Positions 1-64,000 are shown, counted from the first letter of the stretch. The stretch: 64,000 nucleotides of DNA from Malacoraja senta (GCA_038087875.1 CM075995.1:6450001-6514000); one strand, 5' to 3'. Translations and numbers: made by a program. The notes: generated by a model from the letters alone, not told the origin.

Positions 1-515
1 GGCTGGGATGAGACTCTCCCTGAATGGTGTTAATCCCCAAGAACCCTCGGCCTTGATTTATGATGAAAGCCAGGCTATAGATTGCTGCAACGGAAATGGC
101 AAATCTCTCAACGCCCCATTGTATGGGTCGAGCCGTAGTATAAAGAGCTGGCACCTTGGGTTGACGAAACTCATGTGTAAACTTGTTGAGTCGGCTTTGT
201 TCCCAGTTGTTGGGCGATGTGTCATCTCACCAAGGACCTTGTGTTTGCTTGTCCTTGGCCCAATCTAGTTATTCGGGTTATTTTCATTGTGTTAAAGAGA
301 TTACTCTGAATCATTGCAGGGCGGAGGGGGGAGAATTAAGGACTTTTTTCCAATTAGGGCAGTTTCTGTCGGATGAGTCACTGGACATGGATTAGTTTCT
401 TAATAGGGAGCTTCCCAGTAGTTCTCCAACTTTGGACAATGCTGACAAGGTCGTCATAGAGTCATACAACATAGAAACAGGCCCCTCAGCCCAATTTGCC
501 TGCACCGACCAACAT

Positions 516-1725
516 CTTGGTTATCATAGGCGACTTTAATCTACTTATAGATTGGGCCAACCAAATTGGTAACAGTGCTGAGGAGGAAGATTTCCTGGAA
601 TGTATACGGGATGGGTTTTTAAACCAATATGTGGAGGAACCGACTAGAGGGCAGGCCATCCTAGACTGGGTATTGTGTAATCAGGAAGGATTAGTTAGCG
701 ATCTTGTTGTGCAAGGCCCCTTGGGCAACAGTGACCATAATATGGTGGAATTCTGCATTAGGATGGAGAGTGACTCTGTTAATTCAGAGACTAGGGTCCT
801 GAACTTGAATAAAGGAGACTTTGAAGGTATGAGATGGGAATTGGCTAGGATAGACTGGCAAATTATACTTCAAGGGTTGACAGTAGAGGTGTAATGACGA
901 AGATTTAAAGACCGCGTGGATGAACTCCAGAAATTGTTCATCCCTGTCCGGTGAAAAAATAAAACTGGGAAGGCGGCTCAACCGCGGCTGACGAGGGAAG
1001 TCAAGGATAGTGTTAAATCCAAGGAAGAGGCATATAAATTGGCCAGAAGAAGTAGGCATGCAGGTACAACAGGCAGTGAAGAAAGCTATTGGCATGTTGG
1101 CCTTCATAACGAGACGAGTTGAGTATAGGAGCAAATAGATCCTTCTGCAGTTGTACAGGGCCCTGCTGAGACCACACCTGGAGTATTGTGTGCAATTTTG
1201 GTCTCCTAATTTGAAGAAGGACATTCTTGCTATTGAGGGAGTGCAGCGTAGATTCACCAGGTTAATTTCCGGGATGGCGGGACTGTCGTATGATGAAAGA
1301 ATGGAGCGACTGGGCTTGTATTCACTGGAATTTAGAAGGATGAGAGGGGATCTTATAGAAACATATAAAATTATTAAGGGATTGGACAGACTAGATGCAG
1401 GAAACTTGTTCCCGATGTTGAGGAAGTCCAGAACCAGGGGTCACAGTTTAAGCATAAGGGGTAGGCCATTATTGGGGGAAAAAATTTCACCCAGAGAGTT
1501 GTGAATGGGGAATTCTCTGCCACAGAAGACAGTGGAGGCTAATTCACTGGATGTTTTCTAGAGAGTTAGATTTAGCTCTCGGGGCTAACGGAATCAAGGG
1601 ATATGGGGAAAAAGCAGGAACTGGGTACTGATTCCAGATGATCAGCCATGATCATATTGAATGGTGGTGCTGGCTCGAAGGGCCGAATGGCCTACTCCTG
1701 CACCTATCATTCTATGTTTCTATGT
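516..1725 (+). mobile_element. CR1 (HER1-like) LINE, degenerate and internally deleted
   Basis: Endonuclease motifs IIGDFN and GNSDHN at 516-890 are joined near 1051 to RT C-terminus RPHLEYCVQFWSP...GLYSLEFRRMRGDLIE; CR1 3' UTR ends ...tctatgtttctatg. Confidence 0.9.
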
Positions 1726-2119
1726 CCCATCTACACTTGTCTGCCTGCGTTTGGCCCATATCCCTCCAAACCTGTCCTATCCATGCACCTGTCTAAATAT
1801 TTCTTAAAAGTTCATAACATAGGAAGCCATTCGACTCACTAAGTCTACTCCACCATTCAATTTTGCCCGATCTATCTTTCCCTCTCTACCCCATTCTCCT
1901 GCCTTCGCCCGATAACTCCTGACACTGTACACTAATCAAAAACCTGTCAAACTCTGCTTTAAAAATACCCAAATGACTTGGCCTCCACAGCTATCTGTGA
2001 CGATGATTTCCTCAGATTCACCACCCTCTGAAAGAAGAAATTTCCCCTCATCTCCTTTCTCAAGGCACGTCCTTTTATTCTGAGGCTATGGCCTCTGGTC
2101 GGAGACCCTCCCACTAGAG

Positions 2120-2602
2120 AACTGCTCTGCCCAGGACAAGAAGGCTCTGCAGAAAGTAGTGCGTTCGGCCGAACGCACGATGGGAACTACACTCGCCCTC
2201 CCTGCAGGGACTATACATCAGAAGGTGCAGATCCAGAGCCAACAAGATCATGGGGGACCCCTTCCACCCCAGCAACGGACTGTTCCAGCTGCCACGGTCA
2301 GGCAAACGCCTCCGTTGCCATGCTGTGAAAACAGAGAGGATGAGAAGGAGTTTCTTCCCAGAGGCCATTAGGACTGTAAACTCCTATCTCACCAGGGACT
2401 AACTTACTGTACCAATTTACTGTTGTGTGGTGTCTTTTTAAAATCGCTGTTTTTTTCTTTTCCTCCCACAAATATGTAATATGTGAATATGTGATTCTGT
2501 TTCATTCTGTTTTGTAGTTTTTTTTTGCACAATCTGCGAGCATTGCCACTTTTCATTTCACTGCACATCTCGTATGTGTATGTGACGAATAAACCTGACT
2601 TG
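2120..2602 (+). mobile_element. Rex/Babar-type LINE 3' fragment inserted in a CR1 tail
   Basis: Translates KALQKVVRSAE...ERMRRSFFPEAIR; aataaa tail; TSD actagag at 2113-2119 and 2603-2609. Confidence 0.75.
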
Positions 2603-2754
2603 ACTAGAGGAAACAACCTCTCCACATTCACTCTATCCTGAGTTTTAAGTGTTTTCGCTCATCCTTTTAAACTCCATCGAGTTTTGGCCCAGTGCCATCA
2701 AACGCATATGTTAACCCATTCATCCTTGGGATCATTCTTGTAAACCTCCTTTGA

Positions 2755-2925
2755 ACCTTCCAACTCCACCTCCTCTGGACCTCCTCCGACGCCAACTCCA
2801 CCTCTGGACCTTCTCCAACACCAACTCCACCTCTGGACCTTCTCCAATGCCGACTCCACCTCCTCTGGACCTCCTCTGACGCCAACTCACCTCTGGACCT
2901 TCTCCGACGCCAACTCCACCTCCTT
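2755..2925. repeat. Minisatellite, about 5.5 units of ~29-33 bp (caactccacctc[ctc]tggacctYctccRacgc)
   Basis: Units visible directly; continuous with a CR1 fragment (taaacctcctttgaacc). Confidence 0.85.
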
Positions 2926-5052
2926 CGGCCCAGCTTGCCCATGCCGACTAACATGTCCCATCTTCACTAGCCCCACCTGCCTGCGTTTGGCCCATATTCC
3001 TCTAAACCTGCCCTATCCATGTACCTGTCTAAATGTTTCTTAAATGCTGCGATAGTCCGTTCATACTCCCATCACCCTTTGTGTGAAAGAGTTGCCCCTC
3101 GGGTTTCTTTCAAATCTTTCCCCCCTCACTTTAAACCCATGTCCTCTAGTTCTTGCCAAAGATGGGCACAAAGAGTAACTCAGTGGGTCAAGCAGCATCT
3201 CTGGTGAAAAAGGACGGGTGACGTTTTTTGTCGGGACCCTTCTTCCAGACTGAAAGTACAAGATTGTTGAGTATATGGAACAAGCTGCCAGAGGAGGTAG
3301 TTGAGGCAGGGACTATCCCAATGTTTAAGAAACAGTTAGACAGGTACATGGATAGGACAGATTTGGAGCGATATGGACCAAACACAGGCAGGTGGGACTA
3401 GTGTAGATGGGACATGTTGTCCGTTGTGGGCAAATTGGGCTGAAGGGCCTGTTTCCATGTTGTATCACTCTATGACTCTAGAGTGGGGAGGGGGGGGGGG
3501 GGGCTCTGGTTCTTGATTCCCCCACTCTAGGCGAAAGACTATTCATCCTATTTAATGATCTTACACACAGTGCAGTCAGTACAGGTGATAGGTTTCCTGA
3601 TCTTTTTTTGAAAGTTTCACAGACTAAGTTTGGTGGCCACAATTAACAATTTAAATGTGCGAGGGCTGTTTGCCAGCAAGTAGCCAGGAGAGCGGAGGTG
3701 ATATTGAATGTTACTGATGGTTGTAGCATTCCGGTTGATCTGACATGTTGGTAGTTTACTGTTTGGGTCCCTGATCCCCACCGACACAGAGCCCCTTTGG
3801 TCCCTCAGTCCCCAAAGGGAAAAGGAGATATCTGTCTCTCCATGGATAGCACTCCTTTACATCCCAAATTCCCAGAGGAATTTCTATATGATTGTTTGAG
3901 AAGCAGAAGATAGACACGAGATGCTGGAGTAACTCAGCGTGTGGCCAAGCAGCACCAATGGATGGAAGGAATGGGTGACAATTTAGGTCGAGACCCTTCT
4001 TGAGAAGCAGAGATTAATGACGGCATGGTGGTGCAGAGGTAGAGTTGCTGCCCACATTGGGCCATTGTGGGCTCCACCCTTCCTGAAGTAATTTGTTTCC
4101 GGCCCTGGTTTGTTCTGGCCTTTTGTTGCTCCTAGTTCTCCCCCCCCCCACTCTCTTTCATTCTGAAGAAGGGACCCGACCCGAAATGTCACCCATCCTT
4201 TTTCTCTAGAGATGCTGCCTGACCCGCTGAGTTGCCCCAGCGTTTTGTATCTATCTGCTGCCTCACAGCGCCAGTTTGATCCTGACTACGGGTGCTGTCT
4301 GTACGGAGTTTGTACCTTTCTATCTATAATCATGTGGGTTTTCTCTGGGTGCTCCTCTTACACTCAAAAGACTTACGGGTTTCTAGGTTAATTGGCTTTG
4401 GTAAAATTATAAATTGGTCCTAATGTGTAGGATAGTGTTAGTGTACGGGGATCGCTGGTTGGCGCGGACTCGGTAGACCTGATTCCGTGCTGTATCTCTG
4501 AAGTCTAAAGTACAGCAAATGTGCATCCTGCCCCTTTTTTTGCACAATAATCTCTGATTAGGAATTTAAAGGGGGCTTTTATCTCAGAAGACCGAAGTCT
4601 CATTCCTTCTCAAAGATAATGAACCAGGTCAGAGCTGGCCAACATTACTCGATCATTGGTGTCAAACCAACTTCTTGTAAGGAAAATGTCGAATCAAGGA
4701 ATTGCAGATGCTGGTTTATACCAAAGATAGACACAAAGTGCTGGAGTAACTTGACGAGTCAGGCAACATCTCGAGAAAAAGGTCAGGTGACGTTTCGGGT
4801 CAGGATTCTGAAGAAGGGACCAGACCCGAAATGTTACCCATCCTTTCTCTCTAGAGTTGCTGCCTAACCAGCTGAGTCACTCCAGATTTTTGTGTCTTAT
4901 CTAAAAATACTGTGTCTCTTTCTCATAGGGAAATCAGTTATGTAAGTAAGTAAGTAAATATTATTTATATAGCACGTTGAAATCAACTCACATTGCTTTA
5001 CATAGAAAAAACAAAGTGCTTTACATAGAAAAAATAATTAAGTTGTGAGTTT

Positions 5053-5476
5053 TGTTTGAGAAAGAACTGCAGATGCTAGAACAATCGAAGGTAGACAGAA
5101 AATGCTGGAGAAACTCAGCGGGTGATGCAGCAACTATGGAGAGAAGGAACAGGCGACGTTTTGGGTCGAGACCCTTCTGCAGACTGATGTCGGGGTGGGG
5201 TGCGGGGAAATAAAAGGAAGTAGATGGAGACAGTAGTACTGTGGGAGAACTGGGAAGGGGGAGGGGAAGGAGGGAGAAAGCAAGGGCAATCTAAAATTAG
5301 AGAAGTCAATGTTCATACCACTGGGGTATAAACTACCCAAGCAAAATATGAGATGCTTTCCTCCAATTTGCACTGGGGCTCACTCTGGCAATGGAGGAGA
5401 CCCAGAACAGAAAGGTCAAATTGGGAATGGGAGGGGGAGTTGAAGTGCTGAGCAACCAGATGATCAGGTTGGTTAA
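5053..5476 (-). mobile_element. Penelope-like element 3' fragment (GIY-YIG C-terminus plus pseudo-LTR)
   Basis: Minus-strand HLIFCLGSLYPSGMNIDFSNF parallels HLIFRLGSLHPGSLNIEYSQF of the 7349 ORF; degenerate hammerhead motif at 5155-5182; flanking gtgagttt repeats at 5045 and 5477. Confidence 0.8.
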
Positions 5477-7198
5477 GTGAGTTTGCTCATTTAGTCTTTA
5501 GAAACGGGCCCTTCAGCCAATCGTGTCCACACCAACCATCGATCACCCATTCACACTAGTTCTAAGTTAACTTACTTTCTCATCCACTCCCTACACACCG
5601 GGGGACAATTTCCAGAGGGCTAATTGACTGACAAACCCGCATGTCTTTTGAGTGTGGGAGAAAGTCGGAGCACACAGAGAAAACACCCATGGTCACAGGG
5701 AGAACGTGGAAACTCCACACCACCGGCAGTTAAGGTCAGGATTGAACCCTCGGCCTTTGATTGTGTGAGACAGCAGCTCCACTGTGCTGCTTTGCCTTAA
5801 ATTGTCTGAAAGTGATTTTAATCTGATGTGGTAATGTGAAAAGGAAAGTATAACCACAGCTGCAGAAACTTCAGTTGTTCTGCATTACTCTAAGAGTACT
5901 GTCCAAATCACCTCTACCTCATTGCTGACATAAGGTCATAAGGAATAGGAGTAGAATTAGGCCATTCGGCCCATCAAGTCTACTCCGCCATTCAATCCCG
6001 GTTGATCTATCTCTCCTAACCCCGTTCTCCTGCCTTCACCCCATAACCCCTGACACCCGTACTAATCTATCTCTGCCTTAAAAATATCCACTGACGGCCT
6101 CTAGTCTGCAGCCTTCTGTGGCAAAGAATTCCACAGATTCACCACGTCTCTGACTATAAAGAAATTCCTCCTCATCTCCTTCCTAAAGGAATGTCCTTTT
6201 ATTCTGAGGCTATGACCTCTGGTCCTAGACTCTCCCACTGGTGGAAACATCTTCTCACATCCACTCTATCCAGGCCTTTCACTATTCGGTACGTTTCAAT
6301 GAGGTCTCCCCTCATTCTTCTAAACTCCAGTGAGTACAGGCCCAGTGCCGACAAACGTTCATCATAGGTTACCTATTGTAAACCTCCTCTGGACCCTCTC
6401 CAGATCCAGCACATCCTTCCTCAGATATGGTGCCCAAAATTGATCACATTGGACTTTGTCTCTGAAACTGATGCGCTACAATGCTGAGATCTATATCTGA
6501 ACTCGGTAGCTTCCCCTTTGCTCTACCTATTGTACTCAACTTGATTGTATTTAGTTTTGTTTTCTAGTTTTAGAGATACACCCTTCGGTCCACGGAGTCC
6601 GTACCGACCAGCGATCCACACACATTAACACTACCCTACACACACTAGGGACAACTTTACAATTATACCCAGCTAATTAACCTACAAACCTGTAGTTCTT
6701 TGGAGTGTGGGAGGAAACTCATGTGGTCACAGGGAGAATATACATACTCTGTACAGACAAGCACCCTTAGCCAGGATCGAACCAGGATCTCTGGCGCTGT
6801 CAGGCAGCGACTCTACTGCTGCGCCACCGTGCCTCCCTTAATACAGCATTGTGTTTTGTGATCTTTCTTTCCATTGACTGTGTGTCAACCACACCAGAGA
6901 GCAGTTCTTAACTACTTCACACAGAGAGTGGTGAATCTCTGGAACTCTCTGCCACAGAGGGTAGTTGACGCCAGTTCATTGGCTATATTTAAGAGGGAGT
7001 TAGATGTGGCCCTTGTGGCTAAAGGGATCAGGGGGTATGGAGAGAAGGCAGGTACAGGATACTGAGTTGGATGATCAGCCATGATCATATTGAATGGCGG
7101 TGCAGGCTCGAAGGGCCGAATGGCCTACTCCTGCACCTATTTTCTATGTTTCTATGTTTCTATGTTTCCCACCTCATCGGAGAGCCTAGGTTTATCTT

Positions 7199-8123
7199 CA
7201 GGGAACGGGGGTTCCCCTCCTCCACCATAGATGAGGGTCTCTGCCATACCCCGCAACACTGCTCTCTCTCCCCATCCCCCCCACTCACAACAAGGGCAGA
7301 GTCCCCCTAGTCCTCACCTTTCACCCCACCAGCCGTCACATACAACAAGTGATCCTCCGTCAGTTTCGCCACCTCCAACGTGACCCCACCACTCGCCACA
7401 TCTTCCCATCTCCCCCCATGTCTGCCTTCCGCAAAGACCGCTCTCTCCGTAACTCCCTTGTCAATTATTCCCTTCCCTCCCATACCACCCCCTCCCCTGG
7501 TACTTTCCCTTGCAACCGCAAGAGATGCAACACTTGTCCCTTCACCTCCCCCCTCGACTCCATTCAAGTACCCAAGCAGTCGTTCCAGGTGCGACAGAGG
7601 TTCACCTGCATCTCCTCCAACCTCATCTATTGCATCCGCTGCTCTAGATGCCAGCTAATCTACATCGGTGAGACCAAGCGGAGGCTTGGCGATCGTTTCG
7701 CCGAACACCTCCGGTCGGTCCGCATTAACCAACTTGACCTCCTGGTGGCTCAGCACTTCAACTCCCCCTCCCATTCCGTATCTGACCTCTCTGTCCTGGG
7801 TCTCCTCCATGGTCACAGCGAGCAACACCGTAAATTGGAGGAAATGCACCTCATATTCCGCTTGGGCAGTCTACATCCTGGGAGCTTGAACATTGAATAC
7901 TCCCAATTCTGCTAGCCCTTGCTGTCCCCTCCCCTTCATCAGCCCTCTGGTTGTCTCCTCCCCTCACCCAGCCCTCAGGCTCCTCCTCCGCCTTTTTCCT
8001 TTTTTCCTTTCTTCTCCCCACCCCCTATCAGTCTGAAGAAGGGTTTCAGCCCGAAACGTTGCCTATTTCCTTCGCTCCATAGATGCTGCTGCACCCGCTG
8101 AGTTTCTCCAGCATTTTTGTGTA
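7199..8123 (+). mobile_element. Penelope-like retroelement, 5'-truncated, with GIY-YIG endonuclease and pLTR
   Basis: 14-bp TSD cctaggtttatctt at 7185-7198 and 8124-8137; GIY-YIG ORF; 3' end carries ctgaagaagggtttcagcccgaaacgtt. Confidence 0.92.
7349..7915 (+). pseudogene. Penelope GIY-YIG endonuclease domain, open over 188 aa but lacking the RT
   Basis: Cys-rich linker CNRKRCNTC, NLIYCIRC..CQLIYIGET (GIY-YIG), RLGDRFAEH, VAQHF. Confidence 0.9.
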
Positions 8124-11100
8124 CCTAGGTTTATCTTTGATTGGACTTTGCCTTGCACTGAATGGTATTCCCTTTATCATGTATCTGTACACTGCGAATG
8201 GCTTGATTGTAATCATGTACTGTCTTTCTGCTGACTGGATAGCACGCAACAAAAGCTTTTCACTGTACCTCTGTACACGTGACAATAAACTAAACTGATC
8301 TGATCTGATTCGTGTGTTGTGTGCGTGTGTCCGTGTGTGTGTGCGCGTGTCAGCATCTGCGGTCTCTTTTATCTTAATTGGTCATAGCCTATAAATATAT
8401 CATTGGTCAGCATTGAATAGTAATAAAGCTTTTTAGCAGTGTTTAAAGAATTGTTTCAACAAAGCATTGCCTTCATGTTAGCTCATAGGGCTAGCGGAAT
8501 CAAGGGATATGGGGAGAAAGCAGGAACGCGGTACTGATTGTCGATGATCAGCCATGATCATATTCAATGGCGGTGGCTCAAAAGACCAAATGACCTACTC
8601 CGGCACCTATTTTCTATGTTTGTGTGCCTGTCTGTCTGTGTGTGTGTGTGCGTGTCCGTGTGCGTGTATGTCTGTGTACGTGTCCCCGTGTGCGTGTGTC
8701 CATCCGTCCCGTCTTTGTGCCGTGTGTGTGTTTGGCACCATCTGTGCACTTGCTTGTGCCAGTCGCTGAGATTGTAAGAACTCCTTCAAAACTTCGGTTC
8801 CTCCTTTGGCTCTTGTGTTTCTTTTTCAAACTCCAATTGGCCAGACAGAGCCGCAGTGTTTCAGTCAAAGCGGTTGTGTATAAAAGGCACCATTCAGAGA
8901 CTCTTTTCCTTTTCTGTGGAAGTGAAAGGAGTGGAGCAGCCCCAGAGTGCACGCATTACACGGCATGCTTGGGCCTGCAAATATGCTTCAGTGCAGTTGT
9001 GCATGTCAACTTTTGGTGATCGCTTCAAAACTAAGGAGATTGAAGCCAGACAATCTGGTGTACGGGTTGGTCGGCACGGACTCTGTAGGCCTAAAGACCT
9101 GTTTCCGCGCTGTATCCATTCCTTCTCACCAGAGACGCTGCCTGTCCTGCTGAGTTACTCCAGCATTTTGTGTCTATCTTCGATATAAACCAGCATCTGC
9201 AGTTCTTTCCTACACAGTTTTAGTTTAGTTTAGTGTAGTTTGGAGACGCAACTTCGGCCCACCGAGTCCGCACCGACCAGCGATCCGCGCACATTAACAC
9301 TATTCTACACACACTAGGGACAATTTACATTTACACCAAGCCAATTAACCTACGAACCTGTACATCTTTGGAGTGTGGGAGGAAACTGGAGCACCTGGAG
9401 AAAACCCACGCAGGTCACAGGGAGAACATACATTCTCCATACAGACAGCACCCGTAGTCAAGATTGAACCCGGGTCTCTAGTGCCATAAGAAAGCAACTC
9501 TATCACTGCGCCACCGTTCCACCTTATACATGAACAAACTGCCAAATTCACCACACTATTCAATTTCTAGACAAGCCTCTTTACTATCAAGGAATCTTGA
9601 CACTGAGAGTGGGAAGGGAGGCATATTGAATGGTAGACACAAACTGCTGGAGCAACTCAGCGGGTTCGGCAGCATCTCTTGGAGAAAAAGAATGAGTGAC
9701 ATTTCAGGTCGGGACCCTTCCAACTGAGAGGTCAGGGGAAAGAGAAACGAAAGATATAGAAGGTACATTGAACAAATGAATGAAAGATATACAAAAAGCA
9801 ACGATGATCAAGGTAAGTCGGAGCCCACAATGGTCCATTGTTGGCGGTGGGGAAGGTGACCACGAGTGATACAAACAGTGAAACTCAGCACGACGACAGT
9901 GAAACTAGTACGACGACTAGAGTGGAAGGGGGACGAAGAGAGAGGGGATGCAAAGGTTACTAGAAGGCAGAGAAATCAATAGTCATACTGCTGGACTCTA
10001 CTAGGTTCTGTAGATTAAGTGGCTTCGGTAAAGATTATAAATTGTCCCCTGCATAGGATAGTGTTAGTGTGCGGGGATGTTTGGTCGGCGCGGACCTGGT
10101 GGGCCGAATGGGACAGTTTCCACCCTTTAAATCCAAACTTAACTAAATTTTTCTTAAAGCTTGCTAGATTAATCACTTCTTCAGAATTACGAACTGCTTT
10201 CTGTTACATGGGAGCCTTTTGTCGTCTCAACCTATTCCAATGATTCTCTTGTCTGAAGTTAGTTCACATTCATAAGTTCTAGGAGCAGAATTAGGCCATT
10301 CGGCCCATCGTCTACTCCACCATTCAATCATGGCTGATCTATCTTTCCCTCTCAACCCCATTCTCCTGCCTTCTCCCCATAACCCCTGACACCCGTACTA
10401 ATCAAAAATCTGTCAAACTCCACCTTAAAAATATCCTTTGACTTGGCCTCCACAACCCTCTGACTAAAGAAATTCCTCCTCATCTCCTTTCTAAAGGTGC
10501 GTCCTTTTATTCTGAGGCTGTGGCTTCTAGTCCTAGACTCTCCCACTAGTGGAAAAACCCTCTCCACATTCACTCTGTCCAGGCCTTTCAACTTGTATTT
10601 TTTCAGTTAGTTTTTTCATTATATATTTATTATAACAGGAATAGATCATTGTTTTTCTTGACGGAGGTTTATTGAACGCTAATAAGAAGCAGGTTTTCGC
10701 TGTTTATAGTGCAACTCAGTAATGGGATAAGCTGTGTTACTGAAATGCTAAAGTTTGCTGGTTAAGTTATTCTTTAGTTTAGTTTGGTGATACCGCACGG
10801 AAACAGGCCCTTCGACCCAGCTAGTCTGTGCTGACCAGTGATCACCCCGTACATCAGTACACACTAGGGGCAATTTACAGAAGTCAATTAACCTACAAAC
10901 CTATATGTGTTTAGGGTGTGAGAGGAAACCGGAGCACCCGGAGAAAACCCACGCAGGTCACGGGGAGACCGTACAAACACCATATGGACAGCACCCGTAG
11001 TCAGAATCAAACCCGGGTCTCTGGCGCTGTGAGGCAGCAACTCTACCGTCGTACGCCATTGTGCCGGGTTGCTGCAAAAGGCGATGATTTATGGCAGGTC

Positions 11101-14100
11101 ACAGAGCACAGAAACAGGCCCTGCATGTTCAGTCACACAGCACGGAAAGAGGCCCTTCAGCCCATCGCATCCATACTGACCAAGATGCCCCATCTAAGCA
11201 AGTCCCACCTGCCTGCATTTGGCCCATATCCTTCTAAACCTGTTCTAGGTTTAAAACTCTCTTGACTCTTGACTTGACGAGGCATGTACCTGTCCAAGTG
11301 TGTTTTAAATGCGTCGTCTTCCAATTCCCCCCTCTTCTGCCCTCCCTATAGTAACTTTGATGTCACGTGTACCAAGATGCTGTGAAATATTTTGTTTTGA
11401 ATGCATTTCAGTAAAATCTCACTACATAAGCACATCATACATAAGTAAAATAGTGCAATGATTGTAGTGTGTTTAAAAATATTTATATATCTGCTGATGC
11501 CGTACCGTGGTGCAGCAGTAGTGTTGCTGCCTTACAGCGCCAGAGTCCCTGACTACGGGTGATGCCTGTGCAGAGTTTGTAAGTTCTCCCCGTGACTTGA
11601 GTGGATTTTCTCCAGGATCTCCGGTTTCCACCCACATTCCAAAGACGTACAAGTTTGAAGGTTAATTGGCTTGGTATAATCATAAATTGTCCCCAGTGTA
11701 GGATAGTGTTAGTGTGCGGGGATCGCTGGTTGGCATGGACTCGGTGGGCCAAAGACACTATTTCGAGATACAGCGCGGAAACTGGCCCTTCAGCCCAACA
11801 AAACTAAACTAAACAATAACTTGAACAGCAACTTTACTATTTCAGAAACACAGCTTATCCCATTACCGAGTTGCCCTAGCACTACAAACAACTAAAACCT
11901 GTTTCTCATTAGTCATTAGTGACCTTGGTCAAGAAAAAAAATTAATTCCCATTATAATAAATACATAATGAGAAAACTAACGGAAAAAAATACTAGTGAA
12001 ATGCCTGGATAAAGTGCATGCGGAGAGGATGTTTCCACTAGTGGGAGAGTCTAGGATCAGAGGTCATAGCCTCAGAATTAAAGGACACACCTTCAGAAAG
12101 GAGATGAGATTTTTTTTAGGCTAATTGGCTTTGGTAAAATTGTACATTGCCCTTAGTGTGTGTGTAGGATAGTGCTAGTGTACGGGGATCGCTGGACGGC
12201 GCAGACTCGGTGGGCCGAAGGGCCTGTGTCTGCGCTGTATCTCTAAACTAAACTTAACTTTTCGAACTGAATTTGTGTTTGTTTATGTACTGCAGTGAGA
12301 CTCGAATGTGCCCTGAAATGTTCTTGCAATTTCTGGCCGATTATTGCCCTTTATTTAGTGGCAGCTTCCTTGTTGACAGGAAGTGTGCTGATCCAAACTC
12401 CCTGTGGCACATCTGGCATTTTGCCAACAGAATGCAGAGCTGCACCATTAAAATAGAAATCGCGGGAGGAGATATTTTTAAACTTGTCTAATTTTAGCTT
12501 CTCACTTAATCTCTCACATGCAAGGGACGCACTGAGTCATTGTTTGGTTTGTGCTTTGCTATTTACTGCTTTCGGTTTAGCAGCGTAATTTTTCTTCAAG
12601 TTTTTTGTGAGCGGTAGAGTTGTTGCCTCACAGCGCCAGTGACCCGGGTTCGACCCTGACTACGGGCGCTGTCTGTACAGAGTTTGTACGTTCACCCCGT
12701 GACCTGCGTGGGTTTTCCCCGGATGCTCCGGTTTCCTTCCACATTCCAAAGATGTACAGGGTTGTAGGTTAATTGACTTGGTATAAATGTAAATTGTGTG
12801 TTAGTGTTAGTGTGTGGGGATCGCTGGTTGGCATGGACTCGGGGGCCTGAAGGGCCAGTTTCCTCCCACACGCCAAAGACGTGTAGGTTAATTAACTTTG
12901 CAAATTGTCCCTAGTGTGTGTAGGGTAGTGCTAGTGTATGGGGATCGCTGGTCAGTGCGGACTCTGTGGGCTGAAGTCTCGGAACTAAACTAAACTTAAC
13001 TTCCTGCGCTCCTTTGCTCTTTCCTATCTCTGAAACCCTCAGCTGTTTGTGCACATGTCTCTTCATGTACAGAGTGACCGCAAGCTATCTATAATGGGCC
13101 ACGATAGTTAGGGCAGTGTTAACTATGCCTGGAAGTTTTATCAATACAAAGAAATGCAGGCATTGGTTTACAAAGAAATACACAGTGCTGGAGTAACAGT
13201 GGGTCGGGCAGCATCTCTGGAGAAACAAGGTATTGCAGATGCTTGTTTACCAAGGAAAGACAAAATTCGGGAGTATGAAAATGCACATCTCCAGATTCAG
13301 GGACAGTTTCTTCTCAGCTGTTATCAGGCAACTGAATCACCCTAGCACTAGATAGCAGTCCTGAACGACTATCTATATCATTAGTGACACTCGGACCATC
13401 TTCGATTGGACTTTACTGGCTTTACCTTGCACTAGACGTTATTCCCTTATTATGTATCTATTCACTGTGAATGGCTCGATTGTAATCATGTACTGTCTTT
13501 CCGCTGGCTGGATAGTACACAACAAATGCTTTTCACTGTACCTCTGTACACGTGACAATAAACTAAACTCAAAATAACTCAGCGGGTCAGGCAGCATCTC
13601 TGGATATACATGGATAGGTGACGTTTTGGGTTGGGACCCTTCTTCAGACTGATTGTAAGGGGAGGGGGAAGAAAACTGAAGAGCCCCTCATCTTTTCCAG
13701 CTTTCCTCTCTCCCATCCCCCCCCCCGCCCTCTCCTACACCCCCTGACCCGAAATATCATCTATCCACGTTCTCCAGGGTCTGCCTGACCCGTTGAGTTA
13801 CGCCTACACTTTGTGTCTATTCTAAAGAGGGATTTTTTTCTGCCTCTCGATTGATTGTCCTGAACTACTATCTACCTCATTGGTGACCCTTGGATTATCT
13901 TTGATCAGACTTTACTGGCTTTACCTTGCACTAAACATTATTCCCTTATCGTGTATCTGTACACTGTGAATGGCTCGTTTGTAATCACGTGTTATCTTTC
14001 CGCTGGCTGGTTAGCACGCAACAAAAGCTTTTCACTGTACCTTGGTACACGTGACAATAAACTGAACTGAACTGATGAGGGAGATACAGCGTGGACCATC

Positions 14101-15089
14101 TACCACCCATTCACAATGGTTCTGTGCTATACCACTTTTGCTGGATCTTGTCACTAGTGGGAGAGTCTAGGACCAGAGGGCACAGCCACAGAATAAAAGG
14201 ACGCACCTTTAGAAAGGAGATGAGGAATTTCTTTAGTCAGAGAGTGGTGAATCTGTGGAATTCATTGACACAGATGGCTGTAGAGGCCAAGTCAATTGTA
14301 TTTTTAAGGCGGAGATTGACAGATTCTTCATTAGTACAGGTGTCAGGGATTATGGGGAGAAAGATAGAATGGGTTGAGAGGGAGAGATAGATCAGCCATG
14401 ATTGAATGGCAGAGTAGACTTGATGGGCCGAATTGCCTAATTCTGCTCATGATTTATGAAGTTATGAACAGCTGTAGATGTGAAGAGATTGTGGACTCAG
14501 GAAAGTGTGAGCCGGCCAAGGATGCAAATTGAATTATTGCCGGTCATTTACACGTTATTACATTTGCAGATCCAGTTAGCGTTTGAGTGAATGGCAGGAA
14601 ATGCTCTGTGCACTCTGCTTCTGTCCCTAGAGTCATAGAGTGATACAGAGTGGAAACAGGCCCTTTGGCCCAACTTGTCCACACCGACCAACATGTCCCA
14701 GCTACCTGTCCTACCTACCTGCATTTGGCCCATATCCCTCTCAACCTGTCCTATCCATGTACCTGTCTAAATGTTTCTTAGACATGATAGTACCTGCCTC
14801 AACTACCTCCTCTGCCAGCTCTATCCATACAACCACCACCCTTTGTGGAAAAGAATTAACCGCTCAGATTCCAATTAGATCCTTCTCCCCTCGCCTTAAA
14901 CCTCTGTCCTCTGGTTCTCGCTTCATCTACTCTGGGCAAAAGATTGCATTTACCTGATCTATTCCTCTCATGATTTTGTACACCTCTATACGATCACCCA
15001 TCATCCTCCAGCGCTCCAAGGAATAGAGAACCAACCTGCTCAACCTCTCCCTATAGCTCAGACCCTCGAGTCCTGGCAACATCCTCGTC

Positions 15090-15500
15090 CGTCTCTCTCT
15101 CTCTCCCTCTCCCTCTCCCTCTCCCTCTCCCTCCCTCTCCCTCTCCCCCTCCCCCTCCCCCTCTCCCCTCTCTCCCTCCGTCCCCCCTCTCCCCCTCTCC
15201 CTCCCTCTCCCCCTCTCCCTCCCTCTCCCTCTCCCTCCCTACCTCACCCTCCCTCTCCCTCTTCGTCCCCTCCCTCTCCCTCCGTCCCCCTCTCCTCCCT
15301 CTCCCTCCCTCTCCCACCCTCTCCCTCCCTCTCCCTCCCTCCCTCACCCTTTCCCACCCTCTCCCTCCCTCTCTCCCCCCCTCTCTCTCTTCCTTCCTCC
15401 CTCCCACTCTCCCTCCCTCCCCCTCTCTCCTCTCCTTCGTTTGTCTCTCGATCTCTGCCGTTCTCCCCCCCCCCCTGTTTCCATCTCCGTCTATCTCTCT
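15090..15500. repeat. Polypyrimidine low-complexity tract, (CTCTCC)n-like
   Basis: Direct inspection. Confidence 0.95.
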
Positions 15501-15711
15501 CTACACCCCACCCCTGTGTGTGTGTGGGTCTGTGTAATATATTACAACTTATGCACAGTTTGCCTTTTCAGAGCAGTGTTCTTCTGAATTAAATCATGTT
15601 TAAAGTATTGTTAAACATGCAACTAGGCTTTTCTTTCATCGATTTTATAACTCTTGATCGGACATTGCGGCATTGCCTTGCACTAAACATTATTCCCTTA
15701 TGTATCTCAAG

Positions 15712-16172
15712 AGAGTCAAGAGTGTTTTATTGTCATATGTCCCAGATAGGACAATGAAATTCTTGCTTGCTGCAGCACAACAGAATATGTAAACATAGTA
15801 CATAACGGGAGAAGAAAAAAAGTTCAGTGTGTATATATACACATGCACACATACTCAATCTCAATAAATAACAAATATAGTGCAATAATAATAATAGTCT
15901 GTTGCAGTTCAGAGCTTATTTGGAGGTGGTAGTGTTTAATAGCCTGATGGCTGTAGGGAAGAAGCTGTTCCTGAACCTGGACGTTACAGTTTTCAGGCTC
16001 CTGTACCATCTTGTCGATGGCAGGAATGAAATGAGAGTGGGGCCAGGGTGGTGTGGGTCTCTGATGTAGCTGGCTGACTTTGTGAGGCAGCGGCTCCTGT
16101 AGATCCTTTCGATGGTGGGGAGGTCAGCACCTGTGATCGACAGGGCACTGTTCACCACTTTTTGCAGTCGTC
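15712..16172 (-). mobile_element. Rex/Babar-type LINE 3' fragment
   Basis: Minus-strand RSLKTVTSRFRNSFFPTAIRLLN; tail gacaataaaacactcttgactcttga. Confidence 0.8.
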
Positions 16173-17452
16173 TTCATTGATGATGTTTAGTGTAGTTTAG
16201 CTTAGAAATACAGCGCGGAAACGGGCCCTTCGGCCCACCGACCAGCGATCCCTGCACACTAACACTACAGTTTACAGGCTCCTGTACCTTCTTCCCGATG
16301 GCAATGGTGAAATGATGGTGTGGGTCTTTGATGTTGGCTGCCTTTTTGAGGGCAGTGGAGGCAGGTTCTCTGGATGCTTTCATGAGAGAGCTAGATAGGG
16401 CTCTTAAAGATAGCAGAGTCAGGGGATATGGGGAGAAGGCAGGAACGGGGTACTGATTGGGGATGATCAGCCATGATCACATTGAATGGCGGTGCTGGCT
16501 CGAAGGGCCAAATGGCCTACTCCTGCACCTATTGTCTATTGTCTATTGACTTCGATAGATCTATAAATGGCTCAATTCTAATCATGTGTTATCTTTCCAC
16601 TGACTGGATAGCATGCAACAAAAGCTTCTCACTGTACCTCGGTACGCGTGACAATAAACTAAACTGTAATGACTATTAGGAAGCATCTTTATGATTGAAT
16701 TTGTACTCCTGTTCAATTAGTAACACCCTCTCTCCATCACACACTATTTTGTTTTTGCTGTTCTAAATAATCCCTTTGTTTCCACAATAGCACACATGTT
16801 CTTTCCACTGAGAGGCGGCTCAGTATGCTTCTGGTAGTGCAGCTGCCTCACAGAACCAGAGACTCGGGTTCCATCCTGACCTCTGTGGGGTTTACAAATC
16901 CTCCCTGTGACCACGTGGGTTTCCTCCAGGTGTTTCTGATTTCCCCCCTCAAAGGTTTGTAGGTTAATTTGCTGCTGTAAATTGCCCCTAAACGCACACA
17001 GTCTCTTGCCTAGAGTAGGGGAATCGAGAACCAGAGGACATAGGTTTAAGGTGAGGGGGATAGATTTAATAGGGGTAGCTTTTTGATACAAACGGGTGGT
17101 GGGTTTAGGGAACGAGCTGCTGGAGGAGGTAGTTTAGGCAGGGACTATCACAACATTAAAGAAACATTTAGGTTTGGAGGGATATGGGCCAAACGCAGGC
17201 AGGTGGGATTAGTGTAGATGGAACATGTTGGTCGGTAAGGGCAAGTTGGGCCGAAGAGCCTGTTTCTCTAAAATCTAAAACTAAATCTGTTCCAAATAAG
17301 ATGCATGTATTATTTATGAAAACTTTGCCCACAGCACTGTTCTTTGGGAATTGATCAAGTTTGTTCCTAATGCATTAGATATTGTTTCCACATCTGAATG
17401 TTGTTTTGTGTGGAATATTTATTTGAGGATTGAGTGCTCCATTTCTTGTGGC

Positions 17453-17760
17453 GGTCACGGTGGCGCAGCGGTAGAGTTGCTGCCTTAACAGCGAATGCAG
17501 TGCCAGAGACTCTGGTTCGATCCTGACCACGGGTGCAGTCTGTACGGAGTTTGTACGTTCTCCCCGTGACCTGCGTGGGTTTTCTCCGAGATCTTCGGTT
17601 TCCTCCCACACTCCAAAGTTTGTAGGTTCATTGGCCTGGTAAATGTAAAAATTGTCCCTAGTGGGTGTAGGATAGTGTTAATGTGCAGGGATCGATGGTC
17701 GGCATGGACCCGGTGGGCCGAAGGGCATGTTTTGGTGCTGTATCTGTCAACTGAACTAAA
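17453..17760 (+). mobile_element. tRNA-derived HE1/V-SINE (representative of dozens of copies on both strands)
   Basis: A box tggcgcagcgg, B box gttcgatcc, V-domain ggagtttgtacgttctccccgtg...ttcctcccacactccaaag, 3' tail gggccgaaggg...gctgtatct shared with CR1, (ctaaa)n end. Other copies include 6553-6832(-), 9218-9515(-), 22630-22940(-), 26361-26672(+), 32980-33288(-), 33786-34090(-), 37573-37883(-), 42377-42680(+), 49685-49963(-), 59804-60113(-), 60326-60610(+). Confidence 0.9.
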
Positions 17761-20700
17761 GCAGGTCCCGAATGGATCTTTTCTGGTTAAATGGTTCTTT
17801 TATTGTCACTTGTACCAAGGGGTACATAGAACTAGTGTGAGTGATCGTTGGTCAGCTTGGCCACAGTGGGCCGAAGGGTCTTTTTGCCATGCTGTATCTC
17901 TAAACTAAAACTAAAGTATCCTGGGACTCATGACTCCTTTCCACGCAATACAAACTGACCTCACAACTTTATTGAGATTTGCAATTGCTCGTTATTCTTA
18001 AATGCACACGTGGATTTGTGTGATAATAAACCATAAAAAATGGTGATTTTCCTTCATAAGGAAAAGTAGAATTTGGCCATTCGGCTCATCAAGTCTACTC
18101 CGCCATTCAATCATGGCTGATCTATCTCTCCCTCCTCACCCCATTCTCCTGCCTTCTCCTCATAACCTCTGACACCCGTACTAATCAAGAATCTATCTAT
18201 CTCTGCCTTAAAAATATCCACTGTCTTTGCCTCCACAGCCTTCTGTGGCAACGAATTCCACAGATTCACCACCCTCTGACTAAATTATGGCATCTTGCCC
18301 TCTAAATGCAGATCTGATCCATGGGGATGACTGTAGAGAAGGATAGGGTGATGTTTCGGGTTGAGACCCTTCTTCAGACTGAGAATCAGGGGAAGAGTGA
18401 AACGAGAGGTCTAGTTTCCCTCTCTCCTGACAGGTTCTGTTCCTTTTCATACCTCTAGTTTCCCTCCCTTGACTAGCATGAAGAAGGGCCTCAACCCGAA
18501 TCATCACCTATTCCTCTACTCCAGAGGTGGTGCCTGACCTGCTGAGTTACTTCAGCATTTTATGTCTGTCTTTAATGTAAACCAGCATTGGCTATTCCAT
18601 CCTACACTTCCACCGTCACTCTCTGCTTCCTTCCAATTTTTTAATCCATTCAGCTATCTCTCCTTGAATCCCATGTGATCTAACCTTCCAGAACAGCCTA
18701 CCATGCAGAACCTTATCGAATGCTTTACTAAAATCCAAGTACACAACGTCTACAGCTCTGCCTGTAAATCTTAACATGATCTACACACACTAGGGACAAT
18801 TTACAATTATACCAAGCCAATTAACCTACAACCTGGTGGATTTTGTAGAGAGGGGAGGAAACTGGAGCACTCGGAGACAACCCACGCAGGTGACAGGGAG
18901 AACGTACAAACTCCGTACAGACAAGCACCCATGATCAGGTTCGAAACCCGGTTCTCTGGAGCTGTAAGGCAGCAACTGTACCGCTACACCACCATGCCGC
19001 CCAGTTACTCCGGCATTTTGTGTCTATCCCCGGAGATGACAGTTTGATGTTAGAAACATAGAAAATAGGTGCAGGAGTAGGTCATTCGGCCCTTTGATCA
19101 TGGCTATTCATTCTAAATCAATACCCCATTCCTGCTTTTCCCCCAATCCCTTGTTTCCGTTAGCCCTAAGAGCTAAATCTAACTCTTGAATACATCCAGT
19201 GAATTGGCCTCCACTGCCTTCTGTGGCAAAGAATTTACATAAATTCACAAATCTCTGGATGAAAAAGTTTTTCTTCGTCTCAGTCCTAAATGGCCTTCCC
19301 CTTATTCTTCCCCTTATTCTTAAACTGGACTCCCCCGTGGATTGGAATTTATCCGACATAAAACAATTGTTCTGTGCCAACAGGGTGGGAAATCAAAGAA
19401 ACTTGGCCCACTATTATCTTAATGTTATGCCTGAAAGCTGTTGGCCGCATTTCAAGAAAATTATTTATTACTGCTGGTGTATCATTGCTATTAACTTAAA
19501 TAGGCCTATTTCAAATGTCTCTTAATTGTCGTGAACCTATTTCATCTCTCTGGAAGGCACAAGATTCTCTGTCCATCCCTCAATCACTTCCTAAGGCAGC
19601 GTTGCGTTCTCTGTAGATTTAATAGAGCAAGCCCTTGTCTTGTTCACGGTGGCGGCACGGTGGTGCAGCAGTAGAGCTACTGCCTCTCATGGTAGAATTG
19701 CTGCCTTAGAGCGTTTGCTGCGCCAGTGATCCGGCTTCGAACCCGACTAGTTTTAGTTTAATTTTGAGATACAGCGCGGAAACAGGCCCCACCGGGTCCA
19801 CGACGACCAGCGATCCCCGCACATTAACGCTATCCTACACCCACTAGGGACAATTGGTACATTTACCAAGCCAATTAACCTACAAACCTGTACGTCTTTG
19901 GAATGTGGGAAGAAACCGAAGATCTCTGAGAAAACGGGGAGAATGTACAAACTCTGTATAGACAGCATCCGTAATCGGGATGGAACCTGGGCCTCCGGCG
20001 CTGCATTCGCTGAAAGGCAGCAACTCAACCGCCACGCCACCGTGACTGCGGGTGTTGTCTGTACGGAGTTTGTACGTTCTCCCTGTGACCTGCGTGGGTT
20101 CTTCTGAGATCTTCGGTATCCTCCCACACTTCAAAGACATACGCGTTGATAAGTTAATTGGCTCGGTATGAATGTACAATTGTCCCTTATATGTGTAGGA
20201 TAGTGTTATTGTGCAGGGATCGCTGGTTGGCGCGGACTCGGTGGGCCGAAGGGCCTGTTTCTGCGCTGTATCTCTAAACTAAACAGTGTTGCTTTCTCTG
20301 GAGGATTAATAGCCCAAGACCTTGTCTCTCTATTCAACTGAGGGCCTCTTGGCACTATTTGTAGAAAACCTTGGGGGAGTTTGTTTTGGCAGAAAAATAT
20401 GCTGCTTCAGCACCCTTGTTAGAAATGTTGCTAAGATTCATTTATCTTCTCGTCTCTTGATCCGTTGAATTAGTTGCCACAGACAGCTGCAGAGGCCGTC
20501 AATGACTATTTGTACCGTGGGGATTGATAGGTTCTTGATTATGTTCATGTGATAGGAGCAGTATTAGGCCATTCAGGCCCATCAAGTCTACTCCGCCATT
20601 CAATCATGGCTGATCTATCTCTCCCTCCTTACCCCCATTTTCCTGTCTTCTCCCCATAACCCCTGACACCCGTCCTAATCAAGAATCTATCTCTGCCACA

Positions 20701-21183
20701 GCCTTCTTTTCACACAGAGTGGTGGGTGTACGGAACGATCTGCTGGATGAGGTAGTTGAGGCAGGGACTATTGCAAAGTTGAAGAAACATTTCGACAGGT
20801 ACATGGGTGTGACAGGTTCAGAGGGATATGGGCCAAACGCTGGCAGATGGGAATAGTATAGATGGGGGCATGTTGCCGGTGTGGGCAGGTTGGGCTGAAT
20901 GGCCTGTTTCCACACTGAATGACTCTAGATGGGACTAGTGCAGATGTAAATATCTCCCCATCTCCTTCCCAAAATAACGTCCTTTAATTCTGAAACTATG
21001 ACCTAGACTCTCCCACTAGTGGAAACATCCTCTCCACATCCACTCTATCCAAGCCTTTCACTATTCTGTATATTTCAATGAGGTCCCCCCTCATTCTTCT
21101 AAACTACTCATGTCTAGCTCGTGTTATCCGAGCCGTTCGATTATGTTACGTCCCCTTTTTGACTCCGCTCTACGCAGGTGGTG

Positions 21184-21383
21184 NNNNNNNNNNNNNNNNN
21201 NNNNNNNNNNNNNNNNNNNNNNNNNNNNNNNNNNNNNNNNNNNNNNNNNNNNNNNNNNNNNNNNNNNNNNNNNNNNNNNNNNNNNNNNNNNNNNNNNNNN
21301 NNNNNNNNNNNNNNNNNNNNNNNNNNNNNNNNNNNNNNNNNNNNNNNNNNNNNNNNNNNNNNNNNNNNNNNNNNNNNNNNNNN
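21184..21383. other. Assembly gap (200 N)
   Basis: Run of exactly 200 N, probably a fixed-size scaffold gap of unknown true length. Confidence 0.99.
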
Positions 21384-21872
21384 ACTGATTTTCCGCTTGC
21401 ATTTACTAGAGTTTGGCTGAGGTTTGCATTTGATCTTTAGTGTTTTTCTTGGGAAACCACATGAGGTTGGGTGGGTTAGATTGTAAATTTGGGACCATGT
21501 ATCATAATAACTTTGGGGCAAACCAGAAATCCCTTTCCCTCTTGTTCATTGTTCATGCCTGGAATTTATACCTGTCTGTTAACATCTCATCAGTTGGGAA
21601 AATAATCTAATGTTCACCTCTGGGGAATTTTGCTGATCTCAGTCATGTAACCAGTTAACATTCTTGGCAATAGTTCTTACTTTTAAATGAAGCTGTGGCG
21701 ATGTTGTAACTTAATTCTACAGTAAATCGGCCCACGGTTTACTATTGCCTTGTTTAAGAAAGAACTGCAGATGCTGGAAAAATCGAAGATAGACAAAAAA
21801 GCTGGAACTCAGCGGGTGAGGCAGCATCTATCTATGGAAGGTTTACTGTTGCCAGTCAGTTTGAGAAAGTAT

Positions 21873-22430
21873 ACCAGTTTATTGCACGTGTACCGAGGTA
21901 CAGTGAAAAGCTTTTGTTGCATGCTAACCAATGAGTGGAAAGACAATGCATGATTACAATCGAGCCGTCCACAGTGTACAGATACACGATGAAGGGGATA
22001 ATGTTTAGTGCAAGGTAAAGTCCAATCAAAGATAGTCCGAGGATCTCCAATGAGGTAGATAGCAGTTCAGGACTGCTCTCTAGTTGTGGTAGGATGGTTC
22101 AGTTGCCTGATAACAGCTGGGAAGAAACTGTCCCTGAATCTGGAGGTGTGCGTTTTCACATTTCTCTACCTTATACTAGATGGGAGAGGGGAGAAGAGGG
22201 AGTGGCCAGCGTGCAAGACATCCTTGATTATGTTGCTGGTCTTGCCGAGGCAGTGTGACGCGTAAATGGAGTCAATGGAAGGTTGGTTTGTGCGATGGTC
22301 TGGGCTACGTCCACAATTCTCTGCAATTTCTTGCTGTTTTGGATGGAGCTGTTCCCAAACCAAGCTGTGATGCATCCTGATAATACGATTTGTATGGCGT
22401 ATCTGTAGATGTTGGTGAGAGTTTTGGGGG
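21873..22430 (-). mobile_element. Rex/Babar-type LINE 3' fragment; source of the abundant ...ggtacacgtgacaataaac tails
   Basis: Minus-strand LTNIYRYAIQIVLSGCITAWFGN...KKLQRIV and RTSRFRDSFFPAVIRQLN, followed by the 3' UTR seen many times in the window. Confidence 0.8.
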
Positions 22431-23604
22431 ACCTGATTGGAGATTTTTTAAAACTCAAAACCGAAGCTGGTATATGGAAAGAGCAGCCAGAGGAGGTAGT
22501 TGAGGCAGGTACTATAACTGCATTTAAAAGATAGTTGGACAAGTACATGGATGGGAAAGATTGAGAGGGATCCAGTCAGCGGAAAGACAACACATGATTA
22601 TTGTGCTATAATTAACTTTTTTTAATAGTTAAGTTTAAAGAGTTTTGTTTAGAAACAGGCCTTTCAGCCCACCGAGTCTGCGCTGCGACTTCACAGCGAT
22701 CCCCGTCCATTAACACGATCCTACACACACTAGAGACAATTTATGCATACACCAAGCCAATTAACGGACAAACCTGTACGTCTTTGCAGTGTGGAAGGAA
22801 ACAGAAGTTCCCGGAGAAAACCCATGCAGGTCACGGGGAGAACGTACAATCTATGTACAGACAGGCAGCCGTATTCGGGATCGCACCCAGGACTCTGGCG
22901 CTGTGAGGCAGCAACTCTACTGCTGCGCTACCGTGCCGGCCCAACTATTGTGCTATAATTCTTAATTCTTAAACTATTTCTTGCTACTTGTTTACCCGAG
23001 CCTGAGGGATCTCCAGTTTCCTCCCACAATCCATAGACGTACAGGTCTAAAGATTAATTTAGACCTCAGAGGGCGATGGAGGCGGGTTCTCTGGATACTT
23101 TCAAGAGAGGTTCTAGATAGGGCTCTTAAAGATAGCGGAGTCAGGTGATATGGGGAGCAGACAGGAACATGGTACTGATTGGGGATGATCAGCCATGATC
23201 ACATTGAATGGCGTTCGGTGCTGGCTCGAAGGGCCGAATGGCCTACTCCTGCACCTATTGTCTATTGTCTATTAATTGGTTTGGTATAATTGCAAATTGT
23301 CCCGAGTGTGTGTAGGATAATGTGAATGTGCGGGGATCACCGGTCGGTGCAAACTCGGTGGGCCGAAGGACTTGTTTCCGCATTCCATCTCTAAAATTAA
23401 ACTAAATGATGCAGCCGCAATATGCAGCAAAACGGATCTACTTGCCCCAAACGTCGCCTATCCATGTCTTTCAGGGATGCTGCCTGACCTGCTGAGTTAC
23501 TCCAGCACTTTTGTTAAACTAGCATCTGCAGTTCCCTGACTCATAGACCAAAACTGCACACAATGCACCAGGTGTGGTCTCACTAGGGCCCTATACAAGA
23601 AAAC

Positions 23605-24180
23605 ATGCCCTTCGGCCCAACAATGCCCCAGCTACACTAGTACCACCGGCCTGTGTTTGGCCCATATCCCTACAAACCTGGCCTATCCATGTACCTGTCT
23701 AACTGTTTCTTAAATGATGGGATAGTCCCAGCCTCAACTACCTCCTCTGGCAGCTTGTTCCATGCACCCACCACCCTTTGTGTGAAAAGGTTACCTCTCA
23801 GATTCCTATTAAATCTTTTCCCATTCACCTTGAACCTATGTCCTCTAGTCCTCGATTCCCCTACTCTGGGCAAGAGACTCTGTGCATCTACCCGATCTAT
23901 TCCTCTCATGATTTTATACACGTCTATAAGATCACCCCTCATCCTCCTGCACTCCAAGGAATAGAGTCCCAGCCTACTCAACCTGTCCCTATAGTTCACA
24001 CCCTCTAGTCCTGGCAACATCCTCGTAAATCTTTCTGAACCCTTTAAAGCTTGACAATATCTTTCCTATAACATGGTACCCAGAACTGAACACAATACTC
24101 CAAATGCGGTCTCTCCAACGTATTATAGAACTGCAACATGACCGCCCAACGTCTATACTCAATACTCTGACTGATGAAGG
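23605..24180 (-). mobile_element. CR1 LINE 3' fragment
   Basis: MLPGLEGVNYRDRLSRLGLYSLECRRMRGDLIDVYKIM...FTQRVVGAWNKLP. Confidence 0.9.
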
Positions 24181-24367
24181 CCAAAGTGCCAACCGCATAA
24201 AAGACTCTGCATTTACCCAATCTATTCCCCTCATGGTTTTATACACCTCTGTAAGATCACCCCTCATCCTCCTGCGCACCAAGGAATAGAGAATATAGAC
24301 ACAAAATGTGGGAGTAACTCAGTGAGGCAGGCACACTTCAGACCAAGGAATGGTCTGCTGTTTGTTA

Positions 24368-26352
24368 CAATAGACAATAGGCGCAGGAGTTGGCCATTCG
24401 GCCCTTCGAGCCAGCACCACCATTCACTGTGATCATGGCTGATCATCCACAATTAGTACCCCGTTCCTGCCTTCTCCCCATATCCCCTGACTCCGCTATC
24501 TTTAAGAGCCCTATCAAGCTCTCTCTTGAAAGTATCCAGAGAACAAGAGGGAAAAGGGAAAGTACAACGGGATCTGGGGGTCTTTGTACATCAGTCTATG
24601 AAAGTAAGCATGCAGGTACAGCAGGCAGTGAAGAAAGCGAATGGCATGTTGGCCTTTATAACAAGGGGAATCGAATATAGGAGCAAAGAGGTCCTTCTGC
24701 AGTTGTACAGAGCCCTAGTGAGACCACACCTGGAGTATTGTGTGCAGTTTTGTTCCCCTAATTTGAGGAAGGACATTCTTGCTATTGAAGGAGTGCAGCG
24801 TAGGTTTACAAGGTTAATTCCCGGGATGGCGAGACTGTCATATGCTGAGAGAATGGAGCAGCTGGGCTTGCACACTCTGGAGTTTAGAAGGATGAGAGGA
24901 TATCTCATTGAAACATAAAAGATTGTTAAGGGTTTGGACACGCTAGAGGCAATAGCAAGAATGTCCTTCTTCAAATTAGGGGACCAAAACTGCACACAAT
25001 ACAGCAGGTGTGGTCTCACTAGGGCCATATACAACTGCAGAAGGACCTCTTTGCCCCTATACTCAACTCCTCTTGTTATGAAGTCCAACATGCCATTCAC
25101 TTTCTTCACTGCCTGCTATACCTGCATGCTTACTTTCATTGACTGATGAACAATGACCCCCCAGATCACGTTGTACTTCCTCTTTTCCCAACTTGACACC
25201 ATTTAAATAATAATCTGCCTTCCTGTTTTTGCTACCAAAGTGGATAACCTCACATTTAACCCACATTAAACTGCATCTGCCATGCTTCTGCCCACTCACC
25301 CAACCTGTCAAAGTCACTCTGCATTCTCATAACATCCTCCTCACAGTTCACACTGCCACCCAGCTTTGTGTCATCAGCAAATTTGCTAATGTTACTTTGA
25401 ATCCCTTCATCCAAATCATTGATGTATATTGTAAATAGCTGCAGTCCCAGCACCGAGCCTTGCAGTACCCCACTAATCACTGCCTGCAATTCTGAAAGGG
25501 GCCCATTCTTTGTTTCCTGTCTGCCAACCAATTTTCTATCCATGTCAGCACTCTACCCCCAATACAATCTGCCCTAATTTTGCCCACTAATCTCCTATGT
25601 AGGACCTTATCAAATGTTTTCTGAAAGTCCAGGTACACTACATCTACTGGCTCCACCTTGTCCATTTTCCTAGTTACATCCTTAAATATTCCAAAAGATT
25701 AGTCAAGCATGATTTCCCCTTCGTAAATCCATGCTGACTTGGACCGATCCTGTGACTGCTATCCAAATGTGCCGCTATTTCATCTTTTATGATTGGCTCC
25801 AGCATCTTCCCCACCACCGATGTCAGGCTAACTGGTCTATAATTGCCTGTTTTCTCTCTCCTGCCTTTCTTAAAAAGTGGGATAACATTAGTAGGCCCCC
25901 CTCGGTCATGACTGACCATGGGTGATGCATCCTGGTCGGATGCAAGCCTGGGCGATGTCATATGGAGGACAGGCTGTTGTCCATGCAGCACGTCCCCCCT
26001 CTCCACGTCGCTGATCGATCCAAAGGAACAGCAGGGCTGTTACAATTTGGCACCAGCGCCGTCGCAGGAGCTGCCAGAGCGAGGTTGTAGACAACGACGA
26101 ACTGCCTTAGGGGCTCCGACTCCGGATTTACTTGAGGTTTACTCCAGGAGCCTTTTCCATGACTGGATATGGCCACAAGGCAGTGGATGTTTTAAATCAG
26201 AGTTTTCCCTCTCCTAGATGGACTGCCTTCCCAGGCTGACGAACCCCATCTGCCCGAGACTCGTGGGGGGCGGGAGCGTCTACCTTCCCATGCAGATCTA
26301 TAGCACCTGCCCACTGATTAACATTAGCTGCCCTCCAATCCACAGGAACTGT
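24368..26352 (-). mobile_element. Rearranged CR1 LINE with an inverted internal segment (24549-24948, +) and a nested insert (25892-26318)
   Basis: RT motifs NYRPVSLTSVVGK, VYLDFQK, ISKFADDTKL on the minus strand; 3' tail at 24368-24545. Confidence 0.88.
25892..26318 (-). mobile_element. Non-coding GC-rich retroposon, probably RTE-derived non-autonomous
   Basis: 9-bp TSD taacattag at 25883-25891 and 26319-26327 interrupting the CR1 RT; no TIRs; minus-strand GGCAGTCCATCTAGGAGAGGGAAAACTCTG resembles RTE 5' UTR sequence from memory. Confidence 0.6.
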
Positions 26353-27202
26353 TTGGCGCAGCACGGTGGCGCAGCGATAGTGTTGCTGCCTTACAGCATT
26401 TACAGCGCCAGAGACCTGTGTTCAATCCTGGCTACGGGTGCTGTCTGTAAGGAGTTGGTACGTTCTCCCTGTGACCTGCGTGGGTTTTCTCCCGAGAACA
26501 TCGGTTTCCTCCCACACTTTAAGGTTGTACAAGTTTGTTGGTTAATTGGCTTGGTGTAAATGTAAATAATGACCCTCGTGTAGAATAGTGTCAGTGTGCG
26601 GGGATCACTGGTTGGCGCGGACTCGATGGGGCTGTCTTTCCACACTGTATATCTGAACTAAACCAAAACCAAACTGTCGAGTTTTACAGATTTGAAAGTT
26701 GGACTTTCTGTTGGACTAAATATTCTCCTGGAACACGACCTCTTGCTCTTGTACTGCATCGAGAAGTCCCAGAATGCAGATTATTACCGTTCCATTTAGG
26801 GAAAGTGGAAAATCACGTACAACAAAAGAAGCACTTATTTTTTAAACCAAGATTATTTTTTTGTCATACGTCCCAGACAGAACAATGAAATTCTTACTTG
26901 CAGCAGCACAACATAATATGTGTGTGTGTGTGTGTGTGTAGGGAGAGATATGTAATATGTGTGTGTATATACACATATATATTATATACAGTACATTCAA
27001 AAAGTATTCAGACCCCTTCACCTTTTCCACATTTTGTTACGTTACAGGCTTATTTTAAAATTGATTAAATTCATTTTTATCATCAATCTACACACAATAC
27101 CCCAGAATGAAGAAGCGAAAACAGGCGTTTAGACATTTTTGCAAAGTAATTAAAAAGAAACAACTGAAATATCACATTTACATAAGTATTCAGACCCTTT
27201 AC

Positions 27203-28174
27203 TCAGTACTTTGTTGAGGCACCTTTGGCAGCGATTACAGCCTCAAGTCTTCTTGGGTATGACGCTACAAGCTTGGCACCCCTGAATATGGGTAATTTCT
27301 CCCATTCTTCTCTGCAGATCCTCTCAAGCTCTGTCAGGTTGGATGGGGAAACTCGATGCACAGCTATTTTCAGGTCCCTCCAGGGATGTTCGATCGGGTT
27401 CAAGTCCGGGCCCCTTCAGGACATTCACAGACTGGTCATGAAGCCGCTCCTGCGTTGTCTTGGCTGTGTGCTTAGGGTCGTTGTCCTGTTGGAAGGTGAA
27501 CCTCCGCCCCAGTCTGAGGTCCAGAACGCTCTGGAGCAGGTTTTCATCAAGGATCTCTGTACTTTGCTCCATTCGTTCGATCGATCCTGACTAGTCTCCC
27601 AGTTCCTGCCGCTGAAAAAGATCCCCACAGCATGATGGTGCCACCACCATGCTTCACCGTAGGTATGGTATTGGCCAGGTGTTGAGCGGTGCCTGGTTTC
27701 TTCCAGATGTGACGCTTGGCATTCAGGCCAAAGAGTTCAATCTTAGTTTCATCAGACCAGAGAATCTTGTTTCTCATGGTCTGAGAGTCCTTTAGGTGCC
27801 TTTTCGCAAACTCCAAGCGGGCTGTTATGTGCCTTTTACTGAGGAGTGGCTTCTGTCTGGCCACCACCAAAAAGGTGCTGCAGATATAGTTGTTCTTCTG
27901 GAAGGTTCTCCCATCTGCACAGAGGAACTCTGGAGCTCTGTCAAAGTGACCATCGGTTTCTTGGTCACCTCCCTGACCAAGGCCTACTCCCCCGATTGTT
28001 CAGTTTGGCCGAGCGGCCAGCTCATTGAAGAGTCCTGGTGGTTCCAAAGTTCTTCCATTTAAGAATGACGGGAGGCCACTGTGCTCTTCGGGACCTGCAA
28101 TGCTGCAGAAATTGTTTTATACCCTTCCCCCAGATCTGTGTCTCGACACAATCCCGTCTCGGAGGTCTCTCTAT
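27203..28174 (-). pseudogene. Degenerate Tc1 DDE transposase
   Basis: ILWSDETKIELFG, TVKHGGGTIMLWG, FQQDNDPKH, NPIEHPW, AKGASTKY-stop spread over several frames; start codon region appears mutated or deleted. Confidence 0.92.
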
Positions 28175-28448
28175 GGCTTGGTTTTTGCTCTGACATGCAC
28201 TGTCAACTGTAGGACTTTATATAGACAGGCGTGTGCCTTTCCAAATCATGTCCAATCAATTTAATTTACCACTGGTGGACTCCAATCAAGTTGTGGAAAC
28301 ATCTCAAGGATAATCAATGGAAACAGGATGAACCTAAACTCAATTTTGAGTGTCATAGCAAAGTGTCTGAATACTTATATAAATGTGATATTTCAGTTAT
28401 TTCTTTTTAATTACTTTTCACTTCCTCATTCTGGGGTATTGTGTGTAG

Positions 28449-30197
28449 GTGATGATTAAAAAAATGAATTTACACCCTGATATTCATGGATATAATACTA
28501 AAGACTCATATAATAAAATATCTTTATACGCGGATGATATATTATTGTATATTACAAAACCTCAAATCACTATACCAAATATATTAAATTTAATTGAAGA
28601 CTTCGGATCTTTTTCTGGATATAGAATAAATTGGAATAAAAGTGAAATTATGTCAATAAAACCGAAAGATTCAACACATCTTTTAAAATTCCCTTTTAAA
28701 ATAGCTACAGAAAAATTTAAATATTTGGGAATCGAAATTACCAGAACATATCAAGGTATGTTCAGGGCAAATTTTGACCCCCTACTTAATAAACTAAATA
28801 CATTAATTAAATTCTGGAAAACGCTCCCGATGTCTTTAATAGGCCGAATAAACGCAATAAAAATGATCTTTTTACCACAAATTTTATACCTATTTCAATC
28901 AATTCCTATATACTTACCTAAGAAGTTTTTTAAAAAACTCGACTCAGATATCACTCATTTTATATGGGACCATAAATCGCATAGAATACAAAAAACCCAT
29001 CTGAATAAACCTAAAGTATTGGGGGGTTTAGCACTACCTAATTTTATGTATTATTATTGGTCAGTAAATATTAAAAACATGATTCAACTGATGGATAACT
29101 CCGCCCAGCAAGTAGACTGGATTGTAATGGAGAAAGAGGATTGCTCCTCTAGAAACATTGGAGCGATCCTCCTCTCTCCAATGAAACTGAATAACATAAA
29201 TTATAATAAGAACCCAATTATTCATAGTACAATCCGTATTTGGAAACAAATAAAACAAAATTTAAAATTAAGAAACTTATCACTTTTATTACCTATAGTC
29301 AATAACCCTTCGTTTAGTCCTTCTATTATAGATAAAGCTTATACACAATGGGATAGACTAGGAATTAAAACGCTTGGTGACTTGTATGAAACTGGAAAAT
29401 TACTTTCATTTCAACAATTACAAATAAAATATAAACTCGGAAATAATCAATATTTTAAATATTTTCAAATATGCGACTATTTGAAAAAATATACAAAAGA
29501 TCATTATAATAATCCAGTAGATGTATTGGACGAGGCAATGCAGATAAAAGCGGAATCAGCAAACTTAATATCATATTTGTATAATATTATTTTAAATGTA
29601 CAAATACCACCTACGGAGGGTATCAGAAGAGACTGGGAACAAGAGTTAGCTATTAAAATTTCAAAGGAAAGTTGGAATGAATACTTATTAAACGTGCATA
29701 AATGCTCGATTAATGTAAGACACACTTTAATACAATTTAAAATTTTACATAGATTATATTATTCGAAAACTAAAATTCATAAAATTTTCCCAAACGTATC
29801 ATCTATTTGTGATAAATGTCAATCCCAAGAAGCAACTATAGCGCACTCATTTGTCTTCTGTACAAAAATTCAAAAATTTTGGAATGAAATTTTTGAAATC
29901 TTTACAAAGTTATTTAAAACAAGACTGATACCCAAAGCAGAATGGATTATCTTCGGAATAACGGAAGATGATCCAGAGCTAAATGTGTTTCAAAAGAAAT
30001 TAATGGACTATGGGTTAATAACTGGAAAAAAGCTAATTCTAAAATTTTGGAAGAAGGCTCCAATACCAACTATAAATATGTGGATTTCAAATATGTTTGA
30101 AACATTACACCTAGAAGAGATAAGACTCCTCCTAGCAGGCAAACCAGATCACTTCCACCTGACGTGGTCTGCATTTATAGAATTATTACAAACATAG
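28449..30197 (+). CDS. L1 ORF2 C-terminal half (RT catalytic region plus C-terminal Cys/His motif), uninterrupted; first ~8 codons come from the Tc1 TIR
   Basis: KISLYADDILLYI, FGSFSGYRINWNKS, FKYLGI, GRINAIKM, GGLALPN, CDKC-x8-H-x4-C. Confidence 0.9.
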   Translation: MMIKKMNLHPDIHGYNTKDSYNKISLYADDILLYITKPQITIPNILNLIEDFGSFSGYRINWNKSEIMSIKPKDSTHLLKFPFKIATEKFKYLGIEITRTYQGMFRANFDPLLNKLNTLIKFWKTLPMSLIGRINAIKMIFLPQILYLFQSIPIYLPKKFFKKLDSDITHFIWDHKSHRIQKTHLNKPKVLGGLALPNFMYYYWSVNIKNMIQLMDNSAQQVDWIVMEKEDCSSRNIGAILLSPMKLNNINYNKNPIIHSTIRIWKQIKQNLKLRNLSLLLPIVNNPSFSPSIIDKAYTQWDRLGIKTLGDLYETGKLLSFQQLQIKYKLGNNQYFKYFQICDYLKKYTKDHYNNPVDVLDEAMQIKAESANLISYLYNIILNVQIPPTEGIRRDWEQELAIKISKESWNEYLLNVHKCSINVRHTLIQFKILHRLYYSKTKIHKIFPNVSSICDKCQSQEATIAHSFVFCTKIQKFWNEIFEIFTKLFKTRLIPKAEWIIFGITEDDPELNVFQKKLMDYGLITGKKLILKFWKKAPIPTINMWISNMFETLHLEEIRLLLAGKPDHFHLTWSAFIELLQT

Positions 30198-30617
30198 GGT
30201 GCAAAAGTACTTTAAAAAAATAAAAAATTGAGGTCAGGTAAGGGGGGATGATAGTTGAAGAGTTGGTATGTCCTATTTACGTGATGCTCAAAAAAAAAAA
30301 ACATTTGTTTTTCTTTTTTTCTCTTTCTCTTTTCTTTTCTTAGTGCCTATTTCTTAACTCTTTTTCTTTTTGTTTTTAATTTCGCTCATAGGGTCTTCGT
30401 CCTTTTTTGTTGTTACATTTTCTACACTTTTCTACACTTGCACTTTTTCCTTCACTTTCTTCTTTCTTTCAATCTTTTCCTTTTCTAGTGTAAAAAAATA
30501 AATAAAGGGAGTACATTAATTGTAAGAAGATATAAATGACGAGTATTAATGTATGTGGTTGTAATGTAATGTACTTCTAATAAATAAAAATTAAAAAAAA
30601 AAAAAAAAAAAAAATTT
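28473..30617 (+). mobile_element. L1-clade LINE, 5'-truncated, with 3' UTR and poly(A) tail
   Basis: TSD aaaaaaatgaattta at 28458-28472 and 30618-30632, first copy preceded by TT (TT/AAAA L1 endonuclease site); aataaa at 30579; poly(A) 30593-30614. Confidence 0.95.
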
Positions 30618-30710
30618 AAAAAAATGAATTTAATCCATTTTTAAATAAGGCTGTAACGTAACAAAATGTGGAAACTGTGAAGGGTCTGAATACTTTCTGA
30701 ATGCACTGTA

Positions 30711-31170
30711 TATACACACACATACACAAAAACAAACAAACAATAATAGGGCGAAAAGTCCAAACCAATGCCCTTAAGTCAAAGTTCAGAGTTTATTCAA
30801 GGTTGAAGTGTTTAATAACCTGATGGCTGTAGGGAAGAAGTTGTTCCTGAATCTGGACGTTACAGTTTTCAGACTCCTGTACCTTCTTCCCGATGGCAGG
30901 AATGAAATGAGAGCGTGGCCAGGGTGGTGTGGGTCTCTGATGATGCTGATTGCCCTTTGAGGCAGCGACTCCTGTAGGTCCCTTCGATGGTGGGGAGGTC
31001 AGTACCCGTAATGGACTGGGCAGTGTTTACAACTTATTGCAGTCTTCTTTGCTCCTGGGCGTTCGAGTTGCCGAATCAGGCCGTGATTCAACCAGTCAAT
31101 ATGCTCTCTACTGTACACCTGTAGAAGTTCAAGAGAGTCCTCTCTGACACACCGAATCTCCGCAATCTTC
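30711..31170 (-). mobile_element. Rex/Babar-type LINE hosting the Tc1; its 3' UTR continues at 26850-26988
   Basis: Same family as 15712-16172 (VTSRFRNNFFPTAIRLLN); tail aatgaaattcttacttgcagcagcac lies left of the Tc1. Confidence 0.75.
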
Positions 31171-33539
31171 TATTGCTGTTGAGTGGTGATGGATTTAAAA
31201 AAATTTAGCTAGCTGGAAAAGGTGCAGTGAAGGTTAACAAGAATGCTGCCAGGATTCGAGGGTCTGAGGACATAGGTTTAAGGTGACGGGGAAAAGATTG
31301 AGTAGGAATCTGATGGGAAACTTTTTTACTCAAAGGGTGGTGGGTGTACGGAACAAGCTGCCAGAGGAGGTAGTGAGGCAGGAACTATGGAAGCGTTTAA
31401 GAAACAGTTCTAGCCAAGTACATGGATGGGACAGGTTTGGAGGGCTATGGGCCAAACGCAGGCAGGTGGGACTAGTGTAGCTGGGACATGTTGGTCGATG
31501 TGGGCAAGTTGGGCCGAGGGGCCTGTTTTCACACTGTATCACTCTATGTCTGCAGCTTGATCCGGGATAAATAACTGCTGCAAACATTTGCAGAATCAGG
31601 CAGCATCTGTTGAGAGACCAATTATTGCCTGAAATTGCTGACTTTGCGATTCTGATGCCGTATCATTGGCCGAATGTGCTGTAAAACGATTCTCTTGCCG
31701 TTGATGTTAATTTGCTGCTGAGTGTTCTCTGCATTTTTTGGACCCTTCTCTGATTTCCACCACCTGCTGTCTGCTGCCCCAATAAAGTATCTCTGCCTCT
31801 CGGCATGGTGGCGCAGCGGTAGAGTTGCTGCCTCACAGCGCCAGAGACCCGGGTTAGGTCCTGACTACGGGTGCTTGTCTGTACGGAGTTTGTACGCTCT
31901 CCCCGTGACCACGTGGGTTTTCTCCGGTTTCCTCCCACATTCCAAAGACATGCAGGGTTATAGACAATAGGCGCAGGGGTAGGCCATTCGGCCCCTCGAG
32001 GCAGCACCGCCATTCACTGTCATCATGGCTGATCATTGGCTTCTGTAAATTGGGTGTAGGAAATACAATTAGAGTATCGCTGATCGGCACTGACTCGGCG
32101 GGCTCCTTCGATGGTGGATCTCACACTGTATCTTTAAGATCTAAAGTACATAATCCATATCCCTCCATTCCCTGCATATCCATGAGCGAAACAGACTGGT
32201 TCCACCAAGATGCAGCACAGAACGCCACAGGAGATCCTTCTTCCCTGTGGCTATCAAACTGTACAACTCCTCCCTCTTCTGTCATGGGGTAGACTGAGAC
32301 TGAGACTGACTCCCTCCCCCCTCCCCAATCTTTGCACATCTCCAATCCTTTCCACCCGTCACTTTAATTTCATGTTTCATGTATTTTGTGTTTTTATGAC
32401 TGTTGGCAGATCAATTTCCCTCCTGGGATAAATAAAGTTCTATCGTATCGTATCTATCCAAAAGTCTCTTAAAAGCCACCATCATATCTACCTCCAGGCA
32501 TCCACTCCTTGCCCCGCACTTCTCCTTTAAACGTTTGCCCTTTTCACCTTAAATGAGCACTTCACATAGTTATAGGTGCAGAATTAGGCCATTCAGTCCA
32601 TCAAGTCCACTCCGCCATTCAGTCATGGTTGATCTTTCTCTCCCTCTCAACCCCATTCTCCTGCCTTCTCCCCATAACCCCTGACATCCATACTAATCAA
32701 GAATCTATTCATCTCTGCTTAAAAAAATTCCATTTACTTGGCCTCCAAAGGCATCCACAGATTCACCACCCTCTGATTAAATAAATCTCTCCTCATCTCC
32801 TTTCTAAAGGTAAGTTCTTTTATTCTGAGGCTATGGCCTCTGGTCCTAGACTCTCCCACTAGTGGAAACATCCTCTCCGCGTCGACTCTATCCTTTCACT
32901 ATTCGAGGCAGCCACTCCCTTACCCTGCACATCCCCTTTAAACTTGGCCTCTTTCACCTTAAATGAGCACTTCATTATTTTGTAGTTTAGTTTAGAGATA
33001 CAGCGCAGAAACAGGCACTTGTGCCCACTGAGTCCGTGCCGACCAGCGATCCCCGCACATCAACCCTATCCCACACACACCAGGAGCAATTTAAAATTAT
33101 ATCAAGCCTATTGACCTACAAATCTGCACATCTTTGGACTGTGGGAGGGAACTGGAGAACTCGGAGAAAAGCCACGCAGGTTCGGGGAGAACGTACAAAC
33201 TCCGTGCAGACAGCACCCGTAGTGAGGATCCAACGCGGATCTCTGGTGCTGTGAGGCAGCAACTCTACCGCTACGCCACCGTGCCGCCGTAGTAAATATG
33301 TCGTACAACATGCAATCTACCTCTACAAAAAAAGTACTGTTGCTCCTCAGAAATGGGAATGGAGCGGCTGATTATAAAATCCCCGTTGTGAACTGTGTCA
33401 AGCAGTGCCACGGTAAAACATGCAGTCTTTCTGGCTGGCTCTTTGTTAAGGAATGTACGAGCTGACCTCTGCTTTTGGTGCAACCTGTTTCTTGTAAAGC
33501 AGTTGAAGACAGCTTTATGGAGGGTGATCAGCGTACTTA

Positions 33540-33766
33540 TGGGCCTGTCCCACTTAGGTGATTTTCTGAGCGACTACAGGCGACTGCTGCAAAATCTTCA
33601 ACATGTTGAAAAATATTTGGTGGCAGTGGCAACAATTTTTGCTGTCGTAGGTTGTTGTAGGTTGACGTAAGTGTTGTCGTAGTTGCTATCGTAGGTTGTC
33701 GCCAGGTGTCGTTGGTGAATTCCATTAAAACTAGTCCCTGGCAGTCGCCTAAGTGGGACAGGCCCA
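33540..33766. mobile_element. PIF/Harbinger (Tourist-like) MITE, 227 bp
   Basis: TIRs tgggcctgtcccacttagg(t/c)ga at both ends; 3-bp TSD TTA at 33537-33539 and 33767-33769. Confidence 0.88.
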
Positions 33767-34135
33767 TTACTGATATCTAACACTTGGTTTAGTTTAGGTT
33801 AGGTTAGAGATACAGCGCAGTAACAGGCCCTTAGACCCACCGTGTCCGTGCCGACCAGCGATCACCCTGTACACTAACACTATTCTACACACACTGGGGA
33901 CAATATACAATTTTACCAAAACCAATTTGCCTACAAACCCGTACGTCTTTTTAGTGTGGGAGGAAACCGAAGATCTCGGAGAAAACCCACGCGGTCACGG
34001 GGTTCGACGAGACAGCACCCGTAGTCAGGATCGAACCGGGGTCTCCGGCACTGTGAGGCAGCAACTCTACCGCTGCACCACCGTGCTGCCCCTTTAGGCA
34101 CATCACGAGCTCCATGCTTGTGTTTAGTTGGTGAG

Positions 34136-34180
<45 letters not shown>

Positions 34181-34684
34181 TTCTTGTTAGCAAACCAGCT
34201 TTGGGTTGGTGAAGATAGACACAAAATGCTGGAGTAACTCAGCGGATCAGGCATCATCTCTGGAGAAAAGGAATAAGTGGCGTTTCGGGTTGAGACCCTT
34301 CAGACTGAGAGTCTGGGAAAAAGGGGAACGAGAGACATAGTTTCAGTTTAGTTTATTGTCACGTGTTGTGTGCTAACCAGTCAGAGGAAAGACAATACAT
34401 GATTACAATCGAGCTATCCACAGTGTACTGATGCTGAGTCCGTGCCGGCCAGCAATCCGTAGAGGTAAATGCCGACCCCGAAATTTGCCATTACGAGGGG
34501 TGCCTTCATAACTGTGCAGGAAGGAACCGCAGATGCTGGTTGACACCGAAGATAGACACAAATTGCTGGAGTAAGTCAGTGGGTCAGGCAGCATCTCTGG
34601 AGAGAAGGAATATGTAGATGGGATATGTTAGCTGGTGTGGGCAAGTTGTGTTGAAGAGCCTGTATCAAACAGCTAACAATGGTC

Positions 34685-34822
34685 GGTAGACAAAGGTGCT
34701 GGAGAAACTCAGCGGGTGCAGCAGCATCTTTCCTTCGCACCATAGATGCTGCTGCACCCACTGAGTTTCTCCAGCACTTTTGTCTACCTTCGATTTTCCA
34801 GCATCTGCAGTTCCTTCTTAAA
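34685..34822 (+). mobile_element. Penelope pLTR-derived fold-back insert
   Basis: 14-bp TSD agctaacaatggtc at 34671-34684 and 34823-34836; 45-bp inverted arms at 34685-34729 and 34744-34788. Confidence 0.85.
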
Positions 34823-37800
34823 AGCTAACAATGGTCTGTTTCCGTTATCATCGTCACTTTTATTCATTAATCGTTATCTCTCCACATCATCGTCTAAATC
34901 TCTCGTTTCCCTAGTCTGAAGTAGTGTCTCGACCCGAAAACCACCCATTCCTTCTCTCCAGAGATGCTGCCTGTCCCGCTGAGTTACTCCAGCATTTTGA
35001 GTCCACGCTCTATGACTATACCTCTATGAACAGACGATGTTTTGGCTCGAGACCCTTCTTTACACACCGAACGCTGTCGTTTATAATCTCAAGTGGCGGT
35101 AATGGCTATTTGCTAGCTTTAGTGGAGTATATAACCTAACCCTGTGTAATGAAGCCTGGGACTATTCTACCATTGCCTTTCGACAGGTGGGATCAACAGC
35201 AAATGAAGCTTCAAAGGAGAGGAGTGTAAAGAAGGGCTGATGTTTCAAAGCCTGATAGCAACATGGCTTTTAAACTGCTCCTTTTGGTTGCCTGCAATTT
35301 GCTAAACATGGTATTAAATGTAATCTGAAGTCAAAGCAAACCCATTAATTAGACTTTGGAAAACCAGGTGCACAACTTTTGTCAGACATGAACTATATGT
35401 TATTGATAGATTACATTCTCGCAACGGGGTTTAATCTTTACGGGCTTTATCGTGCACTAAACATTATTCCCGTTATCACGTATCTGTACACAGTGGACGG
35501 TTCAATTGTAATCATGTATTGTCTTTCCGCTGACTGGATAGCACGCAACAAAAGCTTTTCACTGTACCTCGGTACACGTGACAATAAATTCTAAAACTAA
35601 AACTAAACTAGTTTCTGCATCTGTACACTGTGGATGGCTCGATTGTACCACTCCCTCTTCTCCCCTCTCCCATCAGCCAAAAGGTACATAAGTGTGAAAA
35701 CGCACACCTCCTGATTCAGGGACAGTTTCTCCCCAGCTGTTATTAGGTAACTGAATCATCCAACCACAACCAGAGAACAGTACCGAACTACCGTGCACCT
35801 CAATCAGAGACTCGGTGGGCTGCAGGGTCTGTTTCTGCGCTGTATCTCTAAACTAAACTAGACTGCTGTGTTAGTAATTATACACAGATAGTAATGGGTC
35901 CAAGCACATTTAGTTTAGAGGTACAGCATGGAAACAGGCCCCTTCGGCCCACCGAATTTGCGCCGACCAGTGATCCCCACACATTAACACTATCCTACAC
36001 ACTCATTAGAGACAATTTGCATTTATACCGAAGCCAATTAACCTTTAAAACCTGTACGTCTTTGGAGTGTAGGAGGAAAGCAGAGATCTCGGTGAAAACC
36101 CACGCATGTCATGGGGAGAACGTACAAACTCCCTTCTCCCCGTAAACCCCAACACCCGTACTGATCAAGAATCCGTCAATCTCTGCCTTAAAAATACTAA
36201 TTGACTTGGCCTCCACCACTGAGTCCACACCAACCTGCAATCACCCCATACACTAGCCCTATCTTGCAGAAACTACCCCTATCTTGCAGAAACTAGCCTT
36301 TAGAGTGTGGGAGAAAACCGGGAGCACCCGCAGGAAACCCACGCAGGTCACGGGGTGAATGTACAAACTGCGTAGAGACAGCACCCGTAGTCAGGATTGA
36401 ACCCGGCTCTGGCGCTATGAGGCAGCAATTCTACCGCTGCGCCACCGTGCCGCATGTCTAATGACTGTAGTCTGCTCCTTGAGAGGCCCGCCGTAATATA
36501 AGGAAATAAATCAGTGGTGACTTCAGGCTTCCTGAATGTTTGTCGTTTGAAAGCCCTGCACACATCGATCGGGCTGCAGTTTTTGACCAGATGTGAATTC
36601 AAAGTGAAAAGGTTTAGTTGCTGGAAACAGTCGAGACTTTTAAAACTGCATAAGTAACCCTCTAAAAATTGATGACAGATTTTCTCCCTAATTGGCTTGG
36701 TAAAATTGTAAATTGTCCCTCGTGAGTGTGTAGGATAGTGACAACGTACGGGGTGATAGCTGGTGATCGTGTGGAGTCGGTGGGCCGATGTACCACCAGC
36801 AAATGGTTTGGAGATACAGCATTGCAACAAACCCTTCGGCCAACCGAGTCCATGCCGACCATCAATCACCCGTTCACACTAGTTTTATGTTATCCCACTT
36901 TCACACTGCCGATACATTAGGGGCAATTCACAGAGGGCCAATTAACCAACAAAACCCGCACATCTTTGGAAGAAACTGGAGAAAACCTATGTGGACAATA
37001 GACAATAGGTGCAGGAGTAGGCCATTTGGCCCTTTGAGCCAGCACCGCCATTCAATGTGATCATGGCTGATCATCCCCAATCAGTACCCTGTTCCTGCCT
37101 TCTCCCCATATCCCCTGACTCCACTATTTTTAAGAGCCCCATCTAGCTCTCTCTTGAAAGTATCCAGATAACCTGCCTCCACTGCCCTCTGAGGCAGAGA
37201 ATTCCACAGACTCACCACTCTCTGTGAGGAAAAAGTCACAGGATAAACGTCACAGGATGGAACCCGGGTCTCTGGCTCTGTGAGGCAGCAACTCTACCGC
37301 TGCGCCACCATGCCACGCCAAATGTGATTTCCTGGTTTGGAAAAGAAGGAACGTCAAACAAAAAAAGAGGGTAATTTTGGCCTTTTGGCTTAACATCTGT
37401 TGGCAAGATGCTGGAGTTTATAATCAAGGAAATAATAGCCAGTCATTTGGAGAAGCGTAATGTAATTAACAAGTCGCCGTGGATCTATGGAAAGTAAATC
37501 ATGTTTGACAAATTTCCTGCACTTCTTCGAGGGTGTAACGCGCAGAGTTTGCCACGGGAAGCCTGAAGATTTTTAGTTCAGTTTCGAGACACAGCGCGGA
37601 AAGAGGCCCTTCGACACACCGAGTTTGCACCGACCAATGATCCCCGCACACTAATACTATCCTACTCACACTCGGAACTATTTTACACGCACCAAGCCAA
37701 TTAACCTACAAATCTGTACGTCTTTGGAGTGTGGGAGGAAACCGTAGATCTCGGAGAAAGCCCATGCAGGTCACGGGGAGAACATAAAACTCTGTACAGG

Positions 37801-39570
37801 CAGCACCCTTAGTCGGGATCGAACCCAGGTCTCTGGCACGGCAAGCGCTGTAAGGCAGCAACTCTACCGCTGCGCCACCATGGCCATAGATGGAGTGTAT
37901 TTGTATTTTAAGAAGGCTTTAGCAGTGGCACGGTGACGTCTTTGGAGTGTGGGAGGAAACCGGAGATCTTGGAGAAAACCCACGCTGGTCTGGGGGAGAA
38001 CGTACAAACTCTGTACACACAGCACCCGTAGTCAGGATCAAACCCGGGTCTCTGGCGCTACAAGGCAGCAACTCTACCGCTGCGCCACCGTCTCTCGATT
38101 CACTAAATTATGGCGCTGTGTCTCGACCCGAAACATCACCCATTCCTTCTCTCCAGAGATGCTGCCTGACTTGCTGAGTTAGTCCAGCAGGATGTGTGTC
38201 TATCTTCGGTATATACCAGATTTTGCAATTCCTTTCTGCACAACCTACAAACCTGTACATCTTTGGAGTGTGGAAGGAAACAGGAGCACCCAGAGAGAAA
38301 TGCACGCAGGTCACACGGAGAACGTACAAACCCCGTACAGACAGCCCCCTTAGTCAGGATGGAACCCGTGTGTCTGGTGCTGTGAGGCAGCAACTCTACC
38401 GCTGCGCCACCGTGCCGCTCCTGGTGTGAGTGAGGCTCAGTGCTCCTGCCTTCCTGTATGGCACAATGCAGCTTAGGTACCTGCTCCACTGTTCTAAATT
38501 CATCTAAAGCCGTCTGAACTGCAGCTTTAAGCAAAGCGTGCAGTAATTCCGTTATCTCTATCCTGCAGCGTGATTCTTATTATTGTCATGGCATCTTCTG
38601 AGTTCCACCTAACAGTGCACCCTCAGTGTCGTACTTTGTAAAATCATGTTTCACTCTTTGTACCGATTTATAACTCGGCAAAGTGCAATAGGAAGCAAGG
38701 TGTCATAATCACACGACAATCAGTCTGCTACTTTTGATGTGTTGTCGCTGTTACGTAGGCCAGTATTGAAGGCAATACCGTAACATAAGGGCCCTATGTG
38801 GCGGCACGGTGGCGCAGCAGTAGAGTTGCCGCCTCACAGCGCCAGAGACCAGGGTTCCATCCTGACTACAGGTGCTGTCCGCACGGAGTTTGTATGTTCT
38901 CCCCGTGACCTGCGTAGGTTTTCACCAAGATCTTCGGTTTTCTCCCACACTCCAAAGACGTGCAGGTTTGTAGGTCAATTGGTTTCGGTAAAAATTGTAA
39001 ATCAAGTATCAAGTATCCTTTAATGTCATTCAGACTTTTCAGTCTGAACGAAATTTCTAAATTGTCCTGAGTGTGCAGGATATCGCTTGTGTACGGGGTG
39101 ATCGCTGGTAGGCTAGGACACGGTGGGCTGAAGAGCCTGCTTTCGCGCTCTATCTATAAACTAAACTAAACTGACCCTTCGGCCCAATTTGTCCATGCTG
39201 ATCAAAATACGGGTGCTTAGTTTAATTTAGTTTAGAGATACAGACACTTGGGCCCACCAAGCCTGCGCCACACACACTATCACTATCCTACGCACACTGG
39301 GGACAATTTAACCAAGCCAATTAACCTACAAACTTGTAAATCTTTGGAGTGTGGGAGGAAACCCACGCAGTCACAGGGAGTAGGTACAAACTCCTTACAG
39401 ACAGCACCCGTAGTCAGGATCGAACCTGGGTCTTTAGCGCTGTAAACCAGCAACTCCACGCTGCACCACCGTACCGCCCAGGACCGGATCTATCTGTACG
39501 AAGTTTTTACGCTCGGCTCGTGACTGCGTGTATTTTTGCCGGGTGCTCCGGTTTCCTCCCACACTCCAAA

Positions 39571-40611
39571 TAGCAATGTTACAAAATTTTGAGATTTAAA
39601 AAATAAAGTCTGCAATTTATCCCATCAGATAAAGCATAAAAAGAAGTTTAATTTGACACTTAATTCACTTTCATATCTTCAGTATTAAAAAAGTTATGGC
39701 CATTATCATACTCAGAAATTAGCATCTAGTTCCCTATTGCTTTTCCATTGACTTAACACAAAAGCTGTGATCGAGGACAGTTAAAAGCCCATAACTTTCT
39801 TAAAAATTATGGTAACTGAAAGAAATTTTCAGGTATTATAGATTGAAGCATTCTGAAACAAATATGAAACAATCTTACTTCGAAGACATGAAAGTAAAGC
39901 ATATAATTAGTTAGTTACCTAATTGTAGCTAATTACAAAATTCAATTACTAGATCTAAACATCTATCAATTTCTTAAGAATAGATTAACATTTTTAAATA
40001 GCCTAAGTGTCCAAATAACATTCACACAATAATTCACAATATAACATAAATTTTAAATCTAATTTTCATGAATTTACAGGCCAAATGGAAGGAATTGAAT
40101 GTTTAATACCTGTAAATTAATGGGCATTTAATTCATCTTGCGAGTGAGAATTTCTGGAACGCGATCTTTTGGAACGTTCATTTGCGGTGAATTTAACCCC
40201 GTATTGGCATGAAAAATACTGCCGTTAATTCGGGGAATAAAATCACCGTGTCGCATGAAAAAATGTGAATTAAAGGCTTCTTAAGAAGCACTTTTATACA
40301 TTTAAAGAAAGCACTTTTGTTTACCTGTCCATTGTGTGAAATCCGTCCCCGTTATTGGCGTTGACGCTTCAGGAGCTGCTTTTAAAATGACTGTAGCGCT
40401 GACATTGACGATTTAATAAAAAAAAAAAATTCCCAAAAAGCCGGTAGGAACGATTTTGCCAGCGAAGTTTTGTACTCCAACAAAATATTTCCAGGACAGG
40501 GGAGGTTAAACCGCGTTTTAACCCCGCCCCCCCCTTAAAGGCGCCAAAATCGCGCACACGGCCAGTGGCAGAATTACAGCGCGACTGAAGGTAAGTTTTG
40601 TAACATACCTA
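39571..40611. mobile_element. Non-autonomous TIR DNA transposon (hAT-like), ~1.04 kb, inserted in a V-SINE
   Basis: Termini tagcaatgttacaaaa and ttttgtaacataccta (14/16 match); TSD ctccaaa at 39564-39570 and 40612-40618; the SINE resumes seamlessly (cacactccaaa|gacgtacagg). Confidence 0.88.
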
Positions 40612-43476
40612 CTCCAAAGACGTACAGGTTTGTAGGTTACTTGGCTTTGGTAAAGATTGTAAATTGTCCCTCGTGTGTGTGTGTGTGTGTAGGATAGTGT
40701 CAGTGTACGGGGTGATCACTGGTCGGAGCGGACTCGGTGGGCCGAAGGGCATGTTTCCGCGCTGTATCTCTAAACTAAACTAAACTAAACAAATGAATCT
40801 TGCTGGAGTTACTGGAGGGAGGTGTGTTTGTGTGGACATTACACATTGTTGCAGACTGCTTTGGGCTTTTTAAATGAGACCTGCATCTGTGCAATGCTGC
40901 TCATTTATCATTAGGCATGACTCATTAAGTTTGTTTTAACCCTGCCATGAAAATTAATGCGGTGTTTGTGTTCTTCAGCCACAGAGATGACTGATGGGTT
41001 TTAATGTCAGAGTCATACATCGTGGAAATAAGCTCTTCGGCAAAACTTGCCCACGCCGACCAACATGTCCCATCTGCCCTAGTCCCACCTGCCTGCGTTT
41101 GGCCCGTACCCCTCTAAACCTGTCCTCAATTTAGTTTAGTTTATTGTCACGTGTACCGAGGTACAATGAAAGCTTTTGTTGCGTGCTAACCAGTCAGCAG
41201 GAAGACAATACGTGATTACAACCGAGCCATTTACAGTGTACAGATACATGATGAAGGGAATAACATTTAGTGCAAGGGAAAATCAACAAAGCCTGATCAA
41301 AGATAGTACGAAGGTCTCCAAAGAGGTAGATGGTTGTTCATGACTGCTCTTTAGTCCATGTGCCTGTTCAAATGTTTCTTAAACGTTGGGATAGTCCCTA
41401 CCTCAACTACCTCCTCCGGCAGCTCGTTCCATACACCCAGCACCCATTGTGTGAAAACGTTACCCCATAGTATTAAATCTCCCCCCCCCCCCCCCCTCAC
41501 CTTAAGCCTATTTCACTCAGCTTCCCTTGGTTGGTGTCAGAACATAGAAATGTACAGCACAAGAACAGGCTTTTCGGCCCAAAATGTTTAGTTTAGTTTA
41601 TTATTGTCACGTGTACCGAGGTATAGTGAAAAGCTTTTTTGTTGCATGCTCCCTAGTCAGCAGAAAGACTGTACAAGATCACAATCAAGCTGTCCACAGC
41701 GTACCGCTACAGCTAAATTAGAAACATAGAAAATGGGTGCAGGAGTAGGCAATTCAGCCCTTCGAGTAAGCACTACCATTCAACCAATCAATCATTCAGA
41801 TTTATTCATCACATACACAATAAAGTTCAGTGAAATTAACTTTATTGATCAATATGATCATTCAATATGATCATGGCTGATCATCCAAAATCAGTACCCT
41901 GTTCCTGTTTTTTCCCCATATCCCTTGATTCCGTTAACCCTAAGAGCTATATCTAACTCTCTTAAAAGAAAAATTATTTCCTTTGTGCTTCAATGTTAGA
42001 GCATGACGCTCAATTTTTTTTTATTTGCAGCATGTGAGAAATATGTGCTGTTTTTTCTGCCTAGCCGGGCATTTTATTTTTAGAATATGAAATAGGGTGC
42101 ATTCTTGTGATAACGTAGTTATTTTCTGCATTATGGTTAATTGATAAATGCCGGATTAAGTTCCTGCATGGATCAGTTTATAGGAAGGAGACTCTGCGGC
42201 TCCAGTCAGTAGCTGGACAGAACGATGTCCCAATCACTCTCTCTGCCTTTGTTTCTGCAGAAATGCTTTCAAGTAATTCAGTTTGCATTAGCGTCATAGA
42301 GTTCTACAGTGTGGAAACAGGCCCTTCGGCCCAACTTGCCTGCTCACACCGGCCAACATGTCCCATCTACACTAGGGCGGCCACGGTGGCGCAGCGAAAG
42401 AGTTGCTGCCTCACAGCGCCAGAGACCCGGGTTCGATCCCGACTACAGGTGCTGTCTGCACGGAGATTGTATGTTCTCCCTTTGACCTCCGTGGGTTTTC
42501 TCCAAGATCTTCGGTTTCCTACCACCTTCCAAAGATGAACAGGTTTGTAGGTTAATTGGCTCGGTGTAAATGTAAAATTGTCCGTGGTGTGTGTAGGGTA
42601 GTGTTAATGTGCGGGGATCGTGGTCGGTGTGGCCGCAGGGCCTGTTTCCGCGCTGTATCACTAAATTAGACTAAACTAAACACCAGTCCCACCTGCCTAC
42701 CTTTAGCCCATATCCATCTAAACCCGTCCTATCCGTGTACCTGTCTAAATGTTTCTTAAACGTTGCGATGGCACCTGCCTCAACTACCTCCTCCGGCAGC
42801 TCGTTTTACACACTTGCCACCCTTTATGTGAAAATGTTGCCCCTCAGATTCTTAGCATGATATATCATCTCAAGAATGGCAGATGTGAAATAGATTAATC
42901 ATATTATTGTGCGGTTCAGTCACATGCTGGCGTATTTATCTGCCACTTAAGTAGTGTTGATGTGTTTACAGTGTAAAATCGATTTTTTTTTGTTTGCTTA
43001 ATGTTGTCGGCTTTGTTAGTCTCGCGTGTAATTTGCTGCAAGGTCCCTCTGCTGGCTCGGGTGAGAAGTTAAATTGGCACGGAATACTTTCCATCCCAGA
43101 GACAACCAGAGGACATAAGTATAAGGTGAGGGGGGGAAGGATTTAATAGGAACCTGAGGGGTAACTTTTTCGCACAAAGGGTGGTGGGTGTACGGAACGA
43201 GCTGCCGGAGGAGGTAGTTGAGGCAGGTATTATCGCAAAGTTTAAGAAACATTTAGACAGGTACATGGATGGGACAGGTTTGGAGGGATATGGGCCAAGC
43301 GCAGGCAGGTGGCACTAGAGTAGATGGGGCATGTTGGTCAGTGTGGGCAAGTTGTGCCGAAGGGGCTGTTTCCACGCTGTATCACTCTGACTCTCAGCTG
43401 CTGAATTCTAAAAGTCTTTGTGGCCTGGGATTAAGAATTGCCTCCCTGTGAAGCAATAGAAGCAAACAGCTTCACA

Positions 43477-44063
43477 GACAATAGACAATAGGTGCAGGAG
43501 TAGGCCATTTGGCCCTTCGAGCCAGCACCGCCATTCAATGTGATCATGGCTGATCATCCCCAATCAGTACCCTGTTCCTGCCTTCTCCCCATAACCCCTC
43601 ACTCCGCTATTTTTAAGAGCCCTATCTAGCTCTCTCTTGAAAGCATCCAGAGAACTGGCCTCCATCGCCCTCTGAGGCAGAGAATTCCACAGACTCACCA
43701 CTCTCTGTGAGAAAAAGTGTTTCCTCGTCTCCGTTCTAATTGGCTTACTCCTTATTCTTAAACTGTGGCCCCTGGTTCTGGACTCCCCCAACATCGGGAA
43801 CATGTTTCCTGCCTCTAGTGTGTCCAAGCCCTTAACAATCTTATATGTTTCAATGAGATGCCCTCTCATCCTTCTAAACTCCAGAGTGTACAAGCCCAGC
43901 TGCTCCATTCTCTCAGCATATGACAGTCCCGCCATCCCGGGAATTAACCTTGTAAACCTACGCTGCACTCCCTCAATAGCAAGAATGTCATTCCTCAAAT
44001 TAGGGGACCAAAACTGCACACAATACTCCAGGTGTGGTCTCACTAGGGCTCTGTACAACTGCA
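43477..44063 (-). mobile_element. CR1 LINE 3' fragment, well preserved
   Basis: Open frame YRALVRPHLEYCVQFWSP...GYGEKAGTGY; tail (ctattgt)n. Confidence 0.92.
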
Positions 44064-44475
44064 GTCATGCCTGTCCCGAGTGAAACTGGAACCCTGCTGC
44101 CTACAAGGAGGTGGTCTTGGAGGGGAGGATGCTCCTCAAACTGCGGAGCATCTTGGACAATACCCCCTCCATGGAGCTCACCCCCTCCATGACACACTGG
44201 TCAACCTGAGGAGCACCTTCAGCAACAGACTGGTTCCACCAAGATGCAGCACAGAACGCGACAGGAGATCCTTTTTTCCTGTGGCTATCAAATTGAACAA
44301 CTCCTCCCCCATCTGTCATGGGATAGTGAGAGTGACTCCCCTCCCCCTCCCACCTCCCCATTCCTAGACTTACCACTCGTCACTTTAATTTCATGTTTCA
44401 TGTATTTTGTTGTGTTTTATGACTGTTGGCAGAGCAAGATCCCTCCTGGGATAAATAAAGTTCTATCGCATCGTA
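44064..44475 (+). mobile_element. Rex/Babar-type LINE 3' fragment (shorter copy at 32183-32452)
   Basis: HPLHDTL...RLVPPRCSTERDRRSFFPVAIKLNN; tail gggataaataaagttctatcg. Confidence 0.75.
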
Positions 44476-45204
44476 CAAAGGCGGGTTTATTTTGAAAGGG
44501 AGGAAAGATCTTGCGACTCCTGAGTATTAAATTGTTGCCCCTTTGGATTCTGTGCCTGGCAAAGCTCTAAATCAGCAAACATCTGTGAAGTAATCGATCA
44601 ACAGTGTGCAGGTGGAATTTGCAGCACACCAGAGGCGGCACGGTGGAGCAGCAGTAGAGTTGCTGCCTCACAGCGCCAGAGACCCGGGAGCCATCCTGAC
44701 TACGGGTGCGGTCTGTATCGAGTTTGTACCTTCTCCCCGTGACCGGCGTGGGTTTTTTCCGGGTGCTTTGACTATTTTGGCTTTGGTTAAAACCGGGGTC
44801 TCTGGCACTGTAAGGCAGCAACTCTACCGCTGCGCCACCTTGCCGACCGACCCTGGAGAGAAAATACTGTTTAAAAAAAAAATTGTTTGTAAAGGAAAAA
44901 CTACTTGAGGTATGTGGCATAAAAGAAGAAATTTGCATATAGATGAACACATTGAAGCCTTCAAATGCTTCCAAGAGGAAAGATTTTATCAGGGAATGTT
45001 ATACGAACTGCAGTGAAACAAAATGGTGGTGGGGGGGGGGGTGTTGTACATTAATTAAAGTCTGCTCGCACATATCCTCCTCTCTTCTCTTGCCTCTGAT
45101 GGCTTTCAGCTGCATTTTGTGCCAGGAGATTAAATGTTGCTGTGATTGATAGCTGGGCCAAACTTTCCTAATTTGCTGATCAGACAAATGAATGATCTGG
45201 TTTA

Positions 45205-45630
45205 GACCTCTCCTTCCTCTCCCTCTCCCTCTCCCTCTCCCTCTCCCTCTCCCTCTCCCTCTCCCTCTCCCTCTCCCTCTCCCTCTCCCTCTCCCTCTCC
45301 CTCTCCCTCTCCCTCTCCCTCTCCCTCTCCCTCTCCCCCTCCCTCTCCCCCTCCCCCTCCGCCTCCCCCTCCCCTCCCCCCTCTCCCCCTCCCCCTCCCC
45401 CCCCTTCCCCCCTCCCTCCCCCTCCCTCCCCCTCTCGTTCTCTCCCTACCTCTCCCCCTCCCACTCTCTCCCCGCCTCCCCCTCTCCCCCTCACCCTCAC
45501 ACCCTCCCCATCTTCCTCTCCCTCTTTCTTTCTCTCTCTCCCCCACCCTCTCCCCCTCAGCCTCTCTCTCTCCCCCTCACCCTCTCCCCATCTTCCTCTC
45601 CCTCTTTCTTTCTCTCTCTCCCTCTCTATA
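45205..45630. repeat. (CTCTCC)n microsatellite and polypyrimidine tract
   Basis: Direct inspection. Confidence 0.95.
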
Positions 45631-46204
45631 ATATTCAAAGTCCAAAGTCCGGTCGGCCCGCGGGCTCGATATGCTGGAGCAGTTCCCGCGAACCGACGTC
45701 CCTCTCCTCTCCTCTCGCCCGGCCATCTTTGTGTCTCGGGGGCAACTCCTGCAGCTGACCGTGAAGGCGCTGGAGGCATCACCCCGGTACACCCTCCAAC
45801 CCGGCACTTGCCCGTCGCGTCCCACGCCTCCAGCTCCCTCCCGGTTACGCCGACCCACGAGCCTTTGGTTTAATTTAGTTTATTATTGTCACGTGAACCG
45901 AGGTACAGTGAAAAGCTTTTATTTGCGTGCTATCGAGTCAAAGAAAAGACTGTAAGTGATTATTCTCAAGCTGCCCACAGTGTGCCGATTCGGGCGGGTT
46001 CCCGGTCCTACGGACCGACGAGCCTTCAGGTGGGTTCCCAGTGCCAGCCACCTGCGGGCTGGACATACGGTGTGCGTGAGGTTGCAGCCCCTGTTCCAGT
46101 ATCTAAAGAGGCTGCTGGGACAGCTGGGCACTGCGGGGGGTGGAATGAATCCTTAATAAGGATGGGGAAATAGTTGTATAGTAGTAGATTTAGTATTGAA
46201 GAAT

Positions 46205-46630
46205 ATTGAAGAAGGTTCACAAGGTTAATCCCCGGGATGGCAGGACTGTCATATGAGGAAAGATTGGAAAGTCTGGGCTTGTATTCACTGGAATTTAGGA
46301 TGAGAGGGGATCTTATAGAAATGTATAAAATTATAAAAGGACTGGACAAGCGAGATGCAGGAAAAATGTTCCCAATGTTGGGGGAGTCCAGAACCAGGGG
46401 CTACAGTCTAAGAATAATGGGGAGTCCATTTAAAACTGAGATGAGAAAACAATCCAGAGAGTTGTGAATTTGTGGAATTCTCTGCCACAGAAGGCAGTGG
46501 AGGCCAATTCACTAAATTAATTTAAAAGAGAGTTAGATAGAGTTCTTGGGGCTAGCGGAATCAAGGGGTATGGGGAGAAGGCAGGCACGGGTTACTGATT
46601 GTGGATAATCAGCCATGATCACAATGAATG
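46205..46630 (+). mobile_element. CR1 LINE 3' fragment
   Basis: RRFTRLIPGMAGLSYEERLESLGLYSLEF. Confidence 0.9.
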
Positions 46631-46942
46631 CCGGTGTGGGCGAGTTGGGCCGAAGGGCCTGTTTCCACACTGTATCTATGACCCAAGGGAAAATTTACAG
46701 AGGCCAATTAACCCACATCCTTTGAGATGTGGGACAAAACTGGAGCCCCCGGAGAGAAAACATGCGGTCACGGAGTGAACATGCAGACTCCATACAGACA
46801 GCACACAAAGTAATTGGAGCTGTGAGGTGGCAGCTCTAAATTACTGTTGTCATAAATTTGAGTCAATGTTGGCGCTTTCTGTGGAAACTGTTTCTATACT
46901 TCAAGCAAGTTTCTATACTTCAATAAAACAATAACATGATGT

Positions 46943-47066
46943 GTAAGAAAAACTGCAGATGCTGGTTTAAATCGAAGGTAGACACAAAATGCTGGAGTAA
47001 CGCAGGCAGCATCTCTGGAGAGAAGGAATGGGTGACGTTTCGGGTCGAGACCCTTCTTCAGACAAC
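46943..47066 (-). mobile_element. Minimal Penelope pLTR insert (~120 bp) starting at the hammerhead core
   Basis: TSD aacatgatgt at 46933-46942 and 47067-47076; contains the full motif at 47034-47061. Confidence 0.85.
47034..47061 (-). ncRNA. Minimal type I hammerhead ribozyme motif (Penelope type)
   Basis: Minus strand CUGAAGA-A-GGGU(CUCG)ACCC-GAA-ACGU-C: conserved CUGAnGA and GAAA boxes, helix II, palindromic ACGU helix III, GUC cleavage triplet. Helix I is only ~2 bp and activity is untested. Confidence 0.7.
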
Positions 47067-47253
47067 AACATGATGTTCTCTGTAGCTTTTGTTTGAGCGA
47101 TAACTATTGACTATCCTTCCAAGACGACGCCCAACGTAGGCGACTATTTGCGTGCTAGCCACAGAAGCAGATCTACAATCACACATTACAGTCGGTCAAA
47201 AGTGTGGCACAGTGGCGCAGCTGGTGGAGTTGCTGCCTCACGGTGCCAGAGAC

Positions 47254-47428
47254 CACAGAGTGCTGGAGTAACTCAGCGGGTCAGGCATCATCTCTGGAGA
47301 ACATGGATAGGTGACGTTTCACAGAGTGCTGGAGTAACTCAGCGGGTCAGGCAGCATCTGTGGAGAACGTGGATAGGTGGCGTTTCACAGAGTGCTGGAA
47401 TAACTCAGCGAGTCAGGCAGCATCTCTG
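47254..47428. repeat. 66-bp minisatellite (~2.7 units) derived from the Penelope pLTR
   Basis: Units begin cacagagtgctgga at 47254, 47320 and 47386. Confidence 0.92.
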
Positions 47429-47814
47429 ACTCAGTCTGAAGAAGGGCCTTGACCCGAAACGTCACCCATTCCTATCCAGAGATGATGCCTGCCCCGCTGA
47501 GTTACTCCAGCATTTTGTGTCTAGTTCACGATTATGCATTGTCTGGGAAGTTTTGCTGGCTTTGCTCCGAGTTGTTTTGCTTGCTTTAAATTTACAACAT
47601 TAAGGCCGTCGACAAAATACTGAATAATTCCCGACACATGTGGGAGATATCTAAAGACTAAAATTTATTCCACCCGTTAAAACAATACACCTCCTCCGCT
47701 GATGCAGTGATCACATCCCTCAATTCCTTTAGACACTGACAGACCAGACACTATGAGATGAAGATATAAAGGAACTGCAGATGCTCAAATCTTCAGCAAA
47801 ACACACAAAGTCTA

Positions 47815-48620
47815 TAACTGTTTCTTAAACGTTGGGATAGCCCCTCCTTAACTACCTCTTCTGGAAGCACGTTCCATACACCCACCACCCTTTGTGTGAA
47901 AAAGTCACCCTTCAGATTCCTATTAAATCTTTTCCCCTTCACCTTAAAACTGTCCTCTGGTCTTCAATTCCCTTACTCTGGGCAAGAGACTCTGTGTATC
48001 TACCTGATCTATTCCTCTCATGATTTTATACACCTCCATAGGTTTACCCCTCTTCTTCCTGCACGCCAAGGAATAGAGTCTCTCTATAACTCAGTCCCTC
48101 TAGCCCTGGCAACATCCTCATAAATCTTCTCTATACCCGTTCCAGCTTGACAGCATCTTTCCTATAACACGGTGCCCAGAACCGAACACAATACTCTAAA
48201 TACGGCCTCACCAACATCTTATACAACTGCAACATGATCCCCCAACATCTATACTCAATACTCTCTCTGATGAAGGCTGATGTACCAAAAGCCTTTTTGA
48301 CCACCCTATCTACCTGTGACTCCACCTTCAAGGAACCATGCACCTGGACTCCTAGATCCCTCTGCTCTACAATATTCTCCAGAGCTCGACCATTCACTGT
48401 GTAGGTCCTGCCCATGTTAGACGTCCCAAAGTGCGACACCTCACATTTCTCTGCATTAAATCCCATCAACCATTCCTCAGCCCACTTGGCCAATCAATCA
48501 AGATTCTGCTGCAATTTTTCACAACCATCTTCACTATCTGCAAAACCACCCACTTTTGTATCATCTGCAAACTTGCTAATTTTTCTGTGCATGTTCTCAT
48601 CCAAATCATTGATGTAGATG
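47815..48620 (-). mobile_element. CR1 LINE RT/3' fragment
   Basis: ISKFADD region, WAEEWLMGFNAEKCEV, LVRPYLEYCVRFWAP. Confidence 0.88.
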
Positions 48621-51513
48621 TAGGTTAATTAGTTTCATTAAAAATAACTGCTTAAAAATAACTTTCTGCTTCAATACTCACGTAGTATTCTCCACCAGGA
48701 TGTATAGGGCTCTACACTTTCGAGGGCAACACTTGATCTAGTCTTGGGAAATTGGGACAGGTAAGTGGGGCAGCCTTTTGGGACTAGTGACCAGTGTGAT
48801 TAGCATTAAGATAGTTATAGATAGGGACAGACTGGGCCCATGCTACAGGGGTAAGGCCACCTTTGAGGGTATGAGAGAAGGTTATTTGAGGGGAAAGGAA
48901 CATCAGCCAAGTGGGATGTTTTTAAAAGTATGCTGACTAAAGCTGAGGATATGCACGTCCCTCTGTTAGAGTGAAGGGCAAGGGAAGCAAATGTGGTGAA
49001 TGCTGGAGAATACGTATGCAGTTATCCACGCTTTCTGAGCCAGCTTTCGTTCCACTGAGCTGGAGCTTAAAAGAAACTCCATCGTCTCTTTCAAGGCCAT
49101 CAAGGCAGCCATGTTGATTAGTTCAGAGATACAACATGGAGGCAGGCCCTTTTGCCCACCAAGTTCATGACCATCGATTCACGTTAGGTCCACATTATCC
49201 CACTTTCTCAACCACTCCTTACACACCAGTGGGTAATTTACAGAGGGCCAATTCACCTACATACCTGCACATCTTTGGGACGTGGGAGGAAACCGGAACA
49301 CCCGAGGGAAACCCACACGGTCACAGGGAGAACAAATTCCACACAGACATCACCTGTAGTCGGGATCGAACCCGGGTCTCTAGCGCTGTGAGGCAGCAAC
49401 TCTACTGCGGCACCACTGTGCTGCCCTTTTCATCATTCCCTACAAGTTTAGTGCAAGGTTACTGGACTTTTCCTCTGGTATTTTATCTAATTCACATGTT
49501 TAATCAATAATGTTTTATTATTAATGTTTTATGTATCATTCTTAACTGTCATTGTATGTCATGTTGTCACTTGCAGGTGGAGCACCAAGGCAAATTCCTT
49601 GTATGTGAATACTTGGCCAATAAAATTATTAATTAAAGATAGTCCATGGGTCTCCAATGAGGTAGATAATAGCTCAGGGGTCTTTAATTTAGTTTAGAGA
49701 TACAGCGCAGAAACAGGCCCTTCAGCCCACCGAGTCCGGGCCGACCAGCGATCCCTGCATATTAACACTATCCTACATACTAGGAACAATTTACATTTAT
49801 ACAAACCGTCTTTGGAGTGTGAAGATCTTGGAGAAAGCCCACGCAGTCACGGGGAGAAAGTACAAACTCCGTACAGACAGCACCCGTAGTCAGGACGAAC
49901 CTGGGTCCCTGGCGCTGAAAGCGCTGTAAGGCAGCAACTCTACCGCTGCGCCACTGTGCTGCCCAAGAATCTCTCTAGTTGTTGGATGGTACCTCGGTTC
50001 CAATAGACAATAGACAATAGGTGCAGGAGTAGGCCATTTGGCCCTTCAATGTGATCATGGCTGATCATCCCCAATCAGTACCCCGTTCCTGCCTTCTCCC
50101 CATATCCCCTGACTCAGCTATTTTTAAGAGCCCTATCAAGCTCTCTCTTGAAAGCATCCAGAGAACCTGCCTCCACCGCCCTCTGAGGCAGAGAATACCA
50201 CAGACTCACCACTCTCTGTGAGAAAAAGTGTTTCCTCGTCTCCGTTCTAAATGGCTTACTCCTTATTTTTAAACTGTGGCCCCTGGTTCTGGACTCCCCC
50301 AACATCGGAAACATGTTTCCTGCCTCAGTAATCCTCAGTACACTTGGCAATAATAAACCTAGACATAAACTAGGAAATTACTGCTTTGAGACATTTGCTT
50401 AACTGCAAGGAGCAGGGGAGGGGCCGATTTGGAGTGGGGTGAGTACGGATAGAGGGGATATGGAGAGGATGCTTCCACTAGTGTCAGTAGGAGCAGAGGC
50501 CACAGCCTCAGAATTAAAAGACATACCTTTAGGAAGGAGATGAGGAGGAATTTCTTTAGTCAGGTGGTGGTGGTGGAATCTGTGGAATTCATTGCCAGAG
50601 ATGGCTGTGGAGGCCAAGTCAATTGATATTTTTAAGGTGGGGATTGACAGATTCTTGATTAGTATGGGTGTCAGGGGTTATGGGGAGAAGGCAGGAGAAT
50701 GGGGTTGAGAGGGACAGATAGATCAGCCATGATTGAACGGCGGAGTAGACTTGATGGGCAGAATTGTGTAATTCTGCTCGAGCGAGTTAACTTATGTCAG
50801 AGTATTTTTGTGAGGTGGTGTTGTATTAGTGCGACAGCTAATTTAAGGAGCCTGAGTTTTGCTAATGCTCTTACAGTGGGTGTTCAGCTCGTAGACTTAC
50901 CTCTTGGCAGCTCGACAGCATTTGCGGAATTCAAGAGTAAGAAACCATAACTAATCACCGTAAAACCCACAGGCTAACCACCTTGGCCACCCTCTCATTT
51001 CACCCCTGCCATCGGGAGGAAGACACAGGAGCCTGTACGGGTGTGAGGAGTTACAGGGAGAAGGCAGGAGAATGGGGCTAGGAGGGAGAAATAGGTCAGC
51101 CATGATGGAATGGCGGAGTAGACTTTATGGGCCGAATGGCCTAATTCTGCTCCTATCACTTATGGCCTTATGAGGACTATAACATCCAGGTTCAGGAACA
51201 GCTGCTTCCCCACAGTACATCAGGCTATGAAACGCTACAATCTCCAAATAAGCTCTGAACTACATAGACTTGTGGGGTAATGTTATGCACTGTTATTGTT
51301 TGTTTTTTACGAGTGTATATATATACACACGCTGAACTCTTTTCTCGTTTATTATATTGTTTACAGTGTACTATGTTTACATATTCTGTTGTGCTGCTGC
51401 AAGTAAGAATTTCATTGTTCTATCTGGGACATATGACAATAAAACGCTCTTGACTCTTGACTCTTGCCGTCATTGCTGGAGTGTAGAAGCGTTCGACAGC
51501 CTTTTGTTTCTCA

Positions 51514-52066
51514 ATGCTCCGCACAAATTCCACCAACATCAACCGACTCCAACTGGTCCAGAATGCAGCCGCCCGACTCATTACCCACACCAAATCCTGG
51601 CACCACATCACCCCAGTTCTCAAAGAACTCCACTGGCTTCCCATTTCCCACCGGATCATCTACAAAATCCTGGTCCTCACCTACAAAGCCCTCAACCACT
51701 TGGCACCCCCTTATCTCACTGACCTCACTGACCTCACTCCCCCTACCAACCCTCACGGTCCCTCAGATCCACATCAGCTGGTCTCCTCTCCACTCCGAAA
51801 TCAAACCTCTGCACTTTTGGAGGCAGAGCCTTCTCCAGGGCAGTTCCCAGGCTCTGGAATTCCCTCCCACAACTGATCCGAAATTCTGAGTCCCTCACCA
51901 TCTTCCACTCCCGCCTCAAGACCCATCTCTTCACCTCTGCATACCCTTAGTCCCATGTTCCCCTCCCCTTTGCATCTCTGTCTTATTGTTTATTCTTGAC
52001 TCTCAATGTAAAGCGACTGAGTCCTGAAAAGCGCTATATAAATAAAATGTATTATTATTATTATTA
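51514..52066 (+). mobile_element. L2-clade LINE 3' fragment
   Basis: RLQLVQNAAARLIT...HITPVLKELHWLPI...KILVLTYKAL; tail aagcgctatataaataaaatg(tat)n. Confidence 0.88.
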
Positions 52067-53802
52067 AAGTGTGTTCAGGGTGAGAGGGAAAAGATTTAAG
52101 AGAAAGGTAGACACAAAGTGCAGGAGTAACTCAGCGAGACGGGCAGTATCTCTGGAGAGAAGGAATGGGTGACGTTTCGAGTCGAGACCCGTCTTCAGAC
52201 TCGGGTCTGTCTGAAGGGTCTCGACCCGAAACCTCACTCATTCCTTCTCTCCAGAGATGCTGCCTGTCCCGCTGAGGTACTCCAGCATTTTGTGTCGACC
52301 AAGGAACTGTAGGTGCTGGCTTACAAAAAAAAAACGCAAAGTGTCGGAGTATCTCAGCGGGTCTCTGGAGGACAATGTTGATAACCGTTCACCAAAATTG
52401 GAAACTTTCCAGCATTTTCCTTTCCTTTCAGATTTCCAATGGCTGTATTTTTTTTCCGCTTCAACTAATCCTGCTCAGAATGGTTTGTAGTTTAGTGTAG
52501 TACATCGTTCATCTGCGTTTCATTGTTGACATTAAACAAATGTATTTTTGTCAGGGAATTTTTATCCTGCATGGTTTGGGAAAGAATAGTTTGGTTTAAA
52601 ATGAACGCAACGCCCGGTTTCATTTGGAAGTGCAGGAATGATTATGTTGTTTAGTTTAGAGATACAGCACGGAAACAGGCCTTTCAGCCCACCGAATCCA
52701 CACCAACCAGCAATCCTCGCACACTAACACTATCCAACACACATAAGAGACAATTTTACATTTATACCAAGCCAATTAACCTGCAAACCTGTTTAAGAAA
52801 GAACAGCAGATGCTCGAAAAATCAAAGGTAGACAAAAATGCTGGAGAGACTCAGCGGGTGAGGCAGCATCTATGGAGAGAAGGAATAGGAATAGTCGAGA
52901 CCCTTCTTCAGACTCTACAAACCTGTACGTCTTTGGAGGAAACTGAAAATCTTGGAGAAAACCCACGCAGGTCACAGGGAGAACGTAAAACTCCGTACAG
53001 ACAGTACCCATAATCAGGATTGAATCTGGGTCCCTGGCACTGTGAGGCTGCAGCTCTACCATTGCACTAAGGGTGCAACTGCATATACTGGTTTAAATCG
53101 AAGATGAACATAAAGAGCTGGAGTAACTGAGTGGGACAGGCAGCATCTCTGGAGAGAAGGAATTAGTGACGTTTCAGGTCGAGACCCTTCTTCTGGCTGG
53201 ACCAGACTTCAGACTGGTTTGAAGAAGAGTCTCGGCCAGAAATGTCACCTATTCCTTTTTTCCAGAGATGCTGCCTGTCCTGCTTTGTTACTCCAGCATT
53301 TTGTGTCTTTCTTCGATTTAAACCAGCGTCTGCAGTTGCACCCTTACTTACCAGCCACCACCGCAAGTAGGCTGGTGTGATTTGTGGTAAGAAGCTGATT
53401 CTTGTAGAGTCATACAGTGAGTAAACAGGCCCTTCGGCCCAACTTGCCCACACCAGCCAACACGTCCCAGCTACACTAGTCCCTCCTGCCTGCGTTTGGC
53501 CCATAACCCTCCAAACCTGTCCTATCCATGTACCTGTCTAAGTACGTTGTGATAGTTCCTGCCTCAACTATCTCCTCTGGCAGCTTGTTCCATACACCCA
53601 CCACTATTTGTGTGAAAAAGTAACCACTCAGATTTTCTATTAAATCTTTTCCCCTTCAACCTATGTCCTCTGGTTTTCAATTTCTCTACTCTGGGCAAGG
53701 GACTCTGTGTATCTAACCAATCTATTCTATGTTAGGGATGCGCAAAACTGTAACGCCAAAGAAAATGTTGTAGCATTCGCACCGGCGCGGTGTCGCAGCG
53801 GC

Positions 53803-54268
53803 AGACAATAGACAATAGGTGCAGGAGTAGGCCAGAACCACCATTCAATGTGATCATGGCTGATCATCCCCAATCAGTACCCCGTTCCTGCCTTCTCCCC
53901 ATATCCGCTGACTCCGCTATTTTTAAGAGCCCTACCTAGCTCTCTCTTGAAAGCATCCAGAGAACCCGCCTCCACCGCCCTGAGGCAGAGAATTCCACAG
54001 ACTCACCACTCTCTGTGAGAAAAAGTGTTTCGTCGTCTCCGTTCTAAATGGCTTACTCCTTATTCTTAAACTGTGGCCCCTGGTTCTGGACTCCCCCAAC
54101 ATCGGGAACATGTTTCCTGCCTCTATTGTGTCCAAGCCCTTAACAATCTTATATGTTTCAATGAGATCCACTCTCATCCTTCTAAACTCCAGAGTGTACA
54201 AGCCCAGCCGCTCCATTCTCTCAGCATATGACAGTCCCGCCATCCCGGGAATTAACTTTGTAAACCTG
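53803..54268 (-). mobile_element. CR1 3' fragment inserted into a SINE head
   Basis: SINE A box cggtgtcgcagcgg at 53788-53801 resumes as tagagttgctgcctcacag at 54269. Confidence 0.85.
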
Positions 54269-54663
54269 TAGAGTTGCTGCCTCACAGCACTTGCAGCGCC
54301 GGAGACCCAGGTGCGATCCCGACCACGGGTGCTTGTCTGTACGGAGTTTGTACGTTCTCCCCGTGACCGTGTGGGTTTTCTCCGAGATCTTTGGTCTCCT
54401 CGCACACTCCAAAGACGTACAGGCACGTAGGTTAATTGGCTTGGTGTATGTGCAAATTGTGCCTGGTGTGTGTGGGACATCGTTAATATGTGCGGGGATC
54501 GCTGGTCGGCGCGGACTCAGTTGGCCAAAGAGCCTGTTTCCGCGCTGTATCTTTAAACTAAACTAAATACGATGACCAAGGTCATTTGGACCCAAGCAAT
54601 GTACGACTCATGGAGTTGCGTTAGGTCAACACTAAAGCCAATTCTGCATTCTTGTGTTTATAG

Positions 54664-54852
<189 letters not shown>

Positions 54853-55009
54853 TAAATCAATCTGTTCTATCAATTCAATGAAATTACGACAAACGTTTAG
54901 AAGGATGAGGGGGGGAGGGGGAGGGCGGGGGGTCCTCATTGAACCTTACCGAATAGTGAAAGGCCTGGATGTGGAGAGGATGTTTCCACTAGTGGGAGAG
55001 TCATAGAAA

Positions 55010-55970
55010 TATAGATAGAAACTAGAAAATAGGTGGAGGAGGAGGCCATTTGGCCCTTCGAGCCAGCACCTGCCATTCATTGTGATCATGGCTGATCATC
55101 CACAATCAGTAACCCGTGCCTGCCTTCTCCCCATACCCATTGATTCCACTAGCCCCTAGAGCTCCATCTAACTCTCTTTTAAATTCATCCAGTGAATTGG
55201 CCTCCACTGCCCTCTATGGCAGAGAATTCCACAAATTCACAACTCTCTGGGTCACAGTTTTAAATGGCCTCCCCTTTATTCTTAGACGGTGGCTTCTGGT
55301 TCTGGACTTCCGCAACATTGGGAACATTTTTCCTGCATCTAGCTTGTCCAGTCCTTTTATGATTTTATATGTTTCTATAAGATACCCTCTCATCCTCCTA
55401 AATTCCAGTGAATATAAGACTAGCCTTTCCAATCTTTCCTCATATGACAGTCCCGCCATCCCAGGGATGAATCTCGTGAACCTACGCTGTACTGCCTCAA
55501 TAGCAAGGATGTCCTTGCTCAAATTAGGAGACCAAAACTGTACACAATACTCCAGATGTGGTCTCACCAGGGCCCTGTACAACTGCAGAAGGACCTCTTT
55601 GCTCCTATACTCAACTCCTCTTGTTATGAAGGCCAACATGCCATTAGCATTCTTCACTGCCTGCTGTACCTGCATGTTTACTTTCAGTGACTGGTGTACA
55701 AGGACACCCAGGTCTCGTTGCGTTTCCCTTTTTCCTAATCTGACACCATTGAGATAATAATCTGCCTCCATGTTCTTGCCGCCAAAGTGGATAACCTCAC
55801 ATTTAACTACATTATACGGCATCTGCCATGCATCTGCCCACTCACTCAACCTGTCCAAGTCACCCTGCACCTCCTAACATCCTCTTTGCAGTTCACACTG
55901 CTACCCAGGTTTGTGTCATCTGCAAATTTGCTAGTGTCACTTTTAATTCCATCATCTAAATCATTAATAA
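55010..55970 (-). mobile_element. CR1 LINE RT/3' fragment
   Basis: 218-aa open frame QGDLDRLSEWADAWQM...RPHLEYCVQFWSP...QRVVNLWNSLP. Confidence 0.92.
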
Positions 55971-56325
55971 TGTCAGTCAATGGAAGTTGATGAAGTCTGA
56001 GAGTTTGGCATGGGTGCAGGAGGTAGCACCGATGCAGTCGTCAATGTAGTGGAGGTAGAGTTCGGGGATAAATTCTAGAACCAGAGGTTGCAGATTGGGA
56101 CATTCAGCTCATTGTATTTGTGCAAAATCTTTGTGGCGGAAAGTCAATGTCAAGTGAAATGTGTTTAATTGTTATATGTACTGAAACGGAACAATGAAAT
56201 TCATACTTGGAGCATGACAAATGGTTTGTAAACACAGTGGAGTCATAGAACCAAACAAGACGGAAAGAGGCAACTTGCCCACATGGGTCATCTAGTCCCA
56301 TCTGCCTATGTTTGACCCATCCATA

Positions 56326-56528
56326 TCTCTCTCTCTTTTTTCTTCTTTTTTAAATTTTTTTTTTTACTTTTCAAAAACTTTATTCAACACACTCAATGAT
56401 ACAACACATCAATACATAATCAAAAGATACATTAGATCAAAACAAATCATTATAGTACAACAATACATTCATTATTTACTATACTCACCACCATGTGGTA
56501 ACCAGCGCGCACGGAAGGCCTCCAGAGT

Positions 56529-56588
<60 letters not shown>

Positions 56589-57568
56589 AAGAGCGGCACC
56601 CTCGAGATCCTGGGGAGGTGAGGAGGGAGCATAGGGGGATTGAAGGAGAGGAGGGGGTATGGAGGGAGAGGGGGGAATGTGGGGGATTTGAGAGTGGGGG
56701 AGGAGGGGGAGTAGAGGGAGAGGAGTGGGGGAGGTAGGGAGTGGGAAATACCTGGGGAGGCGAGGAGCGAATGGTGGGGATTGAGGGAGAGGAGGGGGTA
56801 AGGAGGGAGAGGAGGGAATGTGGGGGGAGGTGGAGGGAGAGTGGGGGAGGAGGGGGAATAGAGGGAGAGTGGGGGTAGGGAGTGGGGGATAGAGGGAGAG
56901 GAGGGTAGGGAGGGGAGAGTTATTACTAATCAAGAGTTATGGAGGGAGTGACTGAGGGAAGGGGAAAGGAAAGGGAAGGTGAGGGAGGGGAGGAGGATAG
57001 GGGAAAGAAGAGGGAAGGTGAAGAGGAGGGGGAGGGAGTGCTGGGGGATGAGGAAATGAGCCGTGCCTGAGCAGTTGGGGGTGATGGGTGTGGTCGAATA
57101 TTGCGTTGGGGGGAACGGGTTGCGTGGGGGGACCAGGCCTCCTATGTGACAGGGACCCAACGGGTCCCACTTAGTCTAGTCTATATATTACTAAAACTCT
57201 CATCTTGTTTGTATGTATATTTGTTTGTTTGTGTGTGTGTGTGTGTTTGTTTGTATGTATGTATGTTCCCGAAATACAGCAAAAATGGTACAAGGTAGCG
57301 CAACAATTTTAGGCCCACCTTACTCACCATTCACCTGGGGTATGCAGCAGCAAGTTTTGTTCGATTTGACAAAGTATTTCCCATTAAAAACTTTATTTAT
57401 CTTGCCAGCTTCCCACTTGCCAGCCCCGTCAGCCGCGCCTGTGCAGTTGGGGCTCGCGTCACAACGGCATCCGTCAGACATGCCTGCGCAGTTGGGGGAG
57501 GGTTGCCATTTTTGTGGTGGAATATTGCGTAAGGGGAGGTGGACCCAATGGGTCCGCGCATGGTCTAG
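56326..57568 (+). mobile_element. Non-autonomous Helitrons in head-to-tail tandem (56326-57179 and 57180-57568)
   Basis: Two 3' ends with hairpin then CTAG (gggaccc-aac-gggtccc...ctag 57152-57179; ggaccc-aat-gggtcc...ctag 57541-57568); second unit starts TCtatatattactaaaa; block sits at an A|T site in a CR1 tail with no TSD. The 5' end of the first unit is uncertain. Confidence 0.75.
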
Positions 57569-60500
57569 TATCTCGAAACCTGTCCTATCCATGTACCTGT
57601 CCAAAGGTCTTTTAAATGTTACTAAAGCACCTGCCTCAAGCACGTCCTCTGGCAGCTTGTTCCATACACCCACAACCCTCTGTATGGAAAAAAGTTGCCC
57701 CTCGGGTTCCTATTAAATCCGGATTCCCCTACTCCGGATCATATGGTCATAAGTGATAGGAATAGAATTAGGCTATTCGGCCCATCAAGACTACTCCGCC
57801 AATCAATCATGGCTGATCTATCTCTCCCTCCGAACCGCATTCTCCTGCCTTCTCCCCATAACCCCTGACACCCGCACTAATCAAGAATCTTATCCCTCTC
57901 TTCTGTAAAAATATCCACTTGGCTTTCACAGCCTTCTGTGGCAAAGAATTCCACAAAGTAATCAATAGATAACATAGAGAGATGGATGGATAGGTAGACA
58001 CAAAAAGCTGAGTAACTTAGCTGGACAGGCAGCATCTCTGGAGAGAAAGAATGGATGAAGTTTCGGGACGAGACCCCTTTTCTGACGCTGGACAGATGGA
58101 TGGTTGGAAGGATAGAAGAATAGGATAGATAGATAGATAGGATAAATGGATAATATTAGAACAAAGCAATATTAGAACAAAGCAAAAGCCTGAAGTCCCC
58201 GGTATAACTAAGGCAGCTTGTAGTTCAGAGTTGGTGCTTAATTTCTGTATTTTGTTGTCCTTGGTTGGAATATTTTTCATTACAAAAAATATTTGAGGTA
58301 TTTGTTGCTCAATAGTTTCTGGTGCAAGTTCCAACAACCTGCTGCATAGAGTGCTCAACTCTTCTTATTGTGGTTGTTTTAAATCCGATCACTCTCTTGT
58401 CCAACCAGAGGAAATATGCCTTCAGTGTTCCCTTCAACAAAGGGTATGGCAGCGGTAGAGCTGCTGCTTCAAAGCACCAGAGACCCGGGTTCGATCCTGA
58501 CCACAGGTGCTGTCAGTATGGAGTTTGTACGTTCTCCCCGTGACCTGTGTTGGTTTTCTCCGGGTGCTCCGGATTTCTCCCACACTCCAAAGACCGTACA
58601 GATTTGTGAGTTAATTAGCTTTCATAGATTATAGACAATAGACAATAGGTGCAGGAGTAGGCCATTTGACCCTTCGAGCCAGCACCGCAATTCAATGTGA
58701 TCATGGCTGATCATCCCCAATCAGTACCCCGTTCCTGCCTTCTCCCCATATCCCCTGACGCCGCTATTTTTAAGAGCCCTATCTAGCTCTCTCTTGAAAG
58801 CATCCAGAGAACCTGCCTCTGAGGCAGAGAATTCCACAGACTCACCACTCTCTGTGAGGAAAAGTATTTCCTCGTCTCTGTTCTAAATGGCTTACTCCTT
58901 ATTCTTAAACTGTGGCCCCTGGTTCTGGACTCCCCCAACACCAGGAACATGTTTCCTGCCTCTAGTGTGTCCAAGCCCTTGTTTCAATGAGATGCCCTCT
59001 CATCCTTCTAAACTCCAGAGTGTACAAGCCCAGCTGCTCCATTCTCTCAGCATAATCCCTGGTATCTTGGGATAACGGGTGATTGTGGGTCGGCACAGAC
59101 TCGGTGGGCCGAATGGCCTGTTTCCACGCTGCTCCTGTAATACTAAACCAAACAGGATTTTAAAACAGGAAATACAAGTGAGGGTATAACTCAATAATTA
59201 ACATATGCACAGAGTCTCTTGCCCAGAGTAGGGGAATCGAGGACCAGAGGACACAGGTTTAAGGTGAAGGGGAAAAGATTTAATCGGAACCTGAGGGGTA
59301 ACCTTTTTCACACAAAGGGTGGTGGGTGTATGGAACGGGCTGTCAATAGAAGTAGTTGAGGCTGGGACTATTACAACGTTTAAGAAACAGTTAGACAGGT
59401 ACGTGGATAGGATAGATATGGAGGGATATGGGCCAAACGTAGGCAGGTGTGACTAGTGCACATGGGACATGTTGGCTGGTGTGGGCAAGTTGGGCCGAAG
59501 TGCCTGTTTCCATGCTGTATGAGTCTATGACTCTATAACAATGCGTTGAAAAGGCATAGAATGAGCTATTGATAAAAAATTGGCTCCAAGCCCAACGGAT
59601 AACTCGATTTGCAACCGAGTTTGTGCATTCCTTGGTATAAACCCTTGTTCGCATTCAGTGTGGATCAAAGGATAGCCCTGAAATTCAAACTCTAAACCCG
59701 CTGAAAGTGTCCTTGATTCATCCTCCAGGGACTGATCGTTCTCTGTAGCTTGTATGTATTCAGCTGTTACCTTGGGCGCGTCACTGACTGAAGCCAAATT
59801 CATTTAGTTTAGTTTACTTTAGCGATACAGCATGGAAACAGGCCCTTCGGCCCACCGAGTTAACACCCACCAGCGATCCCCGCACATTAACGCTACCCCA
59901 CACACACTAGGGACAAATTACATTTATACCAAGCCAATTAACCTACAAACCTTTACGTCTTTGGAATCTGGAAGGAAACTAGAGATCCCGGAGAAAACCC
60001 AGGCAGGTGACGGGGAGAACGTACAAACTCCGTACAGACAGCACTCTTAGTCGGGATCAACCCGGGTCCCTGGCGCTGCGAGGCAGCAACTCTACCGCTG
60101 CGCCACTGTGCCCCCAATGTGTTGCGATGCCCAAATCATTAATGATATAATGAGTACAGATCATGATTGGATTCCACACCGTTTGAATCGGAGTCATATA
60201 TGCTTCATACTCATTCGACCCGCTGATCGGCCGAGGAAGTCCCGATGAGGTCGAGATCGGCCGCCTAACCCTGCCTGGATGCCACATTTACGGGGGGGAG
60301 GCTTCCAGAAGGGATATCAAGTGAGCGGTCACGATGGCGCAGCGGTAGAGTTGCTGCCCTACAGCGAATGCAGCGCTGGAGACCCGGGTTTGATCCTGAC
60401 TGTCTGTACGGAGTTTGTGATCTGTCTGGGTTTTCTCCGAGATCTTTGGTTTCCTCCCACACTCCAAAGACGTACAGGTTTGTAGGTTCATTGACTTGGT

Positions 60501-62232
60501 AAATGTAAAAATTGACCCTAATAAATGTAGAACAGTGTTAATGTGCGGGGTTCGCTGGTCGGCGTGGGCCGAAGGGCCTGTTTCCACGCTGTATCTCTAA
60601 GCTAAACTAAATCTCCACCTTAATACTGGAAACAGTGAGGTGAAGGATGGAAATTTAGAAGGGTCTTGATGCATCTGGGTTATTTTGGTTAAATAAAGCG
60701 AGGTCATAGAGTGATGCATATCCCTCTAAACTTGTCCTATCCATGTACCTGCGCGAAAACTAGGAGGTACAGACAGCACCTGTAGTCAGAATCGAACCCG
60801 GGTCTCTGGCACTGTGAGGCAGCAATTCTACCGCTGCACCACCGTGCCGCGCCACGCAAACTGGGGGGGCTGGTGCAGGGAGCAAGGATTTAGCTTTATA
60901 GACCACTGGGATCTCTTCTGGGGTAGGGGTGACCTGCACAATAGGGACGGGTTACACCTTAACTGGAGGGGGACCGACATTCTGGCAGGCAGGTTTGCTA
61001 GGGCTACACGTGTGGTTTTAAACTAAATAGTGGGGGGGAGGGATTGACATATCGGGAGTATAAAGATGGAGTTAAAGGGAAAGCGAGTACAGGAAAAGTT
61101 ACAAAAGACTCCCGAAGTAATGGGAAGTAGAGTTCAAGAAGGGATAAGAGATTAAGGTCATGGCCAATAGTGGGGCCGGTATGAGAGGGGAGGTGAATAC
61201 CGAAGTCAAAGTGTTGTTTATGAATGCGCGAAGTATAAGAAATAAAGTGGATGAACTTGAGGCTCAGTTAGAAATTGGCAAGTATGATGTTGTGGGAATT
61301 ACAGAGACATGGCTGCAAGAGGGCGAGGGCTGGGAACTGAATATTCAAGGGTATACGTCCTATCGAAAAGACAGGCAGGTGGGCAGAGGGGGTGGGGTGG
61401 CTCTGTTGGTGAGGAATGAAATTCAGTCCCTTGAGAGGCGTGACATAGAATCAGGAGATGCAGGAGAACTGAGGAATTGTAGGGGTAGAAAGACCCTAAT
61501 GTGACTTTCCTACAGGGCCCCAAAAGTAGCCTGCATATAGGGTGCAAATTGAATCAAGAGTTAAAATTGTCATGTCCTACAGGTAATACTCCGGTTGTTA
61601 TGGGGAATTTCACCATGCAGGTAGACTGGGTAAATCAGTTTGGTACTGGACCCCAAGAAAGGGAGTTTGTGGAGATGGATTCTTAGAGCAGCTTGTATTG
61701 GAGCCTACCAGGGAGAAGGATTTAGTGTTGTGTAATGAATTTGATAAGGGAACTTGAGGTTAAGGAGCCATTAGGAGGTAGTGACCATAATATGATAAGT
61801 TTTAATCTACAATTTGAGAGGGAGAAGGGTAAATCGGAAGTGTCAGTAATACAGTTGAATAAAGGGAACTATGGAGCTATGAGGGAGGAGCTGGCCAAAG
61901 TTGGCTGGAAAGATACCTTAGCAGGGATGACAGTGGAACAACAATGGCAAGTATTTCTAGGAATAATACAGAAGGTGCAGGATCAGTTCATTCCGAAGAG
62001 GAAGAAAGATTCCAAGGGGAGTAACGGGTGACCATGGCTGACAAGGGAAGTCAGGGACAGTGTAAAAAGAAAAGAAAAGAAGTACAACATAGCAAAGATG
62101 ATCGGGAAGCCAGAGGATTGGGTAGCGTTATAAAGAGCAACAGAAGATAACTAAAAAGGCAATACAGGGAGAAAAGATGAGGTACGAAGGTACGTTAGTC
62201 AAGAATATAAAGGAGGATAGTAAAAGCTTCTT

Positions 62233-62235
<3 letters not shown>

Positions 62236-62283
<48 letters not shown>

Positions 62284-62386
62284 ATACTTTATTAATCCCC
62301 TTTTCAGGGGAAATTCAGATGTCCTTGCAGCACACTAATAAAAATACAACATAACATTAAAGAAGAAACATTAAAACATAAAAACA
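62236..62386 (-). mobile_element. Short LINE 3' tail with (GATA)n inserted in the CR1
   Basis: TSD tttag at 62231-62235 and 62387-62391; minus-strand aataaa followed by (tatc)n. Confidence 0.7.
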
Positions 62387-63197
62387 TTTAGGTATGTGAA
62401 GAGGAAAAAATTAGTTAAGACCAAAGTTGGACCCTCGAAGACTGGAAAAGATGAATTTATTATGGGGAACAAGGAAATGGCAGATGAGTTGAACAGGTAC
62501 TTTGGATCCGTCTTCACTAAGGAGGACTCAAACAATCTTCCTGATGTACTAGTGGCCGGAGGATCTGGGATGACGGACGAACTGAAGGAAATCCACATTA
62601 GGCAGGAAATGGTATTGGGTAAACTGATGGAACTGAAGGCTGATAAATCCCCAGGGCCTGATGGTCTGCATCCCAGGGTACTTAAGGAAGTGGCTCTAGA
62701 AATCGTGAATGCATTGGTGATAATTTTCCAATGTTCTCTAGATTCAGGATCAGTTCCTGTGGATTGGAGAGTAGCTAATGTTATCCCAATTTTTAAGAAA
62801 GGTGGGAGAGAGAAAACAGGGAATTATAGACCAGTTAGCCTGACATCGGTGGTAGGGAAAATGCTGGGGTCAATCATAAAAGTTGAAATAGTGGCACATT
62901 TGGATAGTAGTAACAGGATCAGTCTGAGCCAGCATGGATTTACAAAGGGGAAATCATGCTTGACTAATCTTCTGGAATTTTTTGAGGATGTAACTAGGAA
63001 AATGGACAAGCGAGAAAATGGACAGTGCATCTAGTGGACCTGGACTTTCAGAAAGCATTTGATAAGAAAACATAGGAGATTAGTGGGCATAATGAGGGCA
63101 CATGGTATTGGGGGTAGAGTGCTGACATGGATAGAAAATTGGTTGGCAGACAGGAAACAAAGAGTAGGGATTAACGGGTCTTTTTTAGAATGGCAGG

Positions 63198-63840
63198 TAA
63201 TAATAATAATAATAATAGATTTTATTTATATAGCGCTTTTCAGGATTCAAAGTCGCTTTACATTGAGAGTCAGGAATAAACAAAACAAAATAGAGTAGTA
63301 AGACAGATGCAAATGGGGAGGGGAACATGGGACTAAGGGTATGCAGAGGTGAAGAGATGGGTCTTGAGGCGGGACTGGAAGATGATGAGGGACTCAGAAT
63401 TTCGGACCAGTTGTGGGAGGGAATTCCAGAGCCTGGGAGCTGCCCTGGAGAAGGCTCTGCCTCCAAAAGTGCAGAGGTTTGATTTCGGAGTGGAGAGGAG
63501 ACCAGCTGATGTGGATCTGAGGGACCGTGAGGGTTGGTAGGGGGAGAGGAGGTCAATGAGATAAGGGTGGGCCAAGTTGTTGAGGGCTTTGTAGATGAGG
63601 ACCAGGATTTTGTAGGTGATCCGGTGGGAAATGGGAAGCCAGTGAAGTTCTTTGAGAACTGGGGTGATGTGGTGCCAGGATTTGGTGTGGGTAATGAGTC
63701 GAGCGGCTGCATTCTGGTCCAGTTGGAGTCGGTTGATGCTGCTGGAATTGATTCCAAAGAGAAGAGAGTTACAGTAGTCCAGTCGGGAGGAGATGAAGGC
63801 ATGGATGAGTCTTTCAGCAGCGGGGGGTGTGAGAGAGGAT
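63198..63840 (-). mobile_element. L2-clade LINE 3' fragment inserted in the CR1 RT
   Basis: Same family as 51514-52066; GGRAFSRAAPRLWNSLP; splits CR1 gaatggcagg|...|tgactagtgggg. Confidence 0.88.
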
Positions 63841-64000
63841 CTGACTAGTGGGGTACTGCAAGGCTAGGTGCTGGGACCACAGCTATTTACAATATATATT
63901 AATGATTTAGATGAAGGGATTGCATGGCAGATGCAGTTTAATGTGGATAAATGCGAGGTTATTCAACTCCCCCTCCCATTTCGTATCCGACCTTTCTGTC

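What the first reader, a model, noticed from the sequence alone, without database searches (positions are those of the whole stretch)
3170..58090. Dense family of Penelope-derived micro-elements carrying a minimal hammerhead ribozyme motif
Seen: the motif CTGAAGAAGGGTCTCGACCCGAAACGTCACC, or close variants, recurs about 20 times. + strand copies lie near 4163, 4808, 8033, 18479, 34916, 47436, 52211 and 53219; - strand copies near 3220, 3978, 4789, 5155, 9698, 13620, 18350, 34280, 47034, 52171, 53169 and 58057. It parses as CUGAnGA / extra A / helix II GGGU-loop-ACCC / GAA / palindromic ACGU / C cleavage site. Several variants change only the helix II loop (CUCG, CUCA, CCCA). The same end terminates the GIY-YIG-coding element at 7199-8123. 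Established: Penelope-like element pLTRs carry minimal type I hammerheads with a palindromic helix III thought to cleave as dimers. Inference: this genome has a very high-copy non-autonomous, retrozyme-like PLE family. Sense-strand copies put potential self-cleavage sites into the jarid2 pre-mRNA, where nearby copies could dimerise. Helix I is only ~2 bp, so many or all copies may be inactive.
Basis: partly seen in the sequence, partly recalled or inferred. Interest (0 to 1): 0.8.

Follow-up and report, generated by a model that had tools for sequence, protein, structure and literature searches.

The report
Penelope retrotransposon ends carrying hammerhead ribozymes
The repeated motif is the short right-hand end of Penelope-type jumping genes, which carries a minimal self-cutting RNA motif and lies about 60,000 times with an intact core in this genome; the arrangement is known from other animals, the copies inside the jarid2 gene are likely inactive passengers, and the one unexplained feature is that many copies begin right at the first bases of the motif.

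Summary
In detail: 22 copies in the window, including all 20 listed; 13,276 exact and 60,090 intact-core copies genome-wide; controls 0. The motif is the minimal type I hammerhead described for Penelope-like element (PLE) pLTRs. The core is invariant and helices I and II covary across PLEs 41-65% identical in protein. The parents are autonomous Neptune/Nematis-type PLEs of this genome; one locus has an intact 1213-aa RT + GIY-YIG ORF. The copies are 95-145-nt element ends (ribozyme plus RT-initiation 'tail'): solo, inverted head-to-head, or running on into the ORF. They are not a retrozyme family: no ribozyme-bearing tandem array lies in the window and ends avoid the cleavage site, although such arrays exist elsewhere. 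The jarid2 idea is unsupported: 74 sense against 69 antisense copies, only 4 of 22 window copies fully intact, close pairs opposite-stranded, and the core predicted to misfold. Not found in the papers searched: 5' ends pile up at the ribozyme's first base pairs (15 of 30 young copies, about 48-fold), most with target-site duplications. This points to a defined RNA end or an RT stop. Verdict: new member of a known kind; moderate interest.

The parts
3156..3256 (-). PLE end, degenerate ribozyme motif at 3217-3247
3906..4005 (-). PLE end starting at the motif edge, 10-bp TSD, core broken
4155..4256 (+). PLE end, core letters kept, ACGU palindrome and a helix II pair changed
4696..4902 (.). head-to-head pair: inverted copy 4696-4801 (-) joined to forward copy 4807-4902 (+)
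5040..5355 (-). longer PLE end: GIY-YIG ORF end, 3' UTR, motif 5152-5182 (core broken), tail
7199..8126 (+). 5'-truncated young PLE (family B): GIY-YIG ORF fragment 7235-7915, 3' UTR, intact motif 8033-8063 (GUU site), short tail
9110..9222 (+). PLE end that begins behind the ribozyme, with full tail
9623..9725 (-). PLE end, degenerate motif 9695-9725; upstream resembles PLE 3' UTR by eye
13560..13660 (-). PLE end, motif 13617-13647 (core broken)
18331..18607 (.). head-to-head pair 18331-18382 (-) and 18473-18607 (+), both with 3' UTR remnants
34211..35063 (.). cluster of six PLE ends on both strands, including an inverted pair at 34675-34822 without the motif; motifs at 34276 (-), 34916 (+), 35033 (-), all degenerate
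38110..38242 (+). PLE end starting inside helix II, full tail
46921..47063 (-). type copy: exact motif 47031-47061, starts at the foot of helix I, full tail, 15-bp TSD; antisense to jarid2
47254..47428 (-). tandem array of a 66-bp PLE-end piece (2.7 copies) that lacks the CUGAnGA half of the core
47431..47523 (+). PLE end with intact core (47436-47466), joined head-to-head to the 66-bp array
52103..52300 (.). head-to-head pair: 52103-52205 (-, intact core) and 52205-52300 (+, core broken)
52785..52914 (-).
53077..53337 (.). head-to-head pair 53077-53199 (-) and 53214-53337 (+), cores broken
57992..58086 (-). PLE end, degenerate motif 58054-58084
54664..54770 (+). jarid2 exon 2 (approximate bounds); the rest of the window is jarid2 intron 1 and intron 2

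Best explanation
These are the 95-145-nt terminal-repeat ends (minimal hammerhead motif plus 'tail') of several autonomous Penelope-like retrotransposon subfamilies of this genome, likely inserted by the parents' own reverse transcriptase-endonuclease from uncleaved RNA, and likely silent as ribozymes inside host introns. Shown: identity with the ends of RT + GIY-YIG elements, two preferred 3' ends, a sharp 5' edge at the first base pairs of the motif, target-site duplications, inverted pairs, and covariation of the ribozyme helices across distant PLEs. Inferred steps: (1) The PLE protein binds the tail and starts cDNA synthesis there, as shown in vitro for the anole Poseidon element (PMC11167929). 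(2) It copies through the uncut ribozyme. (3) In young family-B copies about half of the events end at positions -1 to -7. The most likely cause (about 50%) is that part of the template RNA pool itself begins there, at an initiator-like TCAGT start or by 5'-to-3' trimming to the protein-bound motif. An RT stall (about 30%) or fold-back at the local palindrome alone (about 20%) are the alternatives. (4) The cDNA end joins the target by microhomology, or folds back to give head-to-head copies. (5) The ribozyme is under selection only in the master elements, where it likely cuts with help from the PLE protein or as a dimer. Inserted copies decay neutrally.
For: Parent: L118 has an uninterrupted 1213-aa ORF from its first Met, with RVT_1, GIY-YIG and a CX4CxxC linker. 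L119 has motifs at 3252 and 7321 around a 4069-bp unit, with the ATG at +164. The GIY-YIG protein search gave 104,423 first-look candidates and 150 of 150 scored at 94-100% identity. In most GIY-YIG ORF ends found in 1.32 Mb, a motif follows 82-330 nt downstream. Of 292 motif copies, 96 run on into the 3' UTR, 93 are solo, 90 inverted, 12 tandem and 1 unclassed. 3' ends peak at +88 to +100 and +139 to +143, the PLE 'tail' pattern (PMC8557442, PMC11167929). 5' ends: in the unselected 464 kb, 78 of 226 lie at -6 to +2 and 11 of 226 at +28 to +32. Of 30 young copies, 15 end at -1 to -7, a stop rate about 48 times the upstream rate. TSDs of 7 nt or more occur in 10 of 12 non-inverted short copies against 2 of 132 mismatched pairs. 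Ribozyme: 11 of 22 distant PLE loci with at least 250 nt downstream carry the motif; those printed lie about 90-140 nt behind the ORF. In 16 aligned motifs the core is invariant; 83.6% of cells pair, 30 cells change on both sides, 0 of 500 shuffles reach this, and slid registers give at most 49%. Silence in jarid2.
Against: No cleavage, transcription start or RNA end was measured. No Rfam hammerhead model hits the window at E <= 10. 11 of 22 distant loci showed no match to the strict pattern; some carry mutated motifs by eye. The 16 aligned motifs include related sequences, and the structure was named from them (caveat). A pure 'RNA starts here' model is weakened: among 22 copies whose 3' end lies 190-285 nt into the 5' UTR/ORF start, 8 begin at the edge but 8 run 96 nt or more upstream. 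TSDs are rare in the older mixed sample (13 of 198). Re-mobilisation of short copies (SINE-like) cannot be excluded, because 1.08 Mb is 0.06% of the genome. The jarid2 strand test covers one gene.
Confidence: 0.8

Rival explanations
1. A self-propagating non-autonomous (SINE-like) micro-element. Solo copies carry an internal start at the motif edge, are transcribed as ~100-150-nt RNAs and are re-inserted by PLE protein in trans.
For: Sharp 5' edge with TSDs. CAGT is kept before the motif in subfamilies whose 3' UTRs differ. PLE pLTRs hold internal TATA-less promoters (PMC2377424 passages) and an Inr-like sequence (PMC3846280 passages). pLTRs suffice for mobilisation in trans (PMC3846280 passages).
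Against: Short young copies share an identical 64-nt stretch with the parents' ends and mirror the parents' subfamilies. The edge is ragged over about 7 nt and also appears in copies that run on into the ORF (11 of 48). An all-against-all comparison of the upstream 80 nt of 374 copies gave only PLE 3' UTR and inverted-copy clusters.
Confidence: 0.2
2. One reading: a retrozyme-like family that self-cleaves as dimers, circularises, and can cut jarid2 pre-mRNA.
For: The motif is a conserved hammerhead. A perfect 384-bp array with one motif per unit (13 listed units) exists elsewhere in the genome. Ten same-strand neighbour pairs lie within 500 bp in 464 kb.
Against: No motif-bearing array in the window. 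Ends do not map to the cleavage site. No strand bias in jarid2. Predicted helix I probability is at most 0.018 and the core is sequestered by the downstream pyrimidine run, with the ribozyme-compatible fold 1.2-12.3 kcal/mol above the best fold. Published minimal PLE hammerheads show no monomer activity and low dimer activity (PMC4209133), need the PLE protein (PMC11167929), and 8 of 9 Xenopus dimers did not cleave (bioRxiv 2026.07.22.740005).
Confidence: 0.1
3. The 5' edge is a splice acceptor. The polypyrimidine run and CAG before the motif are a 3' splice site, and short copies come from spliced or back-spliced RNA.
For: The Drosophila virilis Penelope intron ends at the 5' end of helix I (PMC4209133). 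Letter frequencies before solo copies (G 59 of 76, then A 34 of 59) resemble exon ends (consensus recalled).
Against: The predicted joint with the one candidate donor at about +160 of family B has 0 genomic matches. No shared exon-1 sequence was found. TSDs abut the edge directly. Inverted copies have the same edge.
Confidence: 0.07

Closest known systems
[quoted passage not shown]
   Same: [quoted passage not shown] Mostly single motifs from truncated PLEs, and opposite-strand pairs 100-700 bp apart.
   Different: Scale: 60,090 intact cores here against about 4,000 (coelacanth) and 9,000 (X. tropicalis) there, with different descriptors, and up to 120,000 canonical motifs in the far larger axolotl genome (section title in PMC7229834). 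Helix I is only about 2 bp and helix II 4 bp. The parts read do not describe a pile-up of 5' ends at the motif edge.
Neptune/Nematis-type EN+ Penelope-like elements (features as in PMC8557442)
   Same: RT plus C-terminal GIY-YIG, CX2-5CxxC linker, partial tandems, inverted 5' copies, optional tail, heavy 5' truncation.
   Different: The ORF is long (1213 aa, proline-rich N-terminal part) against about 700-1100 aa for most homologues. Clade not fixed by a tree.
Poseidon_Ac of Anolis (Frangieh et al. 2024, PMC11167929)
   Same: Tail ends about 95-145 nt behind the ribozyme start, and copies that retain an uncut ribozyme, fit RT initiation in the tail on unprocessed RNA.
   Different: There the ORF starts inside helix II; here the ATG lies at +164, behind the tail. 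Activity was shown there, not here.
Non-LTR retrozymes (PMC7229834; bioRxiv 10.64898/2026.07.22.740005)
   Same: pLTR-derived, type I hammerhead. Arrays of this kind exist elsewhere in this genome (384-bp unit), and the preprint reports retrozymes in one chondrichthyan.
   Different: Window copies are monomers or inverted pairs with a minimal motif, not tandem units bounded by cleavage sites.

Membership tests
PLE minimal type I hammerhead | catalytic core CUGAnGA ... GAAA ... UH | tested here: met
   invariant in 16 of 16 aligned motifs; 60,090 genomic matches; but only 7 of 22 window copies keep it
PLE minimal type I hammerhead | unpaired nucleotide before helix II and G10.1-C11.1 pair | tested here: met
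   A in 16 of 16; G-C in 16 of 16
PLE minimal type I hammerhead | palindromic ACGU in place of helix III | tested here: met
   15 of 16 aligned motifs
PLE minimal type I hammerhead | helices I and II supported by compensatory change | tested here: met
   inner helix I pair 16 of 16 paired with 5 pair types, next pair 14 of 16; helix II 96.9% paired; outer two helix I pairs weak
PLE minimal type I hammerhead | located in the pLTR of a PLE | tested here: met
PLE minimal type I hammerhead | self-cleavage as dimer or with protein | not testable with these tools
   folding predicts the core sequestered in monomers; no assay
EN+ PLE, Neptune/Nematis type (parent) | single ORF with RT and C-terminal GIY-YIG | tested here: met
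   L118: RVT_1 E 1.4e-4, GIY-YIG E 1.4e-3, both under the curated cut-offs; 683 homologues at E <= 1e-20 among 8000 scored
EN+ PLE, Neptune/Nematis type (parent) | CX2-5CxxC linker and CCHH motif | tested here: met
   read directly in the translation; definition from PMC8557442 passages
EN+ PLE, Neptune/Nematis type (parent) | pLTRs, partial tandems, inverted 5' copies, optional tail | tested here: met
EN+ PLE, Neptune/Nematis type (parent) | RT phylogeny placing it in Neptune rather than Nematis | not tested
   no named reference sequences were in hand
non-LTR retrozyme | head-to-tail repeats of 150-450 nt, each with a hammerhead | tested here: not met
   window: the only PLE-end array is 66 bp x 2.7 without the core; 12 of 292 sampled copies are tandem; met elsewhere at L239
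non-LTR retrozyme | unit ends set by self-cleavage | tested here: not met
   5 of 611 5' ends at +29; 11 of 226 at +28 to +32
non-LTR retrozyme | abundant circular RNA | not testable with these tools
   no raw RNA reads were available
distinct non-autonomous SINE-like family | fixed 5' end and TSD | tested here: met
   15 of 30 young copies within 7 nt; TSD in 10 of 12
distinct non-autonomous SINE-like family | own diagnostic sequence, separate from autonomous copies | tested here: inconclusive
   none seen, but the young copies were picked for an identical 64-nt stretch and the sample is 0.06% of the genome
distinct non-autonomous SINE-like family | own promoter or transcription start | not testable with these tools
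   initiator-like letters only (consensus recalled)

The most novel reading that the evidence does not exclude
The foot of the hammerhead defines the 5' end of a PLE RNA (a transcription start, or an exonuclease stop at the protein-bound ribozyme). The PLE RT, starting in the tail, then makes a ~100-145-nt run-off 'strong-stop' cDNA that is integrated by itself. This would make the ribozyme a template-boundary element rather than only a cutter, and would be a route by which one PLE lineage has seeded a vertebrate genome with about 60,000 intact and several hundred thousand decayed hammerheads.
Probability: 0.35. Interest if true: 0.65.

Novelty: new member of a known kind. Interest (0 to 1): 0.4.

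Why it matters
The function of PLE hammerheads is an open question (PMC8557442 passages; PMC11167929 finds cleavage dispensable in vitro). This genome offers a very large natural sample, with young, intact parents. Insertions keep the uncut ribozyme, which supports the view that unprocessed RNA is the template. The sharp 5' edge is a measurable clue to where PLE RNA starts or where the RT stops. One intact core per 32 kb also allows a powerful genome-wide test of whether minimal hammerheads ever harm host pre-mRNA; jarid2 gives no sign of it.

Tried and rejected
Rfam scan of the window at E <= 10: 16 weak matches, no hammerhead family. Back-splicing or ORF-skipping from the candidate donor at about +160: 0 genomic matches for the predicted joint, family B only. 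Fold-back at the alternative hairpin register as the main source of inversions: 101 genomic matches against 530 for the palindromic joint at the motif edge; inner ends of inverted arms are spread, mostly -10 to +39. Alternative cleavage after the upstream GUC at +1: rejected by inspection, since helix I cannot pair and ends lie upstream of it. A cap-derived extra G before A(-3): not seen (G in 4 of 34 solo copies). Excess conservation of the core within the genome: non-CpG deviation 0.069 against 0.133 downstream in 127 copies (p 5e-4), but copies were chosen for spanning the motif and downstream holds subfamily-diagnostic sites, so this is given little weight. RNA: no RNA holder listed. Four contig runs (three guessed RNA, from other organisms) laid on L119 show loose ends at -6 to -2 and in the tail, but contigs cannot show starts, strand or level, and most rows were not shown. 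RNA ends on the window copies themselves remain unexamined. DNA around the closest protein homologues (P0002 and following) was not obtained; distant metagenome loci served instead. PDB search of the parent protein: no match. Earlier findings of this scan: nothing in three look-ups. The organism was not determined; the repeat content suggests a cartilaginous fish (recalled, not tested).
Full report
Observation. The 31-mer occurs 22 times in the window at up to 9 mismatches. In the 1.94-Gb genome there are 13,276 exact copies and 60,090 matches to a pattern demanding an intact core, three G-C pairs and ACGU-H; reversed controls gave 0. In 464 kb around the window there are 146 copies at up to 8 mismatches, against 0 in five shuffles. 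That density would extrapolate to about 600,000, a rough figure from one region. The window is intragenic: jarid2 lies on the + strand from window -79 kb to at least +153 kb.

What the copies are. Each motif is followed by a shared body and ends at +88 to +100 or +139 to +143, counting the C of CUGA as +1 (611 copies in 1.08 Mb, of which 83 are exact matches largely chosen as such). Of 292 copies with a recognisable motif start, 96 continue upstream into PLE 3' UTR, 93 are solo, 90 follow an inverted copy, 12 are tandem and 1 is unclassed. Upstream sequences fall into several subfamilies that share the motif and body but differ in the 3' UTR. Most GIY-YIG ORF ends found in 1.32 Mb are followed by the motif 82-330 nt later; 14 rows showed none. 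The protein of 7235-7915 found 104,423 first-look candidates, and the 150 scored are 94-100% identical. L118 holds an uninterrupted 1213-aa ORF with RT, a CX4CxxC linker and GIY-YIG. L119 has motifs on both sides of a 4069-bp unit, with the ATG at +164. These are the features of Neptune/Nematis-type PLEs, including the optional tail and inverted 5' copies (PMC8557442 passages; PMC3846280 passages).

Is it a hammerhead? Rfam finds nothing, which is unsurprising for a motif without helix III (inference). Among 80 metagenome loci encoding related PLE proteins, I examined the 27 whose match reached or neared the ORF end. Of these, 22 had at least 250 nt downstream, and 11 of the 22 carry the motif by a strict pattern. 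I aligned 4 motifs of this genome with 12 from those loci, leaving out mutated, longer-loop and near-duplicate ones. The core, the extra A and G10.1-C11.1 are invariant. Of all cells 83.6% pair and 30 change on both sides; 0 of 500 shuffles reach this, and slid registers give at most 49%. Helix I is solid for two pairs only. The motif is thus the min-HHR of Cervera and de la Pena (PMC4209133; parts 1-2 of 4 read). That paper already reports thousands of solo motifs from truncated PLEs, opposite-strand pairs, no monomer activity and low dimer activity. Its supplement file 2 names no shark or skate; file 1 could not be searched.

Retrozyme? Non-LTR retrozymes are tandem repeats with a hammerhead in each unit (PMC7229834 passages; bioRxiv 10.64898/2026.07.22.740005, parts 1-3 of 5 read, supplements not seen). 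The preprint finds them in one chondrichthyan and derives them from pLTRs. In the window the only PLE-end array is 66 bp x 2.7 and lacks CUGAnGA. 5' ends avoid the cleavage site: 5 of 611 lie at +29 and 11 of 226 at +28 to +32 in the unselected region. A perfect 384-bp array with the motif exists elsewhere, so the genome has retrozyme-like loci, but they are not this finding.

Effect on jarid2. Within the 232-kb gene there are 74 sense and 69 antisense copies (p 0.74), and 7 sense and 9 antisense intact cores. Four of 22 window copies are fully intact, two of them sense (8033, 47436), 39 kb apart. All 7 neighbour pairs within 500 bp in the window are opposite-stranded; in 464 kb, 25 of 35 are. 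Such pairs would form duplexes (inference). In 7 copies at 4 lengths, predicted helix I probability is at most 0.018, and the ribozyme-compatible fold lies 1.2-12.3 kcal/mol above the best fold. In most cases the downstream pyrimidine run pairs with the core. A dimer held by helix II and trans ACGU (-12.7, helix I not counted) is weaker than two monomers (-16.6). The anole PLE ribozyme cleaves only with PLE protein, and unprocessed RNA is the main RT substrate (PMC11167929, parts 1-2 of 4 read). This is one gene and a prediction, not a measurement.

The unexplained part. 5' ends pile up at the foot of helix I. In the unselected region 78 of 226 lie at -6 to +2, against 11 in the 30 positions from -49 to -20. 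Among the first 30 exact young family-B copies, 15 end at -1 to -7 (mode -2), one at -13, and 14 run 81 nt or more upstream; the stop rate is about 48 times higher at the edge. Leaving out three inverted copies, 10 of 12 short copies have TSDs of 8-17 nt, against 2 of 132 mismatched pairs, so they are primary insertions. In the older mixed sample TSDs are seen in only 13 of 198, against 0-3 in shuffles. The same edge occurs in 11 of 48 copies that continue into the 5' UTR or ORF, in 530 palindromic junctions, and as loose ends in contigs of four other runs (weak). An RNA 5' end there is my leading reading: pLTRs hold internal promoters (PMC2377424 passages), and CAGT is kept across subfamilies. 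But 8 of 22 copies that must derive from a 5' pLTR run further upstream, as many as stop at the edge (8), so read-through templates or a stall must also be allowed. A splice origin failed its one test. I found no description of this edge in paper searches or in the texts read. Lunse et al. 2016 was not available and is known to me only through PMC6765202 passages; subscription papers and Repbase entries were not searched.

Verdict. The feature is real and correctly parsed, and it is a new member of a known kind. The retrozyme and jarid2-cleavage readings are not supported. The scale and the 5' edge give moderate interest (0.4).

Noticed in passing
L239 (G000:C1:28902285-28907178): Perfect 384-bp tandem array (13 listed units, 100% matches in the part scanned), each unit with an intact family-B hammerhead: a retrozyme-like locus and the best candidate for circular RNA. 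Pattern hits at 275, 254 and 165-bp spacing elsewhere on C1 were not examined.
   Followed up: partly
L227:796-2333: Perfect 138-bp x 11 array of the PLE tail whose unit lacks the ribozyme core and rejoins at about the cleavage site; may reflect template jumping or a cleaved RNA end.
   Followed up: no
L118:2318-5992 (-): Intact 1213-aa PLE ORF with a long proline-rich N-terminal region of short repeats; the family is young (94-100% identical copies) and may be active.
   Followed up: partly
L294 and L308 (5' junctions): Short duplications of the first 9-11 nt of the motif between the TSD and the element, suggesting RT re-priming at the template 5' end.
   Followed up: no
window 47254-47428; L062 near 5031: 66-bp arrays that join the body to the GAAAC half of the core; probably behind the second 5'-end peak at +21 (46 of 611).
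   Followed up: no
window 28449-30197 (+): 582-aa ORF with RVT_1 and zf-RVT, the 3' part of an L1-like ORF2, in jarid2 intron 1.
   Followed up: partly
window 27425-27999 (-): Broken Tc1-like transposase (HTH_Tnp_Tc3_2, E 7.6e-7).
   Followed up: partly
window 475-1504, 24457-25115, 43564-44083, 55113-55873, 61148-63034: Many CR1-like LINE fragments (RVT_1 hit at 62375-63031) and tRNA-like SINEs; family names recalled, not tested.
   Followed up: no
window 8267-8296, 14039-14071, 16636-16665, 34338-34366, 35566-35606, 41130-41162, 41584-41622, 45870-45904: Another abundant short repeat that begins after TTTAG microsatellites; not identified.
   Followed up: no
L155, L165, L189, L198 (- strand): A different hammerhead-like motif with a long helix II and no extra A, antisense to PLE ORFs in four metagenome contigs.
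   Followed up: no
jarid2 exon 1, 79 kb upstream of the window (L018): N-terminus reads MTRERPKRNII, slightly different from the recalled vertebrate form.
   Followed up: no
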